Position numbers and translations under genes: made by a program
Notes under the pieces: model-generated
Database searches by the model: none
Told to the model about the DNA's origin: nothing
The model's input: the letters and a program-made list of their open reading frames with translations, nothing else
In this document: positions 1-64,000 of the stretch, one piece after another
How the letters are laid out: every line of letters begins with the position of its first letter
How positions within the stretch are numbered: position 1 is the stretch's first letter
From: Methanosuratincolales archaeon
GTDB taxonomy: Archaea > Thermoproteota > Methanomethylicia > Methanomethylicales > Methanomethylicaceae
Direction of reading: 5' to 3'
Assembly: GCA_014361445.1 (NCBI GenBank)
Contig: JACIVQ010000001.1
Location: forward strand, 10,174 to 74,173
DNA: 64,000 nucleotides

Positions 1-672
1 TGTCAGAGCGCCCTCCCCACGCCCACCATGACCATATCCAATCGAAGAAGGTAACCCGATCACGATCCCAGGAAAAAGACTGGTGAATACGGATGGCAAC
101 GCGCCTTCCATTCCCGCTACTACGATCGCCACTTTTACTCCTTCTTCGATGCATCTTTTGGCTACGGGAAATATCCTGTGAAGACCGGCTATTCCCACAT
201 CGTAGAAGGTTAGAGTCTTGAAACCCATTTCATTAATTATTGCGAGAGCCTCCTCCGCGACGGGGATGTCACAGCTTCCTGCGGTTATTATTGCAACGGG
301 AGGATCCTTCAGTGGCGGCGCTTCACCCCGCCTAATGGAGACGACCCGCCCCCTCTCGTAGTAGGTCGTTTTGGCTTTTCCAGAGAAGGTTTTTATGAGG
401 AGTTCGGCTTGGGCAGGCGTCACCCTTGTAGCGATGACTACACTGTTATCCTGGAGAAGCGCATCGGCAGCACCTATGAGCGTATCGTCAGATTTTCCCT
501 CCCCAAAGATGACTTCGGGGACACCTTTTCTTATATTTCTAGATATGTCTATGCAGGCACCCTCCATCTCCTTCAGGGCAAGTAGGCGGATCTTCCGGGT
601 AGCTTCCTCTACATCGATCTTGCCATTCTTTAGTTGGTAGAGTATCTCGCGGAGGTCCAAAGCCCACACCAA
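1..672 (-). CDS. larB: LarB-like nickel-pincer cofactor biosynthesis protein (PurE-like carboxylase), partial; C-terminus beyond window start
   Basis: Reverse-strand translation gives LREILYQLKNGKIDVEEATRKI...PVAIITAGSCDIPVAEEALAIINEMGF...VAIVVAGMEGALPSV. This is a PurE-like fold with the LarB-type N-terminal extension and a TAGxxDxPVAEEA motif. The likely TTG/GTG start is near 669-672. A LarC gene lies adjacent. Confidence 0.65.
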   Translation of the reverse strand, partial: MVWALDLREILYQLKNGKIDVEEATRKIRLLALKEMEGACIDISRNIRKGVPEVIFGEGKSDDTLIGAADALLQDNSVVIATRVTPAQAELLIKTFSGKAKTTYYERGRVVSIRRGEAPPLKDPPVAIITAGSCDIPVAEEALAIINEMGFKTLTFYDVGIAGLHRIFPVAKRCIEEGVKVAIVVAGMEGALPSVFTSLFPGIVIGLPSSIGYGHGGRGEGALT

Positions 673-722
673 TCAATAAATGTTATATCAGCAATCACAA
701 AAATGAAGTGTGGTGCTAATAT

Positions 723-1910
723 TTGAAGGTAGTGATAATAGATTGTGCCACAGCAGGGGTTTCTGGAGATAAACTGCTCGCAGCGGCGGTGAATGCGGGC
801 GGGAGCGAACTAAAGCTCAAAGTAGAAGAGGCGACCAATTCGATCGTGGGGGAAAGGGCATTCTCTTTTGAAGACGCAGAGCAGAACGGCTTAAGGGGTC
901 TGAGGGTTGCTCACAGCCTTCAGGGTAGGAGGTATGAAGGGGATCTTGTTGAGGCTGTGAGATCAGCCTCCTCCAAGGTGGGTCTAGGTCGCTGGGGCTT
1001 TGGTACCGCAACCTTGGCAGCAGAGTTGATCATGGAAGCAGAGAGGGAGGTCCATGGGGGAGACAAGCTCCACGAGCTGGGAGAGATGGACACCGTTGTT
1101 GACATAGTGGGGACTCTAAAGGTACTTGAAGGGCTCGGACTTGAGGACGCTGAGTTCTTCACCACGCCCTTAAGGGTGGGGACGGGTTACATAAAGGGCG
1201 GGCACGGGATCTTGCCCATCCCTGCACCCGCCACACTCCAGATAGTGAGAAGGGCAGGCATGCCAATTTTGCTTTCGTCCGAGAATTACGAGTACACCAC
1301 ACCTACAGGGGCAGCGCTGCTGGCAGCCCTGACGTACGGGAAGACGACGAGACCACCAGCATTCCGTGTTAGGGGAGTTGGTGTTGGGATTGGTACCTTG
1401 AAGCTGGATGTGCCAAACATAACCCGGATCATAATAGGGGAGAGTGGCGGCTTTTCAGACAAGGTATGTGTGTTGGAGAGCAACTTGGATGACGTGGGTG
1501 GCGAGATCCTTGGATGGCTCTCGGAGAGATTGAAGGGTGTGGCTGAGGATGTCTCCTTTATACCTATATTCATGAAGAAGTCCAGACCGGGGTTCACAGT
1601 CAGGGTAGTTGTTAGACCAGAGATGAAGGACAAGGCGGTCGAAGTGATAATGAAGGAGACCGGGACGCTGGGTGTCAAGGTGCTCGAGTGTGAGAGGGTC
1701 AAGGCAGATAGGGAGTTCGCTGAGGAAACAGTGAAGATAGGGAATTCGGAATACAAAATTAGGGTGAAGAGGAGCAGGACGGCATCGAGGGTCAAGCCAG
1801 AGTTTGATGATTTGAAGAGGATAGCGGTGAATGAGGGCAGGCCCCTGAGGGAGGTAATGGAAGAGGTAATTAGACAGGTCAGAGAGAAATACCAAGAGGA
1901 GAGGAGTTAG
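723..1910 (+). CDS. larC: LarC-like nickel insertion protein (DUF111/UPF0272 family)
   Basis: 395 aa, TTG start. The N-terminus MKVVIIDCATAGVSGDKLLAA matches the DUF111 signature (CxSGxSGDM), and the length is typical of the family. It sits next to larB. Confidence 0.7.
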   Translation: MKVVIIDCATAGVSGDKLLAAAVNAGGSELKLKVEEATNSIVGERAFSFEDAEQNGLRGLRVAHSLQGRRYEGDLVEAVRSASSKVGLGRWGFGTATLAAELIMEAEREVHGGDKLHELGEMDTVVDIVGTLKVLEGLGLEDAEFFTTPLRVGTGYIKGGHGILPIPAPATLQIVRRAGMPILLSSENYEYTTPTGAALLAALTYGKTTRPPAFRVRGVGVGIGTLKLDVPNITRIIIGESGGFSDKVCVLESNLDDVGGEILGWLSERLKGVAEDVSFIPIFMKKSRPGFTVRVVVRPEMKDKAVEVIMKETGTLGVKVLECERVKADREFAEETVKIGNSEYKIRVKRSRTASRVKPEFDDLKRIAVNEGRPLREVMEEVIRQVREKYQEERS

Positions 1911-1921
1911 AGGGGGTTGTC

Positions 1922-2257
1922 TTGGAAGCCTCAAAGAAATTGGAGGTTGAGGATATTAAAGATCTTGCGAGGCTTGTCGCTTCCACCGTTTCCATGGGGC
2001 AGCCCATATACCTCGTGCATTTCAAGCACAACGAGAAGCACTACTATGGGGTTCTAGGGGTTTACAACAACTATTATGATAAATACGGTCTGCCTTTGTT
2101 TTACTACCACGTGACGGACAGGGCATACAATGGAAGGTATGTTCTGGTGAAGATGGACGAGAGGGAGGAAATACTATTCGCTGAGGGCGTTAAACCTGGG
2201 TGGATAGCGGTCCCGATAATAAACCTCAAGGAGAAGCCGGAGTTCGTGGAGATCTGA
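1922..2257 (+). CDS. hypothetical small protein (111 aa) downstream of larC
   Basis: Long ORF with protein-like composition in a tightly packed cluster. No recognisable family. Confidence 0.35.
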   Translation: MEASKKLEVEDIKDLARLVASTVSMGQPIYLVHFKHNEKHYYGVLGVYNNYYDKYGLPLFYYHVTDRAYNGRYVLVKMDEREEILFAEGVKPGWIAVPIINLKEKPEFVEI

Positions 2258-2282
2258 GTTGGCACATGGCAGTGGCAGGCGG

Positions 2283-2651
2283 TCACACAAGGGAGACTTT
2301 GACCCATTCTCCCTGCCTTACCTTTTTTAAGGGCTCTAGATCTGTGACAACCCTTCCGATCACATTTACAGGGCTATATGGCTGTGACTTCCCGTAGAAG
2401 ATGCAGAAGGCCTTCCCAGGAGGCCAGTAAGCAACATCGCCCGCCTGGACGGTGGAACGAGGCTTCTCCGGACCCATGGTGACAGGGGTCTCAAAGTAGA
2501 CCTCCTCCTTCCATAGGAATGCTTTTGAGCTGAAAGGCATAGCCCCCACCAGTGCTTCAACCGTCCTGGGTGCCAAGATACGTGATAGCTCTACTTTGCA
2601 CTCTGCACTCTGAAAAGAGACGAGCACCAAGATCTTGTCAACTATACCCAT
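2283..2651 (-). CDS. cyclophilin-like superfamily protein (DUF369/PF04126-like)
   Basis: 122 aa. The motif ...EIYFETPV...GDVAYWPPGKAFCIFYG...PVNVIGRV matches the conserved pattern of TM1367-like cyclophilin-fold proteins. Confidence 0.5.
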   Translation of the reverse strand: MGIVDKILVLVSFQSAECKVELSRILAPRTVEALVGAMPFSSKAFLWKEEVYFETPVTMGPEKPRSTVQAGDVAYWPPGKAFCIFYGKSQPYSPVNVIGRVVTDLEPLKKVRQGEWVKVSLV

Positions 2652-2663
2652 TAAGCAACCCCA

Positions 2664-2963
2664 CTATGCGGCGGGCACGTAGATGTCGAGGCGGCGACCG
2701 CTCTTGATCGCCTTAAGCAGACCCTGCTTTGAGAGGGTCTCGAGTATATCCTTGGAGATGCTGTATTTCAGGTTGTACTTGGAGTATATCTGGTATGGTG
2801 TTACAAACTTCATCTTAACTACGTCTTTCTTGATCTGGTCCATCACCTTTGGATCAATCAAAATCGTCGTGGATGCCTTTGTGATCTCCCTCTTTGGAGC
2901 TTCTTTCTTGCCAGATTCAAGCTCTTTAGCGGGTTTCGGCTTTGACGTTTTTCCGCCGCCCAT
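2664..2963 (-). CDS. rps25e: 30S ribosomal protein S25e
   Basis: Lys-rich N-terminus MGGGKTSKPKPAKE followed by ...ILIDPKVMDQIKKDVVKMKFVTPYQIYSKYNLKYSISKDILETLSKQGLLKAI..., which matches the eS25 core. The ORF-track start at 2993 adds 10 residues that are probably not translated. Confidence 0.8.
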   Translation of the reverse strand: MGGGKTSKPKPAKELESGKKEAPKREITKASTTILIDPKVMDQIKKDVVKMKFVTPYQIYSKYNLKYSISKDILETLSKQGLLKAIKSGRRLDIYVPAA

Positions 2964-2993
2964 ACCATACACCAAAAGCCAAGAGATTGGCAT

Positions 2994-3043
2994 CGAAATA
3001 AAAAGATTTTGGTTTTGCAGTCGCCCTGGGGATTGGACCCCAG
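2994..3043 (-). terminator. hairpin (ctgggg-attgga-ccccag) followed on the minus strand by a T-rich run; putative terminator of the radical SAM gene
   Basis: Perfect 6-bp stem with a 6-nt loop at 3026-3043. The minus strand then reads ...aaaatctttttatttcg (oligo-T). Confidence 0.3.
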
Positions 3044-3129
3044 AGGAAAATTTTGTCGGGCACTTAAATTCAATGGTAGAGGGATTAAAAATAAAGTTTG
3101 AGCAAGTGCTGCGATAATATTCGCTTATG

Positions 3130-4593
3130 TCATGCCGAAGAAGTCTTAATTGGGGTGCTGTGGGCTCGCTCCAAGATGGGTCTGTGGATGGAGTTCATCG
3201 TGCAGAATGGTATGATTTTTCCATCGGGGAAAGCGTAGTGAATGGTGCACCTATTTATGCGATCAAGATCAAAATTGTAGGGATCCATGAAGTGCATGCA
3301 CCCTATGAGTACAACTTTGCGCATAAACTGTCCCAAGGTATCATAATCCCCATGTAATAGTACGGACGAGACTAGGTCCCCCAGGAGGGAAAGCTTGACG
3401 TGCCTGCTGGCGCCTAGTAGTCTCATCTTTGCCCTTAGCATTGAGCCCCTCGAGGCGTCCTCGTAAACCTTATTGAGGGCGGACATGAACCTCTCGACAT
3501 TGGCATAGCGTGTTATCGGGACGATTTTTTCACCCTCAGGGATGATCATTGTTGCCATTCCACAGTGCTGGTGGTTGGTAAACTCTTGGTACCTTCTCCC
3601 TTTGAGCGCGCCTACGGCCCTCGAGATTGGCAGAACCACTGGGATCGGGTAGAAGTCGCTGACCTTGATCTCGCCGTTTGTTTGCTCCTCTGCAAGTCTT
3701 AGAACATCGGGTATGGTTATCCGCATCTCTCTCAATTTTTTCTTGTCGATCCTGCCTGCCATAGAGACAGGTTGGAAGTTCACGCCCCTGACCACGTCAC
3801 TGTTCCTCGAGGCAAACCTTATTATTGCGCCTATCTGGTCGTCATTTACCCCTTTCACTACCGTTGGGACGAGGACTACGCTGTCCAAGCCAACAGACCT
3901 GCAGTTCTCAATAACCTTGAGTTTTGTCTCGAAGAGATCCAATCCCCTGGCGGTTATATAAGGTCCTGGCTTCATGCCGTCGAACTGAAGGTACAGGGTG
4001 CTGAGACCTGCATCCATGAGTCTCTTGAGGTACTCTATGTCCTTAGCGATCCTTATGCCATTGGTGTTTACCTCAATGTGGTGGAACCCCAGCTCTTTTG
4101 CCATGGCTATGAGGTCTGGGAGATCGTCCCTCACGGTTGGCTCGCCGCCGGAGAACTGGATAGAATTGGGAGGCACAGGCTGGTTCGCCCTGAGGTTCTT
4201 GAGCATAGAGCGGATCTCGTCCTGGGTTGGTTCGTAAAGGTAGCCCGCCGTGGCAGCATTGGCGAAGCATATGGGGCATTTGAGGTTGCACCTGTTGGTT
4301 ACATCGATTATGGAAAGGACTGTGTGGGACCTGTGCGCAGGGCATATCCCACAGTCGTATGGGCAACCCTTCACGGTCTGCGTTCTGGGGTTTTTGACGC
4401 CCTCGCCTATACACTCGTAACCCTCAACCCTCTTGAAGAGCTCATAGTCGCTCCAGTAAATATCCTCAAACCTCCCATGGGAGGGGCAAGTCTTACCTAT
4501 GTAAACAGCGCCACCGTCCTCGTATATCTCGGCATCCAAGACCTGCATACACTCTGGACAGATGCTCTTAGTCCTCTTGATGATCTGCATCAC
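3130..4593 (-). CDS. radical SAM enzyme with Cys-rich N-terminal domain; candidate tetraether lipid synthase (Tes/GDGT-MAS-like) family
   Basis: 487 aa. N-terminal CPEC...CPSHG and CPYDCGICPAH cysteine clusters, then the canonical CNLKCPICF (Cx3Cx2C) radical SAM motif with a glycine-rich SAM motif (FSGGEP). The long C-terminal domain and overall size and architecture resemble archaeal Tes-type enzymes. The family assignment is tentative. Confidence 0.6.
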   Translation of the reverse strand: MMQIIKRTKSICPECMQVLDAEIYEDGGAVYIGKTCPSHGRFEDIYWSDYELFKRVEGYECIGEGVKNPRTQTVKGCPYDCGICPAHRSHTVLSIIDVTNRCNLKCPICFANAATAGYLYEPTQDEIRSMLKNLRANQPVPPNSIQFSGGEPTVRDDLPDLIAMAKELGFHHIEVNTNGIRIAKDIEYLKRLMDAGLSTLYLQFDGMKPGPYITARGLDLFETKLKVIENCRSVGLDSVVLVPTVVKGVNDDQIGAIIRFASRNSDVVRGVNFQPVSMAGRIDKKKLREMRITIPDVLRLAEEQTNGEIKVSDFYPIPVVLPISRAVGALKGRRYQEFTNHQHCGMATMIIPEGEKIVPITRYANVERFMSALNKVYEDASRGSMLRAKMRLLGASRHVKLSLLGDLVSSVLLHGDYDTLGQFMRKVVLIGCMHFMDPYNFDLDRINRCTIHYAFPDGKIIPFCTMNSIHRPILERAHSTPIKTSSA

Positions 4594-4653
4594 AGATCAC
4601 GCCGCCAACTTCACCATTAATTTATATTTTAATGTTTTCATATCATTCATAGG

Positions 4654-5403
4654 TTGATACGTGTGTCAGAAGGGGAGGTTTTACGGATTCTGAGGGGTTG
4701 TGGGCTCACCGAGACCGAGGCGAAGGTTTATCTGGCACTGATAAAAGGCAGAGGGGACGCCAAGGAGATCAGCGCGAGGAGCAAGGTCCCATACAGCAAG
4801 ATACACACGGTTTTGACCAGCCTACAGGAGAAGTCGCTGATTACGGCATCGAGCGACAGACCCACCATCTACTCTGCCAAGAGCGTGGGCGAGGGGCTCG
4901 GCGAGTACAAGATCCAGATGCAGAAGGAGATAGAGGAGGCTTTCAAAAGGGCGGAGCAGGTACTGACGGCAATACAGGGAGAGCCCGAGAAGTCAGATAT
5001 CTGGATAATAAAGAGCGGTAATGAGATCTTGAGCAAGGCTTATCAGATGCTCAGGACGGCTAGGAGGGGCGTGAAGCTTGCGTTGCCTGTATTACCAGAG
5101 TGGCTGAGTGATGAGATCCTGCCCGTTCTGACGAGGCTGAGGGCTCAGCAGGTTGAAGTGAACATGCTGGTGACAAAGAACGTCAGTAAAGAAACGATCC
5201 AAAAACTATCTGGACTTTCCACAGTGAGGAGCAGAGACAAGATGTTTGGAGGAGGGATTATTGTAGACGATGCAGAGGTCATGTTGTTCATAGGCGGTAG
5301 CGAGGGTGTGATGGGCACTGCCATTTGGGCAAGCCACCCGGGCTTGGTTCAGCTCGCCAGTACCTACTTTGACTTTTTGTGGGCAGGCTCAGAAGCACCA
5401 TGA
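4654..5403 (+). CDS. TrmB-family transcriptional regulator
   Basis: N-terminal winged HTH (L..CGLTETEAKVYLALIKGRGDAKEIS..SKVPYSKIHTVLTSLQEKSLI) with a C-terminal effector-type domain. ~250 aa. Confidence 0.6.
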   Translation: MIRVSEGEVLRILRGCGLTETEAKVYLALIKGRGDAKEISARSKVPYSKIHTVLTSLQEKSLITASSDRPTIYSAKSVGEGLGEYKIQMQKEIEEAFKRAEQVLTAIQGEPEKSDIWIIKSGNEILSKAYQMLRTARRGVKLALPVLPEWLSDEILPVLTRLRAQQVEVNMLVTKNVSKETIQKLSGLSTVRSRDKMFGGGIIVDDAEVMLFIGGSEGVMGTAIWASHPGLVQLASTYFDFLWAGSEAP

Positions 5404-6131
5404 GTCTTCATTGGTACCAAGCCACCCCGCTCTATGGTGAAGTAGTGCCAGATTGTGTCGTGTATGGCGCCCTTCATCTTCCTCACGCGGAGCTGTCTCG
5501 CCAATAACCCCTGCTGGGCAAGCAACGGATCGAATCGGAAGTCTATTATCCCATCCACAAGGTAATCGATCATGGCAGCAAACTCGTCTATTGATTTCAA
5601 GCCTATGTGGTAAGTTGCGAAGATCGGGATGCCCATCATCTTGCAGAACTCAGCCCTCCAGTTCTTGACGGTCTCAAGGGTGGATGTGGGCTCGCTGATG
5701 GTGAAGAACTCTGTCAGGGAGTCAATAAATATGGTACCCTTCCCCTCCATGCCCTCTGCTGTGGAGAGGAGCGTGCCCGTGAGCTCGTGGTGGTCCTTTG
5801 GGTTCTGGACTATGCGAATGCCCTCTGTGGGCTTGGGCTGGGTCCTTGCCCTGAAAGAGAAGCAGTCCACTATCCGGAGCACATTATTTGCCAAAGCCCC
5901 GCGGACCTCGTAGCCGAGGCGTAAGAAGTTGTTTACTATCGATGAGGGGCTATCGTCGAATGTCACGAAGATGCACGGTTCGCCGAGCCTTATCCTGGTC
6001 CCTGCGGCCTGGGCGATTGCGACGGACTTGCCAGTCCCTCCTTCCCCGAAGAGGAGTACAAAGCTGTTCCTCGGCATGCCGTCTGGTAGGAGGGAATCTA
6101 TCATGGGGATTCCTAAAGTGATGTATGACAT
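5364..6131 (-). CDS. KaiC/RadB-like RecA-superfamily ATPase
   Basis: Walker A LFGEGGTGKS. Single KaiC-like domain, 255 aa. Confidence 0.6.
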   Translation of the reverse strand: MSYITLGIPMIDSLLPDGMPRNSFVLLFGEGGTGKSVAIAQAAGTRIRLGEPCIFVTFDDSPSSIVNNFLRLGYEVRGALANNVLRIVDCFSFRARTQPKPTEGIRIVQNPKDHHELTGTLLSTAEGMEGKGTIFIDSLTEFFTISEPTSTLETVKNWRAEFCKMMGIPIFATYHIGLKSIDEFAAMIDYLVDGIIDFRFDPLLAQQGLLARQLRVRKMKGAIHDTIWHYFTIERGGLVPMKTHGASEPAHKKSK

Positions 6132-6315
6132 ATGGCTTCAACGCTTTAATTTTGTGGCTTCTTGCTTAAAAACAAGACCTTTTTTTGGCTCTGTTTTATA
6201 AGAATAATAATTCAACTAATGATTAAAATTAATGATTTTGTAAAAATGACAATTTAAAAGAAAAATATAATAATCCCCATTTTGAACTCTATCGGTATTA
6301 ATTGGAGGGTTTTCG

Positions 6316-7290
6316 TTGGCTAAAAATGGAAAGAGGATTTTGGTTGCCCTAGGTGGCAACGCGATAAAGCAGGCACATGAAAAAGGAACAGCTGAAGAGC
6401 AGTTCAGGAACGTGTACACCACAGCCAAGCACTTGGTGAATATGATAGAACATCTAGGGAAGGACGACAGGCTCATAATAACACACGGCAACGGTCCCCA
6501 GGCGGGGAACTTGGCGCTTCAGCAAGACATAGCTAAAGACGTGGTGCCGCCTCAGCCTCTGGACGTCGTGGGCGCAATGACACAGGGGCAGATAGGCTAC
6601 ATGCTCCAGCAGTGTTTAGAGAATATAATGATGGAGAAGGGCATGAAGGTCCCAGTAGTCGCCATAGTCAATCAGGTGCTGGTGGATAAAAACGACCCCG
6701 AGTTCTTTGGTGAGAACGCCTCGAAGCCGGTGGGCAACTTCCTGACAGAGGAAGAGGCCATGAAGATGAAGGCGGAGAAAGGCTGGATCGTGAAGAAGGT
6801 GAAGCCCAATGCGCCAAAGCCATGGAGGAGGGTCGTCCCGTCCCCAGACCCGATCGCAAATGTTGAGGCAGATGTCATAAAGATACTCGTGGACTCTGGA
6901 GTGGTCGTTATTGCATCAGGAGGTGGAGGGATCCCAGTCATAAAGGAGGACGGGAGGCTGGTGGGCGTCGAGGCTGTCATCGACAAGGACCTGGCAGGGG
7001 AGAGGCTAGCAGAGGTCGTGGAGGCAGACATATTCCTGATATTGACTGATGTGGAGAAGGCAAAGCTGAACTTTGGGAAGCCCGACGAGAAGGAGATCGA
7101 CAGGATGACGGTCTCGGAGGCGAAGAAATACCTCGCAGAAGGGCACTTCCTCCCTGGCAGCATGGGACCTAAGGTTAAGGCCTGCATAAGGTTCCTGGAG
7201 TGGGGAGGAAAAGAGGCGATAATAACATCGCTGGACAAGGCTGTAGAAGCGCTTGAAGGGAGAACCGGCACTCATATTGTGAAGGATTAG
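6316..7290 (+). CDS. arcC: carbamate kinase
   Basis: KRILVALGGNA...HGNGPQ(A)G... and a C-terminal ASGGGGIPV motif across the full length of the carbamate kinase family. 324 aa. TTG start with an AT-rich promoter just upstream. Confidence 0.85.
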   Translation: MAKNGKRILVALGGNAIKQAHEKGTAEEQFRNVYTTAKHLVNMIEHLGKDDRLIITHGNGPQAGNLALQQDIAKDVVPPQPLDVVGAMTQGQIGYMLQQCLENIMMEKGMKVPVVAIVNQVLVDKNDPEFFGENASKPVGNFLTEEEAMKMKAEKGWIVKKVKPNAPKPWRRVVPSPDPIANVEADVIKILVDSGVVVIASGGGGIPVIKEDGRLVGVEAVIDKDLAGERLAEVVEADIFLILTDVEKAKLNFGKPDEKEIDRMTVSEAKKYLAEGHFLPGSMGPKVKACIRFLEWGGKEAIITSLDKAVEALEGRTGTHIVKD

Positions 7291-7586
7291 CTTTGGGCTC
7301 TGGTCTGATGTCACACTTCATCCTTTTTTGTCCGTAATACCAGCACTCATCATAGCCCAATTATCCTAACACTTATTTTTTTAATAAACTTGACGGACCG
7401 TTCAAAAGGTTTATTAAGATCCATAATAATAATTGGATGGACAATCCGTCCATATAGTGTCATCTCACCCACCAAATTTTTCTACTTTTTTGGGTCAGTA
7501 AGTAGGACAATTGAGTAGTTTAGGCTCTGACCACACTCCTGCCGATAAGGTTAAAACGGGCAATATTTTATAGATATAAAATACTG

Positions 7587-8663
7587 GTGATAGTGTTGTC
7601 GATTAAGGTTGCCATAGTGGGTGTGGGTAACTGTGCATCAGCCTTGGTCCAAGGGACTTATTTCTACAGGGATGCGCCCGAGGACAGAGAGATACCAGGG
7701 CTTTTACACGTCAACATGGGAGGATACCACGTAAAGGATATAGAGTTTGTGGCGGCCTTCGATGTTGACGCCAATAAGGTAGGCAAAGACCTATCAGAGG
7801 CGATATTTGCAAAGCCGAACAACACAAGGAAGTTCTGCGATGTGCCAAAGATTGGGGTTACAGTAAAAAAGGGGCCTGTTATGGACGGTCTGGGCAAGTA
7901 CCTCAAGGAGTTCTTGACCGTAAGCGAGGAGGAGCCCGTGGATGTAGCAGAGGAGTTGAAGAGATCTGGGGTGGAGGTTGTTGTGAACTACCTGCCTGTG
8001 GGCTCTGAGCAGGCAGTGAGGTGGTACGCGGAGGAGGCGATCAAGGCGGGTTGCGCCTTTGTGAACTGCATGCCAGTCTTCATAGCTTCTGATGAGTCGT
8101 GGCAGAAGAAGTTCGCGGATAAGAACCTGCCAGTGGCTGGGGACGACGTAATGAGCCAGCTGGGGGCAACAGTGTTGCACAAGACCATCGCCAAGCTGAT
8201 GGTCGACAGAGGGGTGAGGATAACCGAGAGTTACCAGCTGAACATAGGAGGCGACACTGACTTTTTGAACATGCTAGAGGAGGCGCGCCTGGTCTCGAAG
8301 AGGATAAGCAAGACTTCTGCCGTCCAGGCAATGATCCCATACGATATACCCCTGAGGATCGGACCTTCGGACTATGTCGAATTCCTCGATAACAAGAAGA
8401 TCTGCTACATCTACATAAAAGGGGAGTATTTCGGAGGGACTCCGGTTCAAGTGGATGTAAAGCTGGATGTGTGGGACGCACCGAATAGCGGCGGGGTAGT
8501 GATAGATGTGATAAGGGCATGCAAGATCGCATTGGACAGGGGCATATCAGGGCCGCTCATAAGCGCCTCAGCTTTCGCATTCAAGCACCCACCACAGCAG
8601 ATGCCTTACGAGGTTGCTAAGAGGTGTTTTGAGGAGTTCATAGAGGGTAAAAGGGAGAGGTAG
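7587..8663 (+). CDS. ino1: myo-inositol-1-phosphate synthase
   Basis: The N-terminus VAIVGVGNCASALVQG...PGLLHV..GYHVKDIEFVAAFDVDANKVGKDLSEAIFA is near-identical in pattern to bacterial and archaeal Ino1 (M. tuberculosis type). A TATA-like element lies at 7566-7582, so the start may be a few codons downstream. Confidence 0.85.
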   Translation: MIVLSIKVAIVGVGNCASALVQGTYFYRDAPEDREIPGLLHVNMGGYHVKDIEFVAAFDVDANKVGKDLSEAIFAKPNNTRKFCDVPKIGVTVKKGPVMDGLGKYLKEFLTVSEEEPVDVAEELKRSGVEVVVNYLPVGSEQAVRWYAEEAIKAGCAFVNCMPVFIASDESWQKKFADKNLPVAGDDVMSQLGATVLHKTIAKLMVDRGVRITESYQLNIGGDTDFLNMLEEARLVSKRISKTSAVQAMIPYDIPLRIGPSDYVEFLDNKKICYIYIKGEYFGGTPVQVDVKLDVWDAPNSGGVVIDVIRACKIALDRGISGPLISASAFAFKHPPQQMPYEVAKRCFEEFIEGKRER

Positions 8664-8763
8664 AGCTGGTAGAGATTTTTACTAGTATTTAATTTTTTGT
8701 AAGAAATTCTTTGAGAAATAAACAAAACAATAAACAAAAAACAAAAACAAAAAAATAAAAAAG

Positions 8764-9075
8764 TTATGGAGTAGGTACAACGGACCTTCCTGAGAACCTT
8801 ATAGCCTCTGCGGCGTTGTCTGGCTTAATCTCGAATGCAAAAGGCCGCTCGCACCACCAGTACTTCTGAGCTTTATCCTCCTTGTAGTATGGGCATATCG
8901 GGCAGCACTTTGCCTCAAGCTTCAGAAGGTACCAGATTGGTGGAGCCTCGTCTGAGGGATAGCTCTTCTGCGGCCAAGGTTTCTCCTTTGAGACGTAGCC
9001 TGGGCACTTCGGGCTTACCCTGGGCTCTTGGTTCAGGATGTTCTTATATTCTGGACATAATATGCAGCATGGCAT
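8764..9075 (-). CDS. hypothetical Cys-rich small protein (103 aa, ~9 Cys) at the 3' end of the pyrimidine-catabolism operon
   Basis: ORF immediately downstream of the YgeW-like gene on the same strand. CC..C, CPGY and CCPICPY clusters. No family recognised. Confidence 0.35.
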   Translation of the reverse strand: MPCCILCPEYKNILNQEPRVSPKCPGYVSKEKPWPQKSYPSDEAPPIWYLLKLEAKCCPICPYYKEDKAQKYWWCERPFAFEIKPDNAAEAIRFSGRSVVPTP

Positions 9076-9088
9076 TGGATTTACCCCC

Positions 9089-10216
9089 TTACCTCCTTCC
9101 TCCCATTGTCAGTGCCATAATGCCCTTCTGTCCGTGTAGCCTGTTCTCAGCCTCGTCCACCGAGACAGACCATCTGTTGGAGAAGATCACTTCGGGTTCC
9201 ACTTCATAGCCAACATCGGCAGGTAGGCAGTGCATCCAGATGCTGTTCTTGCGAGTCCTGTCCATAAGCTCGGGCGTAGTCTTCCAAGCAGCGAGGTTGT
9301 GGGTCCTCTTGTACTCCTCGTGGAGCTTCTCGTCGTAGCCCCCAGCCTTCAGGAGCTCCCAGCTGCACCATCCCTTCGGATAGACCACGAGAGCGTCCTC
9401 GAATGCCTCTTCCATGCTGTGGACTATCTCGAACTTCGTGCCGTACTGGTCGGCGAGCTTTTTAGTATACTCCTCGACAGCAGGGTCCAGGTTGAATTTC
9501 TCTGGGTATGCTAGAGTGACGTCCATCTGGAGGAGTCTTGTGAAGAAGATTATGTTTGTCTGGGGGACTGCCACCGGCTTCCATGCGCCAGGGCTGTTGG
9601 CATAGCACATAACAAACTTCTTTCCTCTTAGGCTCCTGGCATTATATTTCTCTATCACAGTCATGATATCCGCGACGCCTTGACATGGGTGCCACATATC
9701 GCACTCCATATTAATCACAGGTACGGTTGAGGCCTTGGCGTACTCCCTCATTGTGAGGTTGCCCTCTCCGTAGTACTGACCCTTCACGTATCTCCTTATG
9801 GCTATACCGTCGCACATCCTGCTCATGATGGCGGCGGTCTCATAGATGGTTTCACCATGGGTTATCTGTAGCTTTCCGGGGTCCAAATCGTATGCTACGC
9901 CTCCAAGCTGAGTAATCCCTGTAATAAAGGACGACCTAGTTCTCGTGGAAGGGTTGAAGAACAACGTAAATAGCGACTTCCCTTTGCAGATGTTGTCGTG
10001 TCGCTGTCCCATTGCATATTGCCTTTTTAGGTCGAAGGAGACATCCAATACTGTCCAAAGCTCTTCGTCACTCCATTCTATCTCGGGAGCTATCCAGTGT
10101 TTCCCATGGAGTTCTGTTTTTACCAAATATCTCCCTCCGAGTTTTTGCTGGAATTGGGTATAAATTTTTGGTTTAATAATGCTTTCGCGAGGGTTAGAGG
10201 AAACTATCACAAACAA
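9089..10216 (-). CDS. YgeW-family (knotted) carbamoyltransferase; putative catabolic transcarbamylase
   Basis: 375 aa. STRTR carbamoyl-phosphate motif, and ITHGETIYETAAIMSRMCDGIAIR compared with YgeW IAHGETVRETANMISFCADAIGIR. Also MDVTLAYPE, SMEEAF.DA.VVYPKGW and HCLPA. HPCQ replaces HPTQ. The length and the extra segments are as in E. coli YgeW. Confidence 0.8.
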   Translation of the reverse strand: MFVIVSSNPRESIIKPKIYTQFQQKLGGRYLVKTELHGKHWIAPEIEWSDEELWTVLDVSFDLKRQYAMGQRHDNICKGKSLFTLFFNPSTRTRSSFITGITQLGGVAYDLDPGKLQITHGETIYETAAIMSRMCDGIAIRRYVKGQYYGEGNLTMREYAKASTVPVINMECDMWHPCQGVADIMTVIEKYNARSLRGKKFVMCYANSPGAWKPVAVPQTNIIFFTRLLQMDVTLAYPEKFNLDPAVEEYTKKLADQYGTKFEIVHSMEEAFEDALVVYPKGWCSWELLKAGGYDEKLHEEYKRTHNLAAWKTTPELMDRTRKNSIWMHCLPADVGYEVEPEVIFSNRWSVSVDEAENRLHGQKGIMALTMGGRR

Positions 10217-10224
10217 AAAAGAGG

Positions 10225-11604
10225 TTAGTTTAAGGGCTGGTACTTTCCTCTTGGGACGAACTTGCCCGTGCCCTTCTTGCCGACAAACTCCCTGTTGTAT
10301 ACGACGGGTTTGCCCCTCACAAAGACATGAATAGGCATACCCTTGACTTTGACCCCCTCGTATATGGAGTAGTCGATCCTCGAGTGGAGGTTCTCCTGGC
10401 TCAGCTCCATCTCGAAGTCTGGGTCGAAGACGACTATGTCTGCATCGCTGCCCACGTTCAGCGTGCCCTTCCTTGGATATAAACCGAAGAGCTTTGCCGG
10501 GTTGTAAGAGACCACCTCTACGAGCTTATTCAAGGATATCCTGTTCTTGGAAACGCCTTCGCTGTAGAGTATAGGGATCATGGTCTCTGTGCCAGGAACA
10601 CCGTTAGGAACCTTGGTGAAGTTGTCTTTCCCAAGGTCCTTCTGGGCGTCTGTGAATGTGCAGTGATCGGTTGCGACTGTGCTCAGCGTGCCATTTGCGA
10701 GCCCCTCCCAGAGGGCTTCGTTGTCTGCTTTACCCCTCAAAGGAGGCGACATTATATACCGCCTCCCCTTCGGCGATAGGTATTTCTCGTCGGTGAGTAT
10801 GAGGTAGTGGGGGCACGTCTCCCCATACAGGTTCGAATAGAGCTTCTTCATCCTTGAGAGCTCGGCTACGCCCTCCTTTGTAGACATGTGCACGATGTAA
10901 AGGTTCCCCCCGGCGGCTGCTGCCAGCGCCAGACCCCTGTGGACAGCCTCGCCCTCAACGAAGTTCGGTCTGCTCTTTGCGTGGTACTCCGCGGATAGCT
11001 TTCCCAAGGAGACATATCGCTCTATTAGGAGTTCCAGAACAGAGTTGTTCTCGGCATGTAGCTGGACCAAGAACCCGAGTCTTCGGCTCTCTTCCAACAT
11101 CCTGTATATCCTGCCATCGTCGCTCATCAGACCCTCCTTTCTGTATGGCATGAAGAGCTTGAAGCTTGAGACCCCAGCCTCGAGGACCTTGGGGATCTCT
11201 TTGACCAGGTCTTCCGTTAAGTTTGTCACAGCCACGTGGATCCCATAATCCACAACCACTTTGGGGTCAGCCTTGCCCCTCCAGAGGGATATGGTCTCCA
11301 AGAATGTTTTGTCCTTCGGCTGTATCGCGAAGTCCAGAATTGTGGTAACACCACCAAAAGCTGCTGCAATTGTGCCGTACTCAAAGTCGTCGACTGTAGT
11401 GGTTCCCATGAAAGGCATTTCCATGTGGGTGTGGGCGTCTATGCCCCCAGGCATAACATACTTGCCTGAGGCGTCCACGACCTCCTGCGCCTTTTCAGTG
11501 ATGTTTGAGGCGATTGCCACTATCTTGCCGTCTTTCACTCCGATGTCTGCTTTGAAGGTGTCCTTTGGGGTTACAATGGTTCCGTTCTTTATTAATAAGT
11601 CCAT
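10225..11604 (-). CDS. dht: dihydropyrimidinase / D-hydantoinase
   Basis: 459 aa cyclic amidohydrolase. N-terminal LLIKNGTIV...GKI.AI....DA.G..V.PGGID.HTH metal-binding motif and full-length similarity to the hydantoinase family. Confidence 0.9.
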   Translation of the reverse strand: MDLLIKNGTIVTPKDTFKADIGVKDGKIVAIASNITEKAQEVVDASGKYVMPGGIDAHTHMEMPFMGTTTVDDFEYGTIAAAFGGVTTILDFAIQPKDKTFLETISLWRGKADPKVVVDYGIHVAVTNLTEDLVKEIPKVLEAGVSSFKLFMPYRKEGLMSDDGRIYRMLEESRRLGFLVQLHAENNSVLELLIERYVSLGKLSAEYHAKSRPNFVEGEAVHRGLALAAAAGGNLYIVHMSTKEGVAELSRMKKLYSNLYGETCPHYLILTDEKYLSPKGRRYIMSPPLRGKADNEALWEGLANGTLSTVATDHCTFTDAQKDLGKDNFTKVPNGVPGTETMIPILYSEGVSKNRISLNKLVEVVSYNPAKLFGLYPRKGTLNVGSDADIVVFDPDFEMELSQENLHSRIDYSIYEGVKVKGMPIHVFVRGKPVVYNREFVGKKGTGKFVPRGKYQPLN

Positions 11605-11653
11605 TATAAAGCCTCCAATATTAATATAGAAAAAGTGTTGTTTAAACGCTTGC

Positions 11654-12862
11654 CTATTTTGTGACTTTCTTCCATGTTATGCATCCAGGCACAGGGCATA
11701 GATGCGTACAGAGGGAGCATGCGTCGCACTTCTCCTCGTCGACCTCGGCGGCTTTTCCTTGCTCGAACTTTATCGCCTGGTACCCGCCATCGCGACATGC
11801 CACGTAGCAGAGACCGCACTTTATGCAAAGGTCCTTGTTGATGCTGGCAACGACCGTGTAGTCCTTGTTGAGCTTCGACCAAGCGGTCAGTTTGGGGAGG
11901 CTCTTCCCGATGATCTCGTTAACCGAGGAGAAGCCTTTGTCAGCAAGGTAGTTGGTGAGACCGTCAACGAAGTCGGAAATTATCCGGTAGCCCCTCCACA
12001 TCACCGCGGTGCAGACTTGGACGCTGCCTGCACCCACGAGGAGGTATTCAACAGCATCCTTCCAAGTAGTTATTCCACCTATCCCAGAGACGGGGATGTT
12101 AGTTGCCTGAGCTATCTGGGCGACGCACCTTAGTCCAATCGGCTTGACGCCTGGTCCCGATAGACCGCCGAAGGTGCTCATCCCGTCGACGGTGGGTATC
12201 GGCTCAAATGTATCTATGTTGATGCCTATTAGACCGAGTACAGTGTTTATGGCAGAGATGGCATCGGCTCCGGCTTCCTCTGCAGCCTTGGCGGTGTAGG
12301 CGATGTCTGTGACGTTCGGTGTTAGTTTCACCATTACAGGGACCGAGGATCCGCGCTTTGCTGCCTTTGTGAGCTTTTGGATGAGCTCGGTCCTTTGCCC
12401 GATGAAGGCGCCCATCCCCCGTTCAGGCATCCCGTGTGGGCAGCCGAAGTTCAGCTCAATCATATCCACGCCCGCCTCGCTCACGACCCTGGCAAGCTCC
12501 TCCCAGTCCTCCTCCTTGCACTCGGCCATGATGCTCCCTATGAGCGCCTTCTCGGGGAACTTTTTCTTGATCTCTTTGATCTCCTTCACCCATGTGCCGA
12601 CGGGCCTCTTTGAGACCTCTTCGATGTTTTCGAAGAGTATCATCTGCTTCGTCTCGAAGCCCATCACGCCAAACCTGTTCTTTAGATCGTAGACAGGGGT
12701 CTTGTCTGGCTTTATGGTCTTGGTGACAGCTCCAGCCCAACCAGCCTCGAATGCCCTCATTATCATCTCGCCAGTGCATGTAGGTGGCGCCGATGAGAGC
12801 ATGTATGGGTTCTCCAGCTCAAGGTTGCAGAATTTTACGGATATATCTGGTTTTGAAACCAT
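11654..12862 (-). CDS. preA: dihydropyrimidine dehydrogenase subunit PreA-like (DHODH-fold with C-terminal 2x[4Fe-4S] ferredoxin domain)
   Basis: Collinear with E. coli PreA ([23 protein letters not shown]...). C-terminal CIKCGLCYVACRDGG and CDACSLCTHLCPV ferredoxin motifs. 402 aa. Confidence 0.85.
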   Translation of the reverse strand: MVSKPDISVKFCNLELENPYMLSSAPPTCTGEMIMRAFEAGWAGAVTKTIKPDKTPVYDLKNRFGVMGFETKQMILFENIEEVSKRPVGTWVKEIKEIKKKFPEKALIGSIMAECKEEDWEELARVVSEAGVDMIELNFGCPHGMPERGMGAFIGQRTELIQKLTKAAKRGSSVPVMVKLTPNVTDIAYTAKAAEEAGADAISAINTVLGLIGINIDTFEPIPTVDGMSTFGGLSGPGVKPIGLRCVAQIAQATNIPVSGIGGITTWKDAVEYLLVGAGSVQVCTAVMWRGYRIISDFVDGLTNYLADKGFSSVNEIIGKSLPKLTAWSKLNKDYTVVASINKDLCIKCGLCYVACRDGGYQAIKFEQGKAAEVDEEKCDACSLCTHLCPVPGCITWKKVTK

Positions 12863-12883
12863 ATTTTCTCACTTCCATAACTA

Positions 12884-14245
12884 CTATTTCTTTGAACTCT
12901 TACCTCCGGAGAGGAACTTGTCAATGGCAGCTGCAGCCTTCTTACCCTCAGCCACAGCCTCAACGACGGTCTCGCCGCCGTTTACGGCGTCGCCGCCCGC
13001 AAATATGCCCTTTATGGATGTGGAGAAGTTCTCGTCCACAACGATCAGCCCTTTCTCTGTCTTGACGCCATAGGACTTTAGAAGGTCTTCGTCCGGCTTC
13101 TGCCCTATCGCAACTATAACCGAGTCCACATCCAGGCGGAACTCCGAGCCCTTTATGGACCTTACGCCCCTCCTCCCAGAGGAGTCTGGCTCGGTGAGCT
13201 CCATCTTAACGCACTCAATCGCTTTGACGCTCTTGTCTCCTATTATCCGGACCGGGGCTGTGAGTAAGAGGAACTCCACGCCCTCCTCCCTCGCTTGGTT
13301 CCTGCCGTAGGGTACTGCGGGCATCTCGGCGAAGGATCTCCTGTAGACGATGTAGACCCTTTCGGCACCGAGCCTCACAGAGGCACAGGCTGCGTCTATG
13401 GCGGTGTCTCCGCCGCCTATCACGGCGACCCGCTTTCCCTTGAGGTCGGGCGCCTTCCCCTCTCCCATCAACCATTTTGCCACAGATTGTAGGAATTCCT
13501 GTGCGGGGTAAACACCATTTAGCTCCTCGCCGGGTATCCCGAGCTTCTGGGACTTTGTTGCGCCCACGCCAACGAAGACAGCGTCATACTCCTTAAGAAG
13601 TGGCTTTAGGTCGGTAATTTTCCTGTTTGTGACGAAATTAATGCCATACTCCTTTATGAGATCGATCTCAGACTCGGGAACAGACCAGGGTGCCTTCCAA
13701 GGAAGGATGCCGTAGAGCAGAAGGCCTCCGGGTCTTGGGTTTGCATCGAAGACCGTGACGCTGTAGCCCATTCGGGCGAGCTCGTATGCTGCCGAGAGAC
13801 CGGCGGGACCAGCACCCACAACTGCAACCTTCTTGTCCTTGGATCGTGATTTCGGGAATTTCACGAGACCCTTGAGCTTCTCTTTCTCGTAGGCGAACCT
13901 CTGGAGCATAGATATAGCCACAGGCTCCTCGTTCAAGTTCCTCCTTACGCACTTGGACTCGCAGAGGCGCTCAACTGGACAGACGTAGCCGCATTCCCCT
14001 CCTAAGATGTTGCTCTCGCGTATGACTTTGGCAGCCCCATAGAAGTTTCCAGTTTTTATGCGGTATATGAACTCGGGGATGTTGATCCCAGCTGGGCAAG
14101 CCGAGATGCACGGAGCGTCGAAGCACATAAGGCACCTTGAGGCTTCGTACACAGCAAGCCTGTCGTCGAGGTTTGAGACGTATGGAGCGAAGCCAGAGAT
14201 CCTCTCATGCGGAGGAATAGTTTTAGTATGGACTCTACCTGACAT
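12884..14245 (-). CDS. preT: dihydropyrimidine dehydrogenase subunit PreT-like (GltD-like FAD/NAD(P) oxidoreductase with N-terminal Fe-S domain)
   Basis: EASRCLMCFDAPCISACPAG...ECGYVCP..LCESKC N-terminus, VAVVGAGPAGLSAAYELARMGYSVTVFD dinucleotide fold and C-terminal GGDTA. Its size matches PreT rather than the large YgfK/GltB proteins. Confidence 0.8.
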   Translation of the reverse strand: MSGRVHTKTIPPHERISGFAPYVSNLDDRLAVYEASRCLMCFDAPCISACPAGINIPEFIYRIKTGNFYGAAKVIRESNILGGECGYVCPVERLCESKCVRRNLNEEPVAISMLQRFAYEKEKLKGLVKFPKSRSKDKKVAVVGAGPAGLSAAYELARMGYSVTVFDANPRPGGLLLYGILPWKAPWSVPESEIDLIKEYGINFVTNRKITDLKPLLKEYDAVFVGVGATKSQKLGIPGEELNGVYPAQEFLQSVAKWLMGEGKAPDLKGKRVAVIGGGDTAIDAACASVRLGAERVYIVYRRSFAEMPAVPYGRNQAREEGVEFLLLTAPVRIIGDKSVKAIECVKMELTEPDSSGRRGVRSIKGSEFRLDVDSVIVAIGQKPDEDLLKSYGVKTEKGLIVVDENFSTSIKGIFAGGDAVNGGETVVEAVAEGKKAAAAIDKFLSGGKSSKK

Positions 14246-14311
14246 AGAACTCGCTCCTTAGAGGATTAACGATTAATAAGGGGTTTTAATTAAGGCTTTC
14301 GTGATAGAATT

Positions 14312-15001
14312 ATGAATTGTCCAAAGAGAATGGTCGTTAAGGGAATCGTGTTCGATCTTGACGGTACATTAGTAGACTCTATAGATTCTATTTGGAAGGC
14401 TTCTGAATATGTACTAAAGATTAACGGTTACCGCGGGATAGACCGCCAGGATGTGGTAGAGGCCATGGGCAAGACCATATTTGACTTATTTTTGAGGGTC
14501 GAGCCAGGTCTGAGTCATAAGGAGCAGCAGAAGCTATTCGAGGACTACAGGAGAGTCTATATGGATTTCATAGCGCATACGAGACTGATCCCCAGGGTTA
14601 AGGAAACCTTGGCAGTTTTGAGGGGGAGAAGGTTAAAGATGGCGGTCGTCACAACAAAGAGCAAGCAGAATGCTGAGAAGATCCTTTCGTTTTTTGGCAT
14701 AAGGGGCTTCTTTGATGTGGTTATAGGCTTCGAGGATGTGAAGGAGCATAAGCCTTCCATAGAGCCAATAATAAGGGCGGCAGAAGGGCTTAACCTCCAA
14801 GCCTCAGAGTTGGTTGTTGTCGGCGACACTCACATAGACGTCAAAGCTGGGAGGGAGGCAGGCGCATTAACAGTTGCGGTTAAAACTGGCGTGACGCCCC
14901 TGGAGAGGATTACGGCGGAGAGACCAGACTTTTTGATCGATGATGTCTCCAGTCTACCTGAGGTGTTGGAGCAGAATGGGCTCATCAGTATCGGGGACTG
15001 A
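14312..15001 (+). CDS. HAD-superfamily hydrolase (phosphatase, PGP/PpaX-like)
   Basis: DLDGTL motif I, S/T motif II, K and a DD motif near the C-terminus. 229 aa. Confidence 0.75.
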   Translation: MNCPKRMVVKGIVFDLDGTLVDSIDSIWKASEYVLKINGYRGIDRQDVVEAMGKTIFDLFLRVEPGLSHKEQQKLFEDYRRVYMDFIAHTRLIPRVKETLAVLRGRRLKMAVVTTKSKQNAEKILSFFGIRGFFDVVIGFEDVKEHKPSIEPIIRAAEGLNLQASELVVVGDTHIDVKAGREAGALTVAVKTGVTPLERITAERPDFLIDDVSSLPEVLEQNGLISIGD

Positions 15002-16280
15002 TGTTCTTTAGGATCTCGTCGAACACCTCAACAGCGGTGTCAATATGCTCACGGGTCAGAACTAATGGTGGCTCTATTCTTATGACGTTCCCCTCCAAAC
15101 CTCCGAGGCCCACAAGTATCTTTTTCTTCCACGCCTCTTGCAAGAATCTTACGGCTTCCTCCCTTGCTGGCACCTTTGTGGATCTCTCTTTAACGAGCTC
15201 GACCCCTAAGAAGAGACCGACGCCTCTCACGTCTCCTACAATCTCGTATCTCTCCTGCAGCGATTCCAGCCTGCGCTTGAAGTATGCGCCGTTCTCTTTT
15301 ACCTTATCCATGAGCCCACTTGTCAGCTCTTCCAGAACGGCCTCTGCGGCAGCGCATGCGAGAGCATTCCCGCCCAGCGTGGAGTAGTGCTCCCCTGGTC
15401 TGAGGGCAGAGTCGAGCTCTTCTCTGTAGATGGTCACACCGAGTGGAAGACCGTTTGCTATAGCCTTCGATGTGGTCATCACGTCTGGTACAACCCCATA
15501 GTGCTCAATCCCCCAAAGCTTGCCGGTCCGACCATTCCCAGACTGGACTTCGTCCGCAATGAAAAGTATGGAGTACCTGTCCAGCACCCGCTTAACCTCC
15601 TTAAAATAATCAGAGGGGGGTATGATCATGCCACCATTAGCTAGCATGGGTTCCGCTAAAAGTGCAGAGATAGAGTCCCCTCCAACCTCGCATTTAATTA
15701 CGTCTTCCATGTACTTTACGCAGGCGAATCCGCATTCAGGACAGCTTTTGTGGCCGAGCGGGCACCTGTAGCAATAAGGATCAGGCGCAAACACCACTGG
15801 CGCGAATGGACCAAGCCCAACCTTCCAGTTTGACTGCCCCAACGCACTCATGGCGTAAAACGTCCTGCCGTGAAAAGACCGGTGGAGTGCCATTATGTAG
15901 GGTCTTTTCTTGACGCGCTTAACGAGGGAGATTGCGGTCTCGTTTGCCTCTGATCCGCTATTCGTGAAGAAGGTCTTGGTGAGTGCGCCCCCGGGGGAGA
16001 GTTCGGAGAGCCTCTTTGCAAGTTTTGCCGTGTACTCCAAGTAGTATAGTGAAGAAGTGTGGAACAACTTTTGCATCTGAGCTTGAACTGCCTTGATTAC
16101 TCTTTGGTTCGACCATCCCACATTAACTATGGAGACGCCAGCGTATAGGTCAATATAGGCCTCCCCCTCGATAGAGTAAACGATGTCGTCAACAGCCCTG
16201 TCCGGGACAAAGGGGTAGTAATGCCTGTACATGCGCGAGAGGTATCGGTCGGAGAGGTCGATTACATCTTTAGGGTTCAT
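14985..16280 (-). CDS. class-III (omega) aminotransferase, PLP-dependent; candidate beta-alanine/4-aminobutyrate aminotransferase
   Basis: 431 aa. GSEANE..., the DEVQSG.GRTGK PLP-lysine region and TTSKAIANG. The beta-alanine role is inferred from the neighbouring pyrimidine-catabolism genes only. Confidence 0.8.
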   Translation of the reverse strand: MNPKDVIDLSDRYLSRMYRHYYPFVPDRAVDDIVYSIEGEAYIDLYAGVSIVNVGWSNQRVIKAVQAQMQKLFHTSSLYYLEYTAKLAKRLSELSPGGALTKTFFTNSGSEANETAISLVKRVKKRPYIMALHRSFHGRTFYAMSALGQSNWKVGLGPFAPVVFAPDPYCYRCPLGHKSCPECGFACVKYMEDVIKCEVGGDSISALLAEPMLANGGMIIPPSDYFKEVKRVLDRYSILFIADEVQSGNGRTGKLWGIEHYGVVPDVMTTSKAIANGLPLGVTIYREELDSALRPGEHYSTLGGNALACAAAEAVLEELTSGLMDKVKENGAYFKRRLESLQERYEIVGDVRGVGLFLGVELVKERSTKVPAREEAVRFLQEAWKKKILVGLGGLEGNVIRIEPPLVLTREHIDTAVEVFDEILKNISPRY

Positions 16281-16336
16281 AAAACCACTCAGGGATAAAA
16301 AAAGTGCATGGATCTATAAATAATGATTTGGGGGGC

Positions 16337-16681
16337 TCATTTGGGAGGCGCATTGACGGCGATGAGCCAGAGAGGGGTCTTTCCGATGTTCTTTATGGAG
16401 TGTGGAACGTTTGGTGGGAAGACCAGCGCGTTTCCTGTCTTAACCTTGTACTCCTCGTTTCCTATGGTGACCAGCGCCCTCCCCTTCAATATGTAGTAAG
16501 CCTGTTCGAAGGGATGGGTGTGGGGGTCTGCCCTCCCGCCCACCTCAAACTCTGACCTGAACATGGAGAGGTTTTTGCACCCCACGTTAGCTTCCTCCAG
16601 CAGGACTCTAGTGATACATCCGTAGTGTAGTGGGGGCACGAAGGTCCGTGCTTCTTTAGGATCTATAACACGCTTCGTCAT
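16337..16681 (-). CDS. cupin-domain protein
   Basis: 114 aa. The H.H...E...H cupin metal motif (PHTHPFEQAYYILKG...PPNVPHS). Directly upstream of, and co-oriented with, the aminotransferase. Confidence 0.7.
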   Translation of the reverse strand: MTKRVIDPKEARTFVPPLHYGCITRVLLEEANVGCKNLSMFRSEFEVGGRADPHTHPFEQAYYILKGRALVTIGNEEYKVKTGNALVFPPNVPHSIKNIGKTPLWLIAVNAPPK

Positions 16682-16834
16682 TTAACACACCTAGAAGTAT
16701 ATGGGACCGTTAAGGCTTAAATAAGTGTTTGTAGGCAGATTGAAAAATTTATCATTTTTATCCTCATTCTCAATTTTTGTTTTTGTTTTCGCTGTCGTCA
16801 TAACTGATTTTTGGTTTTTCGATTGTTCAAGTTC

Positions 16835-17605
16835 TCAAAGCGGAATGATGGCCCTTATGTTGGAGTAGGTGATCATTTGGATGTCTCTTCCACTCACCCC
16901 TGTGCGATCAAGATAGTGTGCGACCCGCGGGAGTGAGAGGGGATCCGAAGGCCTATTTCCGATGTCACTGTTGAGGACAATACCTTCTGGACCGTTCTTG
17001 AGGATAACTTCGTGGACGTCTTTTGGGGTGAGTTTACCAGGCTGAACCGTGAGCCCCGCATTGGCGCCTATGGCCCTAACCCTTTCCACAAGGTTCGGGG
17101 TAAGGTGGTCTATTATCACCCGTGCGGGGTCTACATTTTCAGATTCGATTATTGAAATTAACTTCTCCAAGATCTTTTCCTTGTTGTTCCTTGGCGTGTG
17201 CATGATCATGGGTACGGGGTACTCGTTGGCGATCCGGATCTGCTGGGTCAAGACAAACTCCTCTTCTTGGCTGCCAGTCTCGAGGCCCACCTCGCCCAGT
17301 GCGGAGGCTTTTTCGTTGTCAAAGAGTGCTAGGATGTGGTCCAAGACGGCCTTTAGGTCCGCTTCTGGAATTGACCTTGGGTGGATCCCGACAGCAACCC
17401 TTGAGCTTATCCCGTACGAGCTGAGCCTCATCGGCTCCTCTTCCATTACCCAACGGAATAGGTCTTGTAAAGTCGAGAATCCGGATGGCTGAACTGGGAA
17501 AAAAGAGCAGATAATTACGCCCTCCACGCCAGATACTGACATTAGCTCAAGGTCTTCTGGACCCCTAAGGTAAGTGTGGGTATGAGAGTCGATGAACCTC
17601 AACAC
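16835..17605 (-). CDS. TatD-family metal-dependent hydrolase
   Basis: IDSHTH motif near the N-terminus and an internal HTP motif. The ORF-track start at 17704 adds a repeat-encoded NRDKNRDK extension, so the likely GTG/TTG start is at about 17605. Confidence 0.65.
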   Translation of the reverse strand: MLRFIDSHTHTYLRGPEDLELMSVSGVEGVIICSFFPVQPSGFSTLQDLFRWVMEEEPMRLSSYGISSRVAVGIHPRSIPEADLKAVLDHILALFDNEKASALGEVGLETGSQEEEFVLTQQIRIANEYPVPMIMHTPRNNKEKILEKLISIIESENVDPARVIIDHLTPNLVERVRAIGANAGLTVQPGKLTPKDVHEVILKNGPEGIVLNSDIGNRPSDPLSLPRVAHYLDRTGVSGRDIQMITYSNIRAIIPL

Positions 17606-17663
17606 GCCCACCCCCACAAAAGGTTGAGTTGCCGTTTTAGTGCTGGATCTATCATGGTTTTGG

Positions 17664-17699
17664 TTTTTATCTCGGTTTTTATCTCGGTTTTTATCTAAT
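17664..17699. repeat. 12-bp tandem repeat (ggtttttatctc) x3 between the thioredoxin and tatD-like genes
   Basis: Direct reading of ggtttttatctcggtttttatctcggtttttatcta. Confidence 0.6.
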
Positions 17700-17722
17700 T
17701 CCAATTTAATCCAATCTTTGAT

Positions 17723-18142
17723 TTAGAGGTATTTCTTTATCTCGGCTTCAAGTCCACTTGCTCCAACCGCGCCGACGAGTCGCCCAACTTCCCTGCCGTT
17801 CTTGAAGAAGACAAATGTTGGTATCCCATAAATCCCAAGCCTTTGAGGAACCTCGAGATTCTCATCAACATTCACTTTTGCCATAAGTACCTTACCTTCG
17901 TACTTTCTGGCAAGTTGTTCAAATATTGGTGCCATTATCATGCAAGGTCCACACCATGATGCCCAGAAGTCTACGACCACCAATTTATCGGTAGTGGAAA
18001 CGAAGGAATCAAATGTTTGATCGTTAAGCTCCACATAACTATGGCTCATTTTCTTCTCACCACCAGTATATTTCTTAGCCATAATCTCTGAGAGTTTTCT
18101 GGCTTTTATTCTTTCAAGCTCGTCATCAAAACTCTCGGACAT
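17723..18142 (-). CDS. trxA: thioredoxin
   Basis: WCGPC active site in a ~110-aa Trx fold with an N-terminal extension. 139 aa. Confidence 0.9.
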   Translation of the reverse strand: MSESFDDELERIKARKLSEIMAKKYTGGEKKMSHSYVELNDQTFDSFVSTTDKLVVVDFWASWCGPCMIMAPIFEQLARKYEGKVLMAKVNVDENLEVPQRLGIYGIPTFVFFKNGREVGRLVGAVGASGLEAEIKKYL

Positions 18143-18187
18143 AGGCTTTCAGGCTCCTTTTTAGGTCGAGGCATATTTATTTTTCTC

Positions 18188-19387
18188 TTAGTTGAAGAGG
18201 GATTTGTCAGGTTTTAGGCGGAGATACTTTGAGTATGTCATGGTATCGGCTTCCATTAAAAAGGGTTTGCCGCAGACCGGCGCCTGAATGCCCCTAGCAC
18301 ACGAGAGGCAGTCTCCATCGCACCCCGGTATAGGTCTGAAGTTCTCTCTGAGGTTTGGCCTGAAGTATACTGGCACAATTTTTCCCTCGCAGACCTTGGA
18401 AGTCATAAACTCTGAGTTCATGCCTATATAGTTCCGACCGACCTTTCTGAACTCCATACATAGGGCGAATGTCAATCCTCTCTTTGAGGAGAGCTCTCTG
18501 AGGGCTCTAAAAACTTTAGAGCGATAGGCTTCTGATGCTTGGTAGCTCAGGCCAATGCGTTCTCTGTAAATAGAATGCCATAGTTTGGGGATCTTGGCGT
18601 CGAAGGACTTGACTACCGAGAGAAGTCTGCCCATATAGGAGGTATTGATGTCGCATACACTCGCTATGATATGGTCAGCCCCCCTCTCTTTGACCGCGTC
18701 CAGGAGGTTCGAAAGATCCCGGGGAGCGTCGTTTATGCCTGGGAGGATGGGGTCGATCCTTACGACCACGTAAAGACCGTGATCCTTAGATTTCTGTACC
18801 GCTTTGAGCTGCTCTTCTACCGTCGAGCCTCCAGGGGAGAGGGCTTTGCGTACCTCCTCATCGAGGGATAGGAGAGTGAACTGGCAAAAACAGTGGTTGT
18901 GTGGGTGTTCGGACATGCGCCTCAACAGGCGATCAGGAACTTTAGCCCCGTTCTTTGTCACAAACTCCACTGGGAGGCCCAAATCGAGAAAGACGTCCAT
19001 GCAACGCTCTGAGAGGTGATAGGTCTCCTCGAGCGGGGACTGAAATGGATCCGTGACGGGTGAGAAGTACCCGCATGATGCGTAGTAAAGCCTCCGCAGT
19101 TCTTCATCCAATTTTTTGTCTATGTCTTTGAATACGGTGACCATTCCTGTCTTGTTCCACTCCTCGAAATATCCCCCGTAGGCTCGCGCATAGCACATGG
19201 GGCAGTTTATTGTGCAGCCATTGTATGGGTTTACAAGGATCCGCTCTGAACTACATTCCCTGCGCCCTGATCGATACGGGAAATACCATCCATGAACCAC
19301 GCACTTCTTTGTAGGAACGAGCATGTGAGGGATGGGCTCATGGATAAGTTTAGGGGCCATTTCAGATCTTATTGGCATCTGGGTCAA
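18188..19387 (-). CDS. radical SAM protein, SplB/DNA-repair-photolyase-like (COG1533-type)
   Basis: CTINCPMCY (Cx3Cx2C) near the N-terminus. 399 aa with additional C-terminal cysteines. Confidence 0.6.
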   Translation of the reverse strand: MTQMPIRSEMAPKLIHEPIPHMLVPTKKCVVHGWYFPYRSGRRECSSERILVNPYNGCTINCPMCYARAYGGYFEEWNKTGMVTVFKDIDKKLDEELRRLYYASCGYFSPVTDPFQSPLEETYHLSERCMDVFLDLGLPVEFVTKNGAKVPDRLLRRMSEHPHNHCFCQFTLLSLDEEVRKALSPGGSTVEEQLKAVQKSKDHGLYVVVRIDPILPGINDAPRDLSNLLDAVKERGADHIIASVCDINTSYMGRLLSVVKSFDAKIPKLWHSIYRERIGLSYQASEAYRSKVFRALRELSSKRGLTFALCMEFRKVGRNYIGMNSEFMTSKVCEGKIVPVYFRPNLRENFRPIPGCDGDCLSCARGIQAPVCGKPFLMEADTMTYSKYLRLKPDKSLFN

Positions 19388-19465
19388 CAGATTATAGTTT
19401 AAGGATCAACTAAAATCATTTACTCAGTCCAGTTACTATGACGATCTTGAGACGGGACAGAAAAG

Positions 19466-20422
19466 TTAGATCCGGCAGACTATATCCTTCCTCAGGTCGA
19501 CGCACCCGATCAGTGCAAGGAGAACCCTCGCATCCTCAGTATTCACGACCCCATGAGCCCTCTCCCTGACCACGAGTTTTGGCTTATATCCGATACCAAG
19601 GCCTACGTTCTCTATCATGAAGAGGTCATTTGCTCCGTCCCCCACGGCCACACATGCCTCTAAGCCCACGCCCACCTTAGCGGCGATTGTCTTTATCGCC
19701 TTGAGTTTTGCCTCAGGTCCGATCATCTCCCCCTCAACCTCACCTGTCAAGCGCCCATCCTTTACAATTAGTCGGTTGCTGAAGACATAGTCGGCTCCTA
19801 TCATCCTGCCGACGTGCTCGGCGGCAAAATCAAAGCTGCCCGTCACTATCCCTATCACGAAGCCAAGTTCCTTGAGTTTCGCTATCAACTCCCTGACCCC
19901 TGGGTTGATCTTTATTGAAGATTTAATCTGATCCAGAACCTCAACCGGGAGCCCCTCCAGTAGCTTTACTCTAGATCTCAGGGCCTCAAGGAAGTTTAAC
20001 TTTCCATCCATGGCAAGCTTAGTGATCTTCTTCACCTCTTCACCCACGCCCGCAGCCTTTGCCAGCTCCTCTATAACCTCCTGCTCTATGAGGGTTCCGT
20101 CAAGGTCGAATACTATGACCCTCTTTCCACACTTGTAGCTATGGTAGGACTCCGCCGCCAGCGCCAGGCCAACATCATCACAGCTGTTCTTTAGTATGTT
20201 CAATAGGACGTCCTTTTTCACAATGGATGTCCTGGTGTCAACAACCATTATAATAAGAAAGAGGTCGTTGAAGATGGTCGAAGCCCTGGTCTTTATTATG
20301 TTCGCATGGAGTCTTGCCAAGACTCCAGTCACCGTGGCAACTATGCCTGGACGGTCTTTTCCCAAGACTGTAATGACCAGCCTATCGTCCTCCAGCATAA
20401 TAAAAAGAAACCTCCAACCCAA
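19466..20422 (-). CDS. serB: phosphoserine phosphatase with N-terminal ACT domain
   Basis: N-terminal ACT (GKDRPGIVATVTGVLA), then HAD motifs VIVFDLDGTL and GDGANDL. 318 aa. Confidence 0.8.
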   Translation of the reverse strand: MGWRFLFIMLEDDRLVITVLGKDRPGIVATVTGVLARLHANIIKTRASTIFNDLFLIIMVVDTRTSIVKKDVLLNILKNSCDDVGLALAAESYHSYKCGKRVIVFDLDGTLIEQEVIEELAKAAGVGEEVKKITKLAMDGKLNFLEALRSRVKLLEGLPVEVLDQIKSSIKINPGVRELIAKLKELGFVIGIVTGSFDFAAEHVGRMIGADYVFSNRLIVKDGRLTGEVEGEMIGPEAKLKAIKTIAAKVGVGLEACVAVGDGANDLFMIENVGLGIGYKPKLVVRERAHGVVNTEDARVLLALIGCVDLRKDIVCRI

Positions 20423-20648
20423 GCTCGTGGCACAGGTAATCTAGCTTCTTGCGAAAGGTTTCGAGATCCAGTCCGGCAGCAAGTTTAATGAGCATGGAAA
20501 GTATGAAGATGCCCTTCATGACGACCTGATCCATGTCCTCAATGTTGCAACCAAATTCCGAGATCACTGAAGAGATCTCGGCAATTAAGCCAGGGCGATC
20601 CGGCCCAACAGTGGTTATAACCATGTACCTATCACGCATAGACTGCAC
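20382..20648 (-). CDS. stand-alone ACT-domain protein
   Basis: 88 aa. The motif TTVGPDRPGLIAEISSVISEFGCNIEDM is the ACT signature. Directly upstream of serB. Confidence 0.6.
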   Translation of the reverse strand: MQSMRDRYMVITTVGPDRPGLIAEISSVISEFGCNIEDMDQVVMKGIFILSMLIKLAAGLDLETFRKKLDYLCHELGLEVSFYYAGGR

Positions 20649-20726
20649 CGGGTGACCATCGAAGATTGTACAGAAAATCTAATTAAGTTTTCGTATTGAT
20701 ATTGGAAACATCACGAGGGAAGATGT

Positions 20727-21359
20727 TTGAGCAAGGTTCAACTTGAGGCACTCAAGGAGGCTCTGATCGAGCAGAATCAAAAGAGGGCGAAAGATCTCAC
20801 AGAGGAATTTTTGCGAGCAGGTGTGCCGCCAAAGGATATAATTGATGTGATATCTGACGGGCTAAAGGTAATTGGAGACTTATTTGAGAGGGGAGAGCTC
20901 TTCCTGCCAGAGGTCATGAGGGCAGCAAACGCCGCCAAGGCCTCATTGAGCGTCGTATTGCCAATGATGGTGAAGGAGAAGGCGGGAGAGGGGCGGGGAG
21001 TGATCGCGATAGGCTCGCTAGGACCGCACGACATAGGGAAGACCATTGTATCCTCTACGCTGATCGCAGATGGTTTCAAGGTGTTGGACATGGGCATAAA
21101 CGTGACGCCGAATGTTGTGGAGGACTTTTTGAGAGATAATGAGGTGGATATACTCGCCCTCTCAATCCTCCTCACCTCTGACATAGATAAATGTGCTAAC
21201 GTGATAGAGAGGGCAAGGAAGGTTAAGAGCGGAATTAAGGTGATGGTTGGGGGCGCAGCCATGAGCCCGGAGACGGCAAGAAAGATAAAGGCAGACGCAT
21301 ACGGTAGAGACGCAAACGAGGCGGTTAAGATAGCAAGGGAACTAACCGGGAGGAGGTAG
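20727..21359 (+). CDS. corrinoid (cobalamin-binding) protein, methyltransferase-associated type
   Basis: N-terminal helical B12-binding-2 domain plus a Rossmann B12-binding domain with GSLGPHDIGKTIV (DxHxxG-like) and MVGGAA. 210 aa. Confidence 0.75.
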   Translation: MSKVQLEALKEALIEQNQKRAKDLTEEFLRAGVPPKDIIDVISDGLKVIGDLFERGELFLPEVMRAANAAKASLSVVLPMMVKEKAGEGRGVIAIGSLGPHDIGKTIVSSTLIADGFKVLDMGINVTPNVVEDFLRDNEVDILALSILLTSDIDKCANVIERARKVKSGIKVMVGGAAMSPETARKIKADAYGRDANEAVKIARELTGRR

Positions 21360-21364
21360 AGAGA

Positions 21365-22246
21365 ATGAAGACAACAGTCATTGGTAGCTACCCAGTTGTC
21401 GGCGAGGGGCTGGAGGCTATAAAAAACGCGGTGAATGACCAGCTAAATGCGGGGATCGAGATAATCAGCGACGGGCAGACAAGGAAGGACATGGTATGTT
21501 ACTTTGCGGACCATATACCCGGGTTCAAGGTCGAGGATGAGAAGGCGAAGATAGTTGGAAAGATAAGACCGCCAGAAGAGACGCCAGTGGTTGATGACCT
21601 GATATTTGCCAGGGAGCTGGCAGGAGGTAAGGCTGAGGTGAAAGCAATAATTACGGGCCCGGTCACAATAGTCTTCTTTTCAGAGCTGACCCCAGAGGCC
21701 CCCTACGCAGGGTTTCGGGACGAGAGACTGTATGAGGACGTGAGCGCAGCCCTGGCAGTGGAGGCGGAGATCATGCAAAAATCGGGCTTTTCTAAGGTTC
21801 AGATAGACGAGCCCAGTTTCTCAATCGGGGCCCCCATGAACATAGGGAGGAAGGCGCTCGAGGCGATCGTGTCAGACTTGAAAGGGATTAAGGCGTTACA
21901 TGTCTGTGGTAACCTTAGGAGGGTCTTTAAGGAGATAGTGAAGATAGAGGGCTTTGATGTTCTGAGCTTCTCGTTCAAAGACAATGTGAGTAATTTTGAC
22001 AATGTTGAGAGGAAACTTCTGGAGGATTATTCAAAGAGGCTGGGCGTGGGGTGTGTAAGTACGATGAGCCCCGAAGCGGAGGACGTAGAGTCTATCAAGA
22101 AGGTGCTGAGTAGGGCGCTGGAGTTGTACGGAGTGGAAAACATAGAGTGGATCCACCCTGATTGTGGGCTGAGATCATTGAAGAGGGATGAGGCTTTCGT
22201 GAAGCTCAAGAATATGGTTATAGCGGCGAAGGAGCTGAGGATCTGA
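21365..22246 (+). CDS. metE: core methionine synthase (cobalamin-independent MetE C-terminal-domain type, zinc site intact)
   Basis: MKTTVIGSYP start typical of archaeal short MetE. Zn-ligand motifs VQIDEPSFS, ALHVCGN (His-x-Cys) and IHPDCGL are all present. 293 aa. Confidence 0.75.
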   Translation: MKTTVIGSYPVVGEGLEAIKNAVNDQLNAGIEIISDGQTRKDMVCYFADHIPGFKVEDEKAKIVGKIRPPEETPVVDDLIFARELAGGKAEVKAIITGPVTIVFFSELTPEAPYAGFRDERLYEDVSAALAVEAEIMQKSGFSKVQIDEPSFSIGAPMNIGRKALEAIVSDLKGIKALHVCGNLRRVFKEIVKIEGFDVLSFSFKDNVSNFDNVERKLLEDYSKRLGVGCVSTMSPEAEDVESIKKVLSRALELYGVENIEWIHPDCGLRSLKRDEAFVKLKNMVIAAKELRI

Positions 22247-23118
22247 TGGTGGAAGTTCGTTTGGGGAATATCAAATTTGGCGACGTTCCGGTCATGATAG
22301 GCAGCCTCTTCTACAAATCGGACAGAAAAGTCATAGACCACAAAAAAGGCGAGGTGAACATGCAGGCACTTCTGAAAGAGCTGAAGAGCGTGGAGAGACT
22401 GAAAGAGAGAACAGGGCTGCTCCACGCCATAGACATAATAGCAGAGACTCCGGAGGCGATGGATAGGTACATAACCATCCTTTCGGAGGCAAGTGATGAC
22501 CCATTGCTCATTGGCGGACTAAATGAAGAGAGCAGGATTGCTGGCTATAAAAAGGCATCCGAGTTGGGTCTGGCGGGCAGGTGTGGGGTAAACTCGGTCT
22601 CCCTAAACACGAGTGAAATGGAGCTCGAGCGCATAAAGGAGAGCGGGATAAGATTTGCGATAGTTCAAACATTGGACCCTGCGGCGGTTTACCCTGAGGA
22701 GAAGCTTGGGGTTTTGAAGGGAGGACTCCTGGAGAGGTGCAGGAATGCAGGCATTACCAGCATGGCCGTAGATGTAGGTATAATAGATTTCACAAGCGTC
22801 TGGCTAGCGGCAGAGTCCATAAAGGCTGTTAAGAATGAATTGGGACTGCCAGCAGGGTGTGCGCCTTCCAATATCGCATACCAGCCGCTATTGAAGAAGA
22901 AGGTTACAAAGAGAGTTGCGAGATCCATGAATGTGGCGCTCAATACCATTATACAGATCGCAGGGGCGGACTTCATACTATACGGACCGCTTAAGGCGGC
23001 AGGGTACATATTCGAGGCAGCAGCCACCGTTGAAGGCATAAAGGCTTACGGGGAAAGGTTGAAGGGGAAGGTCTTTGAGAAGAGCCACCCACTTTATAAG
23101 TTCCTAGCGAAACTGTGA
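22246..23118 (+). CDS. MtrH-like pterin (methyl-H4F/H4MPT):corrinoid methyltransferase
   Basis: Collinear with MtrH: VPVMIGSLFY compared with PTVLVGTIFY, GGADFILYGPLKAAGYIFEAA compared with GGDFVLYGPIENAKMAF, and C-terminal EKSHPLYKFL compared with EEHPFYKLL. Confidence 0.7.
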   Translation: MVEVRLGNIKFGDVPVMIGSLFYKSDRKVIDHKKGEVNMQALLKELKSVERLKERTGLLHAIDIIAETPEAMDRYITILSEASDDPLLIGGLNEESRIAGYKKASELGLAGRCGVNSVSLNTSEMELERIKESGIRFAIVQTLDPAAVYPEEKLGVLKGGLLERCRNAGITSMAVDVGIIDFTSVWLAAESIKAVKNELGLPAGCAPSNIAYQPLLKKKVTKRVARSMNVALNTIIQIAGADFILYGPLKAAGYIFEAAATVEGIKAYGERLKGKVFEKSHPLYKFLAKL

Positions 23119-23366
23119 TATGTGGAGGGGTAATTTTGGTTCTGGCATGTGTCCTTATACACTGCAAGCCTGGAACTGCCACAGACGTACTGAACAAGAT
23201 AAAGGAGATAAAGGGCGTGAGAAGAGCCTTCGAGACGCTTGGGGCATATGACGTCGTTGTGGAGTACGAGTTTCAGAGCCTCGAGAAGCTGGGGATAACG
23301 GTTTATGAGATCGCAAAGATGCCAGGTGTGGTCTCAACCGAGACCTTGATAGAGACCTTGTTGTGA
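23115..23366 (+). CDS. stand-alone RAM (Lrp/AsnC C-terminal ligand-binding) domain protein
   Basis: 83 aa with the beta-alpha-beta-beta-alpha-beta RAM pattern (...ILVLACVLIHCKPG...VVVEYEFQS...). Confidence 0.5.
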   Translation: MICGGVILVLACVLIHCKPGTATDVLNKIKEIKGVRRAFETLGAYDVVVEYEFQSLEKLGITVYEIAKMPGVVSTETLIETLL

Positions 23367-23367
23367 G

Positions 23368-23601
23368 GTGGTAGCTATGGTCCAAGTTCTAGTGCTAATA
23401 AATGCCGAGAAAGTCTCAGTCTTAGATATTGTCGGTAAACTGGAGAAGATGCCGGAGGTATTAGACGTATTTCCAACTTTTGGCAGGTTCGACGTCGTGG
23501 CATTCTGCAATGCCGAAAATAGGGAGAGAGTGAAAGATTTGGTGCGGAAGATAGCGGCATTAGAGGGCGTTCTGAAGACAGAGACCTTGGTGGAGCTCTG
23601 A
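23368..23601 (+). CDS. stand-alone RAM (Lrp/AsnC C-terminal ligand-binding) domain protein
   Basis: 77 aa. Paralogous to the preceding ORF (VLVLINAEKV...FDVVAFCNAEN...). Confidence 0.5.
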   Translation: MVAMVQVLVLINAEKVSVLDIVGKLEKMPEVLDVFPTFGRFDVVAFCNAENRERVKDLVRKIAALEGVLKTETLVEL

Positions 23602-23668
23602 TCCGTCGATATTTTTGCAATTCATGAAGTCAATCAAGTTAGTCCATCTGGATCGGCTCTTTTATGAT

Positions 23669-24517
23669 TTATAACAGCGGGGGAGGCAGACCTACCAACT
23701 CGTAGACCTTGACTATGTTCCCCCTATCGTCACGGCGAGAGTCCACCGGAGTCTCCATTATTAGAGGGAGGGAACGTATCCTTTTATCAGACAGTATGGA
23801 TCTGAACCCATCCTCCCCAATCTTGCCGAGACCGATGTGCTCGTGCCTATCTAGGTGGGATCCTAGATCCCCCTTGGAATCGTTTAGGTGCACAACCTTT
23901 AGTCGGTCAAGACCGATGATCTTTTCCAGTTCGTCGAGAACCTCTCCTATTCTTGTCTTTACATCATAGCCACCAGCGAAGGCATGGCAGGTGTCGAAGC
24001 AGAACCCAACCCTTTCAGGGTCTTCTAATTTGTCCATTATCGCACGTATGTCCTCAAATGTGGTACCCATACTGTTCTTCTGACCAGATGTATTCTCCAA
24101 GAGAATCATGCACTCTGAACCAGTTTCGAGGGCGCTGTTGAGTGCGGAGACGAGCCTTTGGCAACCTTTCTCCTCCCCGCTCCCGAGATGGCTCCCAAGG
24201 TGAGTGACTAGGTAGGGGATTCCAAGCTGAGAACACCTCTTCAGTTCAGCCTTCAAAGTGTCCACAGACTTCTTGTAGACCTCGTCGTTCGGCGTTGCCA
24301 AATTCGGGAGGTAGGGCATATGGTCCACTACAGGGCTTATATCGACCTTGCTGAGGCGCTCTCTAAAGGATCTTATAACATCTTCTGGGATGTCGGAAAA
24401 TGACCACCCTCGGGGATTCCTTGTAAAGAGCTGGAATGTGTTGCACCCAATTTTGAGCGCTCTCTCTACAGAACGGTCGATGGAGCCTGCTATGGAGATG
24501 TGAACGCCAACGCGCAT
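23669..24517 (-). CDS. nfo: endonuclease IV (AP endonuclease family 2)
   Basis: MRVGVHISIAG start, then HxxY...HLG...HLNDSK and a TIM-barrel Zn-ligand pattern. ~282 aa. Confidence 0.9.
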   Translation of the reverse strand: MRVGVHISIAGSIDRSVERALKIGCNTFQLFTRNPRGWSFSDIPEDVIRSFRERLSKVDISPVVDHMPYLPNLATPNDEVYKKSVDTLKAELKRCSQLGIPYLVTHLGSHLGSGEEKGCQRLVSALNSALETGSECMILLENTSGQKNSMGTTFEDIRAIMDKLEDPERVGFCFDTCHAFAGGYDVKTRIGEVLDELEKIIGLDRLKVVHLNDSKGDLGSHLDRHEHIGLGKIGEDGFRSILSDKRIRSLPLIMETPVDSRRDDRGNIVKVYELVGLPPPLL

Positions 24518-24585
24518 TTGACACACCAAATAGAACTACGCTCAAGACTCGTTTAAGGGTTTAGATGGGCGTTGGCGTAGGATTA

Positions 24586-25326
24586 CTAAAAAGAGCCCTT
24601 TAATGCCCGCCTCAGCGACTCCCTCATCTCGGGTGGAAATTTTTTTGGCTCTTGTGATGGGAGTTCCAAGCCCTTTATTGCGGCGAGCCCAGTGCCGTAG
24701 AGTACCCAGCCAATGACGTACTCAAAGAGATCACGGTCATGCCCAGAAGATTCTCCAAGGAGGCTCAGTAACTCTATTATTACGTATTGAGAGGCCTCTA
24801 TGCATGAATGGAGAGATTCGAGGAGTTCCTCCCCGACTAGAAGGGAGTCCCCGAGACCCTGCAATAGCCCTTTAAGGGTTGCGGCATCTGAATGTGAGAA
24901 AGTGTTGTCCAAGGATAGTATAAAGAGGGCTTTTTCAGTTTGGATGTCCGGATAGACATAACATCTGGATACCTTTGAGAGGGGATAAAGGTCTCTGAGT
25001 TCCTTGATAGGGAGGCCCTCAGTGAGAGAGATTATAGGTTTCCCTCTGAGGAGGTGCCAGATCTCGTCGGCTATGGTGTAGGCGCGGTTTCTCTCAGAGC
25101 CAATAAAGATCAAGTTGCACCATTTTGCAAGTTGGTGGAGTTCTTCAAGATCACATGAGGTAGGGAGGATTCGGACCTCCTGGTTTAGCCTGCACAGATT
25201 CTCTAGTGGCCTGCCTCTATCTTCGCAACCCAGTACCAGAAGCTTCAAGGTTTTCACCACTAAATGATCCTCTATTTCGACGCTAGTGAGCTGCCCACGG
25301 CTAAATCCTGTGGGCTTCATGCTCAC
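24586..25326 (-). CDS. hypothetical protein, Rossmann-like
   Basis: 246 aa ORF. Alternating hydrophobic beta-strand segments (LKLLVLG, VRIL, CNLIFIG). No confident family. Confidence 0.3.
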   Translation of the reverse strand: MSMKPTGFSRGQLTSVEIEDHLVVKTLKLLVLGCEDRGRPLENLCRLNQEVRILPTSCDLEELHQLAKWCNLIFIGSERNRAYTIADEIWHLLRGKPIISLTEGLPIKELRDLYPLSKVSRCYVYPDIQTEKALFILSLDNTFSHSDAATLKGLLQGLGDSLLVGEELLESLHSCIEASQYVIIELLSLLGESSGHDRDLFEYVIGWVLYGTGLAAIKGLELPSQEPKKFPPEMRESLRRALKGSF

Positions 25327-25468
25327 AATGTTAATAGGCGTATTAACAATTTATGTGTTACAGAAGGTTTATGCTCCCAATTCCTGAAATGTGCGGCTCT
25401 TACGAAACTTTGATGACAGATAAGATTAATATTCCTAGACCGCATTAACTCCTCAAGAGGATACTCAG

Positions 25469-26248
25469 ATGTCCTTCAATAAACTCAAGGCTTTAGGTTT
25501 CTCTGATTTGGAGATAAAGATCTATGAATATGTGATCAAGAAAGGGAGTTGTAAGAAAGAGGACTTGCTGAGAGACCTTGAGTTGACTGAGGAGGGTTTA
25601 AATGAGCATCTCTCGAAGATGTCATCGCTAGGCGCCATAGAGCTTGTTGATGATTTGGTTTCGCCTTCACCGCCGGGGTCATTCCTTCAAAAGTACTTGA
25701 GGCTAAAGGAGGTTGAGTTAGATCTTCAGCTAGCCGAGCTAAGGAAATTGGTGAACGAACTGCAGATGACCCTAGAGCCCGTATACAGCGAGAGCAAGTA
25801 CGGAGTAAGGCTGGAAGAGTTGTGGCAGAGCATAGACAGCCTATCCAGCATGGAAATGGAGACCATAAGGATGATTTCCCGTGCTAACTCAGAAATATCT
25901 ATATTGGCGGAGCGGTTCAGTTACTATCCGAAGGTAAGGGAGGAGTTGCTTTCAGCCTTAGACAGGAAGGTCAGGGTCAGAGTCCTCCTGCTGGCACTTG
26001 ATAAGGAGAATGAGGGGAGGGTCGAGGACCTGAAAAGGAACAAGATTGAAGTGAGGTTGGCTAGATGCGATTGGAGGAGTGTGAGGTTTACTTTAGTGGA
26101 CAAGAGAGAGGTAATATTCCTAATTTGGGCAAAGAAGAGCGGAGAGAACAGGGTTTACTACAGACCTGGCTACTCGAAGAACCCGGGAATGGTGAGCGTT
26201 TTCTCGGACTCCTTCGAGTATCTGTGGGACAAGGCATTACAACTCTAA
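25469..26248 (+). CDS. TrmB-family transcriptional regulator (second copy)
   Basis: N-terminal wHTH LKALGFSDLEIKIYEYVIKKGSCKKEDLLRDL. Confidence 0.5.
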   Translation: MSFNKLKALGFSDLEIKIYEYVIKKGSCKKEDLLRDLELTEEGLNEHLSKMSSLGAIELVDDLVSPSPPGSFLQKYLRLKEVELDLQLAELRKLVNELQMTLEPVYSESKYGVRLEELWQSIDSLSSMEMETIRMISRANSEISILAERFSYYPKVREELLSALDRKVRVRVLLLALDKENEGRVEDLKRNKIEVRLARCDWRSVRFTLVDKREVIFLIWAKKSGENRVYYRPGYSKNPGMVSVFSDSFEYLWDKALQL

Positions 26249-26289
26249 AGAAAATAAGGGTCTCCCTCGGAACCGCAATAGAACTGGGT

Positions 26290-27210
26290 TTGATCGAAGG
26301 CCTCCAAAAGGAGGCACCAACCACAGCTTACCTTTTTATGATCGGTAAAGGTTGCAGGGGGAAGTGTGCCTTTTGCCCTCAGTCCACGGGTCTGTCGGAT
26401 AATATATCGAGGGTGAGCTGGCCCGAGTTCCCAGTAGAGGACGTATTGAGGGTTATGAAGGGCAACCGAAGGTTCGAGAGGGTTTGCGTTCAATGCGCCG
26501 ACGAGGACGGTTTGATCCTTCACATTAGGCGCTTTATAGAGGTCTTGAGGGAGTGGGCAAGCATTCCGATTTCGGTCTCTATACCTCCAGCCCCTCCCGA
26601 GGATTTGCGCATGTTGGAGGGTGCAGGTGTGGATGTATTGACAATCCCGCTGGACTGCGCCAATGAAGAATTATTCCGCAGAATCAAGGGGAGAGAGTGG
26701 GAGTACCACTGGAGAGCTCTTGAGAAGGCTTTGGAGGTCTTCGGACCTAAAAGGGTCGGGACGCACATTATAGTAGGGCTTGGGGAGACGGAGAGAGATG
26801 TTGTTAATGTGGTTTCAAAATGCCACAGGACTGGAATTGTGCCCTCCCTCTTCGCCTTCACGCCAATAAAGGGGACCCCCCTTGGAGGTAGACCGCAACC
26901 TAATTTGAGGTCTTACAGGAGGTTGCAGTTGGGCAGGGAGCTGATAATCACCGGTAAGGCGACTGAGAAGGATTTTTCGTATGATAGTCTCGGCAGGATT
27001 ATGAAGATCAACGTTAGCAGAGATGTAATAGAGGAAATTGTGGAGAAGGGGGATGCCTTCATGACCAGGGGTTGCCCAGGCTGCAATAGACCGTATTTCA
27101 ACGAGAAGGTTACCGGACCAGTTTACAATTACCCCCGCAGACTGGATAGGATGGAGGTTGAAGAAGTCAGGAGGGAGTTACTTGGAGGGATTGAGGGTCT
27201 TAAGGTTTGA
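26290..27210 (+). CDS. radical SAM protein, LipS1/LipS2-like (two-component archaeal lipoyl synthase candidate)
   Basis: CRGKCAFC radical SAM motif with additional Cys clusters (CVQC, GCPGC). Adjacent to split lplA. The start is uncertain (TTG 26290 or ATG 26338). The ORF-track start at 26065 overlaps trmB. Confidence 0.5.
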   Translation: MIEGLQKEAPTTAYLFMIGKGCRGKCAFCPQSTGLSDNISRVSWPEFPVEDVLRVMKGNRRFERVCVQCADEDGLILHIRRFIEVLREWASIPISVSIPPAPPEDLRMLEGAGVDVLTIPLDCANEELFRRIKGREWEYHWRALEKALEVFGPKRVGTHIIVGLGETERDVVNVVSKCHRTGIVPSLFAFTPIKGTPLGGRPQPNLRSYRRLQLGRELIITGKATEKDFSYDSLGRIMKINVSRDVIEEIVEKGDAFMTRGCPGCNRPYFNEKVTGPVYNYPRRLDRMEVEEVRRELLGGIEGLKV

Positions 27211-27940
27211 GGTGCATGATCCCTTCTACAACATGGCTCTGGACGAAGCTATTGCACACTCTGTTGGAGAAGGGGGAAGCCCGCCAACACTCAGGCTTTA
27301 TGGGTGGTCCCCGAGGGCGGTCTCCCTAGGGTATTTCCAGGAGGTTCTGGAGGAGGTCGATTTAGAGTTTTGCAGGGAGAGGGGGATAGAGGTTGTTAGG
27401 AGGATAACAGGCGGCGGAGCGGTCCTCCACACAGAGGGGGAGCTGACATACAGCTTCGTGGTGAAGGACGATGGTTCTCTTGTTCCAAGCGACATTGAAG
27501 AAAGTTACAGGAGGATATGTGCACCCATAGTGGCGTGTATTAGGAGGCTGGGTGGCGATGCGTCCTTCAGACCAATAAACGACATTGAAGTTGGGGGAAA
27601 GAAGGTCTCGGGAAATGCTCAGACAAGAAGGTTCGGGGCGGTTCTTCAGCACGGCACCTTGTTACTCTCCATGGATTATTCGTTGCTCGGCGCACTGAGA
27701 CCAAGGGTTGAAAAGTTGAAAGACAAGGGGGTTTCAGAGGTCGGCGGGAGGGTCACAACATTGAAGGAGGTACTTAAGTTTGAGCCGAAGAGGGAAGGAG
27801 TAGCTGAGATCTTAGCGGAGGAGTTCGGAAGGGCGTTTCAACTTGAGTTGAGATACGGAAATATCACCGATAGGGAGAGAAGTCTTGCGGGTGACCTTGT
27901 TAGAAAGTACAGGTCAAAAGATTGGACTTTCAGGAGGTAG
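27191..27940 (+). CDS. lplA: lipoate-protein ligase A, N-terminal catalytic domain (LplA-N)
   Basis: BPL/LPL catalytic domain, including RITGGGAVLH..GEL.YS and K(K)VSGNAQ lysine motifs. Confidence 0.8.
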   Translation: MRVLRFEVHDPFYNMALDEAIAHSVGEGGSPPTLRLYGWSPRAVSLGYFQEVLEEVDLEFCRERGIEVVRRITGGGAVLHTEGELTYSFVVKDDGSLVPSDIEESYRRICAPIVACIRRLGGDASFRPINDIEVGGKKVSGNAQTRRFGAVLQHGTLLLSMDYSLLGALRPRVEKLKDKGVSEVGGRVTTLKEVLKFEPKREGVAEILAEEFGRAFQLELRYGNITDRERSLAGDLVRKYRSKDWTFRR

Positions 27941-27944
27941 GCTG

Positions 27945-28223
27945 GTGGAGATAATAGGGGTAAAGAAGGTGAAAGGGGGAAAACTCCTCAAGGTTCTGGT
28001 TATTGAGGAAGGAGGCGTTATAAAGGAGGCAAAAATCTCCGGAGATTTCTTTGTTCATCCAGAAGAGGCTATTGACGAGATTGAGGCGTGCTTAAAAGGG
28101 GCAGATATGAGCAGAGTGAGGGAAGTTTTGAGGGATTTCGCCAAGAGGAGGACGGTCAGGACTGTCGGCTTTACTCTTGATGATATCACAGAGGTCATCG
28201 AGGGGCGGGGCAAATTTGCTTAG
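27945..28223 (+). CDS. lipoate-protein ligase C-terminal domain protein (LplA-C/LplB)
   Basis: ~92 aa. The size and position after LplA-N are as in Thermoplasma. A GGAGG lies 6 nt upstream of the GTG start. Confidence 0.55.
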   Translation: MEIIGVKKVKGGKLLKVLVIEEGGVIKEAKISGDFFVHPEEAIDEIEACLKGADMSRVREVLRDFAKRRTVRTVGFTLDDITEVIEGRGKFA

Positions 28224-29085
28224 TTACAGACCAAAGCCCGCCGTGTACAGCGTTTCAATTACCGGTCACAGGTGTGATCTGGGGTGCCAACACTGCAGAG
28301 GGAAGTATCTGAAAGGCATGGAGGCGGTGGAAGATCCGGACGGCCTCATTAGAACCTTCCTGAAAGCAAAGGAAAAGGGTGCAAAGAACATCTTGATTAG
28401 TGGGGGGTTTGACAGACTGGGAAGACTCCCGGTCATGGATTTTCTAGGCGCCATAAGTCAAGGCAAAAGTATGACTGGATTGGTTGTAGAGATCCACTCA
28501 GGGTTGAACAGGGAGTTAGGCAGATTGAGGGACGCTGGCGTGGATGCCCTACTCCTGGATGTTGTAGGAGAGCAGGAGACTATTGAGAGGTACATCGGAG
28601 GGCAATGGTGTGCTGAAGAGTATGCGGAAGTCTTGCGTGAGGCAAAGAGGTTCATCCCTTTAGTGGCAGCGCACATCCTAGTGGGGGTAGACAGAGGAGA
28701 GATAAGGGGGGAGTTCAAGGCGGTAGATATGGTGGCAGAGGCCAAGGCTGATGCCCTCTCCATATTGACGCCTATGGACGCAAGGTCGCCCGAGCTCGAC
28801 GAAATTGCCAAGGTAATGGAATATGCTAGGGAGAGGTTCGGAGATCACCTGACTTTGGGGTGTATGCGGACTAGGGGAAAAGATCGACCGGAGATAGAGA
28901 GGCTCGCGGTAGATTTGGGTTTCGACGGTATAGCAAATCCGCTCCGCAGGACACTGAGGTACGCAGAGTCCACTGGAGTCAAGGTGATTGAGGTTGAGGG
29001 TTGCTGCGTCTTCACTCAAGATAGAATTCCCATGAACACCAAAGGTCTTCCGGGTGCTCGTCAGGCGGACACAAAAGGCACCTGA
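28177..29085 (+). CDS. radical SAM protein, second LipS-like partner
   Basis: CDLGCQHC (Cx3Cx2C) with extra cysteines (LGCM, VEGCCVF). The start is uncertain (28177 ATG, 28216 TTG or 28243 GTG). Confidence 0.5.
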   Translation: MMISQRSSRGGANLLSYRPKPAVYSVSITGHRCDLGCQHCRGKYLKGMEAVEDPDGLIRTFLKAKEKGAKNILISGGFDRLGRLPVMDFLGAISQGKSMTGLVVEIHSGLNRELGRLRDAGVDALLLDVVGEQETIERYIGGQWCAEEYAEVLREAKRFIPLVAAHILVGVDRGEIRGEFKAVDMVAEAKADALSILTPMDARSPELDEIAKVMEYARERFGDHLTLGCMRTRGKDRPEIERLAVDLGFDGIANPLRRTLRYAESTGVKVIEVEGCCVFTQDRIPMNTKGLPGARQADTKGT

Positions 29086-29518
29086 CCTTAAACTTTGGGT
29101 TGATAACCTTAGCAAAGGCTGAGAGATGGGCTAGACCGACGGGCTTGCATGGGAATAGACCTCTGCCGCTCTTCAGCCTTGCGGTCTGCGGCCTGCAGTT
29201 CCTGATGTTCAGTACTACTCTGTCACCTATGGTTTCTACCGAGACGGCAGAAACGGGTGCGATTGATGTGAAGTGAAGTGCCCTTGCGAGATCCTCCAGA
29301 GTGCCGTCGCTTATCTTCAGAAATTTCTTGATCCGCCTCGCCTCAGAGACGCCAAACTGCTCCCAAGCCTCCCTATCGATCTCCACAGCTACACTCTGCC
29401 CGTACCTGTTTTCTATGGAGAGGAACCAGTAACCGTCCAGTGTGAGGAGGTTCTTGGACATCACCTCAACCAGATCCAACAACTGCTCCCTGGTTAGCGA
29501 CTCTAGAACTTTGTTCAT
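29012..29518 (-). CDS. hypothetical protein (168 aa)
   Basis: ORF with protein-like composition. Its 3' end overlaps the convergent radical SAM gene by 74 bp. Confidence 0.35.
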   Translation of the reverse strand: MNKVLESLTREQLLDLVEVMSKNLLTLDGYWFLSIENRYGQSVAVEIDREAWEQFGVSEARRIKKFLKISDGTLEDLARALHFTSIAPVSAVSVETIGDRVVLNIRNCRPQTARLKSGRGLFPCKPVGLAHLSAFAKVINPKFKVRCLLCPPDEHPEDLWCSWEFYLE

Positions 29519-29570
29519 AATTTAAGATCGGTTTTAGTGCTATAATACGATTACTTCAAGAGTTTCCCGT

Positions 29571-30353
29571 TCACAAAGATCCGACTCGCCAGAGGAGGTC
29601 AATATAATCGTATATGACCTTGGCCAAGGATCTGTCCGATATGTATACCGCCAGATTCTTCCTCTTCTCAGGGGGTTGATCCAAGCCCACAACTAAGTGA
29701 AAGATGACCTCCCCCTTATCTGAGAGTATGACATTGAAGGGTATCACGTTCGTGCCAATCTTTATCATCACGTTTTCCGAAGATAGGTGTTTAAGGGCAT
29801 TAAATGCATCTTGGCTCGCTAGAATTTTTACATACTTAGATTTCTTTTGATCAAGGTTAGAAAGAATTTCCAGAAGCCCAGAGTATATGTTCATGTCTAG
29901 GTTGCCCATAACTATGCAGAGCTCCTTCTTAAAGGACTGCACTAATGTCCGGATGCGGTTAGTTATGCCGGCCAAGGATCTGACGAACCATATCTCGGAG
30001 CCCTCCACGGAGCGGGCATCGTAAATTGATTGAAGATCGTTCAGAAAGACCTCCTCTATCCTGCTCAGGCGGTTTTGTTGTTCCATCCTTATGACGTTTA
30101 TCACCTCCGACGGCGGCTTTGCCTTGAACCTCATGGGACGGCCTTGCCCCATCTCGACCCACCCTTTCAGCTCAAGAGCCTCCAAGACGTCGTATACGCG
30201 CGTGTGTGGCACCCCAGAAGATTCGCTGATCTCTTTGGCGCTGGATGGACCGTCTAGTACGAGCTTAAGATAAACGAGTGCCTCATAGTCGGTCAGACCA
30301 GCCTCCTTCAGACGCTCAAAGGCGCTCATTGACTTTAAAGCCCTTGCAGACAT
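29571..30353 (-). CDS. TrmB-family transcriptional regulator (third copy)
   Basis: LKEAGLTDYEALVYLKLVLDGPSSAKEISESSGVPHTRVYDVLEALELKGWVE wHTH plus a C-terminal domain. Confidence 0.6.
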   Translation of the reverse strand: MSARALKSMSAFERLKEAGLTDYEALVYLKLVLDGPSSAKEISESSGVPHTRVYDVLEALELKGWVEMGQGRPMRFKAKPPSEVINVIRMEQQNRLSRIEEVFLNDLQSIYDARSVEGSEIWFVRSLAGITNRIRTLVQSFKKELCIVMGNLDMNIYSGLLEILSNLDQKKSKYVKILASQDAFNALKHLSSENVMIKIGTNVIPFNVILSDKGEVIFHLVVGLDQPPEKRKNLAVYISDRSLAKVIYDYIDLLWRVGSL

Positions 30354-30401
30354 CTCCTGACCCTTATTAACTACTAATAGTGAATAAAATTAATATTTGT
30401 T

Positions 30402-31373
30402 TTGGCAGATGTAAGACTTATGGAATATGCCATCGAGATCTCAGGGCTCACAAAGAAGTTCGGGGATTTCGTAGCGGTGGACAACCTTGATCTCAGGGTG
30501 AGGGTGGGAGAGATCTTCGGTTTTCTTGGACCAAACGGGGCAGGCAAGACAACGACAATTAGGATGATGTGCGGTTTGATGAGGCAGAGCAAGGGAACTA
30601 TAAGGATCTACGGGTACAGCATCCCTGAAGAGAGGAGTGAACTGATCAAGATCACGGGTTACATGGCACAGAGGTTCAGCCTTTACGAGGACCTGAGTGT
30701 TTATGAGAATATGGAGTTCTTCGGCAAACTCTACGGGCTCAACGGAGAAGGCTTACATAAGAGGATACGCGAACTCTTGGAGTTCCTGGATTTGGAGGAT
30801 GTCAAGGACAGGCTTGCTGGGAGGCTCAGCGGCGGTATGAAGCAGCGGCTGGCTTTGGGCGTAGCGCTCATACACAGACCGAAGTTGTTGGTTTTGGATG
30901 AGCCAACGGCAGGGGTTGACCCCCCAATAAGGAGGGCTTTCTGGGAGTACCTCAGGGGGCTGAATAAGGAAGGGACTACGATACTGGTGACCACCCATTA
31001 CATGGATGAGGCGGAGAACTGCGACAGGATAGGTCTGATGAACAAAGGGAGGCTCATAGCAGAGGGCACCCCCAAGGAGCTCAAGAGGAGGATTTTCGGA
31101 GGAGACCTTGTTGAGGTTGTCTTACAGGGGCGCATTCAGGGAGACGTGATTAAAGGTTTCTTGAATGTGGGGGATTTGAAGTACAAAGATGGCGAGACTG
31201 TCTTGAGGCTCGTCCTGAAGGACGCGTCGAAAGAGCTCCCATCCCTGCTGAAGAGACTCGACAGCATGGGATTAAAGGTACAATCGGCAGAGCCCATCAA
31301 CGTCACTCTCGAGGAGGTCTTCATCGAGCTTGTGACCAAGTCCGAGGCAAGGGTTCGAGGTGAGGCATATTAG
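30402..31373 (+). CDS. ABC transporter ATP-binding protein (ABC-2 type)
   Basis: Walker A GPNGAGKTT, LSGGMKQR signature and Walker B LLVLDEPT. Confidence 0.9.
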   Translation: MADVRLMEYAIEISGLTKKFGDFVAVDNLDLRVRVGEIFGFLGPNGAGKTTTIRMMCGLMRQSKGTIRIYGYSIPEERSELIKITGYMAQRFSLYEDLSVYENMEFFGKLYGLNGEGLHKRIRELLEFLDLEDVKDRLAGRLSGGMKQRLALGVALIHRPKLLVLDEPTAGVDPPIRRAFWEYLRGLNKEGTTILVTTHYMDEAENCDRIGLMNKGRLIAEGTPKELKRRIFGGDLVEVVLQGRIQGDVIKGFLNVGDLKYKDGETVLRLVLKDASKELPSLLKRLDSMGLKVQSAEPINVTLEEVFIELVTKSEARVRGEAY

Positions 31374-32466
31374 GATTACAGCTGTCGTAATCAAGGAGCT
31401 TATCCAGCTGAAAAGAGATCCTAGGTCACTTGTCATGATAGCGATGATTCCGTTGATCGTCATGTTGCTGTTCGGTGTGGGATACGGCGGTGGGACTGGA
31501 AAGATCAGTATAGCAGTCGTGAACCTCGACAAAGGAAGCCTTAGCTGGACGGTGCTCGACTCGATAATGAAGACCCCCAGCGTCTACGTCAAGGCTTATG
31601 CCAACAGCATTGAGGAGGGGAGGGAGCTCGTGAAGGACGGCACGGTCTCAGCAACGGTCGTCATACCAGAAGGGTTTACTGAAGAGCTGATGAAGGGCGC
31701 GTCAACCCAAGTTTTGGTTATAGTAGATGAGAGCATAACGACCATCTCAAGCACCATAAGGAACGCGATGCTGGCGGTGACGTACAAATTCCAGCAGGAG
31801 CTCGTCAGGAGCGTTGGGGGATCTTCTGTGGAGCTTATTTATAGCTCCGTTTATGGTCCTAAGGTCACCAACCTTGAGGCTTTCACACCCCTTGTCATTG
31901 GCATCGTACTTCAGCTCGTTCCGACGAGCCTGATCTCCATAGCAATCTGCAAAGAGAAGGAGCGGGGAACATTCGAGCAGTTGATAATGTCTCCAATAAG
32001 CAGGTATGACATAATATTCGGGAAGCTACTCGCATTTTTCATCGCCACTATAGCGGACATGCTCATCACGTTGATGGTTGCTGTTTGGATCTTTGACGTA
32101 TCCGTGAGGGGCCCATTGATAGATGCGATGGTGGTTTCTACCCTCTTTCTACTTGGATCGTTAGGGCTAGGGATGCTGATATCGGTCCTATCCAGGAACC
32201 AGCTTCAAGCCAACCAAGCCGCGATATTCATATTCATACCAGCTCTGCTATTCAGTGGTGCCCTTATGCCCATTGACATGCTCTCTCCCAGTGCGAGGAT
32301 ACTGGCAAACCTTACCCCCATGTACTATTTTGTTTCGGCCTTTAGGGATATTATGATAAAGGGGTTTGGGTTGTGGCAGATAACCTGGGAGGTGTTTGCA
32401 CTGTCAGTTTACATGGTATTGATGATGGTGACCGCCCCGTTAGTGCTGAGGTTGAGGGTTGATTGA
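31360..32466 (+). CDS. ABC-2 family transporter permease
   Basis: 368 aa. One N-terminal TM, an extracytoplasmic loop, then a 5-TM C-terminal ABC-2 pattern. Confidence 0.8.
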   Translation: MRHIRITAVVIKELIQLKRDPRSLVMIAMIPLIVMLLFGVGYGGGTGKISIAVVNLDKGSLSWTVLDSIMKTPSVYVKAYANSIEEGRELVKDGTVSATVVIPEGFTEELMKGASTQVLVIVDESITTISSTIRNAMLAVTYKFQQELVRSVGGSSVELIYSSVYGPKVTNLEAFTPLVIGIVLQLVPTSLISIAICKEKERGTFEQLIMSPISRYDIIFGKLLAFFIATIADMLITLMVAVWIFDVSVRGPLIDAMVVSTLFLLGSLGLGMLISVLSRNQLQANQAAIFIFIPALLFSGALMPIDMLSPSARILANLTPMYYFVSAFRDIMIKGFGLWQITWEVFALSVYMVLMMVTAPLVLRLRVD

Positions 32467-34709
32467 TCATGGTTGTTTCAAGGAGGAATTCAGGAATGTT
32501 TCGATTTGGATGTGCTGGAATGGTTATTTTAATTTCATTGGTAATTCTAAGCTCAACATCATCGGGCGTCTTTTGCGCTGAGACAAACTTCAAGGTAGAG
32601 GATGTGAGTTGGAGGGCATTGAATATTGGTGTTGGAAATAGTACTTGTATTGTGCAGCTCAGGTATTACGGGGATAGCCCGTGTTCTAACGTGGATGGAA
32701 CCCTTGATGTCTCTCAGTTGAGCGAGAGCTACACCAGGGTATCAGACAAATATTCAGGGACTGTAGAGAATGGGGGTGCAGTTTATTTGGAGTTTGTTTT
32801 CGATGTTTCTTCTTCGTCTAAGGCAGGGTGGTACAAAGCCCCATTGACAGTAAATTACATGGTGGATGGCAGGGTCCTTTGGGAGAGCTTCGATTTGGTG
32901 TTGACGGTCAATGGGAACCCCGATCTCTCATGCGCTACCGGTGGAGAGAGGATTCTGAGAGGGTACATCAACGAGATTCCCATTATAATTAGGAATGATG
33001 GTGACGGGGTTGCTAGGAGGGTCAGGGTCACTGTGCAAAGCCAAGACGTTTATTTGACGATAATCGGTCCGAATGAATTCAGTGCAGACTTCCTTATGCC
33101 GAATGAAGAATGGGTCGTAGTAGTGAAGGCCTTCGCACAGCTGAGTATCCGCGATGGGAGCAGCATTGCACTCAATGTTAGATATGAAGACCAGGAAAAT
33201 GTGGGATATACGAAGACTACGACCATCGGTCTCAAAGTGGAAGATCCTGATAAGCCAAGCATGGTTGTAAGCGCAAACACCACGAAGATAAGCCCAGGTG
33301 TTACGAACGGCGTACTCCTTTCAATCTTAAATAGCGGAGGCAAGGAAGCGATGGATTTAACGATCAAGTTGACCCCCGCCTCAAATCAGCTGACCTTGGT
33401 TGGCAATAACACCTTTTCATTTCCAAATCTGGGTGCAGGAGAGGCATTGGATCTTCCGATATCACTGTACCTGGAGCCACAGACCTATGGAAGTCTTCCT
33501 CTCTATGTGACGATCAATTACAAAGACGATAGGAACGGCACGTACCAAGACTCGCTATCAATCGGTTTCCTAAGCGAGGAAGAGCCAGAGCCCAAGGTGG
33601 AGGTGATGGCGAAGAGGCTACAGCTCCAGCCAAACGCCATAAATTCCGTCACCATAATACTTGAGAACAGAGGGGAGAAGGCAGCGAAAGACCTCAGGAT
33701 CAATCTCTTCTCGCAGACCCCAGAGGTCGCAGTGGTGGTGGGAACTGGAGTAGAACATAGAGACTTTCTGGGGCCGAATGAGACTTGGGAGGTACAAAAG
33801 GAGATCTTCGTGCAGCCGAATGTCTATGGCGCGGTGCCACTTTATGTGCAGGTCCAGTATCAGGACGAGTTGAATAACAGGTACTCATTCACCTCGACCA
33901 TCGGTTTTGAAGTTAAGGGGACGCCATCCCTGGCAATATCCTCAGTCATATATAGCCCATCCCCAGTCTTCGCAGGGAACAGAGCGGTCAGGGCAAATTG
34001 CGTTGTGGTCAACCATGGCAATTACACGGCGCAGGACGTTAGTGTAACACTTGGAGAAATTGGCGGGGTTGTGAAGCCGTCTTATCCCGGGTCAGACCGT
34101 GTAAAGATACCGTTCTTAACCGTCGGAGGGAGTGTGAGCGTCCAATTTCTGCTTGATATTGATGAGAATGCAAAGCCAGGATACTACGAGATACCTGTAA
34201 GGATATCAACGAGTACCGAAAACATCTCGACTGTGATTCCGCTCACCCTATCGGAGAAGGCAAAGATTCTTGTCGACAAGATATATTTCGATAGGGAAGT
34301 CACTCCAGGAGCGAGGAATGTAAAGCTATTCGTCGAGATGCTGAACGTTGGTAATGTCACAGCTGAGGAGGTTAGAGTTTCCGTGATATCTGGATACATC
34401 ACCGGATCCACCACACAGCTCCTGGGTAACATGGCAAGCGGGACTAGGAGAGTGGTCGTCATGGAGGTTGATGTGGACAACAAGGTAAGCCCAGGCGAGT
34501 TTCCTGTAGACGTGGAGGTCTCTTGGAGCCAAGATGGGAGAAGCATGTCTGAGACCTCAACCAAGAGTCTGACAATTGGCGAGCCTGGGAAGGTCGAGAT
34601 CTGGGCTGTAGTAGGAGTTCTAGCGGTTCTGGTAGCAATTGTATTCATTTTCAGGAAGAAGGTAAAGGAGGTCAGCAAGTCATTTTTGTATAAGCTGAGA
34701 GGACGGTGA
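32463..34709 (+). CDS. large cell-surface protein with signal peptide, repeated CARDB/NEW3-like beta-sandwich domains and C-terminal TM anchor (COG1470-like)
   Basis: 748 aa. N-terminal hydrophobic segment, internal repeats (..NSGGKEAMDLTIKL.. / ..NRGEKAAKDLRINL.. / ..NVGNVTAEEVRVSV..), and a C-terminal IWAVVGVLAVLVAIVFIF + KK anchor. Its start is translationally coupled to the ABC-2 permease. Confidence 0.6.
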   Translation: MIMVVSRRNSGMFRFGCAGMVILISLVILSSTSSGVFCAETNFKVEDVSWRALNIGVGNSTCIVQLRYYGDSPCSNVDGTLDVSQLSESYTRVSDKYSGTVENGGAVYLEFVFDVSSSSKAGWYKAPLTVNYMVDGRVLWESFDLVLTVNGNPDLSCATGGERILRGYINEIPIIIRNDGDGVARRVRVTVQSQDVYLTIIGPNEFSADFLMPNEEWVVVVKAFAQLSIRDGSSIALNVRYEDQENVGYTKTTTIGLKVEDPDKPSMVVSANTTKISPGVTNGVLLSILNSGGKEAMDLTIKLTPASNQLTLVGNNTFSFPNLGAGEALDLPISLYLEPQTYGSLPLYVTINYKDDRNGTYQDSLSIGFLSEEEPEPKVEVMAKRLQLQPNAINSVTIILENRGEKAAKDLRINLFSQTPEVAVVVGTGVEHRDFLGPNETWEVQKEIFVQPNVYGAVPLYVQVQYQDELNNRYSFTSTIGFEVKGTPSLAISSVIYSPSPVFAGNRAVRANCVVVNHGNYTAQDVSVTLGEIGGVVKPSYPGSDRVKIPFLTVGGSVSVQFLLDIDENAKPGYYEIPVRISTSTENISTVIPLTLSEKAKILVDKIYFDREVTPGARNVKLFVEMLNVGNVTAEEVRVSVISGYITGSTTQLLGNMASGTRRVVVMEVDVDNKVSPGEFPVDVEVSWSQDGRSMSETSTKSLTIGEPGKVEIWAVVGVLAVLVAIVFIFRKKVKEVSKSFLYKLRGR

Positions 34710-34766
34710 ATGAAGAAAAAGGATGAGGAAAAAGAATGAAAAACAAAAAATAAAAATAAAAAAAGA

Positions 34767-35507
34767 TTATTGAATGTAGAAAGTTATCGAGACGCTTGCA
34801 GAGACGCTCACCGCGCCTGGCAGAATTGTTGTAGAGGATGCTTGTGCTAAATCGTAACTGCGGTATATCGGAACCGGAGACGAGTAAGACTCTGAGACGC
34901 TTTGTACGCCAACAACCTTTACGCCCAAGGTCTTTGCGATGGTATTAGCCTTTGCCTGGGCATCTTTTACAGCCGTTTCCAGAGCAAGAGTCCTCAGGGC
35001 TGCCAGTTTTGTGTCAGAGACTGCGAAGTAGACCCCATTAACCTGATTCAGACCGCTCTCGACACAGGCATCGATTATTTTTCCTGCCATATTTCCAAGA
35101 TCTGGACCGCTGTATGTCACCTGGAGAGTGTGTATGACCCTGTATCCGATGAGGACTTGCTCGTTATTTATGTATCTGTACTCAGGATTTATGGTGTAGC
35201 TAAGCGTCTGGATTGAAGACTCGGGTATACCCAAGCCTTTCAGTGCGCTCAGTGCACGATTTATGTTATTGGCTGCGGTTGCTGTAGCCTTTTGGACTTC
35301 AGGATCTAGGACGCTGGTCCCCAGAATCAGTTTCACAGTATCTGGCTGTTCGTAGAGCACCGCGTTGCCAACCACGGAGAGAGTACTAGAAGTCCCATCA
35401 AGATCTGCCGCCTGAACCTGTTGTGGAGAGTAGAGCGCGGTTCCCAGTACAAGCAGTGTCAAAGCGACGCCTAGAAATGCCAAATATTTAAATTTCATGT
35501 TGACCAC
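34767..35507 (-). CDS. SIMPL-domain (DUF541) secreted protein
   Basis: Signal peptide plus the SIMPL family pattern (LSYTINPEYRY...GYRV...). 246 aa. Confidence 0.65.
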   Translation of the reverse strand: MVNMKFKYLAFLGVALTLLVLGTALYSPQQVQAADLDGTSSTLSVVGNAVLYEQPDTVKLILGTSVLDPEVQKATATAANNINRALSALKGLGIPESSIQTLSYTINPEYRYINNEQVLIGYRVIHTLQVTYSGPDLGNMAGKIIDACVESGLNQVNGVYFAVSDTKLAALRTLALETAVKDAQAKANTIAKTLGVKVVGVQSVSESYSSPVPIYRSYDLAQASSTTILPGAVSVSASVSITFYIQ

Positions 35508-35553
35508 GTGATTAACAAGGAAGATCAGGGCTTATATTCCTAGTAGATGTTCT

Positions 35554-35576
35554 ATTTGTTAGAACGAAAGATCTAA
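35554..35576. repeat. 23-bp sequence atttgttagaacgaaagatctaa (copy 1 of a perfect direct repeat; contains inverted half-sites ttaga-N8-tctaa)
   Basis: Identical 23-mer at 53377-53399. Confidence 0.8.
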
Positions 35577-35730
35577 TACGTGTTCTATTACGCACTTTTT
35601 TAGCACCCGTCCCATACAGGTCACTGTTGAGAGAGGGGCGTCTGCCGATAAAAGCCTTTGCGCCCTCAAGGGATTCAGGGGACTCAAGGAACTCAGGGAG
35701 CGAATAATAGAGGTAAGTAAAAAGCATCTG

Positions 35731-36003
35731 TTGTTCGGCAGCCCATTGAGGTACTTCATCATTGCGTATGTAGCCTCTAAAAAAGAGGTCACATGGTCTC
35801 AATTGAAGGGGGCTATTGAGTTGTGGGCGGGACCGGTCAACCCAAATACGCTGAGCTTCCACCTCGGCGAGCTTATGGAAGGGGGCTTCATAGTCAAAAT
35901 AGAGATCGAGGGCCAGCCTAGGTACAGGGTCGCCGAGGGGAGCCTTAAGGGAGTGGAGGGGCTCCTCGATAAAGAGATCATTAAGGAAATGGAGGCTCTT
36001 TGA
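35731..36003 (+). CDS. small winged-helix transcriptional regulator
   Basis: 90 aa. wHTH-like ...LSFHLGELMEGGFIVKIEIEGQPRYRV.... Preferred over the overlapping minus-strand ORF. Confidence 0.45.
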   Translation: MFGSPLRYFIIAYVASKKEVTWSQLKGAIELWAGPVNPNTLSFHLGELMEGGFIVKIEIEGQPRYRVAEGSLKGVEGLLDKEIIKEMEAL

Positions 36004-36085
36004 GTATCTACTGGTTCATACACCAGCAAACCCCGTCATTAAAGCAGGAAGCCCACGGGCCTATAGTTTTGGCTTCTCTCAACAT

Positions 36086-36589
36086 TTAGAGATCTAAAGG
36101 ATAAACATCTTCGATCCTCTGGGAGAACGGTTTCTTCTTATGAATCATAATCTCCTTTGTTCTTATCAGGGGGTGAGTATAGTCTACCTCTGGGCGACTC
36201 ATTATTATCTCGTCGGCCAACCTCTCTAAGCTGTAGACGTCTTTCTCTTCGATTACTACGACCATATGATGGAATCCTGTACAGAGCCAGACGCTCTCGA
36301 CTTGCGGGTGTTTTAATAACTCCTCGGCCAACCTCTCTCTCGTCCCTGGCGGTACTCCTGCTTTAAGGTTGAAAGCTATATCTGAGACTTGCCTGCCAAG
36401 TTTGTAGTAGTTTATATTACATGTTGGGTCTATGATCTTCTCATCAATTAACCTATTTACTCTCGCTGCTACGGCTGGGACGCTCAGCCCAAGTCTATTG
36501 GAGATTTCACTATAGGGCGTCCTCGCATTGGCAATCAAAATTCTTATTATTTCTTTATCTATTTTGTCAACTAAGCTCTTTCTGCCCAT
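36086..36589 (-). CDS. lrp: Lrp/AsnC-family transcriptional regulator
   Basis: N-terminal HTH (IDKEIIRILIANARTPYSEISNRLGLSVPAVAARVNRL) plus a C-terminal RAM domain. Confidence 0.85.
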   Translation of the reverse strand: MGRKSLVDKIDKEIIRILIANARTPYSEISNRLGLSVPAVAARVNRLIDEKIIDPTCNINYYKLGRQVSDIAFNLKAGVPPGTRERLAEELLKHPQVESVWLCTGFHHMVVVIEEKDVYSLERLADEIIMSRPEVDYTHPLIRTKEIMIHKKKPFSQRIEDVYPLDL

Positions 36590-36671
36590 GCCCTATATAA
36601 TTCTCTCTCTACCTTAATAAGTTTAAGCGAAATGATTTATATAAACAAAAAAGGGGAAAAAAATAAGGTTG

Positions 36672-37943
36672 TTATAGGTAGCGGTTAAAGGGTTTTTCCT
36701 TTCCATCCCTTACAATTTTTATTTTTGCTGGTTCAGTTTTTATTATCACCCTTCCAGATTTGACTACGAGTAGCCTAGGCGCCATGGTCCTTATCGCTTC
36801 AAGTTCACTGAAAGCATCCATCACCACTAGATCCGCATCTTTCCCTTCTTCCACCCCGTACCTCTCGGATATACCTAAGGCTCTGGCCGGATTGTATGTT
36901 ATCAGGTTCAAACTATCTAAGAGTTCCCTGTAACCTGTCAATTGCCCAACATGTACGCCCATAAATAGAGCATGAAGCATATCGCCATTTCCCAGAGGAT
37001 ACCATGGGTCCATTATGCAGTCGTGCCCTAATGCGACATTGATGCCGTGTTGCAATAGCTCCTTAATTCGGGTTAAACCCCTCCTTTTCGGATAAGTATC
37101 AAACCTCCCTTGGAGGTGAATGTTTATCAGCGGATTTGCTACGATCGTTATATCTGCTTTTTTTAACAAACCAAAGAGCTTGAAGGCATATGCATTATTG
37201 TAGGAGTGCATGGCTGTGGTGTGCCCTGCGGTCACTTTCCCTTGATATCCCTCTCGAATAGTTTGGGCGGCGACGACCTCAAGAAACCTTGACTGCTCAT
37301 CGTCCGTTTCGTCAACATGACCATCGACTTTCTTTCCGTATTTTTTGGCAAGCTTGAATGCCAGCTCAACTGATCTCACGCCGTCTTCTCTTGTATATTC
37401 TATATGGGGTATTATTCCTACATTGTCAGCGCCTAACTCTAAAGCCCTTTCTAACAATTCTTGGTTGCCTGGATCTGTGAGGATGCCGTCCTGTGGGAAT
37501 GCCGTGACCTCTAGATCGATTATATCAGCACACTCTTTCTTAAGTTCTAATAATCCCTTGAGGGTTGAGAGGGTTGGCTCCGTCACGTCTGCATGAGTCC
37601 TAACCCTTGTAGTCCCATTGGAGGCTATAAGCTCAAGAGCCCTCATGGCTCTAGCCTTCATCTCGTCAATATTCAGTTTTTTCTTATACTCCCCCCAGAT
37701 GGCTATGCCTTCCAGAAGCGTTCCACTCTCATTGTATCTTGGAGTACCAAGTGTTAGTACAGAATCGAGATGTATGTGCATGTCTGTGAATGTTGGAAGA
37801 ACCAACCTACCCCCAGCATCAAACTCTTCATTCCCCCTTTCTTTGATCTCTTTTTTAATTGTTGTAATTTTGCCTTCGCTGACGCCTATGTCGACGGTTC
37901 CGTCCTTCCCCATCAGTTTTGCTCTCCTAATAATAAGGTCCAT
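36672..37943 (-). CDS. codA: cytosine deaminase (amidohydrolase)
   Basis: Near-collinear with E. coli CodA: HIHLD, RTHVDV, GHVDE.DDEQSRF, HTTAMHSYN, VANPLINIHLQGRFDTYPKRRG and GHDCIMDPWYPLG. Confidence 0.9.
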   Translation of the reverse strand: MDLIIRRAKLMGKDGTVDIGVSEGKITTIKKEIKERGNEEFDAGGRLVLPTFTDMHIHLDSVLTLGTPRYNESGTLLEGIAIWGEYKKKLNIDEMKARAMRALELIASNGTTRVRTHADVTEPTLSTLKGLLELKKECADIIDLEVTAFPQDGILTDPGNQELLERALELGADNVGIIPHIEYTREDGVRSVELAFKLAKKYGKKVDGHVDETDDEQSRFLEVVAAQTIREGYQGKVTAGHTTAMHSYNNAYAFKLFGLLKKADITIVANPLINIHLQGRFDTYPKRRGLTRIKELLQHGINVALGHDCIMDPWYPLGNGDMLHALFMGVHVGQLTGYRELLDSLNLITYNPARALGISERYGVEEGKDADLVVMDAFSELEAIRTMAPRLLVVKSGRVIIKTEPAKIKIVRDGKEKPFNRYL

Positions 37944-38042
37944 TTACTCACCTCTTCCTATATATTTTAAATAAACTATCATATAACCTTTAATTTTTTA
38001 GGCAACATATATATATTTCTTTTATTATTTAAGTAGAATTAG

Positions 38043-39479
38043 GTGCTTTGTATGAGTAGTTCAGGGATAAGCCCAGAACTTTTCCCTACCAAGCCTGAAC
38101 AGAGGATCGTCGGAACTGTCGGTTATACTCTTATGATACTCTCCATGACTATCACAACCTCCATATTCTTCTTGGGCTGGATCTCTCAAGTGCTCGGCCT
38201 CTCATTAGCCCAGACCATGGTTGCCGCTCTAATTGGCAATGGCGTTGTCGCGGCGGTCATGTATCTAAATGGTTATGTAGGCGTTAAAGAAGGCATCCCG
38301 TTTCCAATTCAACTGAGAACCGCCTTCGGAACGAAGGGATCAATCCTTCCCATGGTAGTGCGAATGATAGTCTCCCTCTTCTGGTATGGTATTGATGGTT
38401 TCATAGCAGCATGGGCAATGACTGAAATGGCTCTTATTGTGGCAGGTTGGCCAGCAGATAGAATAATAAGCGAGGGTCTGGCCTACACCCCCATAACCTT
38501 TGTCTTGTATTTGATAGCCGTAGCCGCCATAGGTACTGGGAAAATTAAGTCGATAAAATGGATCGATTCCATTGCCGGTCCTCTCCTGTTTATCTTCTTC
38601 GCCTGGTTTGTTATCTACATGACTGGGATACCCGAGTTCTCAGGGAAGGTTATACCCATATGGGAGGGCGGCGCCCCATGGTTCGGGTCAGAGTTCTTTT
38701 GGGCTACGGCTATTCAGACGGCATGGTGGGGTACTATCGCCCTAAACGTCTCAGACATCTGCCGCTACAACAAATCAGTAAAATCTTTGCCTGTCGGCCA
38801 CGTGGTAGGACTCATAATACCCCAAATAGTCGGCTCTGCAATAGGCTTCACTGCCACATACCTGGCTGGCGGGAACCTCAGCCCAATAGATATAATCGCA
38901 AAATATTCGCCGATGCCTGCTTTGGGGGCGCTCGGTTTATTCTTTGCCTTCTTGGCTACATCCACCACCAACCTTACAGGCGACATACCTGCAACTACAA
39001 ATGCAGTTATAAGAGTCTTCAGGCTTAGCTGGAACAAAGCGCTCATAATAGCTACAATCATCGCATTCTTCATAGGTCCATGGTGGTATGTCCAAAATTC
39101 CATAGGCATGGCGTACCAACTTCTCAACTTCAACTGGTACTACAGTATGTTCTTGGGTCCGATAGCCGGGGTGATGGTGGTTGACTACTGGGTTGTTAGG
39201 AAAAAGAGAATAATTGTTGAGGAATTATACAAGGAACAAGGTATCTACTATTATAGAGGCGGAGTTCTCTGGGCTGGCGTTGGCTCATTCATACTTGGAA
39301 TTGTAGGTGAATATATTGCAAGCCTCTTCCAAGGTGGTTTCTACTACGCCTTTGGGATTCCATTACCTGGACTAGAGCTTGCATGGTACTACGGTTTCAT
39401 CATATCAGGCGTAATTTACTACATATGGGCTACTGTGAATAAAAGTGAAGTTCTGGTGGAGAACAAGCTCCACCAATAA
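38043..39479 (+). CDS. NCS1-family nucleobase:cation symporter (cytosine/uracil/hydantoin permease-like)
   Basis: 478 aa, ~12 predicted TM helices, with size and topology typical of NCS1. Divergently arranged with codA. Confidence 0.65.
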   Translation: MLCMSSSGISPELFPTKPEQRIVGTVGYTLMILSMTITTSIFFLGWISQVLGLSLAQTMVAALIGNGVVAAVMYLNGYVGVKEGIPFPIQLRTAFGTKGSILPMVVRMIVSLFWYGIDGFIAAWAMTEMALIVAGWPADRIISEGLAYTPITFVLYLIAVAAIGTGKIKSIKWIDSIAGPLLFIFFAWFVIYMTGIPEFSGKVIPIWEGGAPWFGSEFFWATAIQTAWWGTIALNVSDICRYNKSVKSLPVGHVVGLIIPQIVGSAIGFTATYLAGGNLSPIDIIAKYSPMPALGALGLFFAFLATSTTNLTGDIPATTNAVIRVFRLSWNKALIIATIIAFFIGPWWYVQNSIGMAYQLLNFNWYYSMFLGPIAGVMVVDYWVVRKKRIIVEELYKEQGIYYYRGGVLWAGVGSFILGIVGEYIASLFQGGFYYAFGIPLPGLELAWYYGFIISGVIYYIWATVNKSEVLVENKLHQ

Positions 39480-40356
39480 TCTATTTTTTTATTTTGAGTG
39501 GTGAAAACAAAAATAAAATTAAAATACCACTCACGCAATTCATAACTAACAGTTTGACACTCTAGCTTCCACTTCTATCCCCAACCCCTCTCCTTTCCTA
39601 TTCCATTTCCACTCCTACTTCCACTCCTAATATGACCACGACTCTAATACAAATCACACTTAATTCAAATCATTATCTCATAGAGCGCTCACTCTTATTG
39701 TCACCATTTATCCTGTAACTTATACTCATAATCATACCTGCATTAGTGTCCATGCCAGCGTTTGCATAAATGTTTACCCTCGTCAAGGAACCTCCGCGTG
39801 AGGAAGAAAAGTAAGAGGGCGGCGGACATATATAGAAGGCCAGCGGGCTGTGAACCATCGCCTTGAAGGCGCGGAAGAGGAACAGTAGGGGATCATTATG
39901 AAGGCGCCGAGGGGGCTTACGTGTTCCCGAAGATCAGGGCGGAGAGAGTGGAGCGTCTCGTAATCGGCAATTTGAAAACGCGAATATCGAGGGTATGGGG
40001 AGCAAGAGTATCAGGAAGATCGCTGTGGCCATCCTCCCGCCCTCGAGGGGCATGTTCTGGTATAGGGGCAGGGTCGCCTCGGGGTATAGAGCGCCTATGG
40101 CGTATGTGATCGCGCGGTCTATGAACAGTGCCAAGAGGAACGTAATTCCGGAGCGCATGCCCCCAAACCTTCAACCAACCGTTCCGACCCGTAAGATCAC
40201 CCAAAGAGGTTCGTGGCTTTAGCCGCGAGGGGCTTCTACCGTGCCCATCCACTATATTTTTTCCATTCAATTTTATAAACTCGTCATATTATGAGAGTAG
40301 ATTGGAGGAGAAAATGAGGGGCACGAAACATAAGATCGATACAGGGGTGTGCCAGC

Positions 40357-40752
40357 GTGGGCATAATCTATGAGAACCTTAGAAAGGTAGGTTTTGGAGG
40401 GCATAGGTGGTGCGAGATTTACGAGTTTATTGACACGGGCTGCGCCGCTGGCTGCACTTTTATGGTAGAGATAACTTTGAAGTGGAAAGAGCCCATCACG
40501 GACAAGGAGAGGGCGGAAGAGATTAGATCTCTCAGAGAGGGAATAAGCGAGCTGGAGGGAAGGCTCGTCGATCTTAAGTCGATAGTTAAGCCCGACTTCA
40601 AAGCCCTTCAGAGAGCCGTATCCTCAACGAAGACCGGAACCCGCGAGCACGAAGAGGCCCTTCGAAAGCTTAAGGGGGCGCACAGGCGATGGGCGGAGCT
40701 CAAACGGATGATCCAAGAAAACCAGCAAATAAAAAACAGGTCGAGGGGATGA
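40357..40752 (+). CDS. hypothetical protein (possibly the N-terminal part of a frameshifted gene continuing in 40689-41222)
   Basis: 131 aa ORF. It overlaps the next ORF by 64 bp across an A6 run. Confidence 0.3.
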   Translation: MGIIYENLRKVGFGGHRWCEIYEFIDTGCAAGCTFMVEITLKWKEPITDKERAEEIRSLREGISELEGRLVDLKSIVKPDFKALQRAVSSTKTGTREHEEALRKLKGAHRRWAELKRMIQENQQIKNRSRG

Positions 40753-41222
40753 GGGCGAGGCTTAACATGCTTGAGGGGGGCTCGGAAGCCCTCAAAACGA
40801 GAGGCAAACATCTAATCACGAGGTGCTTCTTCTGGGAGGATGGGGAGGACGAGGAAGCCATTAATGATTTTGTGGAAAGGTTCATCAGCGATGTGGAATT
40901 CCGGCGGCAGAGCATCGAGGGCAACGCCGACTGGTGCCACATCAACAGGATCTACGAGGCGGCTGAGGAAGTGGTCTGGAGGTTCTACTCCAATCTCCCA
41001 CACTTCCTCGGATATACTTTAGGTGATAGGAAGACCGAAAAGGAACACAGGGAAGCCTACGCCAAATTCGAGATGTACTGCAAAAGTGTTTATAAGTACA
41101 TCAAACAGAACATAAACGCCTTAATGGGAAATCCGGATTACCAAGAAGCCCTCCTCTGTGGAAGGAATGGCCTTGAGCGATTCGTCAAAGAACACATCCT
41201 GCCAAAGGTCGAGAGAATGTGA
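40689..41222 (+). CDS. hypothetical protein
   Basis: 177 aa ORF with protein-like composition. No family recognised. Confidence 0.35.
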   Translation: MGGAQTDDPRKPANKKQVEGMRARLNMLEGGSEALKTRGKHLITRCFFWEDGEDEEAINDFVERFISDVEFRRQSIEGNADWCHINRIYEAAEEVVWRFYSNLPHFLGYTLGDRKTEKEHREAYAKFEMYCKSVYKYIKQNINALMGNPDYQEALLCGRNGLERFVKEHILPKVERM

Positions 41223-41320
41223 GCTACTCCATGACTCAGGCTTATAGCCGTGGGTTTTCCGCTAAAAATGGGAGAGAACGCAGCCACAACCGTAATAGGC
41301 TGATCAGAAAGGTTGGCTAT

Positions 41321-41578
41321 ATGAAATATACAAAGCAAGCGAAAACCAGAGCAGCTGAAAGGGGTATAACTGAGGACATGATTTTGGAGGCGATATTGCA
41401 ACCGTCCCAGACATATTATGACTTGAGCACTGGAGCAACAATAGCCTTCAAGAAGCTTAATGGAAAGCATCTTTTAGTAGCATACTCTAGAGAGGATAAG
41501 GAAATCAGGATTGTGACAACTTTTATAACATCAAATGCCGAAGAAATAATTGACAGAAAACCGAAGAGCAAAACATGA
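41321..41578 (+). CDS. DUF4258-family putative toxin
   Basis: MKYTKQAKTRAAERGITEDMILEAILQPSQ...GKHLLVAYSREDKEIRIVTTF matches the DUF4258 pattern (HA.ER..ERGI.....E.L......NG....V.Y.......I.VIT.Y). The ORF-track start at 41219 is probably too far upstream. Confidence 0.55.
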   Translation: MKYTKQAKTRAAERGITEDMILEAILQPSQTYYDLSTGATIAFKKLNGKHLLVAYSREDKEIRIVTTFITSNAEEIIDRKPKSKT

Positions 41579-41589
41579 GTGAGGATTAA

Positions 41590-41811
41590 GTGAAAGTGGA
41601 ATATGACAGAGAATCAGACATACTATACATAAAGTTCAAAGAGACGGAAATAGCAGACACCAAAATGTTAAGCGAAGACGCCTACATAGACCTGGACAAA
41701 GATGGAAACCTCGTTGGCATAGAAATATGGAAAGCCTCCCAAAACGCCATACTCCCAATATCTAAGGACATAGCCGAAAAACTAAAACTGATTTTGGAAA
41801 GCCCAGCCTAA
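41590..41811 (+). CDS. DUF2283-family protein (partner of DUF4258; putative antitoxin)
   Basis: MKVEYDRESDILYIKF...DLDKDGNLVGIEIW is the DUF2283 signature. 73 aa. Confidence 0.6.
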   Translation: MKVEYDRESDILYIKFKETEIADTKMLSEDAYIDLDKDGNLVGIEIWKASQNAILPISKDIAEKLKLILESPA

Positions 41812-41985
41812 AGCAAAATAAAAAGCTTTCCTAGCTCTGGTTAAATATTTTCGAAATTTTAACTTAATACCGGTGTATTTATCCCCATCTTAGCTCATAT
41901 TTCATGTAAGTCAATGCTCAGCAAGTAATGAAGAGCCTTCTCTTAAGAGTGGACTGATCTATCTCCAGCCCAGGGGCGGCGCACA

Positions 41986-42768
41986 TCAACCATAATTTTT
42001 TAAGTTTCTACCGCTCGGCACTCCCAGGTTTTTTCTAAAACCCTCTGGTTCACATATCCCTGGTGTTCGAAATAAATTGTCTAATCTCTTGGCTTCTTCG
42101 ATAAATATTCTTCTCGCATCGTCCGAGAACTTGTTTCTCCTCTGGATCTCCTCAATAGCCTGGATGTTCCCCTCTATCAGCCTCAAAACCGCTAATGTCC
42201 TCTTAAAACTGTATGTAGTGAATGGGCTCTCCTTTTCCTCGAAACCGAGCCTTTTCAGGGCACCTTTCAAGGATAAATATGCGAAGTGGTGAAGTACTTG
42301 AAAGGTGGCCATGGCCCTGTCATGCTCCTCTGCGCTACATTCAACCACACTCATCCCACATGTCAAAAGCAGTTCTCTAAACTTATCCATCCAGCACCTA
42401 ACACGTACAGGAACTATTACAACGTTCTTAATGCCCACCCTATGCGATGCAAAGAGGGGGTGGATGCTGACATACTCCAACCGTTCGGGCAGGAGACGTG
42501 TGACCTCCTCCACAATACCACACTTAACAGAGGAGATGTCCACAAAGAGGGCCCCATCTCTCATATGTTGAGATGCCTCCCCTGCGAGTTCTGGGAGCGA
42601 TGTGGGCGGAACCGCTGCTATCAGGATATCGCTCTGTAGCATACATATATCAATGTCAGCAACCCTTACCCCTACGATTTTTGCAACCCTAGCGGCCCGC
42701 CTAAATGACCTGCCACAGAGGGTCACTTCTGTAGACTTCTTCAATAGGCGGGCCATGCACCTGCCCAT
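41986..42768 (-). CDS. tyrA: prephenate dehydrogenase
   Basis: TyrA catalytic core (VAAVPP...HPLFAS...). The Rossmann motif KVGIVGTGRMG lies in frame upstream of the first ATG (see findings), so the true start probably lies between 42769 and 42843. Confidence 0.75.
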   Translation of the reverse strand: MGRCMARLLKKSTEVTLCGRSFRRAARVAKIVGVRVADIDICMLQSDILIAAVPPTSLPELAGEASQHMRDGALFVDISSVKCGIVEEVTRLLPERLEYVSIHPLFASHRVGIKNVVIVPVRVRCWMDKFRELLLTCGMSVVECSAEEHDRAMATFQVLHHFAYLSLKGALKRLGFEEKESPFTTYSFKRTLAVLRLIEGNIQAIEEIQRRNKFSDDARRIFIEEAKRLDNLFRTPGICEPEGFRKNLGVPSGRNLKNYG

Positions 42769-42782
42769 CCTCCCTGTCCCGA

Positions 42783-43853
42783 CTATGCCAACCTTGAGTA
42801 GCTCCCTAGAACCTTCAATGATTTTGATTTCCTCCTTGCATTTTCTATAACCCTAAGGCGACTTTCTCCACCGATACCACCCTCAAACTCCATGTAAAAG
42901 AAGTACTCCCACGGTCTCCCCATAATCGGTCTCGAAAGGATCATGGTGATATTTATCCCCGCCTCGGCGAAATCTGAAAGAACCCGAGAGAGGGCACCTG
43001 GTACATTATCAAGAAAGAATATTACTGCAGTCTTCTCCCCTTCAGCCTTTGATCTCTCCCGGCTCAGGATCGCGAATCTTGTATAGTTTTTGGGCGAGTC
43101 CTCAATATTCATGGCCATAATCCTTAACCCATTCAACTCCGCGGCCGTCTTACTCCCAATGGCAGCCCCTTTTGTATCCCTTGATACAAGCTCTGCTGCC
43201 CTTGCCGTAGATTCGGTAACAACGACCTCTGCATTGCTTAGATACCTTGATATATAACCCTCGCACTGTGCTAAGGCTTGTGGGTGTGAATAGAGGCGCT
43301 CCACATCACATAAGGAGGAGATCCTAGGGTTCACCATCAAGTTCTGGTTTATCCTGAGCAGTACCTCGCCCACTATGTATAATGGATACTCCATTAGGCA
43401 GTCCAGTGTTTCATTCACAGAACCCTCAATGGAGTTCTCGAGTGGAACAACGCCCAAATCCGCCTCCTCATTGTCGACGCTGCGGAAGATTTCCATGATC
43501 CTTCTGCATGGGGCGTACCTATTAGAAGATCCGAGAATTGTTGCAGCCTCATGGGAAAAACTCCCCTCAGGTCCCAAGTAGGCCACAGAGAGCGACCTCT
43601 GGGCATTTCTACACATGGAGATTATCTCCCTGAAGACCCTCTCCACACCCTTTGCAGGTGCGAGGGCTGCGGCCGCATGGGCGCTTTCTACAACCTCCCT
43701 CTCGCGCCCTGGGTCGAAGACTGGCATATCCGCTTCAGATTTTATTATGGCGATTTCCTTGCAGAGCTTTATCCTTTCGTCGATGAGCCTGACGATCTCT
43801 CTATCGATCTCTTCGATCTTTTTTCTAACTTCCCTTAGACCCATCCTCCTCAC
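42783..43853 (-). CDS. pheA: bifunctional chorismate mutase / prephenate dehydratase
   Basis: N-terminal AroQ CM helix (LREVRKKIEEIDREIVRLIDERIKLCKEIAIIK), a PDT domain (VAYLGPEGSFSHEAA...), a TRF motif and a C-terminal ACT domain. Confidence 0.9.
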   Translation of the reverse strand: MRRMGLREVRKKIEEIDREIVRLIDERIKLCKEIAIIKSEADMPVFDPGREREVVESAHAAAALAPAKGVERVFREIISMCRNAQRSLSVAYLGPEGSFSHEAATILGSSNRYAPCRRIMEIFRSVDNEEADLGVVPLENSIEGSVNETLDCLMEYPLYIVGEVLLRINQNLMVNPRISSLCDVERLYSHPQALAQCEGYISRYLSNAEVVVTESTARAAELVSRDTKGAAIGSKTAAELNGLRIMAMNIEDSPKNYTRFAILSRERSKAEGEKTAVIFFLDNVPGALSRVLSDFAEAGINITMILSRPIMGRPWEYFFYMEFEGGIGGESRLRVIENARRKSKSLKVLGSYSRLA

Positions 43854-44940
43854 CCATCACCTTTGGGATCATTTTTGCCATAATCATAAGATCCAAAAGG
43901 CAGAAAGCCGTAACGCACTCTACAACAGGGACGGCCCTGATCGCTACACATGGATCATGCCTCCCTACGACCTCGATCTCTGTCTCTTCCATAGTCCTCA
44001 GGTCGACGCTCCTCTGCCTCTTTTTTATTGAGGGCGTGGGCTTTATCCCTACCCTGAAGATCAAAGGCATGCCGTTTGTGATCCCCCCAAGAACCCCTCC
44101 TGAATGGTTCGTCTTTGTAACTACCCTCCCATTTTGAAGATAGAGTTCATCATTAGACTGGGATCCCCTCATGCTACATAAACCAAATCCTGATCCAAAC
44201 TCAACGGCTTTAACCCCAGGTATGCTAAATAGAGCATGGGCAAGTACACCCTCTACAGGGTCGAAGATTGGCTCTCCGAGACCGACCGGTAGACCTGAAA
44301 CTCTACATTCAATCACCCCTCCAGTCGAATCCCCCTCCTCTATGAGTTTCCTTATCTCGGATACCATAAGCTCTGAGGCCGTCCTGTCAGCACAATAGAC
44401 AGGACTGCCTGCAACATTCTCCAAAATCTCTTCATCAGATAGACCTTCCCTTGCCTTGATCCCGTTTATTTGTATCATATGTGCCAAGATCCTAACACCC
44501 ATTTTAGCTAGGACTTTTTTGGCAATACTCCCAGCCATAACAAACCCTGCTGTCATCCTCCCTGAAAAGAACCCCCCGCCACGGTTGTCATTGTGTCCCC
44601 CATACTTCACAAAGGCTGTATAATCTGCATGACCAGGTCTCGGGATATAACGGTTCCTCTCATACCACGTAGAATCGAGATCCTTGTTGTGGATCAACAT
44701 TAGAATCGGCCCACCATTCGTCTTCCCATAGGAGACCCCGCTGAGGATATGAACGACATCATCCTCCCCCCTGCCGCTCACTAGACCTCTACCAGGTCTC
44801 CTCCTCTCGAGCTCGCACTGGATGTCCCTCTCTTCTAGTCGGAGGCCGGCTGGGCACCCATCCACGACCGCACCTATTACCTTCCCATGGGACTCCCCAA
44901 AGATAGTCACCCTAAACTCTTTACCAAAACTGAAGCCCAT
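43825..44940 (-). CDS. aroC: chorismate synthase
   Basis: FGESHG...GCPAG N-terminus, RPGHAD and SGRxTAG motifs. 371 aa. Confidence 0.95.
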   Translation of the reverse strand: MGFSFGKEFRVTIFGESHGKVIGAVVDGCPAGLRLEERDIQCELERRRPGRGLVSGRGEDDVVHILSGVSYGKTNGGPILMLIHNKDLDSTWYERNRYIPRPGHADYTAFVKYGGHNDNRGGGFFSGRMTAGFVMAGSIAKKVLAKMGVRILAHMIQINGIKAREGLSDEEILENVAGSPVYCADRTASELMVSEIRKLIEEGDSTGGVIECRVSGLPVGLGEPIFDPVEGVLAHALFSIPGVKAVEFGSGFGLCSMRGSQSNDELYLQNGRVVTKTNHSGGVLGGITNGMPLIFRVGIKPTPSIKKRQRSVDLRTMEETEIEVVGRHDPCVAIRAVPVVECVTAFCLLDLMIMAKMIPKVMGEEDGSKGS

Positions 44941-46208
44941 TAGAAGACCTCCACCGTTGCGCCAAGGGTCCTTAGATCATTAAAGAAAGAGGGGTAGCTC
45001 TTTGAGACGCACTCAGCATTTTGGATTATAGTCTCCCCTTGAGCTACGAGCGAGGCCACGGCCGAGGCCATGGCTATCCTATGGTCGTTACTCGGGTCTA
45101 TCACCGTCGCTCTTAGGGGGGTGCCACCCTGAATTACCATAAAGTCTTCATAAGCCTTGACCTCAACACCAAAAGCCCTCAGCATATTAGTAGTTGTCAA
45201 TACCCTGTCACTCTCCTTAAACCTAAGCCTCCTAATCCCTTTTATAATTGTGGTACCGCTTGCTTGGGATCCTAAGACCGCAGTTATTGGTACTAAATCC
45301 GGAACATCGCTCATATCCAAAACTAAACCATAGAGTTTAGATCTCTTAGCCCTCCAAGTCCTACCATGCATATAAACCTCGCCCCCCATCTGGCTGAAGA
45401 TCTCTATGACCTTCCTGTCTCCCTGTGTAGAGTTTGGCATCAATCCTTCGACGCCAACATTCCCAGCGAGGAGGCCGGCAGCGAGTAGGATAGCCCCTAA
45501 GGAGTAGTCGCCCTCCACCCTGAAATTACATGGGGTCAATCTTTGACCGCCTTTTATGTGGAAGACTCTATCTTCTCTAACGATAGTGGCACCGAAAGCC
45601 CTGAGCACCTCCATAGTCATATCAACATAATATTTCGAGGCTATTGGCGTTGTAATATTTAGGACCGTGTCTTTTTTTGCCTTTGTAGATGCTATCAGGA
45701 GTGCTGATATAAACTGTGAACTTATGTCCCCACGGAGATTCACCTCTCCACCCTCTATACCTCCCCCCATAACCACTACTGGAGGACAGCCGTCCCCTCT
45801 GGTGGAGTAGCAGGAGACACCCAACGAGTTGAGACACCTTAATAGTTCCCCCATAGGCCGCCTCCTTAAGGACCGGTCTCCCGTCAATACCGTTATACCA
45901 GGGGCGAGCGCTGATACCGCCGTGAAGATCCTAATCGCCGTAGCAGATCCCTTACAGTCTATGATGTCCTCAGGTGTCCTGAGTGACCCACCCTCTATAA
46001 CCCATTTGTCATAGCCCTCTTCTACACCAGCCCCGAGCATCTTGGCGGCATTAAGCGCCGCCCTTGCATCCTCACAATGAGAGGGATCGATTATCTCTGT
46101 CCTACCATCTGCAATGAGCGCGCATGCCACCGCCCTCTGCGTATAACTCTTCGAGGGCGGCGCTCTTACGCTACCGCTGACCTCATTCCCCTTAATCTTT
46201 ACATTCAT
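44940..46208 (-). CDS. aroA: 3-phosphoshikimate 1-carboxyvinyltransferase (EPSP synthase)
   Basis: PPSKSYTQRA, LGAG... and the full two-domain EPSPS length (422 aa). Confidence 0.95.
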   Translation of the reverse strand: MNVKIKGNEVSGSVRAPPSKSYTQRAVACALIADGRTEIIDPSHCEDARAALNAAKMLGAGVEEGYDKWVIEGGSLRTPEDIIDCKGSATAIRIFTAVSALAPGITVLTGDRSLRRRPMGELLRCLNSLGVSCYSTRGDGCPPVVVMGGGIEGGEVNLRGDISSQFISALLIASTKAKKDTVLNITTPIASKYYVDMTMEVLRAFGATIVREDRVFHIKGGQRLTPCNFRVEGDYSLGAILLAAGLLAGNVGVEGLMPNSTQGDRKVIEIFSQMGGEVYMHGRTWRAKRSKLYGLVLDMSDVPDLVPITAVLGSQASGTTIIKGIRRLRFKESDRVLTTTNMLRAFGVEVKAYEDFMVIQGGTPLRATVIDPSNDHRIAMASAVASLVAQGETIIQNAECVSKSYPSFFNDLRTLGATVEVF

Positions 46209-47065
46209 AAATCCTCACCCTTGCGGGCCTTCCTGCAACTAGTCTTGGCTTTAATAATCCTTGCCCCGAAACGCTTCCAGCCCTCGACTATGGGATCCTC
46301 ATCCCCCTCCCTACATACAGCACAGACGGCTGGACCTTTACCGCAGAGACCTGCTGATATCGCCCCCCTCTCCATGGCCGTTATGATGGGCGATGGGTCA
46401 TATCCAAAGGTATGTGACATAATTAGGCCATTTAGGATCATTGCTTGCCAGACCCTCCCACCCATCGCTTCTTGAAAAGCCACCTCGGCAAGCCTCCTCA
46501 CAGACCTTACAGTTTCCTGTCCCACACTCCCTGAGTAACGCCTCTCCTCGGGAACGAGAAAGAGGACAGTCAAGGGCTCGACCTCAACACTCTTTAAGAT
46601 CCTCATCCGGCAATTATCAGTGATCTGAAGGCCGCCAAAGTAACTGGCTGATGCGTCATCGAAGGCGCCCGTGAGTGTCACCCTTGCTCTTATTGAGGCC
46701 TCGACCCCTAGCTTTACTATCTCGAGATCCTCCAGGTCCTCTCCCAAGGCGTCTAGTGTAGCCAACACTATGGCGTTTGACGCCGCGCTGGAGCTCTTCA
46801 TGCCCCTTGCTATTGGGATGTTGCTCCACGTCTTTATGGAGCCCCCCTTCCTAAGTCCAAACCGCTCCATTACTACCTTAAATGACTCCTTTGCCAACTC
46901 CTTACTCTCCCCACTATCACCATTTATCTCGACCGAGATTCCTACATGATCGTTGAGCTCGACCTCAGCGACCGTCCAAAGATCCACACCTAATGATGCG
47001 CCAAGTCCCGATGGCATAGCATTTACAACTGTTGTGGCTCCATAGGCCACCCCTACCCCTTTCAT
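46205..47065 (-). CDS. aroK: shikimate kinase, archaeal GHMP-kinase type
   Basis: GHMP motif PIARGMKSSSAASNA. Positioned within the aro operon. 286 aa. Confidence 0.8.
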   Translation of the reverse strand: MKGVGVAYGATTVVNAMPSGLGASLGVDLWTVAEVELNDHVGISVEINGDSGESKELAKESFKVVMERFGLRKGGSIKTWSNIPIARGMKSSSAASNAIVLATLDALGEDLEDLEIVKLGVEASIRARVTLTGAFDDASASYFGGLQITDNCRMRILKSVEVEPLTVLFLVPEERRYSGSVGQETVRSVRRLAEVAFQEAMGGRVWQAMILNGLIMSHTFGYDPSPIITAMERGAISAGLCGKGPAVCAVCREGDEDPIVEGWKRFGARIIKAKTSCRKARKGEDL

Positions 47066-47901
47066 CGGGTATCACCCCTTACGGCCCTGCGCATCGTCTC
47101 TAAGGGCGCCGTCCGCCCAGTCCATAAAGTAAACGCTATAGCCCCTTGATGGACTAGCGGCTCTAGACCATCTATCACCTTGCAGCCCTTTGCCTTGGCC
47201 AACCGCAAAAGTTTCGTCTCGATGGGATCATAAACTAGATCCATCACTATGACGCCCACATCCAACAGGTGGTCTGGTACAGGGCTCTCATCTATTCTTG
47301 GTCTCATCCCCAAAGGCGTGGCATTTATAATTAGATCTACTTTCCTTATTCCACTGAGATCGACCAGAGAGAGACCTTCTGCATAAGCCCCCCCTCTGAG
47401 GAGGTCTGCAAGAGATTTAGACTTGGAGGGATCCCTCCCAGCTATGAGGATCTTAGATGGCTTATTAGTAGATGCCAACTCAAATGCAACTCCTCTTGCC
47501 GCTCCTCCATAGCCCACTATGATCACGCTCTTCCCAGAGATCTCTACGCCGCAATACTCAAGGGCCCCAATAACCCCTTTCCCATCAGTATTATAGCCAA
47601 CCAATCTTCCTCCGTTGTTCAGAATGGTATTCACAGAGCCCACAAGTTCCGCCGTCCCTTCCAATTCATCGAGGTATTTTATGATCTCCGTCTTGTGGGG
47701 CATAGTCACATTACACCCAAGGAAGCCTATAGCCCTCAGACCATCAACAGTAGTTTTGAGGTCCTCCCTCTTCACCCTGAAGGCAAGGTACGCGCAATCC
47801 TCCCCCAACTCTGAGAAGGCAGCAGTAAACATAGCCGGGCTCCTAGAGTGTTCTACTGGGTCGCCTATCAAACAGCAGAGGCGCGTCCTACCAGTGGTCA
47901 A
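47062..47901 (-). CDS. aroE: shikimate 5-dehydrogenase
   Basis: GDPVEHSRSP, NVTMPHK and the GGAARG NADP motif. Confidence 0.9.
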   Translation of the reverse strand: MTTGRTRLCCLIGDPVEHSRSPAMFTAAFSELGEDCAYLAFRVKREDLKTTVDGLRAIGFLGCNVTMPHKTEIIKYLDELEGTAELVGSVNTILNNGGRLVGYNTDGKGVIGALEYCGVEISGKSVIIVGYGGAARGVAFELASTNKPSKILIAGRDPSKSKSLADLLRGGAYAEGLSLVDLSGIRKVDLIINATPLGMRPRIDESPVPDHLLDVGVIVMDLVYDPIETKLLRLAKAKGCKVIDGLEPLVHQGAIAFTLWTGRTAPLETMRRAVRGDTR

Positions 47902-48556
47902 GGGCCATCACCTCCCGTAGGGACTTAAGTGTCTCAACATCTACCTGCCCAGGTGCCGTCTCCTTCCCTCTCTTAAGAGAGGCATATGTCCACTCAGCCC
48001 CAAATATGGGGCAGAGCACACGGGATATGATCCCTAACTCCCCGTAACAGAATATAATGCGCCGGTACCCCTTCAATGAGCTGCATGCCTGGAGGGCGAC
48101 CAGATTTTCATCATGGGTATGTGCGGGCATCACCGCCTTATAGATGACCTTGTTCCCATATTCTTTGATCATTGAAGAGATCTCCTCTTGTGTAAGGGGG
48201 CGGTTGACATGCCACGAGATGATGATCTCAGTTCTGCCGAGCATGCTCTCCATACACTCTCTAATGAGAGATCCCCCCATCTCGGCACCGAGATCCACAT
48301 AATCTGCATACTCGGATGCCATTAGGAGTAATTCCGCTCTCTCTCTGAGCCCACCATCAAACCTTCCAAATGTAGAGTTTGGCATTATAGTGGCTACTTT
48401 GGGGATATCTATTACATCTAAAGCCTTGAATATGCGCCTGAGCTTGTCTCCATCTAATCTCTTAATGTAATCTAATCGAACCTCTATGAGATCGGCCCCC
48501 TTAATCCTTGCCTCCTCTGCGCTACGGAGCAGATCCTTCTCGCATACCTCGGCCAA
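47888..48556 (-). CDS. aroD: 3-dehydroquinate dehydratase, type I
   Basis: IEVRLD... and a (beta/alpha)8 type-I DHQase pattern with the conserved lysine region. 222 aa. Confidence 0.8.
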   Translation of the reverse strand: MAEVCEKDLLRSAEEARIKGADLIEVRLDYIKRLDGDKLRRIFKALDVIDIPKVATIMPNSTFGRFDGGLRERAELLLMASEYADYVDLGAEMGGSLIRECMESMLGRTEIIISWHVNRPLTQEEISSMIKEYGNKVIYKAVMPAHTHDENLVALQACSSLKGYRRIIFCYGELGIISRVLCPIFGAEWTYASLKRGKETAPGQVDVETLKSLREVMALDHW

Positions 48557-48575
48557 GGAGACACAGATCTTGTAC

Positions 48576-49664
48576 CTAATTGCACATAACCTCCTCTAAA
48601 GATGAAGTTATGATCTCTTCGGGAGGGTCTGTTATAACCGTACCTTCTCCGATTTTTGTTGGAACAGCGAACCTTAACTTACCGGACCTGACCTTCTTGT
48701 CATGGTATATTGAGGTGAGTACGCCCTCAACTGATCCCCTCCGCGCCCTCTTTGAAAGTCCGTAGGCCGATATTAGCGACTCCATCCTATGGAGATCCCT
48801 ATGGCTAAGTAATCCTAGTCTATTGGAGATCCTGCCCTCCACCACCATACCCACCCCTACTGCTTCTCCATGGCTATAGTAAGAATAACTTGTAGCCGAC
48901 TCTAGCGCATGTCCCACCGTGTGACCAAAATTTAACAACATCCTCGCATTTTTATCGAACTCGTCTATGGCTACTACATCTGCTTTAATCTTAATAGCAA
49001 TTGAAACGATCCTCTCTATAAGATCGCTTTGGAGCCCTTTAATATCATCCTTATATTGTTCGAGGATGGAGAAGAGAGAGCTGTTAAGGATGGCACCATA
49101 CTTTATAAGTTCAGCGATCCCGTTCCTGATCTCTCTTGGTGGGAGCGTTTTTAAAAGACCTACGTCCGTAACGACGAGCTTTGGTTGGTAGAATGTTCCG
49201 ATGAGGTTCTTCGCGAGGGGGTGGTTTATGGCAACCTTCCCACCGATGCTACTGTCTACTTGTGCGAGGAGGGTCGTCGGGATGTGGGCTAGCTTTGTTC
49301 CTCTCATGTATGTGGCAGCGACAAAACCAGCCAGATCACCTACACAGCCCCCTCCGAATGAGGCTATCACCGCTTCCCTCCCTACATTATGCTCGAGTAG
49401 GGCATTTACCACCTCTAAGTAGCTCTCGAAGGATTTTGCCCCCTCCCCATCTGGGACTTCTATAATAAAATAGTCGAGCCCTTCATTGGAGAGGGAGTCT
49501 TCTACGATTCTTCCGTAAAGTCCCCTAACGGGAGGGACTGTGAGGACCACTACTTTTTCCCCTTCGCTTACCTCTCTAAGATACCTCCCCACACTACTAA
49601 GTAGCCCATTACCTATGTGGACTGAGTAACTCCGTCTGCCTAAGTTTACGGTTATAGTCTCCAC
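48576..49664 (-). CDS. aroB: 3-dehydroquinate synthase
   Basis: GGGCVGDLAGFVAATYMRG..IPTTLLAQVDSSIGGKVAINHP. Confidence 0.9.
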   Translation of the reverse strand: METITVNLGRRSYSVHIGNGLLSSVGRYLREVSEGEKVVVLTVPPVRGLYGRIVEDSLSNEGLDYFIIEVPDGEGAKSFESYLEVVNALLEHNVGREAVIASFGGGCVGDLAGFVAATYMRGTKLAHIPTTLLAQVDSSIGGKVAINHPLAKNLIGTFYQPKLVVTDVGLLKTLPPREIRNGIAELIKYGAILNSSLFSILEQYKDDIKGLQSDLIERIVSIAIKIKADVVAIDEFDKNARMLLNFGHTVGHALESATSYSYYSHGEAVGVGMVVEGRISNRLGLLSHRDLHRMESLISAYGLSKRARRGSVEGVLTSIYHDKKVRSGKLRFAVPTKIGEGTVITDPPEEIITSSLEEVMCN

Positions 49665-50645
49665 TCAAATTCGCCTCCCCACGGCCCTTGTCAAGACCGC
49701 GAGCTCGTCCATGAGTCTATGGAAGGCTTTTAGTGTGAGGGACTGGGGACCATCGCTGAGGGCAGCCTCAGGCCTTGGATGTACCTCTATTAAGAGCCCA
49801 TCTGCCCCAGCTGCTATTGCGGCTTTGGAGGCGGCAGGTACAAGCTCGCTCCTCCCTGTCGCATGGCTTGGGTCAGCGACTACTGGTAGGTGGGTCAATA
49901 GCTTGGTCAGAGCTATACCTGACACATCCAGGACATTCCTGGTGGCATCCTCAAAAGTCCTTATCCCCCGCTCACAGAGTATTACATTCCAATTCCCCTC
50001 TAAGAGTATGTACTCTGCTGCTAAGAGCCACTCCTCGATTTTGGCCGACGGGCCTCTCTTCAGTAGTACAGGCTTCATAGATCTTCCGACCGCCCTGAGG
50101 AGTTCGAAGTTCTGCATGTTCCTCGCCCCTATCTGAAGCGCATCTGCATACTTGGAGACCAGATTGACCTGTTCCGGGGAGAGTACCTCCGTGACTACAG
50201 GGAGACCTACTTCACCAGAGACCTCCCTCAGAATCTTCAGTCCCTCCTCCCCAAGCCCCTGAAATGAGTAAGGGGACGTCCTAGGCTTGAACGCCCCCCC
50301 TCTGAGCGCCCTCGCACCAGCATTCTTTACATCCCTTGCTACTTCCCTCATCATCTCTAACCCTTCAACAGCACAAGGTCCTGCGCAGACTACAACTTCT
50401 TCCCCTCCGAACTCTACATCCTTGATCTTTACACAAGTATTATCTTTGGAATACTCCCTACTCACGAGCTTGAATTCGCTCTGGATCTCCTTTGAAGAGA
50501 TTATCTCGATTTGAGAGAGCAAACCCTCAGGAACCCTCCCCTTTACTATATATACAACCTTCCCATCACGTTCGACCTTCCAAATCCTCCCAGCCAACCC
50601 CCTCTCAAGAATCTGAGATGGCTCCCTAAGAGTTAAGATCATCAT
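49665..50645 (-). CDS. aroF: 3-deoxy-7-phosphoheptulonate (DAHP) synthase, type I-beta with N-terminal regulatory domain
   Basis: [21 protein letters not shown] and LPVVTEV. 326 aa. Confidence 0.9.
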
Positions 50646-51553
50646 CTCCTCCTCCGAATAACCCCCTTGATAACTGATCTTATCTTTTCGGCTGTAAGAC
50701 CAAACTTCTCTAATAGTTCGCGGTGTGTTCCGGATTCGCCGAAAGTGTCGCCGATACCAATCCTTGCCACTGGGACTGGGTACTCTAGAGAGAGAAGTTC
50801 CGCCACAGCGCTCCCTAGACCACCAATTACGCTATGCTCCTCAACACATACTACTGCCCCACAGGACTTTGCAGCTGAGATGACTGCCTCCTTGTCCAGC
50901 GGCTTAATTGTCGAGACGTGTACAACCCTCACACTTGTATCTGTGCATCTTGCCGCTTCGAGAGCCTCTGCGGTTATTGAGCCAGTAGAGAAGAGGGCAA
51001 CATCGCTACCGTCCATTAAAGTGGTTGCCTTACCAATCCTAAATACCCCATCACGATCGAAGATCCTCACATCTTCGTCCCTCCCTATCCTTAGGTAGAC
51101 CGGCCCCTTCATTTCTATAATAGCCTCCACCGCCTCCTTGACCTCTTGAGGGTCACCTGGCGCGACCACGGTCATGTTTGGTAAGACGCGCATCAACGCA
51201 AGGTCTTCCAAGGCTTGGTGGGACGCTCCATCATCAGCGGCTGTCAGCCCAGCGTGTGTGCCCACGAGTTTCACATTAAGGTTCGCTCTGGAGATCGTAT
51301 TCCTTATCTGCTCCCATGCCCTCATTAGAAAAGAGGAGAAGAGGGTCACGAGAGGGACCCTCCCTGTGAGTGCCAGTCCAGCCGCGACCCCTACTATATC
51401 TTGCTCGCTGATTCCAAGATTGAATAATCGGTTTGGGTACCTGTCTTTAAATTTGTATACGTATGTAGGGTTGCCAACGTCCCCAGTCAGGACGATGAGT
51501 TCTTCGTATAATTCTCCGAGCCTTACCAAGGACTCTCCGAACGCTCTGCGCAC
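50642..51553 (-). CDS. tkt: transketolase, C-terminal (pyrimidine-binding) subunit
   Basis: Split-transketolase pyrimidine-binding subunit pattern, with an internal Gly-rich segment. 303 aa. Confidence 0.9.
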
Positions 51554-52420
51554 CTAGAGACCTCCCCCGTACGCCTCTAACTCCTTTAATGCCGCCAAGT
51601 ACTGCTCATCATTCAAGCGGATCTTGTGCCCCCCATTTGTATCCTCAATAAATGGGACGCCATGCCCCTTCTTAGTGTAGGCTATTATAGCAACAGGTCC
51701 TTCGGAGTGTTCTGCGTAGTCCAAAACCTCCACAATCTTCTGTACATCATGCCCATTTACTGTGTAAACCTCCCAACCAAAACTTTCAATCTTTGCCTTC
51801 AATGGTACCTTTTTCTTAACCTCCTCCGTTCTTCCGTCTAATTGCCACCCATTTCGGTCAATAATTAGAACCAAGTTTGAGAGTTTCAGATGCGCAGCCG
51901 TCATCATAGCCTCCCAGACCTGCCCTTCGTCACACTCGCCGTCGCCCATCAAAACATAGACCCTCGATCTACTGCCATTCATCCTGATACCCAACGCCAT
52001 GCCCACCCCAATGGACAAGCCCTGTCCTAACGAGCCAGACGGAGCCTCCACGCCAGGAACTCTAAGATCCGGATGCCCCTGGAGGCGGGACCCAAGTTTT
52101 TTGAAGGTCCTTAACTCCTCCCTTTGGATGTAGCCCATTTCCGCCAGGACCGCATAAAGTGCCAGTGCCGCATGCCCCTTGCTCAGGACGAACCGATCTC
52201 TATCTTTCCACAATGGCTCATAGGGGGTGTGCCGCATTTTCAAGAAGTAGAGTGTTGCGATTATTTCAAGGCATGAAAGCGATGAACCGAGGTGCGCATT
52301 TTCATTATGGGCCGTCTCGAGTACCAGTCGACGAATAGATCTTATCTTCTCTTTGAGTTTTTGAACCTCTATTATATGCCGTAGTTCGCTAGTTTCCACT
52401 GTGCTACCCATTACAGTCAC
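51554..52420 (-). CDS. tkt: transketolase, N-terminal (TPP-binding) subunit
   Basis: GHPDLRVPGVEAPSGSLGQGLSIGVGMAL, a GDGE TPP motif and SNLVLIIDRN. Confidence 0.9.
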   Translation of the reverse strand: MTVMGSTVETSELRHIIEVQKLKEKIRSIRRLVLETAHNENAHLGSSLSCLEIIATLYFLKMRHTPYEPLWKDRDRFVLSKGHAALALYAVLAEMGYIQREELRTFKKLGSRLQGHPDLRVPGVEAPSGSLGQGLSIGVGMALGIRMNGSRSRVYVLMGDGECDEGQVWEAMMTAAHLKLSNLVLIIDRNGWQLDGRTEEVKKKVPLKAKIESFGWEVYTVNGHDVQKIVEVLDYAEHSEGPVAIIAYTKKGHGVPFIEDTNGGHKIRLNDEQYLAALKELEAYGGGL

Positions 52421-52707
52421 CCTTTGCTGTTAAAATTCGCGGAGGTCGATCTGAAGTCAAAGACTCAAAGAGTGTCCAAAGGCAAAGAATGGTTACGGTT
52501 ATAGATATTGGAATTGGCTCACTTTGCCCACCTTTTTTATACTCCTAGAATCTTGATAGTATTTAAGTATTCTCGACAAAATTTTTTGACTAGCAAAAGC
52601 GGCAACACCAAAGGCATACAACCAGCAGGGTCCAAAATCAGAATCCTAGACGAGCCTCCAATTGCATATATCATTAGCACAAATGATTCCCGATATTATG
52701 ACTGCCT

Positions 52708-53297
52708 CTATTCACCGCCCAGGAAGGTCGAGGAGCTCGCCAAATACAAACCCTTTATCGGCGTTTTGAAGTATGGCCTTCTTACCCCAACCGACTGATC
52801 GAAGGAGTAGAGGGCGCCCTCTGGCATCGAAGTATATCTCTCGAATGTTTTGGGTGTTGCCGCGTCCTTGATGTAAAGCGACGGGCAGCCCGTCACAGAC
52901 AGGTAGAGCATGTAGTCGTAGTCCCCCGCTCGCATACGCCTTCTGGAAGACCCCCTTCCCACTCACGGCGTCCGGAGGGAACATGAACCAGCCCGTACTG
53001 GACGAGCTTCCTTATTGTCAGTTTGAAGTCAACCTTGGTCAGCTCCTTGTAGGGCTGACTGTTGGCCCATGCCACGACTCGCTCTATCTCCGCCCTGGTG
53101 GTAGTGCTCGGGTCGAAGGGGCATGCATTCATAATGGTGCAGACGTGGGTCACGTACTTGATGGTCCCCACGTCCGATATCCCCATGGCCCTCAGGTGTT
53201 CTATGAACGATAGCAGGAACTGCGCGTTCGGGAGGGAGGCTAGGCGCCTCTTGACATACTCCATCCTCTTCCTGCAGTCTTGCATGTCCTCACTCAC
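52708..53297 (-). pseudogene. tyrosine-recombinase (integrase) remnant, frameshifted and truncated
   Basis: The 52893-53297 frame encodes a SAM-like N-terminal domain (AQFLLSFIEHLRAMGISDVGTIKYVTHVCTIMNACPFDP...TRAEIERVVAWAN). The overlapping 52708-52962 frame continues with an integrase box-I-like segment RAGDYDYMLYLSVTGCPS, lacking the catalytic Arg, and then terminates. Confidence 0.45.
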
Positions 53298-53376
53298 CCC
53301 TGCTCTTCTGAAGCGGGGCGGATTTTAAAAGGCTGGATGGATGTACAAGAGAATCTGTATTGTACTCGCAACCTAC

Positions 53377-53399
53377 ATTTGTTAGAACGAAAGATCTAA
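53377..53399. repeat. 23-bp sequence atttgttagaacgaaagatctaa (copy 2 of the perfect direct repeat)
   Basis: Identical to 35554-35576. Lies 80 bp upstream of the integrase-remnant start. Confidence 0.8.
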
Positions 53400-53462
53400 A
53401 AAATTGATTTGAGAACTTACAAAAACCTTTGGTGTGATCTGAATAAACAGTACCTCAACTGC

Positions 53463-54128
53463 TTAGACGCAAATTCCTGCACGGTTCATCAAGAGCCTTG
53501 ACAAATACCACAAAGGTATCGATATTGCGGCGATAATAGACAGGGAGATCAAGAATGATAGAGAGATCTCCAACAGTGAATTAGACTGGAAGATAAAGAG
53601 GGGCGGTAAAATAGAGAGGATGAGTGCGGAGGCTAAAATTAAGAGCAAGAACCGACGCAAATCGGGGCAAAGGGGAGCAAATAAAAGTCCGAAGAATAAA
53701 GAGAAGAGCCAAAGTGGGACAGATATTAAAAAGCTGTTGATGAAGAAATACATTAAAGTAATAGCCATGGCCAGAGTCAGAGACAACGGCAAAGAGGAAG
53801 GGAGCCGGCCGAATTTTGGGTACCTTTTGCCGACCTTAATGCCCGTTTTGGGGATCTCTTGATTAAGCCAGGCTTCAGCCTTTGGGGTAATCTCGTAGAG
53901 GTACCTCTTGTCATCCCTTCTTCTCGAAATGAGGCCGAGTCTCAAAAGGAGGGATAGGTGAGCTTCTACTGTGCTTCTCGATCTGTTGACACTCTCTGCG
54001 ATTTCATCTCCAGTCATTGGCCTCTGGGAGAGTGCCTCCAATATGGAATATCTCGTCCTTTCGCTTAGAGCGTCAAGGATCTCCCTCAGTTCCTCCCCTT
54101 CCATGCCATATTTTTGGGAGAACCTCAT
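53463..54128 (-). CDS. ArsR-like wHTH regulator fused to a C-terminal multi-TM domain
   Basis: N-terminal LREILDALSERTRYSILEALSQRPMTGDEIAESVNRSRSTVEAHL (ArsR-type), then about four hydrophobic helices. Confidence 0.5.
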   Translation of the reverse strand: MRFSQKYGMEGEELREILDALSERTRYSILEALSQRPMTGDEIAESVNRSRSTVEAHLSLLLRLGLISRRRDDKRYLYEITPKAEAWLNQEIPKTGIKVGKRYPKFGRLPSSLPLSLTLAMAITLMYFFINSFLISVPLWLFSLFFGLLFAPLCPDLRRFLLLILASALILSILPPLFIFQSNSLLEISLSFLISLSIIAAISIPLWYLSRLLMNRAGICV

Positions 54129-54228
54129 TTAAGAGAATTATTGTATTTCGATTTTTCTAGAAAGATCGAATCGGTCTCCGCCTTAAGAGGGCTTATAATC
54201 AGCCGAGGACGTACTCTCTCAGAGGACT

Positions 54229-54798
54229 ATGCGTCTGAAAAAGATCCTCCTGATATTGGCAATAGTGATGTTCTTCCCTTGGGCGCTGCTGCCACTTGGA
54301 TTTTATCACATCTGGAGGAGAGGGGTCTTTCAATCATTGATGAAAAGTTTTGCAGAACCATTTAGAAGGCCTCTTATCAGGACTCAAGGATTAATCGAAG
54401 AGACTCTAACTTTTAAGTATTATAAGCCCAGCAATGGCCAGTGTTACGCGTTAATTCCAAGGACGTTTGGGGCCCAGTATGTTTACGGGATTGAGATAAG
54501 AGACCTCCCGGAGAGGTTGACAAGTAATATTGGAGATGTAATCAGGGCGATCATGGATAATATTGGGGCGAGAGGAGAGACCACGATCTCATTGGTTACT
54601 AAAGACAAGATCGAGAAGGTGCGAATTCATTCGGTTTCAAAGGTTCTTCCTGGAATTGAGGTTGATGTCGGGAAGGAGGCGAGAGAGACCACATTGAGGA
54701 TCTTTGATGCCTTGAGATCAGAGTCTCCAACACTTAAGGTCAACTTATGCAAGGGTGACGAGGTCACGGAAGGCTTGCCCTTGGAGGTATTTAGATGA
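54229..54798 (+). CDS. hypothetical membrane-anchored protein
   Basis: N-terminal TM (ILLILAIVMFFPWALLPLGF) with a soluble domain. 189 aa. Confidence 0.35.
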   Translation: MRLKKILLILAIVMFFPWALLPLGFYHIWRRGVFQSLMKSFAEPFRRPLIRTQGLIEETLTFKYYKPSNGQCYALIPRTFGAQYVYGIEIRDLPERLTSNIGDVIRAIMDNIGARGETTISLVTKDKIEKVRIHSVSKVLPGIEVDVGKEARETTLRIFDALRSESPTLKVNLCKGDEVTEGLPLEVFR

Positions 54799-56126
54799 GA
54801 CGGCAGGAGCTCAAGACTTTGGGACTGCTCAATAAATGTGAGAATAAGTTAGCAGTGCGTGCTGGTTTAGGGGAGATCAGGGAGGCAGAATTTTCGAGGG
54901 TAGTTGTCATTGGGGATGAGAGGGCAAGGGTAAGGATGATGGCGGAGCTCGTGATGAATGGTTTTGAAGGAGGCCATGCCCCTCTCGTCATGGACCTGAA
55001 GGGAAGGTACGCAGGACTTATTGACTATATTCCCTCAATGAAGATATACAAAGTCGGAAAGCACCCAACTTTCAACCCACTAAAGGAGGCATTTCCAGGG
55101 TACTCCAAAGAATTCGCCCTGATCTTTAAGGAGATATATGAGCTAAGCCGTGATGAGTGCATATATCTTGAAAAGGTCCTTGAGAATGCCTACAGGGATG
55201 GAGATTGTTGCCCAACATTAGAAGGTATATTTGAGAGGCTCCTTCGGATGGAGGCAGAGGCCCAACCGAAGGAGGGTTACAAGATCGAGTGTCTCAAAAA
55301 TGTCCTCTCAGAGCTGGAGGTAGGACCGCTAGCCCCCATATTTAGGGGAAATGAGAGGGAGCTCTTCGCGCCGATGATACTCGATCTTGGCAATCTCACG
55401 TTAAAGGAGAGGGTTATGATGATGGTTGCCAGCCTTGCCAGGATCAGGGAGTGCAGAGCCACATTTGTGGTGATTGACGGGCTTGACTGGTCAATCATCT
55501 CCGGTTCAATATGGTTAAAAAGTATTGTAAGGGATATGATCGAAGACCTGAGCTACAGAGGAATATCCGTATATATCGGGTCAGATGATCTAATTCACGC
55601 CCCAATCCGGAGTACGGCATATGTATTCTGCGGTCCAATTTGGTATGATGAGGTTAGGTGGATCAGAGGGCTGGCGGACGGGCTGGATTTAGAGCACTTC
55701 AGATACCTTGAGGAGGGCACAGGGCTTGTAGTGACGTGGAAGAGGGCTCCATTTTACTTGAGGTTCAGAAGCCCAGAATTCAGGGTTGTTGGGGACGATG
55801 AGATCGAGGCACACATGAAGACCTTGGGTGAAGAGGTTTCGTATTTTGATTCTGCTCAAGGTAAAAGTGAAGGGATGCTAGAGAGGCTATTTAGGGACAG
55901 GGCGTCTCTCTTCTACGCGAAAGAGTTCTTGAGGTTAGTTGGCGAAGGTAGGGTGCCTGTGGAGGCGGTAAGTTCTCAAAGAAACGCAACTTTGAGAAAT
56001 GTGGTCAGAATCTTGAAGCGGTACTTCTTGGTTGTTGAGCACATAGATGGAACAGGAACGAAATGGTACAGGCTCACCAATGTTGGGGAGAAAGCACTAC
56101 GCGAGGTGGAGGGAGAGGAGGCGTGA
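54795..56126 (+). CDS. hypothetical protein, P-loop-NTPase-like core with degenerate Walker A and C-terminal wHTH
   Basis: VVVIGDERARV occupies the position where a Walker A would be expected. hhhhD motifs (FVVIDGLD, VYIGSDD). C-terminal ...LRNVVRILKRYFLVVEHIDGTGTKWYRLT is wHTH-like. 443 aa. Confidence 0.35.
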   Translation: MRRQELKTLGLLNKCENKLAVRAGLGEIREAEFSRVVVIGDERARVRMMAELVMNGFEGGHAPLVMDLKGRYAGLIDYIPSMKIYKVGKHPTFNPLKEAFPGYSKEFALIFKEIYELSRDECIYLEKVLENAYRDGDCCPTLEGIFERLLRMEAEAQPKEGYKIECLKNVLSELEVGPLAPIFRGNERELFAPMILDLGNLTLKERVMMMVASLARIRECRATFVVIDGLDWSIISGSIWLKSIVRDMIEDLSYRGISVYIGSDDLIHAPIRSTAYVFCGPIWYDEVRWIRGLADGLDLEHFRYLEEGTGLVVTWKRAPFYLRFRSPEFRVVGDDEIEAHMKTLGEEVSYFDSAQGKSEGMLERLFRDRASLFYAKEFLRLVGEGRVPVEAVSSQRNATLRNVVRILKRYFLVVEHIDGTGTKWYRLTNVGEKALREVEGEEA

Positions 56127-56428
56127 GGGTGAAACATGTGACGGACAGGGAGATATTCTGGAGCCTAGGACGGGGCGATGGGGACGAGATAATAGGGGTG
56201 GAGGTTAGCCTGGAGGGAGAGGGCAGAGTCTCTAGAAAGATAGTTTCCAGGGGGAAGTACGGCAAGGAGAGGACGGTCTTCTTGGAGAGGTACTCTGTGG
56301 ATGAGTACCTAGGGATCATAAGATCTGAGTCTGCACTCCTCTCCTCTTCCAAAGGTGAAGATCGCGATGCTATGACATTGATAATAGAGGCGATAGAGCT
56401 CCTAAGGAGGGCATCCGAGAAGATATGA
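56123..56428 (+). CDS. hypothetical small protein
   Basis: The ORF ends 1 bp before radA. The likely GTG start overlaps the preceding stop. Confidence 0.3.
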   Translation: MRVKHVTDREIFWSLGRGDGDEIIGVEVSLEGEGRVSRKIVSRGKYGKERTVFLERYSVDEYLGIIRSESALLSSSKGEDRDAMTLIIEAIELLRRASEKI

Positions 56429-56446
56429 ATGGTTTGGTGTAGTAAT

Positions 56447-57412
56447 ATGGATAATGTTGGTGAAGAGCTAGACCTAGAGGATCTTTCAGGGATAGGATCC
56501 TCAACGGCAGAGAAACTTAGGAGGGCAGGGATTAGCTCTGTGAAGGAGCTTGCTGCAATATCAGTCAGAGAACTCCTGGAAAGGAGTGAATTGGGCGAGG
56601 GGAAAGCAGAGGAAGTAACAAAGAGCGCCAGGGAATTCTGTCTTCCAAAGGTGTTAAGCGCAAAGGAATTTTTGGAGAGGAGGAGAAAGATGCCGAGATT
56701 GACCACAGGTTCGAAAAACATCGACAAGTTGCTAGGGGGAGGACTCGAACCCGGAATAACCGAGCTTATAGGCGCATTTGGGACTGGGAAAACACAGATC
56801 TGCCTCCAGCTCTGCGTAACCGTACAGCTCACAGAGAATAGGGGAGGCCTAAACGGCACCGCCTTTTATATCGACACAGAGGACACGCTCAAACCTGAAA
56901 GGATTCTACAGATAGCAAAGCGCTTTGGGATTGAGGATGAAGAGATACTGGAGGGCGTTTACTGCTTCAGAGCCATAAATTCGGACCATCAGTTTGAGGG
57001 GCTCAGAGAGGCGGCCCGGTACATTAAGGAAAAATCTGTAAAGCTGTTGATCGTAGACTCGCTAACCTCCCACTTCAGGAGCGAGTATCCGGGAAGGGAA
57101 AATCTGGTCTTAAGGCAACAAAGGCTGAACAACTTTATGCACGGGCTTCAGAAGCTGGTCTCTCTTTATGATCTCATAGTTGTTGCTACAAACCAAGTCG
57201 TGGATGTCCCAGAGGTCATACCTGGCGCCAGACCTGCAAGACCTGCCGGAGGGAACATAGTCGCGCATGGGAGTACATTCAGGTTGTGGCTCGAAAGGTG
57301 CAAGGGTATGACTAGGTTGACCTGCATAGACTCGCCGAAGCACGCGAGAGATACTACCTACGTTACGCTGACTGAGGGAGGGGTCGAGGATGTCGAGGAG
57401 GAGAGGGTTTAG
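56447..57412 (+). CDS. radA: DNA repair and recombination protein RadA
   Basis: N-terminal HhH (DLEDLSGIGSSTAEKLRRAGISSVKELA) and Walker A GAFGTGKTQ, with full RecA/Rad51 core similarity. Confidence 0.9.
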   Translation: MDNVGEELDLEDLSGIGSSTAEKLRRAGISSVKELAAISVRELLERSELGEGKAEEVTKSAREFCLPKVLSAKEFLERRRKMPRLTTGSKNIDKLLGGGLEPGITELIGAFGTGKTQICLQLCVTVQLTENRGGLNGTAFYIDTEDTLKPERILQIAKRFGIEDEEILEGVYCFRAINSDHQFEGLREAARYIKEKSVKLLIVDSLTSHFRSEYPGRENLVLRQQRLNNFMHGLQKLVSLYDLIVVATNQVVDVPEVIPGARPARPAGGNIVAHGSTFRLWLERCKGMTRLTCIDSPKHARDTTYVTLTEGGVEDVEEERV

Positions 57413-59787
57413 GGCGACTCTAGCCGCCAATCTCCCTCCTTTCTTGATTTTAGAACTTCCTCCAGTATAACCCTGCGCTCAATTCCAGCCACAATCTTTC
57501 GGGTCCACACAACAACATCAGGGTTAACGCTCAGGCTGTCTATCCCTTGCTTAACTAGGAACTCTGACAGCTCGGGGTAGACGCTCGGACCTTGGCCGCA
57601 TATGCTGACCGTCACGCCGTTCTTGTGGGCCACTTTTATCAGGTGGGATATCGCCCTTAGAACCGCAGGGTCCCTCTCATCGAAATACCTAGAGTCCTGC
57701 GCTGGCAGGATGGGCGAGTCCCTGTCTACTCCGAGAATCAGCTGGGTCAGGTCGTTGCTGCCCACGCTGAACCCATCACACAGCTTTGAGAACTCGTCTG
57801 CCATGAAGATTATTGAGGGTATCTCGGCCATCAGCCAGACCTTGAAGTCCCTGCTCCTCTCAAGTCCCTCTTCCTTCATTATGGAGAGGCACTTCTCCAC
57901 CTCCCAAGTGGTTCTAACAAATGGTAGCATGACGTAAACGTTCTTGAGTCCCCACTCATCCCTGACTCGTTTAATCGCCCTGCACTCCAGCCTGAAGCCG
58001 GGTTCGTATATAGGCGAGATGTACCTGCTCACGCCGCGCCAGCCGATCATAGGGTTGTGCTCCTGTGGCTCGTACTTATCACCACCCTTAAGCTGCCTGT
58101 ACTCGTTTGTCTTGAAGTCGCTGAATCGAACCACAACAGGTCTGGGGTAGATGTTTCTGGCCACCCATGCGATCCCGCTGGCGAGCTTGTCGATGAAACG
58201 CTCCTCCTCGTGCCTCTCTATGAGGTAGAGCGGGTGTTCGCCTATGATGTCAGCTATGATGAACTCTATCCGCATCAGACCTATCCCGTCAAATGGTAGA
58301 TCTTTGTACTTGTCTATCATCGCTGGCTCTCCCAAGTTCATGTATATCTTCGTTCCCGTGGGCGGATAGATCCCTGACATGTTGATTGCTAACGGTGCTG
58401 CCTCCTTCTTCTCTTCAGCAGCCAGGAGGTCTCCGTCGTAAACGATGCCATGGGTGGCGTCAACCGTTATGACCTGCCCGGTCTTTATCACAGATGTTGC
58501 GTTCACCGTGCCAACAATGCAAGGGATGCCCAGCTCGCGGCTCACAATTGCAGCATGACAGGTAATACCACCGCTGTTGGTCACAATTGCCCTCGCCTTC
58601 CTCATGGCAGGAGCCCAGTCTGGCGAGGTCATATGTGTTACTAGAATCTCGCCCGGCTGGAACTGACCAATATCCTTGACGTCCAATATCACCCTTGCCT
58701 TGCCAGAAACTATCCCTGGGGCGGCCGGCAGACCACGTAGGAGGCGCTTCTTCTCCCCCCTAATTGAGGGCCCCTCCTCCTTGGCCTTCTCTTTCTGGGA
58801 CCATACGGTCTCAGGTCTAGCCTGTACGATGTAAAGGCGGTTGTCATCCTCGTCAAGTGCCCACTCGATATCCATAGGGACGCCATAATGCTTCTCAATT
58901 TCTATCGCATACCTAGCAAGCATGATCGCTTGATCTCTAGTTATGCAGGGAGACTCTCGGAGATTCTCAGGAACAGGGATCTCCTTGACAAAGCCGCCTC
59001 CTCCTTCGGCAGGAGATCTTATGGCCATGCGAGATTTTTCAGAGATCGACTCCTTCAATATCACGAGGTTCTTCTTGTCAATTATGAATTGGTCAGGTCT
59101 GACCCTTCCTTGAACAATAGTCTCTCCCACACCGAAGGTACCTTCTATAAGGATTACGTCCCTATTCCCAGTTGCGGGGTCTAGAGTAAAGATAACGCCA
59201 GCAGCCCTACTGTTCACCATCTTTTGGACTCCGACGCTGAGGTAGACCTTGCTATCTTCAAATCCCTTGGCCTTACGGTAAGCAATGGCCCTAGGAGTGT
59301 ACAGGGAGGAGAAGCACTTCTTTACATACTTGAGAAGGGCCTCCTCGCCCTCTACAAATAAAAATGTGTCCTGCTGACCTGCAAAGCTGGCACTCGGGAG
59401 GTCTTCTGCAGTGGCACTACTCCTGACGGCTACCGCTGGATTCTTCTTGCCAAGCTTCTCACCAAGCTCTTTGTATGCTCGAACTATTTCTGATTTTAGA
59501 GCTTCAGGCAGTTCGGCAGACTCGATCATCTCCCTGATCTTAATCGATGTAGACTCCAATAATGCGCTATCAAGAACGTCAACTTTTGATAGTAAATCAA
59601 AGATCATTGGTGCAAGGTTATTCTTCTCTATGTGTAATTTGTAAGCTTCAGCCGTTATGGCAAAACCAGGGGGCACCGGTATCCCAATAGAGATTAACTC
59701 TCCAAGGTTTGCATTTTTGCCACCCACAATACTAACATCATCTTTTCTAAGAGACTCGAAGGGAATGACGTATTTCGGTGAGGCCAT
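57409..59787 (-). CDS. ppsA: phosphoenolpyruvate synthase (pyruvate, water dikinase)
   Basis: VIPFESLRKDDVSIVGGKNANLGEL N-terminus, a central phosphohistidine domain (GGITCHAAIVSRELGIPCIVG) and a C-terminal PEP-utilising domain. The ORF-track N-terminal 50-aa extension was rejected. Confidence 0.9.
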   Translation of the reverse strand: MASPKYVIPFESLRKDDVSIVGGKNANLGELISIGIPVPPGFAITAEAYKLHIEKNNLAPMIFDLLSKVDVLDSALLESTSIKIREMIESAELPEALKSEIVRAYKELGEKLGKKNPAVAVRSSATAEDLPSASFAGQQDTFLFVEGEEALLKYVKKCFSSLYTPRAIAYRKAKGFEDSKVYLSVGVQKMVNSRAAGVIFTLDPATGNRDVILIEGTFGVGETIVQGRVRPDQFIIDKKNLVILKESISEKSRMAIRSPAEGGGGFVKEIPVPENLRESPCITRDQAIMLARYAIEIEKHYGVPMDIEWALDEDDNRLYIVQARPETVWSQKEKAKEEGPSIRGEKKRLLRGLPAAPGIVSGKARVILDVKDIGQFQPGEILVTHMTSPDWAPAMRKARAIVTNSGGITCHAAIVSRELGIPCIVGTVNATSVIKTGQVITVDATHGIVYDGDLLAAEEKKEAAPLAINMSGIYPPTGTKIYMNLGEPAMIDKYKDLPFDGIGLMRIEFIIADIIGEHPLYLIERHEEERFIDKLASGIAWVARNIYPRPVVVRFSDFKTNEYRQLKGGDKYEPQEHNPMIGWRGVSRYISPIYEPGFRLECRAIKRVRDEWGLKNVYVMLPFVRTTWEVEKCLSIMKEEGLERSRDFKVWLMAEIPSIIFMADEFSKLCDGFSVGSNDLTQLILGVDRDSPILPAQDSRYFDERDPAVLRAISHLIKVAHKNGVTVSICGQGPSVYPELSEFLVKQGIDSLSVNPDVVVWTRKIVAGIERRVILEEVLKSRKEGDWRLESP

Positions 59788-60242
59788 CAGCAACACCAAA
59801 GAGACTAAAATTTTTAATGTTATAAAACAATTTTGGTAGATCCATAATGATTTATAATATATCGAGATTATCCAGAGTTGATACTCTCCACAACTAAAGG
59901 CAGGGTTTCTGGACGTTCCGGTGATGAGCAGGCTCACATTCAGTCTCGTGTGGGCAAGTAGCCTAGGAATGACTTTCCGTAGCCTTCATTAAGAGATCCG
60001 TTATGAGATCCGTTGATGTATATTTATTTATTTTTGGTAATAATTAAACCACGTGATTGTACTAGCGGGGGATTATTCATTATGGATCATTGATGACCGA
60101 AATTGTAAAACCTATTGTAAAACCGCTCGCTCAAAGTTTCTATCATTTGTATTAAATTTTCATTTTCACATTTCTGCTGTTCAAGGTTTTAACACTTCAA
60201 CGGATGAAAACTGGGATTTCTCGCCCTATAGAGAATAATATG

Positions 60243-60518
60243 TCATCTCAAGATGGTGAATTCTTTGAATTCACCCTTTGGCATATCCCAGTTTATCTTC
60301 AAGTTCTCAACGGAGGCACCAGGAGGGCCTATTCGAACCTCCTCAATTAGTTTAAGTAGAGAGTCCTTTTCCCCTTCCGCCACGATCTCGACGCTCCCAT
60401 TGTTTAGGTTCTGGACATACCCAACAAGCCCGAGCTTCCTTGCTATTCTCAGTGTGAAGTATCTAAAGCCCACTCCTTGGACTATACCATAAACCCTTAT
60501 CTGTGCACGGGCGTGCAA
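60243..60518 (-). CDS. acyP: acylphosphatase
   Basis: VYGIVQGVGFRYFT and GYVQNLNNGSVEIVAEG signatures. 91 aa. Confidence 0.85.
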   Translation of the reverse strand: MHARAQIRVYGIVQGVGFRYFTLRIARKLGLVGYVQNLNNGSVEIVAEGEKDSLLKLIEEVRIGPPGASVENLKINWDMPKGEFKEFTILR

Positions 60519-60675
60519 AAGAGTTTACCTCGACAGAATTTTTTATAAAGCGGATATATAAAAAAGTTAAGAAAAATCATTATATTTATTGAATGAGCCG
60601 GGTTGCTAATTCACGACTTCCTGAGGGATCCTCCTTGGGAGGTTTTGATTTAAGATAAAAAATAAAGGTAGGAAG

Positions 60676-62262
60676 TTATGCGGGGATATTTCCGTGGCGC
60701 TTGGGAGGGCGTGGTTGTATCTCGCGCTTAGTGATCAAAGCCTCTAGCGCTTTGATTAGCATCGGTCGAGTTTCCTTTGGTAAGATAACGGCGTCGACGT
60801 ATCCGAGGTTGGCTGCTACGTAGGGGTTAGCGAATTTGTTCCTGTATTCTGCCACAAGCCTATTGGTTATCTCTTTGACCTCCTCTGGCGTCTTTGCCTT
60901 CATCAGCTCGTTCCTGTGGATGATCTCAACTGCACCCTCTGGCCCCATGACTGCGATCTCTGCGGTCGGCCATGCGAAGACCACATCAGCACCGAGGTGC
61001 CTGCTGCACATTGCAATGTAACCGCCACCATAAGCCTTTCTCATTATCACGGTGAGCTTTGGAACTGTGGCCTCTGAATACGCGTAAATGACCTTTGCGC
61101 CGTGCCTTATCACACCACCATGCTCCTGCTTTGTGCCAGGAAGGTATCCAGGAACGTCCACGAAAGTCACGAGAGGTATGTTGAAGGCATCACATGTCCT
61201 AACAAACCTCGCAATCTTGTCTGAAGAGTCGATGTCTAGGCACCCGGCATAAACCAACGGCTGGTTTGCAACCACCCCAACCGACCTGCCATTCAATCTG
61301 GCAAAGCCAACAACAGCATTCGGAGCAAACTGCGCGTGAACCTCAAAGAATGAACCTTTGTCAAAGACGTGATTGATAACGTCGTGGACATCGTATGGCT
61401 TCTTTGGATCTGCAGGTACGACATCGTTTAGCTCCTCGTCCATCCTGTCAGGAGGGTCGGCACACTCGAGGATTGGAGGGTCGTCCATGTTATTAGACGG
61501 GAGATAGCTGAGAAGCTGCTTTATCTGCTTTATGCACTCCTCGTCATTGTCTGCAGCAAAGTGAGCTACTCCGCTCAGTTTCGCATGCGCATCGGCACCA
61601 CCCAAGGTCTCAAATGTTACATCTTCACCAATCGCAGCCTTTACAACTTTTGGACCGGTTATGAACATGTAGCTCGTCTTGCGAACCATAAATATGAAGT
61701 CGGCGAGTGCCGGGGAATAGACCGCGCCTCCCGCGCATGGACCCATGATGGCTATTATTTGAGGAATGACTCCCGATGCCATGACGTTCCTGTAAAAGAT
61801 CTCCCCGTAGCCTGCCAGCGAGTTTATGCCCTCCTGTATCCTCGCGCCTCCAGAGTCGTTTAGTCCAATGAGGGGGGCGCCAGCCTTCAGTGCCATATCT
61901 TGAATTTTTGCGATCTTTTTGGCGTGCATCTCGCTCAGCGAGCCGCCCACAAAAGTGAAGTCCTGCGAGTATACGAAGACAGTCCTACCGTTTATCGTAC
62001 CGTAACCTGTTACAACGGCGTCTCCCAGGACGCGTTTCTTGTCCATATCGAAGTCATAGCACCTGTGTACCACAAACTGGTCGACCTCGACGAAGCTGCC
62101 TGGGTCAAGGAGTTTCTCTATCCTCTCCCTCGCGGTGAGCTTTCCAGCCTTGTGCTGCTTCTCTATGGCCTCGGTCCCGCCACCAAGTTTTGCCTTCTCT
62201 TTAAGCTCGTTTAATTCCTTGAATTTATCAACCAATGATGTAGCCATAATATTACACCCCAT
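60676..62262 (-). CDS. pccB: acyl-CoA (acetyl-/propionyl-CoA) carboxylase, carboxyltransferase subunit
   Basis: 528 aa, a two-domain crotonase-fold CT typical of PccB/AccD6-type enzymes. Confidence 0.9.
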
Positions 62263-62266
62263 CTCT

Positions 62267-62734
62267 CTATTCTATAACTACCAACGGGTCTCCAACATTT
62301 ACAAATTTGCCTGGCTGAACCTTGATCTCTTTTACAGTGCCAGCCCTATTTGACTTGATTGGGTTCTCCATCTTCATAGTCTCCAGCGTGAGTAACACGT
62401 CGCCTTCCTTAACGGCGTCACCCACTTTAACTTTCAAAGTCATTACCGTGCCGGGCATGGCAGCCTTTATCGTGCCACCCACAGCGGCTGTTGCCCCAGG
62501 AATTCCAGCAACGCCACTTGTAGCGCCTGTTGCAGCTGCCGCCTGTACCGAGGGCGAGAGCATATCAGCTATGCTGATCTTAAAGGTCTCGTCGTTGACT
62601 TTTACATCGTAGAGACCGTAAGCCTTCTCCTCTATGTTGACGTCGTACTTCACATTACCTATGTTGAGCTGGAACTTATTGATCTTGGACATTGGCATCA
62701 CCTGGCACTTCTTAATCTGCCTGACAAGACCCAT
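62267..62734 (-). CDS. accB: biotin carboxyl carrier protein
   Basis: C-terminal biotinyl domain with an E(T)MKM motif ([10 protein letters not shown]). The true start is possibly internal. Confidence 0.8.
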
Positions 62735-64000
62735 CCGCTTGAGACAGGCTGTCGCACGGGCTTGCTCTGAATGTATGAGGCTATAGCGGCGGCTAGTGCC
62801 ACGGTTTTCTTATCCGTGACCGCTGCCCCAGCCTGCGGTTGCTGTGGCGCCTCTTCCGCCTTTGGCTGTATCTTGCTGAGGACGTTTGCCCTGCTCTTCC
62901 TCCAAGCCTCGTCCTGCTCGAACTGGAGCTTTACCTTCTCCAGAATGTTTCTGTCCTGAATGAACTCTGTGTTTATCCTACCCTTTATGAACTCTTCATC
63001 ATTCATGACAACCTTGTGGAAGGGTATCACGGTCTGGATGCCCTCTATGACAAACTCGTCCAGTGCGCGCCTCATCCTCGCGATACACTCGTTGCGGTCG
63101 TTGCCCCATGTCAGCAATTTTACAACCAGAGAGTCGTAGAATGGAGGGATGGTGTAGCCTGCATATATACCGCTGTCTACCCTCACGCCAGGACCACCTG
63201 GCTCTATGTAATTGGTGATCAGACCAATTGAAGGCACAAAGTTGTTGAGGGGATCTTCGGCATTTATACGGCACTCCATGGCATGTCCACGTATCTGGAC
63301 GTCCTCTTGCTTGATCGAGAGAGGTTCGCCCGACGCGATCTTGAGCTGTTCCTTGACTATGTCGATCCCGGTGACGAGCTCTGTTACTGGATGCTCTACC
63401 TGGAGCCTGCTGTTAACTTCCAAGAAGTAGAAGGCATGGTCCTTCTCGGAGTATAGAAATTCGCATGTACCTGCGTTTTCGTAACCTGCTACTTGTGCCA
63501 CTTTAACTGCAGTCTCACCCATTCTCCTTCTCAGATCAGGGTCCTCATACATAACTGGGGATGGTGCTTCCTCAATTAGCTTCTGGTGCCTCCTCTGGAT
63601 GGAGCACTCCCTCTCTCCCAGGTATATCACGTTCCCCTTCTTGTCGGCAAGTATCTGGATCTCGATGTGCCTTGGCTTCTCTACATACTTCTCAATGTAG
63701 ACCTCAGCTCTCGAAAATGCCGATGCAGCTAGCCTCTGCGCCTTCTTGATAGCCTCGAGGAGTTCGTCTTTGCTCCTGCAGACCTGCATGCCAATTCCGC
63801 CGCCACCTCCAGCTGGCTTGACCATTACTGGGTACCCTGCCTCCTCGGCAATTTGAAGGGCGTCTTTGTCGTCCTGTACCGCATCCAGTGCACCTGGCAC
63901 AATGGGGATTCCGGCCTTCTTCATTGTCCGCCTAGCGCCAAGTTTATCGCCCAGAAGCTCCTGCGCCTTTGCCTTTGGTCCGATGAACTCAATCCCGGCC
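62698..64000 (-). CDS. accC: biotin carboxylase, partial (N-terminus beyond window end)
   Basis: The ATP-grasp reading frame continues upstream of the first ATG to the window edge ([32 protein letters not shown]...). Confidence 0.9.

Follow-up and report, generated by a model that had tools for sequence, protein, structure and literature searches.

The two copies of a perfect 23-bp direct repeat that lie 17.8 kb apart in this Methanomethylicia contig most probably represent attL and attR of an integrated element, a genomic island of 17.8 kb, and we put the probability of this reading at roughly 0.87. The window, by which we mean the whole 64-kb stretch of DNA that was analysed, carries an insertion that related genomes lack, and the N-terminal remnant of a tyrosine recombinase lies in the canonical position just inside one of the repeats. 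A sequence-only reading of this DNA had offered attachment sites as an alternative to paired operators, and it is this alternative that the comparison with related genomes bears out. The element is a decayed genomic island, a fossil rather than an active mobile element; it is of an ordinary kind, and its cargo is unusual.

The repeat pair and the empty sites in related genomes

The repeat, ATTTGTTAGAACGAAAGATCTAA, is present in the window in exactly two copies, at 35554-35576 (attL core, the left 23-bp identity segment) and at 53377-53399 (attR core, the right one), on the plus strand in both cases and with no mismatches (23/23). Each copy contains the half-sites TTAGA-N8-TCTAA, as had been noted earlier, and identity between the copies is lost sharply at both edges. 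No third copy was found on either strand of the window with up to 6 substitutions allowed, the pattern TTAGA-N7-9-TCTAA is found in the window solely at these two places, and none of 100 dinucleotide shuffles gave a chance 23-mer match (0 expected).

In six related contigs, namely Ca. Methanomethylicota WYZ-LMO10 (L002), the more distant L001 and four metagenome contigs (L003, L005, L006 and L007), the SIMPL gene, a single 23-mer and the gene for an ArsR-type regulator with a membrane domain (ArsR-TM) adjoin one another, and the segment between 35.5 and 53.4 kb is missing. The left flank alignments to these contigs end at 35576 and the right ones begin at 53377, with only the 23-mer shared between them. 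Because the alignments break exactly at these two positions, the 17,800 bp at 35577-53376 are an insertion with attL and attR at its ends. Only two independent lineages stand behind the six empty sites, since L002, L005 and L007 share about 99% identity with one another.

Insertion and precise loss give indistinguishable end states, and the aro operon within the island is a housekeeping pathway of host-like composition, both of which would fit an ancestral occupied state, with deletion or excision between pre-existing 23-bp repeats having removed the 17.8 kb from the relatives. However, the sister species represented by L002 is about 87-90% identical to the window at the nucleotide level, whereas L001 is more remote, at about 72-76% to the window and about 72-79% over the comparisons with both, and with this branching the same precise loss would be required in two lineages. 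Since the window and L002 are closer to each other than either is to L001, parsimony favours a single insertion on the branch of the window over two identical deletions. Ancestral occupancy would also leave the repeats in need of an origin, the integrase remnant beside one copy indicates integration, and the sister species, which is well sampled, has no close orthologue of the island transketolase or codA in the protein database. We consider loss from an occupied ancestor unlikely.

Two related GTDB genomes each hold a single copy of the exact 18-nt core of the repeat, and scans of viral, metagenome and GTDB collections for this core returned the empty sites plus two chance coding matches and nothing more. 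As neither a free attP nor a second occupied site was found in those collections, mobility of the element has never been observed. A target-site duplication of the transposon or casposon type is unlikely because the island ends are without terminal inverted repeats (best local score 14, against a shuffle mean of 15.3); Pfam scans of the window ORFs also found no transposase or Cas1.

The window comes from a metagenome-assembled contig, which could in principle be a chimera joined at a short shared sequence. Against this, the k-mers used in final assembly are typically longer than the 23-bp repeat, and Logan assemblies of two runs match the window at 100% identity across island interior and attR junction, the first with an 18.5-kb contig from SRR11866717 that covers window positions 36166-54704 including attR, the second with a contig from SRR11866725 that covers 49777-54648 including the attR junction. 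A second MAG matches part of the interior (36541-42114) at 99.7%. We give an assembly artefact next to no credence.

The integrase remnant and related archaeal elements

The gene just inside the right-hand repeat, labelled an integrase remnant from the letters alone, deserves that label. It is a minus-strand ORF of 134 aa (52893-53297) whose GTG start at 53297 lies 80 bp from the repeat copy, and its integrase-derived part, the N-terminal (SAM-like/core-binding) domain, occupies 52974-53297, beyond which the ORF continues out of register to 52893. Pfam, PDB and word-indexed searches with the 134-aa ORF itself gave no integrase support, but an exhaustive phmmer search returned 72 matches, some of which are full-length proteins of 370-420 aa that bear the Pfam Phage_integrase domain, several of them with a C-terminal Zn ribbon as well. 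One full-length homologue (P0136) also matches PHROG integrase families. Residues 1-102 of the remnant align to the N-terminal domain of tyrosine recombinases of about 390-420 aa, the alignment stopping at ...KLVQYG, and no frame downstream of the remnant encodes the catalytic domain (R-H-R-Y). The truncated integrase is abutted by a frameshifted C-terminal fragment of a CrtI/CrtD-family FAD-dependent desaturase/oxidoreductase (52708-52962, minus strand; NCBIfam CrtD, E = 1e-4, profile positions 417-471 of 492), and this pseudogene therefore marks an internal deletion or rearrangement. The remnant being a mere stump, the integrase is linked to this att site by position. In L013, L014 and L015, tRNA genes are followed 60-70 bp downstream by the starts of the remnant's closest homologues; the att-int spacing and orientation at those tRNA genes are the same as those of the island remnant and attR.

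Integrated elements of Thaumarchaeota with tyrosine integrases are summarised in Badel et al. 2021 (PMC8371274), and the att identities reported for archaeal integrated elements range from 8 to 243 bp (PMC8371274). Like archaeal cryptic elements and islands with non-suicidal (lambda/pNOB8-like, 'type II') integrases, the island has short perfect direct repeats at its ends, an att of 23 bp that falls within this range, an int gene beside one att that reads into the element, and cargo that is cellular or metabolic rather than viral or conjugative. It differs from those elements in its host, a Methanomethylicia archaeon, in an integrase whose lineage has several members with a C-terminal Zn ribbon, in having kept only the N-terminal domain of the integrase, and in a cargo that includes a complete 11-gene aro operon.

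The 'suicidal' integrase elements of the SSV type from Sulfolobales and Thermococcales share with the island an archaeal tyrosine recombinase and an integrase fragment beside an att site. In the SSV type, however, attP lies inside the int ORF, Int(N) and Int(C) stand at opposite ends and Int(N) reads outward, whereas in the island the int gene starts 80 bp downstream of the core and its N-terminal fragment reads inward. ORFs inside attL gave no integrase match that could represent Int(C). We rejected an SSV-type element, as the core is outside int, no Int(C) is found at the other end and the truncation is an internal deletion.

The course of events that we propose would begin with a circular element whose attP carried the same 23-bp core, flanked by the int start at a distance of 80 bp and, on the opposite side, by a small wHTH ORF at about 155 bp; both this structure and the position of crossover are inferred. 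This attP would have recombined with a chromosomal attB between the ArsR-TM gene and the SIMPL gene by conservative site-specific recombination, catalysed by the element's own tyrosine integrase. The core would thereby have become duplicated, one copy at each junction, with the conserved host block upstream of the SIMPL gene still intact at attL. The right-hand copy would lie upstream of the integrase remnant because attP adjoined int. The most likely place of strand exchange is the spacer within TTAGA-ACGAAAGA-TCTAA, a dyad that in attB also admits an 11-6-11 reading. A later internal deletion would have removed the catalytic domain of the integrase and fused the N-terminal stump to the desaturase gene fragment, and the island would by now be fixed, its cytosine-salvage genes, toxin-antitoxin-like pair and 11-gene aro operon with conserved promoter motif kept intact.

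The integration site upstream of the SIMPL gene

The host flank on the left is the minus-strand gene of a SIMPL/DUF541 protein (34767-35507; Pfam PF04402, E = 2e-46), which is 92-93% identical to its sister-species counterpart at the amino acid level, and the flank on the right is the minus-strand ArsR-TM gene (53463-54128; Pfam HTH_5/HTH_20; 86-88% aa identity with the sister species), which lies directly upstream of the SIMPL gene in empty-site genomes (synteny, L001-L007). The left-hand repeat copy is 47 bp from the GTG start of the SIMPL gene (35507) and 56 bp from an ATG start (35498). It belongs to a longer host block of 36 nt on the minus strand (35541-35576), composed of TAGYAGATGTTCT and the 23-mer, of which 35/36 positions are identical even in L001, where the intergenic DNA around the block is otherwise unalignable. 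Directly downstream of the block comes a TATA-like box (35531-35538) belonging to the SIMPL gene, and the block itself holds a second dyad, GTTCTA-N5-TAGAAC. Its conservation suggests that it is probably a host regulatory site, part of which served as attB.

These features bear on the suggestion that a dimeric wHTH regulator uses the two copies as operators, kept or evolved upstream of two minus-strand genes. The dyad TTAGA-N8-TCTAA is of the appropriate form, HTH regulator genes are close by, and the host copy lies in a block conserved across lineages at the SIMPL TATA-like box that may be regulatory. Of the two neighbouring regulators named earlier, the one at 53463-54128 is indeed an ArsR-type HTH protein, with a C-terminal membrane domain, while the one at 35731-36003 matches HTH_20 below the cutoff (E = 2e-4). 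Operators would not, however, explain two copies in a genome whose relatives have one and lack the entire 17.8 kb exactly at the repeat edges. The conserved block extends a further 13 nt to the left at copy 1 only, copy 2 consisting of just the 23 bp, and the supposed target of copy 2 is a dead integrase stump. Nor does the distribution resemble a regulon with multiple promoter copies, given the absence of a third copy with up to 6 mismatches in 64 kb, the one exact core per related GTDB genome (n = 2), and its absence from all other related DNA in the metagenome scan. As a cause of the duplication the operator reading is largely refuted and we regard it as highly improbable, yet a weaker form of it survives for the host copy, where a putative single-site operator for the SIMPL gene is plausible because the 36-nt block beside the TATA-like box is conserved.

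The site could instead be a chromosomal Xer/dif site at which the island integrated in an IMEX-like or Xer-assisted manner. Xer/dif sites and IMEX targets are likewise dyad-symmetric, with a central region of 6-8 bp, single-copy and conserved among relatives, and the sister-species attB can be written as an 11-6-11 dyad, ATTTGTTAGAA-CGAAAG-ATCTAAAAAAT, with 9/11 arm positions complementary and a left arm that equals the left arm of Pyrococcus abyssi dif at 8/11 positions (dif sequence from PMC2958812). The likeness to this characterised archaeal dif is weak when both arms are taken together (identity only 13/22), the right arm is not kept in L001 (7/11 dyad positions), and conservation is asymmetric, the block extending leftward. 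Moreover, the island brings an integrase remnant of its own, canonically placed, and no skew switch is seen at the site when the island is ignored. We give integration at dif very little credence; attL and attR of an element with its own integrase remain the preferred reading.

Archaeal elements with an intergenic attB, among them the Methanothermobacter wolfeii prophage PsiM100 (PMC8371274), are likewise integrated at AT-rich intergenic sites rather than tRNA genes, with the adjacent genes intact. Unlike PsiM100, the island is without viral genes, PHROGs having matched the integrase family only, and its attB is clearly dyad-symmetric and coincides in part with a conserved block close to a promoter. 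A 2021 review of archaeal tyrosine recombinases asks whether non-tRNA att sites have dyad symmetry (PMC8371274); the target of the island, an intergenic and non-tRNA site, is a case in which symmetry is present. No integrated or mobile elements described for Methanomethylicia (Verstraetearchaeota), a class of methanogen-related archaea, were found in the literature searched, and the island provides a clean case in this group, with attB, attL and attR all visible.

Island cargo and its origin

The sequence-only reading had listed the content of the element correctly as codA, the NCS1 permease, a noncoding patch, a toxin-antitoxin pair and the whole aro operon. The first gene inside attL is the putative small wHTH ORF (35731-36003, plus strand), whose matches are weak (HTH_20, below cutoff as given above; Csa3-like wHTH, E = 5e-4) and which in the inferred circular form would be divergent from int across attP. 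It is followed by a cytosine-salvage module (36086-39504; Pfam and NCBIfam) composed of an Lrp/AsnC regulator (36086-36589, minus strand), cytosine deaminase, codA (36672-37943, minus strand; NCBIfam 526 bits against a cutoff of 483), and an NCS1 permease (38043-39479, plus strand). The region at 39480-41222 comprises an ORF-poor, C/T-rich patch (39480-40356) and two overlapping plus-strand ORFs (40357-40752 and 40689-41222), which have no family matches in searches that included Pfam, PHROG and NCBIfam and are both called as genes in independent assemblies. A plus-strand pair of DUF4258 and DUF2283 genes, toxin-antitoxin-like by Pfam, lies at 41219-41811.

The largest part of the island is an intact 11-gene operon for aromatic amino acid biosynthesis (aro; 41986-52420, minus strand), identified by Pfam and by gene-by-gene tblastn to annotated operons (L009-L012). 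The gene order is transketolase N, transketolase C, DAHP synthase, DHQ synthase, DHQ dehydratase, shikimate dehydrogenase, GHMP-type shikimate kinase, EPSP synthase, chorismate synthase, CM-PDT-ACT and prephenate dehydrogenase, and the best known homologues of the encoded proteins are only 51-76% identical at the amino acid level. About 80 nt upstream of the operon, at 52500-52536 on the minus strand, alignment reveals a conserved motif of about 37 nt that is common to five Methanomethylicia lineages and is probably a promoter or regulator site travelling with the aro operon.

In terms of composition, the aro segment (GC 50.3%, tetranucleotide r = 0.81) is host-like, flank chunks having r = 0.78-0.89, and the left 6.4 kb of the island (GC 45.7%, r = 0.72) is mildly atypical, the sole part that is; composition is weak evidence here. 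Protein identities set the island apart from its flanks: flank proteins are 82-99% identical to those of the sister species, and in the database the transketolase-N of the island has its best homologue at 76% and codA has one at 88%, which lies on a contig (L019) of only 78% nucleotide identity. This contig also carries the three-gene Lrp-codA-NCS1 module, with different flanks. The nearest relatives of the codA module and of the aro operon differ, as do their contexts elsewhere, which makes the island a mosaic, and part of its content may have entered after integration. We lean, with some reserve, towards the arrival of all cargo in one event.

Bacterial metabolic islands with tyrosine integrases, for example those linked to tRNA genes and carrying catabolic or biosynthetic operons, are organised as att, int, cargo operons and att, and their integrase decays after fixation. 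The present island has the same layout and the same integrase decay, and differs in its archaeal host, its non-tRNA target and a core anabolic pathway as cargo. The aro operon has a different neighbourhood in every lineage examined, and it is conceivable, though we hold this only tentatively, that the whole operon with its conserved promoter motif was cargo and that an integrative element moved a core pathway between Methanomethylicia lineages. If so, the recipient would have gained aromatic prototrophy or undergone xenologous replacement, and the island would be a natural example in which site-specific integration transferred a core anabolic pathway as a whole operon, after which the integrase was lost and the island became fixed. 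For annotation, the 35.6-53.4 kb block is best treated as accessory DNA and the ORF at 52893-53297 as an integrase pseudogene.

Duplicated core and empty sites in related genomes

The 23-bp core ATTTGTTAGAACGAAAGATCTAA occurs in exactly two copies in the 64-kb window, at 35554-35576 (attL) and 53377-53399 (attR), both on the plus strand, and the identity between them ends sharply at both edges. No third copy with up to three mismatches is present in the window, and there were none in 100 dinucleotide-preserving shuffles; a scripted search of both strands of the window, allowing up to six substitutions, likewise found no third or degenerate internal copy, which would be a sign of tandem elements. 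Within the window, the motif TTAGA-N7-9-TCTAA is restricted to the two core copies. The first copy is located 47 bp (GTG start) or 56 bp (ATG start) from the minus-strand SIMPL/DUF541 gene at 34767-35507 (Pfam E = 2e-46). The second is 80 bp from the start of a minus-strand 134-aa ORF (52893-53297), and lies downstream of an ArsR-type HTH gene with a membrane domain (53463-54128), whose stop is 64 bp away. In exact count, positions and gene distances the repeat is as described in the sequence-only reading of this DNA. As regards a possible assembly artefact, a Logan contig of 18.5 kb (run SRR11866717) matches window 36166-54704, attR included, at 100% identity, a contig from run SRR11866725 covers 49777-54648, and a second MAG, GCA_038801675.1, matches 36541-42114 at 99.7%; no independent assembly across attL was found.

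We scanned one genome per GTDB species, a metagenome collection and a viral contig collection with the 18-nt core query TTAGAACGAAAGATCTAA. Only two GTDB genomes contain it, once each, namely Candidatus Methanomethylicota MAG WYZ-LMO10 (L002, a sister species) and a more distant relative, a MAG labelled Nitrososphaerota (L001). The viral collection gave no match, while six metagenome contigs did match, four of them from relatives (L003, L005, L006 and L007). The other two (L004 and L008) were rejected as chance matches within bacterial genes, the products of which end in ...DLSF*. All related contigs carry the SIMPL gene, a single 23-mer and the ArsR-type gene side by side. BLASTN homology of the left flank ends at window 35576 and that of the right flank begins at 53377, the flank alignments in relatives sharing only the 23-mer (L002 1-1227 versus 1205-7684). 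The junctions read ...CCTAGCAGATGTTCT-core-AAAAATAGATCT... at the empty site (attB) of L002, ...CCTAGTAGATGTTCT-core-TACGTGTTCTAT... at attL and ...CGCAACCTAC-core-AAAATTGATTTG... at attR. Thus, the 35.5-53.4 kb segment is absent from all six related contigs with breaks at the core edges, and therefore 35577-53376 (17,800 bp) is an insertion relative to these genomes. Conservative site-specific integration typically leaves such a trace, with one copy of the core at each end of the inserted DNA.

Because identity among L002, L005 and L007 is about 99%, the six contigs represent two lineages, the sister species and L001. Nucleotide identity is 87-90% between the window and the sister species, 72-76% between the window and L001, and 72-79% between L002 and L001. 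With the window and the sister species grouped to the exclusion of L001, one insertion suffices to explain the distribution, whereas loss needs two identical precise deletions.

The sequence-only reading had offered two explanations for the repeat, attL and attR of an old integration event or a wHTH operator. The empty sites, the breakpoints at the core edges and the integrase remnant beside attR show that the former was right, and we put the probability that an integrated island explains the two core copies at roughly 0.87. The operator explanation fails to account for the duplication of the core, and the host copy may be an operator as well as attB.

Target site of the integration

The core at attL forms part of a 36-nt host block, 35541-35576, which consists of TAGYAGATGTTCT followed by the core. 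This block is identical to L001 at 35 of 36 positions, whereas the rest of the L001 intergenic region is unalignable. It is abutted by a TATA-like box (35531-35538), with the SIMPL start codons about 28-37 nt further downstream, and it contains two overlapping dyads, GTTCTA-N5-TAGAAC and TTAGA-N8-TCTAA. The block is probably a host regulatory site, and a candidate for the protein that binds it is the adjacent ArsR-type regulator, the gene for which is directly upstream of SIMPL in the empty-site genomes. Integration would have restored the complete 36-nt block at attL, much as tRNA-targeting elements regenerate tRNA genes. The TTAGA-ACGAAAGA-TCTAA dyad, which is wholly within the identity segment, would then likely provide the two core-type binding sites that flank the overlap region.

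The window contains no tRNA genes, and no Rfam family was matched in the window or at attL; a tRNA or known RNA gene was therefore rejected as the identity of attB. It is also unlikely that attB is a Xer/dif site. The sister-species attB can indeed be read as an 11-6-11 site with dif-like architecture, ATTTGTTAGAA-CGAAAG-ATCTAAAAAAT, in which 9 of 11 arm positions are complementary, but the right arm of this site is unconserved in L001 and the arms match those of the Pyrococcus abyssi dif site at only 13 of 22 positions.

Integrase remnant and kind of element

For the 134-aa ORF inside attR, searches of Pfam (E up to 10), of the PDB with phmmer and of a word-indexed protein collection returned nothing beyond a self-hit, a 79-aa hypothetical protein from a Candidatus Methanomethyliales MAG. 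An exhaustive phmmer search with residues 1-108 recovered 72 proteins (best E 7e-27). All ten longer matches scanned carry Pfam Phage_integrase, in some cases below the curated cutoff, C-terminal of the matched N-terminal region; three of the ten also have a C-terminal zinc ribbon, and one full-length homologue matches PHROG integrase families. These matches support the label of integrase remnant that the ORF had been given from sequence alone. In the alignment the window protein tracks the integrase family through ...RKLVQYG (about residue 102) and then ends, without the catalytic domain. Directly downstream is what is left of a CrtI/CrtD-type FAD-dependent desaturase, a C-terminal fragment with a frameshift (52708-52962, minus strand, continuing in another frame to about 52640). 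Given that the catalytic domain is gone and the desaturase fragment abuts the stump, we conclude that an internal deletion destroyed the integrase.

The closest homologues, P0124 (on L013/L014) and P0122 (on L015), lie just downstream of a tRNA gene, with their starts 60-70 bp from it, an arrangement shared with the window in that an att site is followed by a short spacer and an integrase gene reading into the element. The tRNA gene on L015 (~245-365) apparently has an intron and was not called by ARAGORN. Many of the closest N-terminal homologues (P0122-P0135) are short, 79-215 aa, some of them on short contigs, and at least one, P0122, is internally truncated; decayed members of this integrase lineage may be frequent. 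The SSV 'suicidal' layout was rejected, as the core does not fall within the ORF, the N-terminal fragment is oriented into the island, and the far end has no C-terminal integrase fragment. The reconstructed site of the circular element (attP) contained only trivial 7-mers as arm-type repeats. At 35665-35699, between the attL core and the first ORF of the island, a 9-bp unit is weakly repeated in tandem (CTCAAGGAA x 3.9, 76% matches); these repeats could represent arm-type integrase or regulator sites of the former attP, or chance.

Among known kinds of element, the closest are cryptic integrated elements or genomic islands whose tyrosine integrase is non-suicidal, of the sort catalogued in Thaumarchaeota and other archaea. 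The att identities reported in archaea span 8-243 bp, and intergenic sites are among the known integration targets, though not common ones (PMC8371274). Like known tyrosine-integrase islands, the one in the window has direct repeats, an empty site and a neighboring integrase. Unlike active elements, it lacks the catalytic domain, and neither an attP nor another copy was detected in the viral, metagenome or GTDB collections; the island is a fossil. Our literature search found no description of integrated elements in the host class, Methanomethylicia. What distinguishes this island is its host class, a dyad-symmetric intergenic attB overlapping a conserved promoter-proximal block, and a complete aro operon as cargo.

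Content and origin of the cargo

The flanks are core chromosome, with an ABC transporter, a CARDB protein and SIMPL on the left, and the ArsR-type gene, RadA, PEP synthase and carboxylase subunits on the right. The first gene inside attL is a small ORF (35731-36003) in which wHTH signals are weak. Next come an Lrp/AsnC regulator, a cytosine deaminase (codA; 526 bits in NCBIfam, where the cutoff is 483) and an NCS1 permease, together at 36086-39479. The region 39480-41222, made up of an ORF-poor C/T-rich patch and two functionally unassigned ORFs that overlap, precedes a DUF4258/DUF2283 pair and the 11-gene aro operon (41986-52420), which runs from split transketolase to prephenate dehydrogenase with every gene full length relative to homologues. 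All of the content proposed from sequence alone, that is codA, the permease, the patch, the toxin-antitoxin-like pair and the whole aro operon, does lie between the core copies. The desaturase fragment and integrase stump occupy the attR end, the fusion of the one behind the other being a mark of internal deletion or rearrangement. No viral, conjugative, replication or transposase genes were found in the island, and a test for terminal inverted repeats at its ends was negative.

The patch (39480-40356) starts with low-complexity sequence rich in C/T, part of which is TTCCACTCCTAC x 1.9 (39607-39629). It matches no family or Rfam entry, and is probably a decayed stretch separating the NCS1 gene from the unknown ORFs. 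These ORFs (40357-40752 and 40689-41222) overlap by 64 nt in different frames, and independent assemblies have gene calls for both; a single gene with a frameshift may underlie the pair. The unknown ORFs gave no informative match to PHROGs, PADLOC or NCBIfam, and a single-sequence AlphaFold model of the 177-aa product of the second is all-helical at low confidence (pLDDT 57).

Flank proteins are 82-99% identical to those of the sister species, while the best database match of the island transketolase-N is 76% and those of the remaining aro enzymes are 51-73%. Long JGI contigs represent the sister species, and the absence of ~90% orthologues among the database matches therefore suggests that its genome would lack the block elsewhere as well. 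Contexts of transketolase homologues, inspected for a sister-species aro operon, were each in a different neighborhood, and none was assignable to that species. Tetranucleotide correlation is 0.72 for the left 6.4 kb of the island (GC 45.7%), 0.81 for the aro part (GC 50.3%) and 0.78-0.89 for flank chunks, so that composition is only mildly informative about foreignness. The island is clearly a mosaic, and partly decayed.

The best non-self match of codA (88% at the amino acid level) is on an archaeal contig from Logan run SRR27170999 (L019), which is only 78% identical at the DNA level. There, the three-gene Lrp-codA-NCS1 unit recurs at 1095-4491 between different neighbors, namely DJ-1/PfpI and, on the opposite side, an RHH/ParE toxin-antitoxin pair; this module is itself portable. 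The aro operon, compared with L009, L010/L011, L012 and L020-L025, has a different neighborhood in each of four other Methanomethylicia lineages, suggesting that it moves as a unit within the class. We lean towards the view that it was already on the element when integration happened. About 80 nt upstream of the operon, at 52500-52536 on the minus strand, is a motif of ~37 nt, AAGGTGGnnAAAGTGAGCCAATTCCAATATCTATAA, which is nearly invariant in five Methanomethylicia lineages (besides the window, L009 at ~9806-9866 and the regions preceding the operon in L010, L012 and L020), and which is probably a promoter plus regulator site travelling with the 11-gene cassette.

What the first reader, a model, noticed from the sequence alone, without database searches (positions are those of the whole stretch)
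39480..40350. ~0.9 kb anomalous noncoding patch: polypyrimidine tract followed by a GC-rich segment with ORFs open in several frames
39541-39612 is almost pure C/T, with a recurring ttccact motif. 39780-40250 is markedly GC-richer than its surroundings and contains overlapping Arg-rich pseudo-ORFs on both strands plus a 10-bp palindrome ccctcgaggg. No convincing protein is encoded, other than a dubious 74-aa two-TM ORF at 39934-40158.

In thermophile genomes, GC-rich islands of this kind are often structured RNAs. A segment ggcgcggaagaggaacagtagg loosely resembles the SRP-RNA helix-8 GGAA-tetraloop region. The patch could also be a relic of foreign DNA.
Basis: seen in the sequence. Interest (0 to 1): 0.55.

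Follow-up and report, generated by a model that had tools for sequence, protein, structure and literature searches.

The report
Orphan spacer with decayed small ORF
The odd 0.9-kb patch is real as a compositional anomaly, but it shows no sign of being a structured RNA; it is most likely lineage-specific filler DNA holding a small, possibly decaying membrane-protein gene plus the control region of the neighbouring orphan operon, which is ordinary.

Summary
The window comes from a Candidatus Methanomethyliales MAG. Positions 39480-40356 lie between an NCS1 permease gene and a four-gene operon (two ORFans, then DUF4258 and DUF2283).

The composition described is largely present. GC is 57.3% (99.4th percentile) and TTCCACT occurs three times. 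"Almost pure C/T" is overstated: 74% at the stated coordinates, 82-85% at best.

The RNA reading fails. Rfam gives nothing (no SRP or RNase P match even at E<=10), there are no tRNA or C/D-box motifs, and the GC block folds no better than shuffles (z -0.65 and +0.34).

No protein or DNA relative was found in any database searched. All five public copies are identical, so covariation cannot be tested.

One positive signal is codon-like three-base periodicity over the 74-codon minus-strand ORF (p about 0.0005 to 0.002). That frame stays open for 165 codons with a single TGA. Codon usage is atypical and the strand is only weakly resolved.

At the right edge, a plus-strand-specific 86-nt hairpin (z -4.4) covers a TATA-like box and the Shine-Dalgarno and ATG of a 19-codon uORF. 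It ranks 4th of about 6,400 windows, within the tail that coding sequence also reaches.

Verdict: orphan, probably decaying coding DNA plus promoter and terminator sequence. Low interest.

The parts
39484..39495 (+). Oligo-T run (TTTTTTTATTTT) 5 nt after the TAA stop (39477-39479) of the NCS1 permease gene. Probable archaeal terminator of that gene.
   Evidence: Sequence read. Permease identified by Pfam PF02133, E=3.5e-47. Terminator role is inferred from the general knowledge that archaeal termination occurs at oligo-T.
39496..39532 (.). Small hairpin: GAGTGGT, then a 23-nt A-rich loop, then ACCACTC. On the minus strand the loop reads as T-runs, a possible terminator for minus-strand transcripts.
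   Evidence: Sequence. The only Rfam 'match' here is snoR74 at E=2.7, 21 bits against a gathering score of 44, which is chance. Local MFE z is about -2.5.
39557..39628 (+). Pyrimidine-rich low-complexity tract (82% C/T). TTCCACT at 39567, 39607 and 39619; 12-nt tandem duplication TTCCACTCCTAC at 39607-39629.
   Evidence: Not an ORB-type origin repeat: no match with up to 2 mismatches to the dyad TTCCANTGGAAA in the tract.
39780..40250 (.). GC-rich block (57.3% GC), purine-rich on the plus strand, open in four reading frames.
   Evidence: RNA fold z is -0.65 on the minus strand and +0.34 on the plus strand.
39934..40158 (-). 74-codon ORF predicted as two hydrophobic helices. This is the only segment with codon-like three-base periodicity (strongest from about 39970 to 40150). 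Candidate live small membrane-protein gene, or the intact N-terminal stub of a dead gene.
   Evidence: - Period-3 chi-square 22.1: p=0.002 by shuffling, p=0.0005 against simulated ORFs of at least 70 codons.
- The periodicity stops at about 40150-40160, next to the ATG at 40158.
- Sense-versus-antisense codon score is 0.06, weakly favouring minus.
- Codon and Markov scores lie at or below the lower edge of real genes.
- AlphaFold2 single-sequence model: two helices, pLDDT 69.
- No homologues.
39676..39933 (-). 86-codon open continuation in the same frame as the 74-codon ORF, directly after its TGA stop. Possible dead 3' part of an ancestral gene of about 160 codons.
   Evidence: The minus frame has 1 stop in 165 codons, against 6-10 in the other frames. 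P(any of six frames has at most 1 stop) = 0.037 under a block-shuffle null, on an interval chosen after the fact. The Markov score is highest of the six frames at 39640-39850 but only 0.06-0.10 bits per codon. No period-3 signal at 39795-39929.
39995..40222 (+). 75-codon basic ORF antisense to the 74-codon ORF, sharing its wobble phase. Rival reading of the same periodicity.
   Evidence: Called as a gene on one short public contig (SRR11866715_57999) but not on the longer ones. GC1 is lower than GC2 by 0.10, outside the range of real gene chunks.
40205..40237 (+). 13-bp GC-rich hairpin with a GGG bulge and 3 G-U pairs.
40240..40325 (+). Long imperfect hairpin or palindrome (35 pairs, 4 of them G-U). 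The 5' arm holds a T6 run and the TATA-like box. The 3' arm holds the Shine-Dalgarno and ATG of the uORF.
   Evidence: - 40195-40360 plus strand: MFE -57.2 kcal/mol, z -4.37, 0 of 200 shuffles as stable. Minus strand: z -0.40.
- Ranks 4th of 6,390 (100-nt) and 4th of 6,382 (166-nt) windows by GC-adjusted MFE. Its z of -2.7 to -3.2 is similar to several windows inside coding regions.
40271..40279 (.). TATA-like box TTTTATAAA. Likely promoter of the downstream ORFan/DUF4258/DUF2283 operon and possibly, in the opposite direction, of the minus-strand ORF.
   Evidence: Sequence. Resembles the AT-rich boxes upstream of other genes in the window. Function is inferred.
40301..40373 (+). Shine-Dalgarno ATTGGAGG (GGAGGAG at 40304-40310) followed by a 19-codon uORF (ATG 40314 to TGA 40373). 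The uORF overlaps the GTG start (40357) of the 131-aa ORFan, which has its own GGGGTG at 40344-40349.
   Evidence: The same ATTGGAGG 8-mer precedes two other genes in the window.

Best explanation
The patch is lineage-specific spacer DNA inside a small accessory islet, not an RNA gene. The islet consists of the patch, two ORFan genes and a DUF4258/DUF2283 pair. It sits between a pyrimidine-salvage permease gene and the aromatic amino-acid operon.

The GC-rich core derives from protein-coding sequence on the minus strand. It was a small membrane protein of about 160 codons. Its first 74 codons (two hydrophobic helices) still form an intact ORF, and the rest is cut off by an in-frame TGA and has lost its coding signature. 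If the ORF is still expressed, transcription would start near 40249 from the shared AT-rich TATA region. It would make a 74-residue two-helix membrane peptide of unknown role.

The two AT-rich ends are ordinary gene-boundary DNA. The left end holds oligo-T terminators for the convergent permease gene and for any minus-strand transcript, plus a slippage-prone pyrimidine tract. The right end holds the promoter, Shine-Dalgarno and a short uORF of the orphan operon, embedded in an imperfect palindrome.

Shown here: the composition, the periodicity, the open frame, and the absence of RNA-family, structural and homology signals. Inferred: the coding strand, pseudogene versus live gene, and the promoter and terminator roles.
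For: - No RNA family, tRNA or C/D-box match.
- No excess fold stability of the GC block on either strand.
- Period-3 composition over 39934-40158 is as strong as the median real-gene chunk: chi-square 22.1 against a median of 19.3, p=0.002 and p=0.0005.
- The periodic zone ends at the minus-strand ATG.
- The same minus frame has 1 stop in 165 codons against 6-10 in the other frames, p about 0.04, and is the best-scoring frame in two separate stretches.
- The sense/antisense codon contrast leans to minus.
- The neighbouring 131-aa and 157-aa genes score as normal coding sequence yet are ORFans among 5.8 billion proteins, so orphan coding DNA is the local norm.
- More distant relatives carrying the permease lack the whole islet.
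Against: - Codon-usage and 3-periodic Markov scores of the 74-codon ORF fall below all 178 real-gene chunks: Markov -0.065, and codon LLR at the 3rd percentile of true chunks.
- Purine at codon position 1 is 0.47, below the minimum of real chunks.
- The plus-strand 75-codon ORF shares the wobble phase and cannot be excluded.
- No homologue exists in any frame, so a translated search does not confirm a degraded CDS.
- The Shine-Dalgarno match before the ATG at 40158 is mediocre (GAAGGT, 8 nt upstream).
- The open-frame statistic was computed on an interval chosen after the fact.
- All five public copies are identical, so there is no selection signal either way.
Confidence: 0.5

Rival explanations
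1. Functionless spacer. The GC block is random or foreign leftover DNA that never encoded anything in its present frames. The periodicity and open frames are statistical accidents, and only the terminators and promoter at the two ends matter.
For: - No homologues in any frame.
- No ORF reaches the score range of real genes.
- An ORF of at least 70 codons is expected in 51% of random sequences of this composition.
- Public gene callers leave the interval empty on the long contigs.
Against: - The period-3 signal over the pre-specified ORF has p=0.0005 to 0.002.
- Four ORFs of at least 60 codons occur in 1% of simulations.
- One frame has a single stop in 165 codons, p about 0.04.
Confidence: 0.25
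2. The coding (or formerly coding) strand is plus. The 75-codon basic ORF (39995-40222) is the first cistron of the downstream operon, and the two hairpins (40205-40325) form an intercistronic structure that masks the next Shine-Dalgarno and ATG.
For: - It shares the wobble phase with the minus ORF.
- The block has plus-strand purine excess like the operon downstream.
- It is called as a gene on one public contig.
- The hairpins are plus-strand-specific, z -4.37 against -0.40.
- Hairpin 1 spans its TAG stop.
Against: - GC1 minus GC2 is -0.10, beyond the minimum (-0.09) of real gene chunks.
- The sense/antisense contrast would be -0.06, seen in fewer than 1% of real chunks.
- Periodicity stops at about 40150, some 70 nt before this ORF ends.
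- The GAGGGT motif abuts the ATG with no spacer.
- The Markov score is -0.06.
Confidence: 0.12
3. Novel non-coding RNA or long structured 5' leader on the plus strand (roughly 39860-40330). It would belong to no Rfam family and would act through the Shine-Dalgarno-sequestering hairpin.
For: - The 40195-40360 plus-strand fold is strand-specific and beats 200 of 200 shuffles.
- The predicted structure pairs both Shine-Dalgarno sequences (40304-40310 and 40345-40349).
- There is a TATA-like ATATATAG at 39829-39836.
Against: - The GC block as a whole has no excess stability.
- The hairpin's GC-adjusted z (-2.7 to -3.2) is matched by windows inside coding genes.
- The best promoter candidate for the operon lies inside the hairpin, so its 5' arm would not be transcribed from it.
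- No covariation test is possible, and there is no Rfam or C/D-box signal.
Confidence: 0.08
4. Remnant of a small mobile element (MITE or IS end) bounded by the inverted repeat 39606-39636 / 40283-40313.
For: A 31-nt inverted repeat with 74% complementarity brackets the GC block. The islet is absent from relatives.
Against: - The repeat is not significant: 23 or more of 31 matches arise in 4-9% of shuffles.
- The best-matching part lies at the inner ends rather than the outer ends.
- There are no flanking direct repeats and no other copy in the 64 kb.
- No transposase-like translation in any frame.
- No match in phage, plasmid or viral collections.
Confidence: 0.04

Closest known systems
Orphan (ORFan) small membrane-protein genes and their pseudogene remnants in accessory genomic islets of archaea
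   Same: No detectable homologues. Short hydrophobic two-helix product. Location in a strain-specific insert next to other ORFans and a toxin-antitoxin-type pair. Residual codon periodicity with atypical codon usage and an in-frame stop.
   Different: Expression is untested, the coding strand is only weakly resolved, and no mobile-element hallmark (integrase, tRNA target, direct repeats) marks the islet.
Archaeal SRP RNA (7S RNA; Rfam archaeal SRP model)
   Same: Only a short GGAA-containing purine-rich string (39868-39889) inside a GC-rich stretch.
   Different: No covariance-model match even at E<=10. No excess folding stability. 57% GC is within the range of coding sequence in this 49.5% GC window.
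Archaeal replication-origin ORB / mini-ORB repeats
   Same: Three copies of TTCCAC(T), which equals one half of the mini-ORB dyad TTCCAGTGGAA (PMC1904270), in an intergenic region next to AT-rich DNA.
   Different: The dyad's second half (TGGAA) is missing. No match with up to 2 mismatches in the tract, and window-wide counts are below chance: 17 against 23 expected. None of the 20 larger proteins of the window scanned against Pfam is an Orc1/Cdc6 initiator, and none flanks the patch. The repeats are not in inverted orientation around an unwinding element.
Type I toxin-antitoxin modules (small hydrophobic toxin plus overlapping antisense or structured RNA)
   Same: A 74-residue hydrophobic two-helix ORF with an antisense open frame and a strongly folding region in its upstream DNA, next to a type II-like pair.
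   Different: There is no evidence for any transcript. The ORF is longer than most type I toxins. The stable fold lies on the opposite strand from the ORF's 5' UTR. The resemblance is a lead from general knowledge and was not tested.

Membership tests
SRP RNA (archaeal) | Covariance-model match to the Rfam SRP family (helices 5, 6 and 8 with a GNAR tetraloop) at or near the gathering score | tested here: not met
   No family at gathering score in the 64 kb. No SRP match at E<=10 in 39000-41000 or 39700-40360.
Any structured RNA gene | Thermodynamic stability beyond composition-matched shuffles on one strand | tested here: not met
   GC block 39780-40250: z -0.65 (minus) and +0.34 (plus). Only the promoter-proximal 40195-40360 plus strand is stable, z -4.37, and windows in coding sequence match it.
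Any structured RNA gene | Compensatory base-pair substitutions across homologues | not testable with these tools
   No homologous region was found. All five public copies are 100% identical over the patch, and loci from relatives lack it.
C/D-box sRNA | C box RUGAUGA and D box CUGA 38-72 nt apart, with internal C'/D' boxes | tested here: not met
   No candidate on either strand of 39480-40360.
Protein-coding gene | Three-base compositional periodicity in a stop-free frame | tested here: met
   39934-40158: chi-square 22.1, p=0.002 and p=0.0005 against simulated ORFs.
Protein-coding gene | Codon usage and Markov coding score within the range of the genome's genes | tested here: not met
   Markov score -0.065 bits per codon, below all 178 real chunks. 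Codon LLR 0.058, the 3rd percentile of true chunks. The synonymous-usage score is uninformative.
Protein-coding gene | Detectable homologues or a domain match | tested here: not met
   Pfam, PHROGs, PADLOC and NCBIfam give nothing. HMMER against 1.84 billion representatives gives only two repetitive junk hits. A six-frame composite against 5.8 billion proteins gives nothing at E<=10. The one metagenome hit is an off-frame chance match.
Archaeal replication origin | Clustered dyad ORB or mini-ORB repeats flanking an AT-rich unwinding element, next to an orc1/cdc6 (or whiP) gene | tested here: not met
   No dyad matches in the tract. No initiator gene among the window proteins scanned. Consensus taken from PMC1904270 and PMC4010727.
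MITE / IS remnant | Significant terminal inverted repeats, target-site duplication, and multiple genomic copies | tested here: not met
   The inverted repeat has p=0.04-0.09. No flanking direct repeats. No second copy in the window. Copies elsewhere in the genome could not be checked.
Type I toxin-antitoxin | Small hydrophobic toxin ORF plus a cis-encoded antisense or overlapping regulatory RNA | not testable with these tools
   A hydrophobic two-helix ORF is present. The existence of any RNA cannot be tested without transcript data.

The most novel reading that the evidence does not exclude
The patch is a live regulatory module. A lineage-specific 74-residue two-helix membrane peptide is encoded on the minus strand. 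It is overlapped by a plus-strand transcript whose 3' part folds into the 40205-40325 hairpins, which mask the Shine-Dalgarno and ATG of the downstream orphan/DUF4258-DUF2283 operon. That would be an archaeal type-I-toxin-like or riboregulated small-peptide system coupled to a type II-like pair.
Probability: 0.05. Interest if true: 0.6.

Novelty: new member of a known kind. Interest (0 to 1): 0.12.

Why it matters
It matters little. The practical value is negative: in a genome of about 50% GC, a 57% GC island is not a reliable flag for structured RNA. This one should not be annotated as SRP-like or as any ncRNA.

It adds one more example of orphan, probably decaying coding DNA in an accessory islet of an uncultured Methanomethylicia lineage. 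If the small membrane ORF or the Shine-Dalgarno-masking hairpin proved functional, it would be a modest addition to the sparse catalogue of archaeal small proteins and translational control elements.

Tried and rejected
RNA searches:
- Rfam at gathering score on 64 kb, and at E<=10 on 2 kb and 0.66 kb, gave only chance hits: snoR74, plant and animal miRNA precursors, lncRNA fragments.
- ARAGORN found nothing.
- A C/D-box motif scan found nothing.

Replication-origin idea, raised by the TTCCAC repeats:
- Rejected. There is no dyad, no initiator gene, and GC skew simply follows gene orientation.

Mobile-element idea:
- Rejected. The inverted repeat is not significant and there are no direct repeats or second copies.

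Homology searches:
- The 74-aa ORF against 1.84 billion representatives gave two repetitive junk proteins.
- A six-frame composite gave nothing.
- The 131-aa and 157-aa neighbours matched only themselves.
- Viral contigs searched with three queries gave nothing.
- Metagenome contigs gave one chance off-frame hit inside a 2,192-aa kinase gene.
- Phage and plasmid DNA gave nothing.
- tblastx and blastn against 17 loci carrying the permease in relatives gave nothing.

Structure prediction:
- AlphaFold2 of the 74-aa ORF gave two helices at pLDDT 69, which is not discriminating.
- AlphaFold2 of the 157-aa neighbour gave pLDDT 61, and Foldseek against PDB found nothing at E<=0.001.

Technical failures and limits:
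- One full-window shuffle-based z-scan timed out. It was replaced by GC-adjusted MFE ranking.
- The five public copies of the locus are identical over the patch. The only differences in one assembly are a SNP at 39426 and a scaffold gap at 41285. No population variation is therefore available.

Full report
**Source and setting**

The 131-aa protein encoded just right of the patch is identical to a GenBank entry named 'MAG: hypothetical protein H5T34_00295 [Candidatus Methanomethyliales bacterium]'. The same DNA occurs on public contigs from SRR11866715, SRR11866717 and SRR11866725, and on JAULTE010000084.1. All of these are 100% identical to the window across the patch. The only differences in one assembly are a SNP at 39426 and a scaffold gap at 41285.

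The patch (39480-40356) lies between two gene sets:
- An NCS1 cytosine/purine permease gene at 38043-39479 on the plus strand (PF02133, E=3.5e-47).
- A tightly packed plus-strand operon: a 131-aa ORFan (40357-40752), a 157-aa ORFan (40749-41222), DUF4258 (41219-41578) and DUF2283 (41590-41811).

Beyond the operon, the aromatic amino-acid genes run on the minus strand. Gene callers leave the 878-nt interval empty on the long contigs.

**Observation check**

GC of 39780-40250 is 57.3% against a window mean of 49.5%, which is the 99.4th percentile of 470-nt windows. Coding regions elsewhere in the window reach 59%.

The pyrimidine tract is weaker than described. It is 73.6% C/T at the stated coordinates, 82% for the best 72 nt (39557-39628) and 85% for the best 60 nt. 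A stronger purine tract (86%) lies at 34692. TTCCACT occurs three times, and two of those copies form a 12-nt tandem duplication.

The 10-bp palindrome and the GGAA-containing string are present but unremarkable. Four ORFs of at least 60 codons lie inside the block, which only 1% of Markov simulations reproduce. A single ORF of at least 70 codons arises in 51% of simulations.

**Is it a structured RNA?**

No Rfam family reaches its gathering score in the 64 kb. With permissive filters and E<=10, the only matches in 39000-41000 and 39700-40360 are chance hits to eukaryotic snoRNA, miRNA and lncRNA models. There is no SRP or RNase P match. There are no tRNA or tmRNA genes and no C/D-box candidates.

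The GC block folds no better than dinucleotide shuffles: z -0.65 on the minus strand and +0.34 on the plus strand. Covariation cannot be tested, because no homologous region exists in any collection I could search. In a genome of about 50% GC, 57% GC is within the coding range, so the 'GC island means RNA' heuristic has little force here.

**Is it coding?**

Searches found no relative in any frame:
- Pfam, PHROGs, PADLOC and NCBIfam give nothing.
- A full HMMER scan of the 74-aa ORF against 1.84 billion representatives returned only two repetitive junk proteins.
- A six-frame composite query against 5.8 billion proteins gave nothing at E<=10.
- Viral, metagenome, phage and plasmid scans gave nothing real.

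Codon-usage and 3-periodic Markov scores place every ORF of the patch outside the range of real genes. The two ORFan neighbours score as normal genes.

One positive signal remains. The span of the 74-codon minus ORF shows three-base compositional periodicity as strong as a typical real-gene chunk. The chi-square is 22.1 against a real-gene median of 19.3. The p-value is 0.002 by shuffling and 0.0005 against simulated ORFs of similar length.

The periodic zone runs from about 39970 to 40150 and ends at the minus-strand ATG at 40158. The same minus frame has a single stop (TGA, 39934-39936) in 165 codons, against 6-10 stops in the other frames. The probability is about 0.04, on an interval chosen after the fact.

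The antisense 75-codon plus ORF shares the wobble phase, and one short public contig calls it as a gene. Two measures disfavour it. Its GC1-versus-GC2 relationship is outside the real-gene range, and the sense/antisense codon contrast leans to minus. The strand call still leans only weakly to minus. AlphaFold2 models the 74-aa product as two helices at pLDDT 69, which does not discriminate.

**The edges of the patch**

On the left, an oligo-T run follows the permease stop codon. A small hairpin with an A-rich loop follows that. These look like convergent terminators, which is an inference.

On the right, the plus strand of 40195-40360 folds at -57.2 kcal/mol, z -4.37, better than 200 of 200 shuffles. 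The minus strand does not (z -0.40). The fold has two parts:
- A 13-bp hairpin at 40205-40237.
- A 35-pair hairpin at 40240-40325. Its 5' arm carries a T6 run and a TATA-like TTTTATAAA (40271-40279). Its 3' arm carries the Shine-Dalgarno ATTGGAGG and the ATG (40314) of a 19-codon uORF. That uORF overlaps the GTG start of the 131-aa gene.

The same ATTGGAGG 8-mer precedes two other genes in the window.

Ranked against all windows by GC-adjusted MFE, this fold is 4th of about 6,400. Its z of -2.7 to -3.2 is matched by windows inside coding genes. If the TATA box is the operon promoter, the 5' arm would not be transcribed from it. I therefore record the hairpin as notable but unproven.

**Rejected leads**

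- The TTCCAC repeats equal one half of the archaeal mini-ORB dyad (TTCCAGTGGAACT; invariant TTCC and GAA; PMC1904270). The second half is absent, and no match with up to 2 mismatches falls in the tract. Window-wide counts are below chance. No Orc1/Cdc6 gene was found among the window proteins scanned.
- The 31-nt inverted repeat bracketing the block is not significant, p=0.04-0.09. There are no flanking direct repeats and no second copy in the window.
- Loci from 17 relatives that carry the permease (60-67% protein identity) contain nothing similar to the patch or the ORFan genes. In two Methanomethylicota/Thermoproteota relatives the permease is followed directly by convergent genes. The whole islet is therefore lineage-specific.

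**Conclusion**

The best-supported reading (confidence about 0.5) is orphan DNA of coding origin. It would be a small minus-strand membrane-protein gene, either still alive as a 74-codon ORF or, more likely, decaying. It is flanked by ordinary terminator and promoter sequence.

The rivals are:
- Pure spacer (0.25).
- The plus-strand ORF reading (0.12).
- A new leader or ncRNA acting through the hairpin (0.08).
- A mobile-element remnant (0.04).

None of these would surprise a specialist, so interest is low. Transcript mapping and sister-genome comparison would settle the matter.

Noticed in passing
window 40301-40373: A 19-codon uORF (ATG 40314) sits behind the genome-typical Shine-Dalgarno ATTGGAGG and overlaps the GTG start (40357) of the 131-aa ORFan in another frame. 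Removing one base after the ATG would fuse them into a 145-codon gene. This is either a frameshifted 5' end or a leader peptide.
   Followed up: partly
window 60201-60300: This window ranks 1st (plus strand) and 6th (minus strand) of 6,390 by GC-adjusted MFE. It contains nested palindromes (GGTGAATTC/GAATTCACC, AAACTGGGAT/ATCCCAGTTT) in the 59937-60676 gap between long ORFs. No Rfam match.
   Followed up: partly
window 34692-34763: An 86% purine tract on the plus strand. It has a stronger strand bias than the pyrimidine tract in the finding.
   Followed up: no
window 9089-16280 and 36086-39479: A cluster of pyrimidine catabolism and salvage-type genes: dihydropyrimidine-dehydrogenase-like pair, amidohydrolases, class-III aminotransferase, cytosine-deaminase-like amidohydrolase, NCS1 permease and an Lrp/AsnC regulator. 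The closest permease relatives found are equally similar in Methanomethylicota and Desulfurococcales MAGs (60-67% identity).
   Followed up: partly
window 40357-41222: The two operon genes (131 aa and 157 aa) score as normal coding sequence but have no relatives among 5.8 billion proteins. They also have no family, viral or solved-structure match, so they are true ORFans placed ahead of a DUF4258/DUF2283 pair.
   Followed up: yes
L024 (SRR11866715_57999) 308-535 = window 39995-40222: The public gene call for the plus-strand 75-aa ORF appears only on a 1.2-kb contig and not on the longer contigs of identical sequence. This shows how context-dependent the call is.
   Followed up: yes

Follow-up and report, generated by a model that had tools for sequence, protein, structure and literature searches.

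A conserved Methanomethylicia operon ending in radA, the probable mark of an undescribed recombination helper complex

Introduction

The recombinases RadA and Rad51 need mediators, and the archaeal set of these helpers, with RadB, aRadC, and SsoRal-type paralogues as examples, is poorly known. HerA, a bipolar DNA helicase/translocase, belongs to the HerA-NurA machine for end resection in archaea. Two HerA-clade proteins of Sulfolobales, CedB and CedD, are associated with the membrane and function in the import of DNA for homologous recombination (PMC11868833, PMC11823120). HerA-like ATPases are also often found in defence systems and in the 'dark matter' islands of archaea (PMC4158269).

Here we analyze a radA locus of a Methanomethylicales archaeon, located in a 64,000-nucleotide stretch of DNA (the window). 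The original prediction for this locus described a divergent gene coding for a winged helix-turn-helix (wHTH) and transmembrane (TM) protein and three co-directional open reading frames (ORFs) ahead of radA, none of which matched a family by eye, and suggested a DNA-transaction, defence, or conjugation-related module. We find a conserved operon there, which is probably the sign of a DNA recombination helper complex not described before.

Results

All the predicted ORFs were present at the claimed coordinates, giving five genes including radA. The wHTH-TM regulator gene (53463..54128, minus strand), recognized with Pfam HTH_5 and a hydropathy scan, diverges from four plus-strand genes: p189 (54229..54798, 189 aa), supported by an AF2 model and the position of its orthologues; p443 (54795..56126, 443 aa), assigned with AF2, Foldseek, and hhalign; p101 (56123..56428, 101 aa), delimited by an orthologue alignment; and radA (56429..57412). 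The neighbours of p443 in the locus are the wHTH-TM protein, p189, p101, radA, and a downstream PEP synthase gene. A longer 121-aa ORF starting at 56063 was considered for the small gene and rejected, as the orthologues do not support that start.

The p443 start overlaps the p189 stop by 4 nt (ATGA), the GTG start of p101 at 56123 overlaps the p443 stop (GTGA), and the TGA of p101 directly abuts the radA ATG at 56429; p101 is translationally coupled to both of its neighbours, p443 and radA. Because these reading frames overlap or abut, radA should be expressed as the last gene of the operon. Its product matched NCBIfam RadA PRK04301 (356 bits, cutoff 259), Pfam Rad51 (E 1.4e-71), and HHH_5, and radA is an archaeal Rad51/RecA-family recombinase gene whose product carries an N-terminal HhH domain and a Rad51 core.

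The products of p189, p443, and p101 had no match in Pfam, NCBIfam, PADLOC, or PHROGs at E ≤ 1 except for two PHROG matches at chance level (E 0.31 and 0.47). The cassette has no existing family model in these collections, as had been seen by eye, and no clear assignment to unrelated housekeeping functions emerged. The dN/dS values against the closest relative were low (p189, 0.22; p443, 0.20; p101, 0.13, the lowest of the cassette; wHTH-TM regulator, 0.18; radA, 0.05), showing that the cassette genes are real and all under purifying selection.

The linkage to radA turned out to be real and deeply conserved, and it points to a DNA-transaction role, as first proposed. The order HTH-TM/p189/p443/p101/radA was found in the GTDB species genomes of Methanomethylicia (16 of 16, with p443 adjoining radA in all where the contig allows) and was identical in metagenome contigs of the class, with a p443 identity of 30–86% over the recovered loci. 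The core consisting of a p189-like protein, a pseudo-HerA, a small protein, and RadA is also kept in Nezhaarchaeales, 'Thermoprotei' MAGs, and other Methanomethylicota, where identity is ~20–25% and both flanks differ between lineages. In every lineage examined, radA and the cassette gene before it overlap or adjoin directly, and the cassette-radA start/stop overlaps span 4–26 nt. Three lineages continue the operon after radA with a SWIM-like protein, and two of them also with a RadB/KaiC-like P-loop paralogue; both genes are of the recombination-mediator type. Together with radA, the cassette makes up a unit of five genes that is inherited vertically in the class Methanomethylicia and in a small number of neighbouring lineages.

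Some loci depart from this pattern. The Baldrarchaeota variant adjoins a Hel308/Ski2-like helicase gene instead of radA, and in one lineage (L010) the small gene is missing from between the pseudo-ATPase gene and radA. On one contig (L025), p101 and radA are accompanied by no more of p443 than its wHTH end, which is fused to part of an ABC transporter. This suggests that radA does not depend on p189 and p443, unless the contig is an assembly artefact. The downstream PEP synthase gene is likewise syntenic across Methanomethylicia, so that much of the Methanomethylicaceae synteny could be simple inheritance.

Profile-profile comparison and structure prediction both placed p443 among the HerA/VirB4/TrwB-type P-loop folds. 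The AF2 model of the p443 monomer (pLDDT 78, pTM 0.72, residues 1–18 disordered) had the VirB4 structure 4ag6 as its top Foldseek match in the PDB (E 1.4e-7), followed by HerA (9x1m, 2.1e-7; 4d2i, 5e-6) and TrwB (about 1e-5 to 2e-5). Neither DUF87 (PF01935) nor HerA_C was matched above the gathering score by p443 itself, which had no Pfam or NCBIfam match at E ≤ 1; DUF87 was matched only by distant profile relatives (P0037, P0042, P0043, P0049, and P0052). The profile of the Methanomethylicia clade does reach DUF87-bearing proteins with intact Walker motifs, and hhalign aligned p443 with these active DUF87/HerA-like relatives, which retain GxxGxGKT and EEAHH, at 99.5% probability (E 7.8e-23). 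When the profile including the intermediates was compared with solved structures, HerA was matched at E 3e-15 and VirB4 at 2e-6; judged by sequence profile, the p443 family is nearer to HerA/DUF87 than to VirB4.

The nucleotide-binding site of p443 is degenerate. Its VVIGDERARV aligns with FGRTGSGKTN of the active relatives, in that the Walker A consensus GxxGxGKT has become G40-D-E-R-A-R45-V through a one-residue deletion and the changes of Lys to Arg and Thr to Val, and the motif is degenerate in all 10 of the 10 orthologues compared and in the wider inactive clade. In Walker B, VVID228-G-L-D231-W (DGLDW) aligns with IIEEAHH, the position of the catalytic Glu being Gly in p443 and Pro or Gln in distant orthologues. 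This inactivation of the ATPase site is universal in the p443 clade. The protein has a helical insertion (residues ~103–183) and a C-terminal wHTH (~360–440). Conservation is highest in the wHTH, where many positions from 362 to 435 are invariant; both of these features, as well as the RecA-like core, are shared with the active DUF87 relatives. These results agree with the reading of p443 in the original prediction, a P-loop pseudo-ATPase with VVIGDERARV in place of Walker A and a C-terminal wHTH. We conclude that p443 is a diverged HerA-clade branch of the FtsK-HerA P-loop proteins with an inactivated NTPase site. As neither the phosphate-binding loop nor the catalytic glutamate is left, it cannot act as a conventional ATP-driven DNA pump.

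An orthologue of p189 lies directly upstream of every pseudo-ATPase gene. Its N terminus, hydrophobic in the hydropathy scan, forms a membrane helical hairpin (H2-15 and H17-30) with a conserved FPW/P turn, followed by an amphipathic helix and a cytoplasmic alpha+beta, ferredoxin-like domain (residues 55–189; AF2 pLDDT 77). The sequence had no Pfam or PDB match, and Foldseek returned only generic ferredoxin-like folds for the model (MoaC, PII-like, YbjN; E ~1e-3, TM 0.3–0.4), with no VirB4 or TrwK chain in the best 50 PDB matches, both being in the library searched. As the soluble domain matched generic folds only, a role of p189 as a tether or partner is a guess.

The orthologues of p101 (100–131 aa) hold the same position in Methanomethylicia, Nezhaarchaeales, and 'Thermoprotei' loci and share the invariant residues W13, R38, G44, K45, E55, Y57, and E69. 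The sequence pattern looks like a beta-rich N-terminal half followed by two C-terminal helices; p101 had no Pfam or PDB match and no detectable relatives beyond this operon.

A wHTH-TM orthologue divergently adjoins the cassette in Methanomethylicia, Nezhaarchaeales, and 'Thermoprotei' loci. The ArsR/SmtB-type wHTH of the regulator (residues ~15–90) matched Pfam HTH_5 (E 5e-9, 36.2 bits, cutoff 22) and HTH_20 (33.8 bits, cutoff 27) and, marginally, NCBIfam HTH_metalloreg (52.9 bits, just under the cutoff of 55). By inspection, it has no Cys in residues 1–100 and no Cys/His metal-site motif (alpha3 CxC, alpha5), and the hydropathy scan revealed ~4 TM segments at residues ~112–214. The true start of the regulator is probably M9 at 54104, judging from the orthologue lengths of 205–211 aa.

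Between the two divergent promoters lies a 22-bp palindrome, TCGATTTTTCTAGAAAGATCGA (54148..54169). In the corresponding position, 12 orthologous intergenic regions, Methanosuratincola included, have it with the consensus YCGRnnTWTCTARAAAnnnCGR. With up to three mismatches allowed, the 64-kb window contains a single occurrence, where 0.02 would be expected by chance, and the palindrome is probably the operator of the wHTH-TM regulator. A TATA-like box read from the sequence, TTATAAT (54193..54199, plus strand), stands ~30 nt upstream of the p189 start as a putative promoter of the whole operon, and the block 'aagagnncTTAtAAt' is conserved across the orthologous intergenic regions.

Discussion

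We favor the reading, at a probability of about 0.45, that the cassette forms a membrane-tethered, DNA-binding pseudo-ATPase scaffold assisting RadA, with gene order as the sole basis for the link to RadA. In such a scheme, p189 would tether p443 to the inner face of the membrane, and p443, possibly as a ring like its relatives, would act through its wHTH and helical insertion as a nucleotide-independent scaffold for DNA or protein, with p101 as an adaptor. The three proteins would form an accessory (mediator or localisation) complex that may hand membrane-proximal or incoming DNA to RadA or control the assembly of its filament, while the wHTH-TM protein would bind the palindrome and set the level of the whole unit, including radA. 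A more specific version seems rather doubtful to us: an unrecognised RadA machine, in which an ATPase-dead p443 ring tethered to the membrane would work with p189 and p101 to couple membrane-proximal or incoming DNA to filament assembly, its operon being controlled by a membrane-embedded ArsR-type factor. That p189 and p101 would be lineage-specific partners of this machine, in Methanomethylicia and related Thermoproteota lineages, is put forward just as tentatively.

Other explanations were weighed against the scaffold reading. The original prediction tied the cassette to an integrase remnant ~170 bp past the 3′ end of the regulator gene, but this remnant is the right end of a separate insertion of 17.8 kb (window 35577-53399), delimited on either side by a copy of a perfect 23-bp direct repeat (35554-35576 and 53377-53399). 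The cassette begins at 53463, outside these att-like repeats, and the closest relative (L012) has an empty site and an intact cassette. These findings, together with the same chromosomal place in all sampled Methanomethylicia, already largely refute the reading of the cassette as mobile-element cargo or an anti-phage defence island, which the closeness of the remnant and the HerA-like proteins from defence systems among the PDB matches of the profile would favor. The composition of the cassette also resembles that of the neighbouring genes. The defence role first envisaged for p189, p443, and p101 found no PADLOC match and only the chance-level PHROG matches, and the locus holds no effector gene (nuclease, Sir2, or similar), making this origin very improbable. 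A conjugative role likewise does not fit a core operon present in every sampled Methanomethylicia genome with a dead ATPase site, and no VirB2/VirB6-type partner was seen in the locus. A stripped-down relative of Ced/Ted or T4SS-like DNA transfer, serving as a structural part of an uptake or exchange channel, powered by an ATPase encoded elsewhere and co-expressed with radA to recombine the imported DNA, would account for the VirB4 ATPase domain as the top Foldseek match of p443, for the TrwB/VirD4 scores, and for the membrane nature of p189 and of the divergent regulator. It would also have a parallel in Sulfolobales, where CedB/CedD and membrane CedA proteins import DNA for homologous recombination (PMC11868833, PMC11823120, PMC9905601). 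We nevertheless consider it unlikely, since the profile is closer to HerA/DUF87 than to VirB4, the soluble domain of p189 shows no similarity to the VirB4 N-terminal domain, the Walker motifs are dead in all members, and neither pilin (VirB2/CedA1/TedC) nor polytopic channel (VirB6/CedA) genes were recognisable in the locus by Pfam, the only polytopic protein there being the wHTH-TM regulator. Beltran et al. mention neither the present lineage nor a radA linkage.

Two further explanations concern the meaning of the linkage. The cassette could be mainly regulatory, p443 being a transcription factor or a negative RadA regulator of the anti-recombinase type and p101 its co-factor, so that radA expression or activity would be tuned rather than assisted. 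Pseudo-enzymes often turn into regulators, the wHTH is the most conserved part of p443, and the locus combines two wHTH proteins with a conserved palindrome. However, since active relatives already carry the same wHTH, it is ancestral to the family rather than newly gained for regulation; purifying selection maintains the helical insertion and all of the P-loop core of 350 residues, which a simple repressor would not require; and the adjacent ArsR-type protein is the simpler candidate for binding the palindrome. We regard a mainly regulatory function as improbable for these reasons. We give a similarly small chance to a membrane-related function foreign to recombination, the radA adjacency reflecting inherited gene order only, as the synteny of the PEP synthase gene, the Baldrarchaeota homologues without radA linkage, and the contig bearing radA without most of the cassette would allow. 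Linkage and overlapping frames persist at ~20% identity where both flanks have been replaced, the Baldrarchaeota context is still that of a DNA-repair helicase, and the nearest active relatives are DNA-handling HerA-type ATPases, all of which speak against mere inheritance.

A whole archaeal class thus keeps radA translationally coupled to a HerA-derived pseudo-enzyme and two uncharacterised proteins, in an operon placed behind a conserved putative operator beside a membrane-bound regulator. If the complex assists or localises RadA, it would be a new type of mediator, drawn from the FtsK-HerA superfamily instead of the Rad51 paralogues: a class derived from a DNA pump, with a motor protein turned scaffold and a central recombinase regulated from the membrane. 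Three unannotated protein families gain a testable context. The complete genomes of Methanosuratincola LWZ-6 and LCB70 carry the operon; both strains have been brought into culture, and Methanosuratincola strains with the operon would suit transcript and interaction work.

Compared with known systems, the regulator resembles ArsR/SmtB proteins in its N-terminal wHTH (HTH_5, HTH_20) and its divergent orientation from the probable target operon with a palindrome between them, but it is fused to ~4 TM helices and lacks their Cys/His metal-site motifs. VirB4 and VirD4 (4ag6, TrwB) give the best structural match to the p443 ATPase domain and share with CedB/CedD and p443 the helical insertion in the P-loop domain and an association with the membrane through partner proteins, predicted in the case of p443. 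Unlike them, p443 has a dead NTPase site, a partner (p189) without a fold like that of the VirB4 N-terminal domain, and no recognisable pilin or VirB6/CedA-like channel genes adjacent to it, and it is distributed in Methanomethylicia rather than in Sulfolobales or Thermoproteales. With the HerA/DUF87 clade (arCOG00280-type), p443 has in common the RecA-like P-loop core with an hhhhD-x-G-x-Y strand after Walker A, the C-terminal wHTH of the DUF87 relatives, and the association with homologous-recombination genes seen for HerA. It differs in the shortened Walker A without Lys and Thr, in the loss of the catalytic Glu, and in the absence of the N-terminal HAS barrel, with only ~34 residues preceding the first core strand of the model. 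There is no NurA, Mre11, or Rad50 partner at the locus and no nuclease gene in ~25 related loci; within the radA operon, the genes that accompany p443 code for a membrane-hairpin protein and a protein of 101 aa. Finally, p443 belongs to the HerA clade and not to the Rad51/RecA paralogue family, and its predicted membrane tethering through p189 also sets it apart from catalytically inactive Rad51 paralogue mediators such as the yeast Shu complex (Csm2-Psy3-Shu1-Shu2/SWIM). The analogy with Shu would be functional only, p443 resembling its ATPase-less P-loop-fold proteins as a possible structural recombinase helper, and it extends to the SWIM-like protein encoded in the same operon of three related lineages.

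A conserved gene cassette precedes radA

The window belongs to Candidatus Methanomethylicales (Verstraetearchaeota); its 443-aa protein has 100% identity to one from an NCBI MAG labelled in this way. All of the ORFs in the original prediction are present. A gene for a protein with an ArsR-type wHTH and about four TM helices (wHTH-TM regulator; 53463-54128, minus strand) diverges from four plus-strand, co-directional genes, which encode proteins of 189, 443 and 101 amino acids (p189, 54229-54798; p443, 54795-56126; p101, 56123-56428) followed by RadA (56429-57412). The p101 start is GTG 56123, not the upstream ATG 56063; the orthologues are 100-107 aa long and begin with MRV[KR]HV. The successive frame junctions are an ATGA overlap, a GTGA overlap and a TGA abutting the radA ATG. 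Overlapping and abutting frames of this kind usually mark an operon whose genes are translationally coupled.

None of p189, p443 and p101 was matched in scans of Pfam, NCBIfam, PADLOC or PHROGs, and their database copies are all named "hypothetical", except for one p189 orthologue that carries the evidently automatic label "pex2/pex10/pex12". The cassette genes are under purifying selection: against L012, the locus of the closest relative (dS ~0.4), dN/dS was 0.18 for the regulator, 0.22 for p189, 0.20 for p443 and 0.13 for p101, the lowest in the cassette, compared to 0.05 for radA. The genes for the regulator, p189, p443 and p101 are functional and evolve faster than radA does. Antisense to p101 and radA runs a 261-aa ORF (56074-56859, minus strand), which is probably not a gene, because the genes opposite are conserved and under purifying selection.

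The integrase remnant belongs to a separate insertion

The cassette had been placed at the boundary of an integrase remnant, a link that did not survive comparison with L012 (87% nucleotide identity). Relative to that locus, which has the empty site, the window carries a 17.8-kb insertion (35577-53399) bounded by perfect 23-bp direct repeats, ATTTGTTAGAACGAAAGATCTAA, at 35554-35576 and 53377-53399. The remnant, a decayed integrase N-terminal ORF (52893-53297, minus strand), lies inside this insertion at its right end. The cassette begins 64 bp beyond the right repeat and is therefore outside the element.

As cargo the insertion carries a complete operon for shikimate/aromatic amino-acid biosynthesis, with genes for DAHP synthase, DHQ synthase, DHQase, EPSP synthase, chorismate synthase, CM-PDT, prephenate dehydrogenase and a split transketolase. 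It also encodes a cytosine/purine permease, an amidohydrolase and an Lrp/AsnC regulator. It is unusual to find a core biosynthetic pathway on an island delimited by an integrase.

p443 is an inactivated HerA-type protein

p443 was modelled with AlphaFold2 from 10 orthologues (pLDDT 78, pTM 0.72), and Foldseek matched the model to the VirB4 ATPase domain (4ag6, E 1.4e-7), HerA (9x1m, E 2.1e-7; 4d2i, E 5e-6) and TrwB (E ~2e-5); a BFVD search contributed nothing beyond generic HerA-like or conjugation-like proteins of phages and viruses. No HAS barrel precedes the core in the model, and residues ~360-440 at the C-terminus form a helix-helix-helix-strand-strand wHTH.

By sequence, the link to HerA was reached only through intermediates, as PDB searches with the single p443 sequence and with a narrow-clade profile gave no match. 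Searched against 1.84 billion representative proteins, the narrow-clade profile retrieved only 36 at E<=1e-3, the weaker of which are Pfam DUF87 (HerA central domain) proteins with intact GxxGxGKT and EEAHH motifs. Alignment of the inactive p443 clade with these active DUF87 relatives using hhalign gave 99.5% probability (E 8e-23, 317 columns), and a profile including the intermediates matched solved HerA proteins (E 3e-15) and VirB4 (E 2e-6). The DUF87 relatives and these two sets of matches place p443 in the HerA clade of the FtsK-HerA superfamily, as a diverged member.

The description of p443 as a pseudo-ATPase proved correct. Its "G40-DERA-R45-V" aligns on "G-RTGSG-K-T", one residue shorter, with Arg in place of the Walker A lysine and Val in place of the Thr, and "VID228-G-LDW" aligns on "IIE-E-AHH", so that the catalytic Glu is replaced by Gly. 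These changes are found in every orthologue, and P-loops are also degenerate in the wider inactive clade. p443 is an inactivated HerA-type protein within a conserved radA operon. In the literature searched, we found neither a p443-type family nor an inactive HerA linked to radA described.

Several distant active DUF87 + wHTH relatives (P0042, P0052, P0053 and P0054) end in an additional domain whose sequence shows a PD-(D/E)xK-like pattern, such as ...VDV.A....R.A.E.ET..., which, as read from the sequences only, suggests HerA-nuclease fusions.

p189 carries a membrane anchor

The AlphaFold2 model of p189 (15 sequences, pLDDT 77) starts with the membrane anchor, a two-helix hairpin around a conserved FPW/Pro turn, followed by an amphipathic helix. 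The remaining beta-beta-alpha-beta-beta-alpha-beta domain found generic ferredoxin-like matches only (MoaC, PII-like and YbjN; E ~1e-3, TM 0.3-0.4). Member-wise Pfam scans and PDB profile searches with the p189 and p101 alignments returned chance-level matches only. p101 has seven invariant residues across 16 orthologues.

We also considered p189 and p443 as a split VirB3/VirB4, an idea prompted by TraC/VirB4 N-terminal motifs. It was rejected as unsupported, the p189 model having no match to the VirB4 N-terminal domain.

The cassette is linked to radA across distant lineages

All contigs with p443 orthologues show the order wHTH-TM regulator (divergent), p189, p443, p101, radA. Scanning a single genome for each GTDB species yielded 16 loci, which come from Methanomethylicus, Methanosuratincola and unnamed Methanomethylicaceae. 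By tblastn, all five genes occur in this order at these loci as far as the contigs extend, with identities of 30-86% for p443 and 67-96% for radA.

Profile matches at ~20-25% identity extended a core of TM-hairpin protein, pseudo-HerA, 114-131-aa protein and radA, with overlaps of 4-26 nt, to Nezhaarchaeales (L028), MAGs labelled Thermoprotei (L008, L030) and other Methanomethylicota (L031 and L010, the latter without the small protein). The flanks of these distant loci differ on both sides. The linkage of the cassette to radA persists far beyond ordinary synteny.

At L010, L028 and L031, radA is followed in the operon by a ~100-aa CxC...CxH (SWIM-like) protein, which scores only E 0.067 with Pfam SWIM, below the cutoff, and by a further gene (L010 7478-8384, L028 6665-7508, L031 6616-7519 for the two). 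At L010 and L031 the latter encodes a RadB/KaiC-like P-loop protein whose Walker A is intact; its L028 counterpart has a degenerate P-loop and lacks such a Pfam match. The pairing is reminiscent of the eukaryotic Shu2/SWS1 and Rad51-paralogue mediators (Shu). No SWIM-like or RadB-like gene adjoins radA in the window, where the only trace is a weak KaiC-like match at 5.9-6.1 kb.

A Baldrarchaeota (Asgard) locus, L029 (323-5602), encodes a related TM-hairpin protein and a HerA-like protein that has a degenerate Walker A and a PadR-like wHTH. Upstream of this pair lie genes for a Hel308/Ski2-like helicase and two small membrane proteins, and NifH-like genes follow it; the pair is not linked to radA. 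The nearest active relative examined, P0042, has neither a p189-like neighbour nor radA, its upstream 200-aa protein being a dissimilar, soluble coiled-coil that we rejected as a p189-like partner.

One further contig, L025 (4620-6471), from the same MAG as locus L014, holds a chimeric 196-aa ORF in which an ABC-transporter ATPase fragment is in frame with the last ~70 residues (wHTH) of the pseudo-HerA. Intact p101 and radA follow, with a fragmented PEP synthase gene downstream. Either the regulator, p189 and most of p443 have been deleted in nature, or the arrangement is an assembly/binning artefact.

A conserved palindrome separates the divergent genes

The regulator has an ArsR/SmtB-type wHTH (Pfam HTH_5, E 5e-9) followed by about four hydrophobic helices; as the wHTH has no cysteines, it is not a classical metal sensor. 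Judging from orthologues of 205-211 aa, it probably starts at M9 (ATG 54104) and not at 54128. Within 54104-54135, a conserved TTTAAGA box overlaps the first codon of the longer ORF and is probably the TATA element of this minus-strand gene.

The region between the two divergent genes contains a perfect 22-bp palindrome, TCGATTTTTCTAGAAAGATCGA (54148-54169), flanked by TATA-like boxes, one for each direction. It is unique in the window (0.02 chance matches expected) and kept at the same place in 12 loci of Methanomethylicus and Methanosuratincola. In the simplest reading, the palindrome TCGAnnTTTCTAGAAAnnTCGA would be the putative operator of the regulator, controlling both its own gene and the operon ending in radA.

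Proposed role and precedents

We propose that p189 tethers p443 at the membrane, where p443 would serve as a scaffold independent of nucleotide, its wHTH and helical insertion binding DNA or partners, with p101 as a possible adaptor. The resulting complex may assist or position RadA.

The original prediction, a DNA-transaction, defence or conjugation-related module, is partly supported in its interpretation, and its observations are confirmed. A role in defence or in a mobile element is all but excluded, given the lack of PADLOC and PHROGs matches and the position of the cassette outside the 17.8-kb insertion. Three rivals stand beside an assisting role at RadA. The cassette might be a Ced-like structural component for DNA uptake, a reading that shares the membrane anchor and HerA ancestry and is to be set beside the lost catalytic motifs; it might be purely regulatory, as the divergent regulator and palindrome could suggest; or it might adjoin radA by mere inherited linkage, a reading to be weighed with the differing flanks of the distant loci.

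For the proposed p189/p443/p101 complex, the two nearest functional precedents are ATPase-dead Rad51 paralogue mediators and the Ced system of Sulfolobales, in which the membrane-associated HerA-clade CedB and CedD bring in DNA that is used in recombinational repair (PMC11868833, PMC11823120, PMC9905601).
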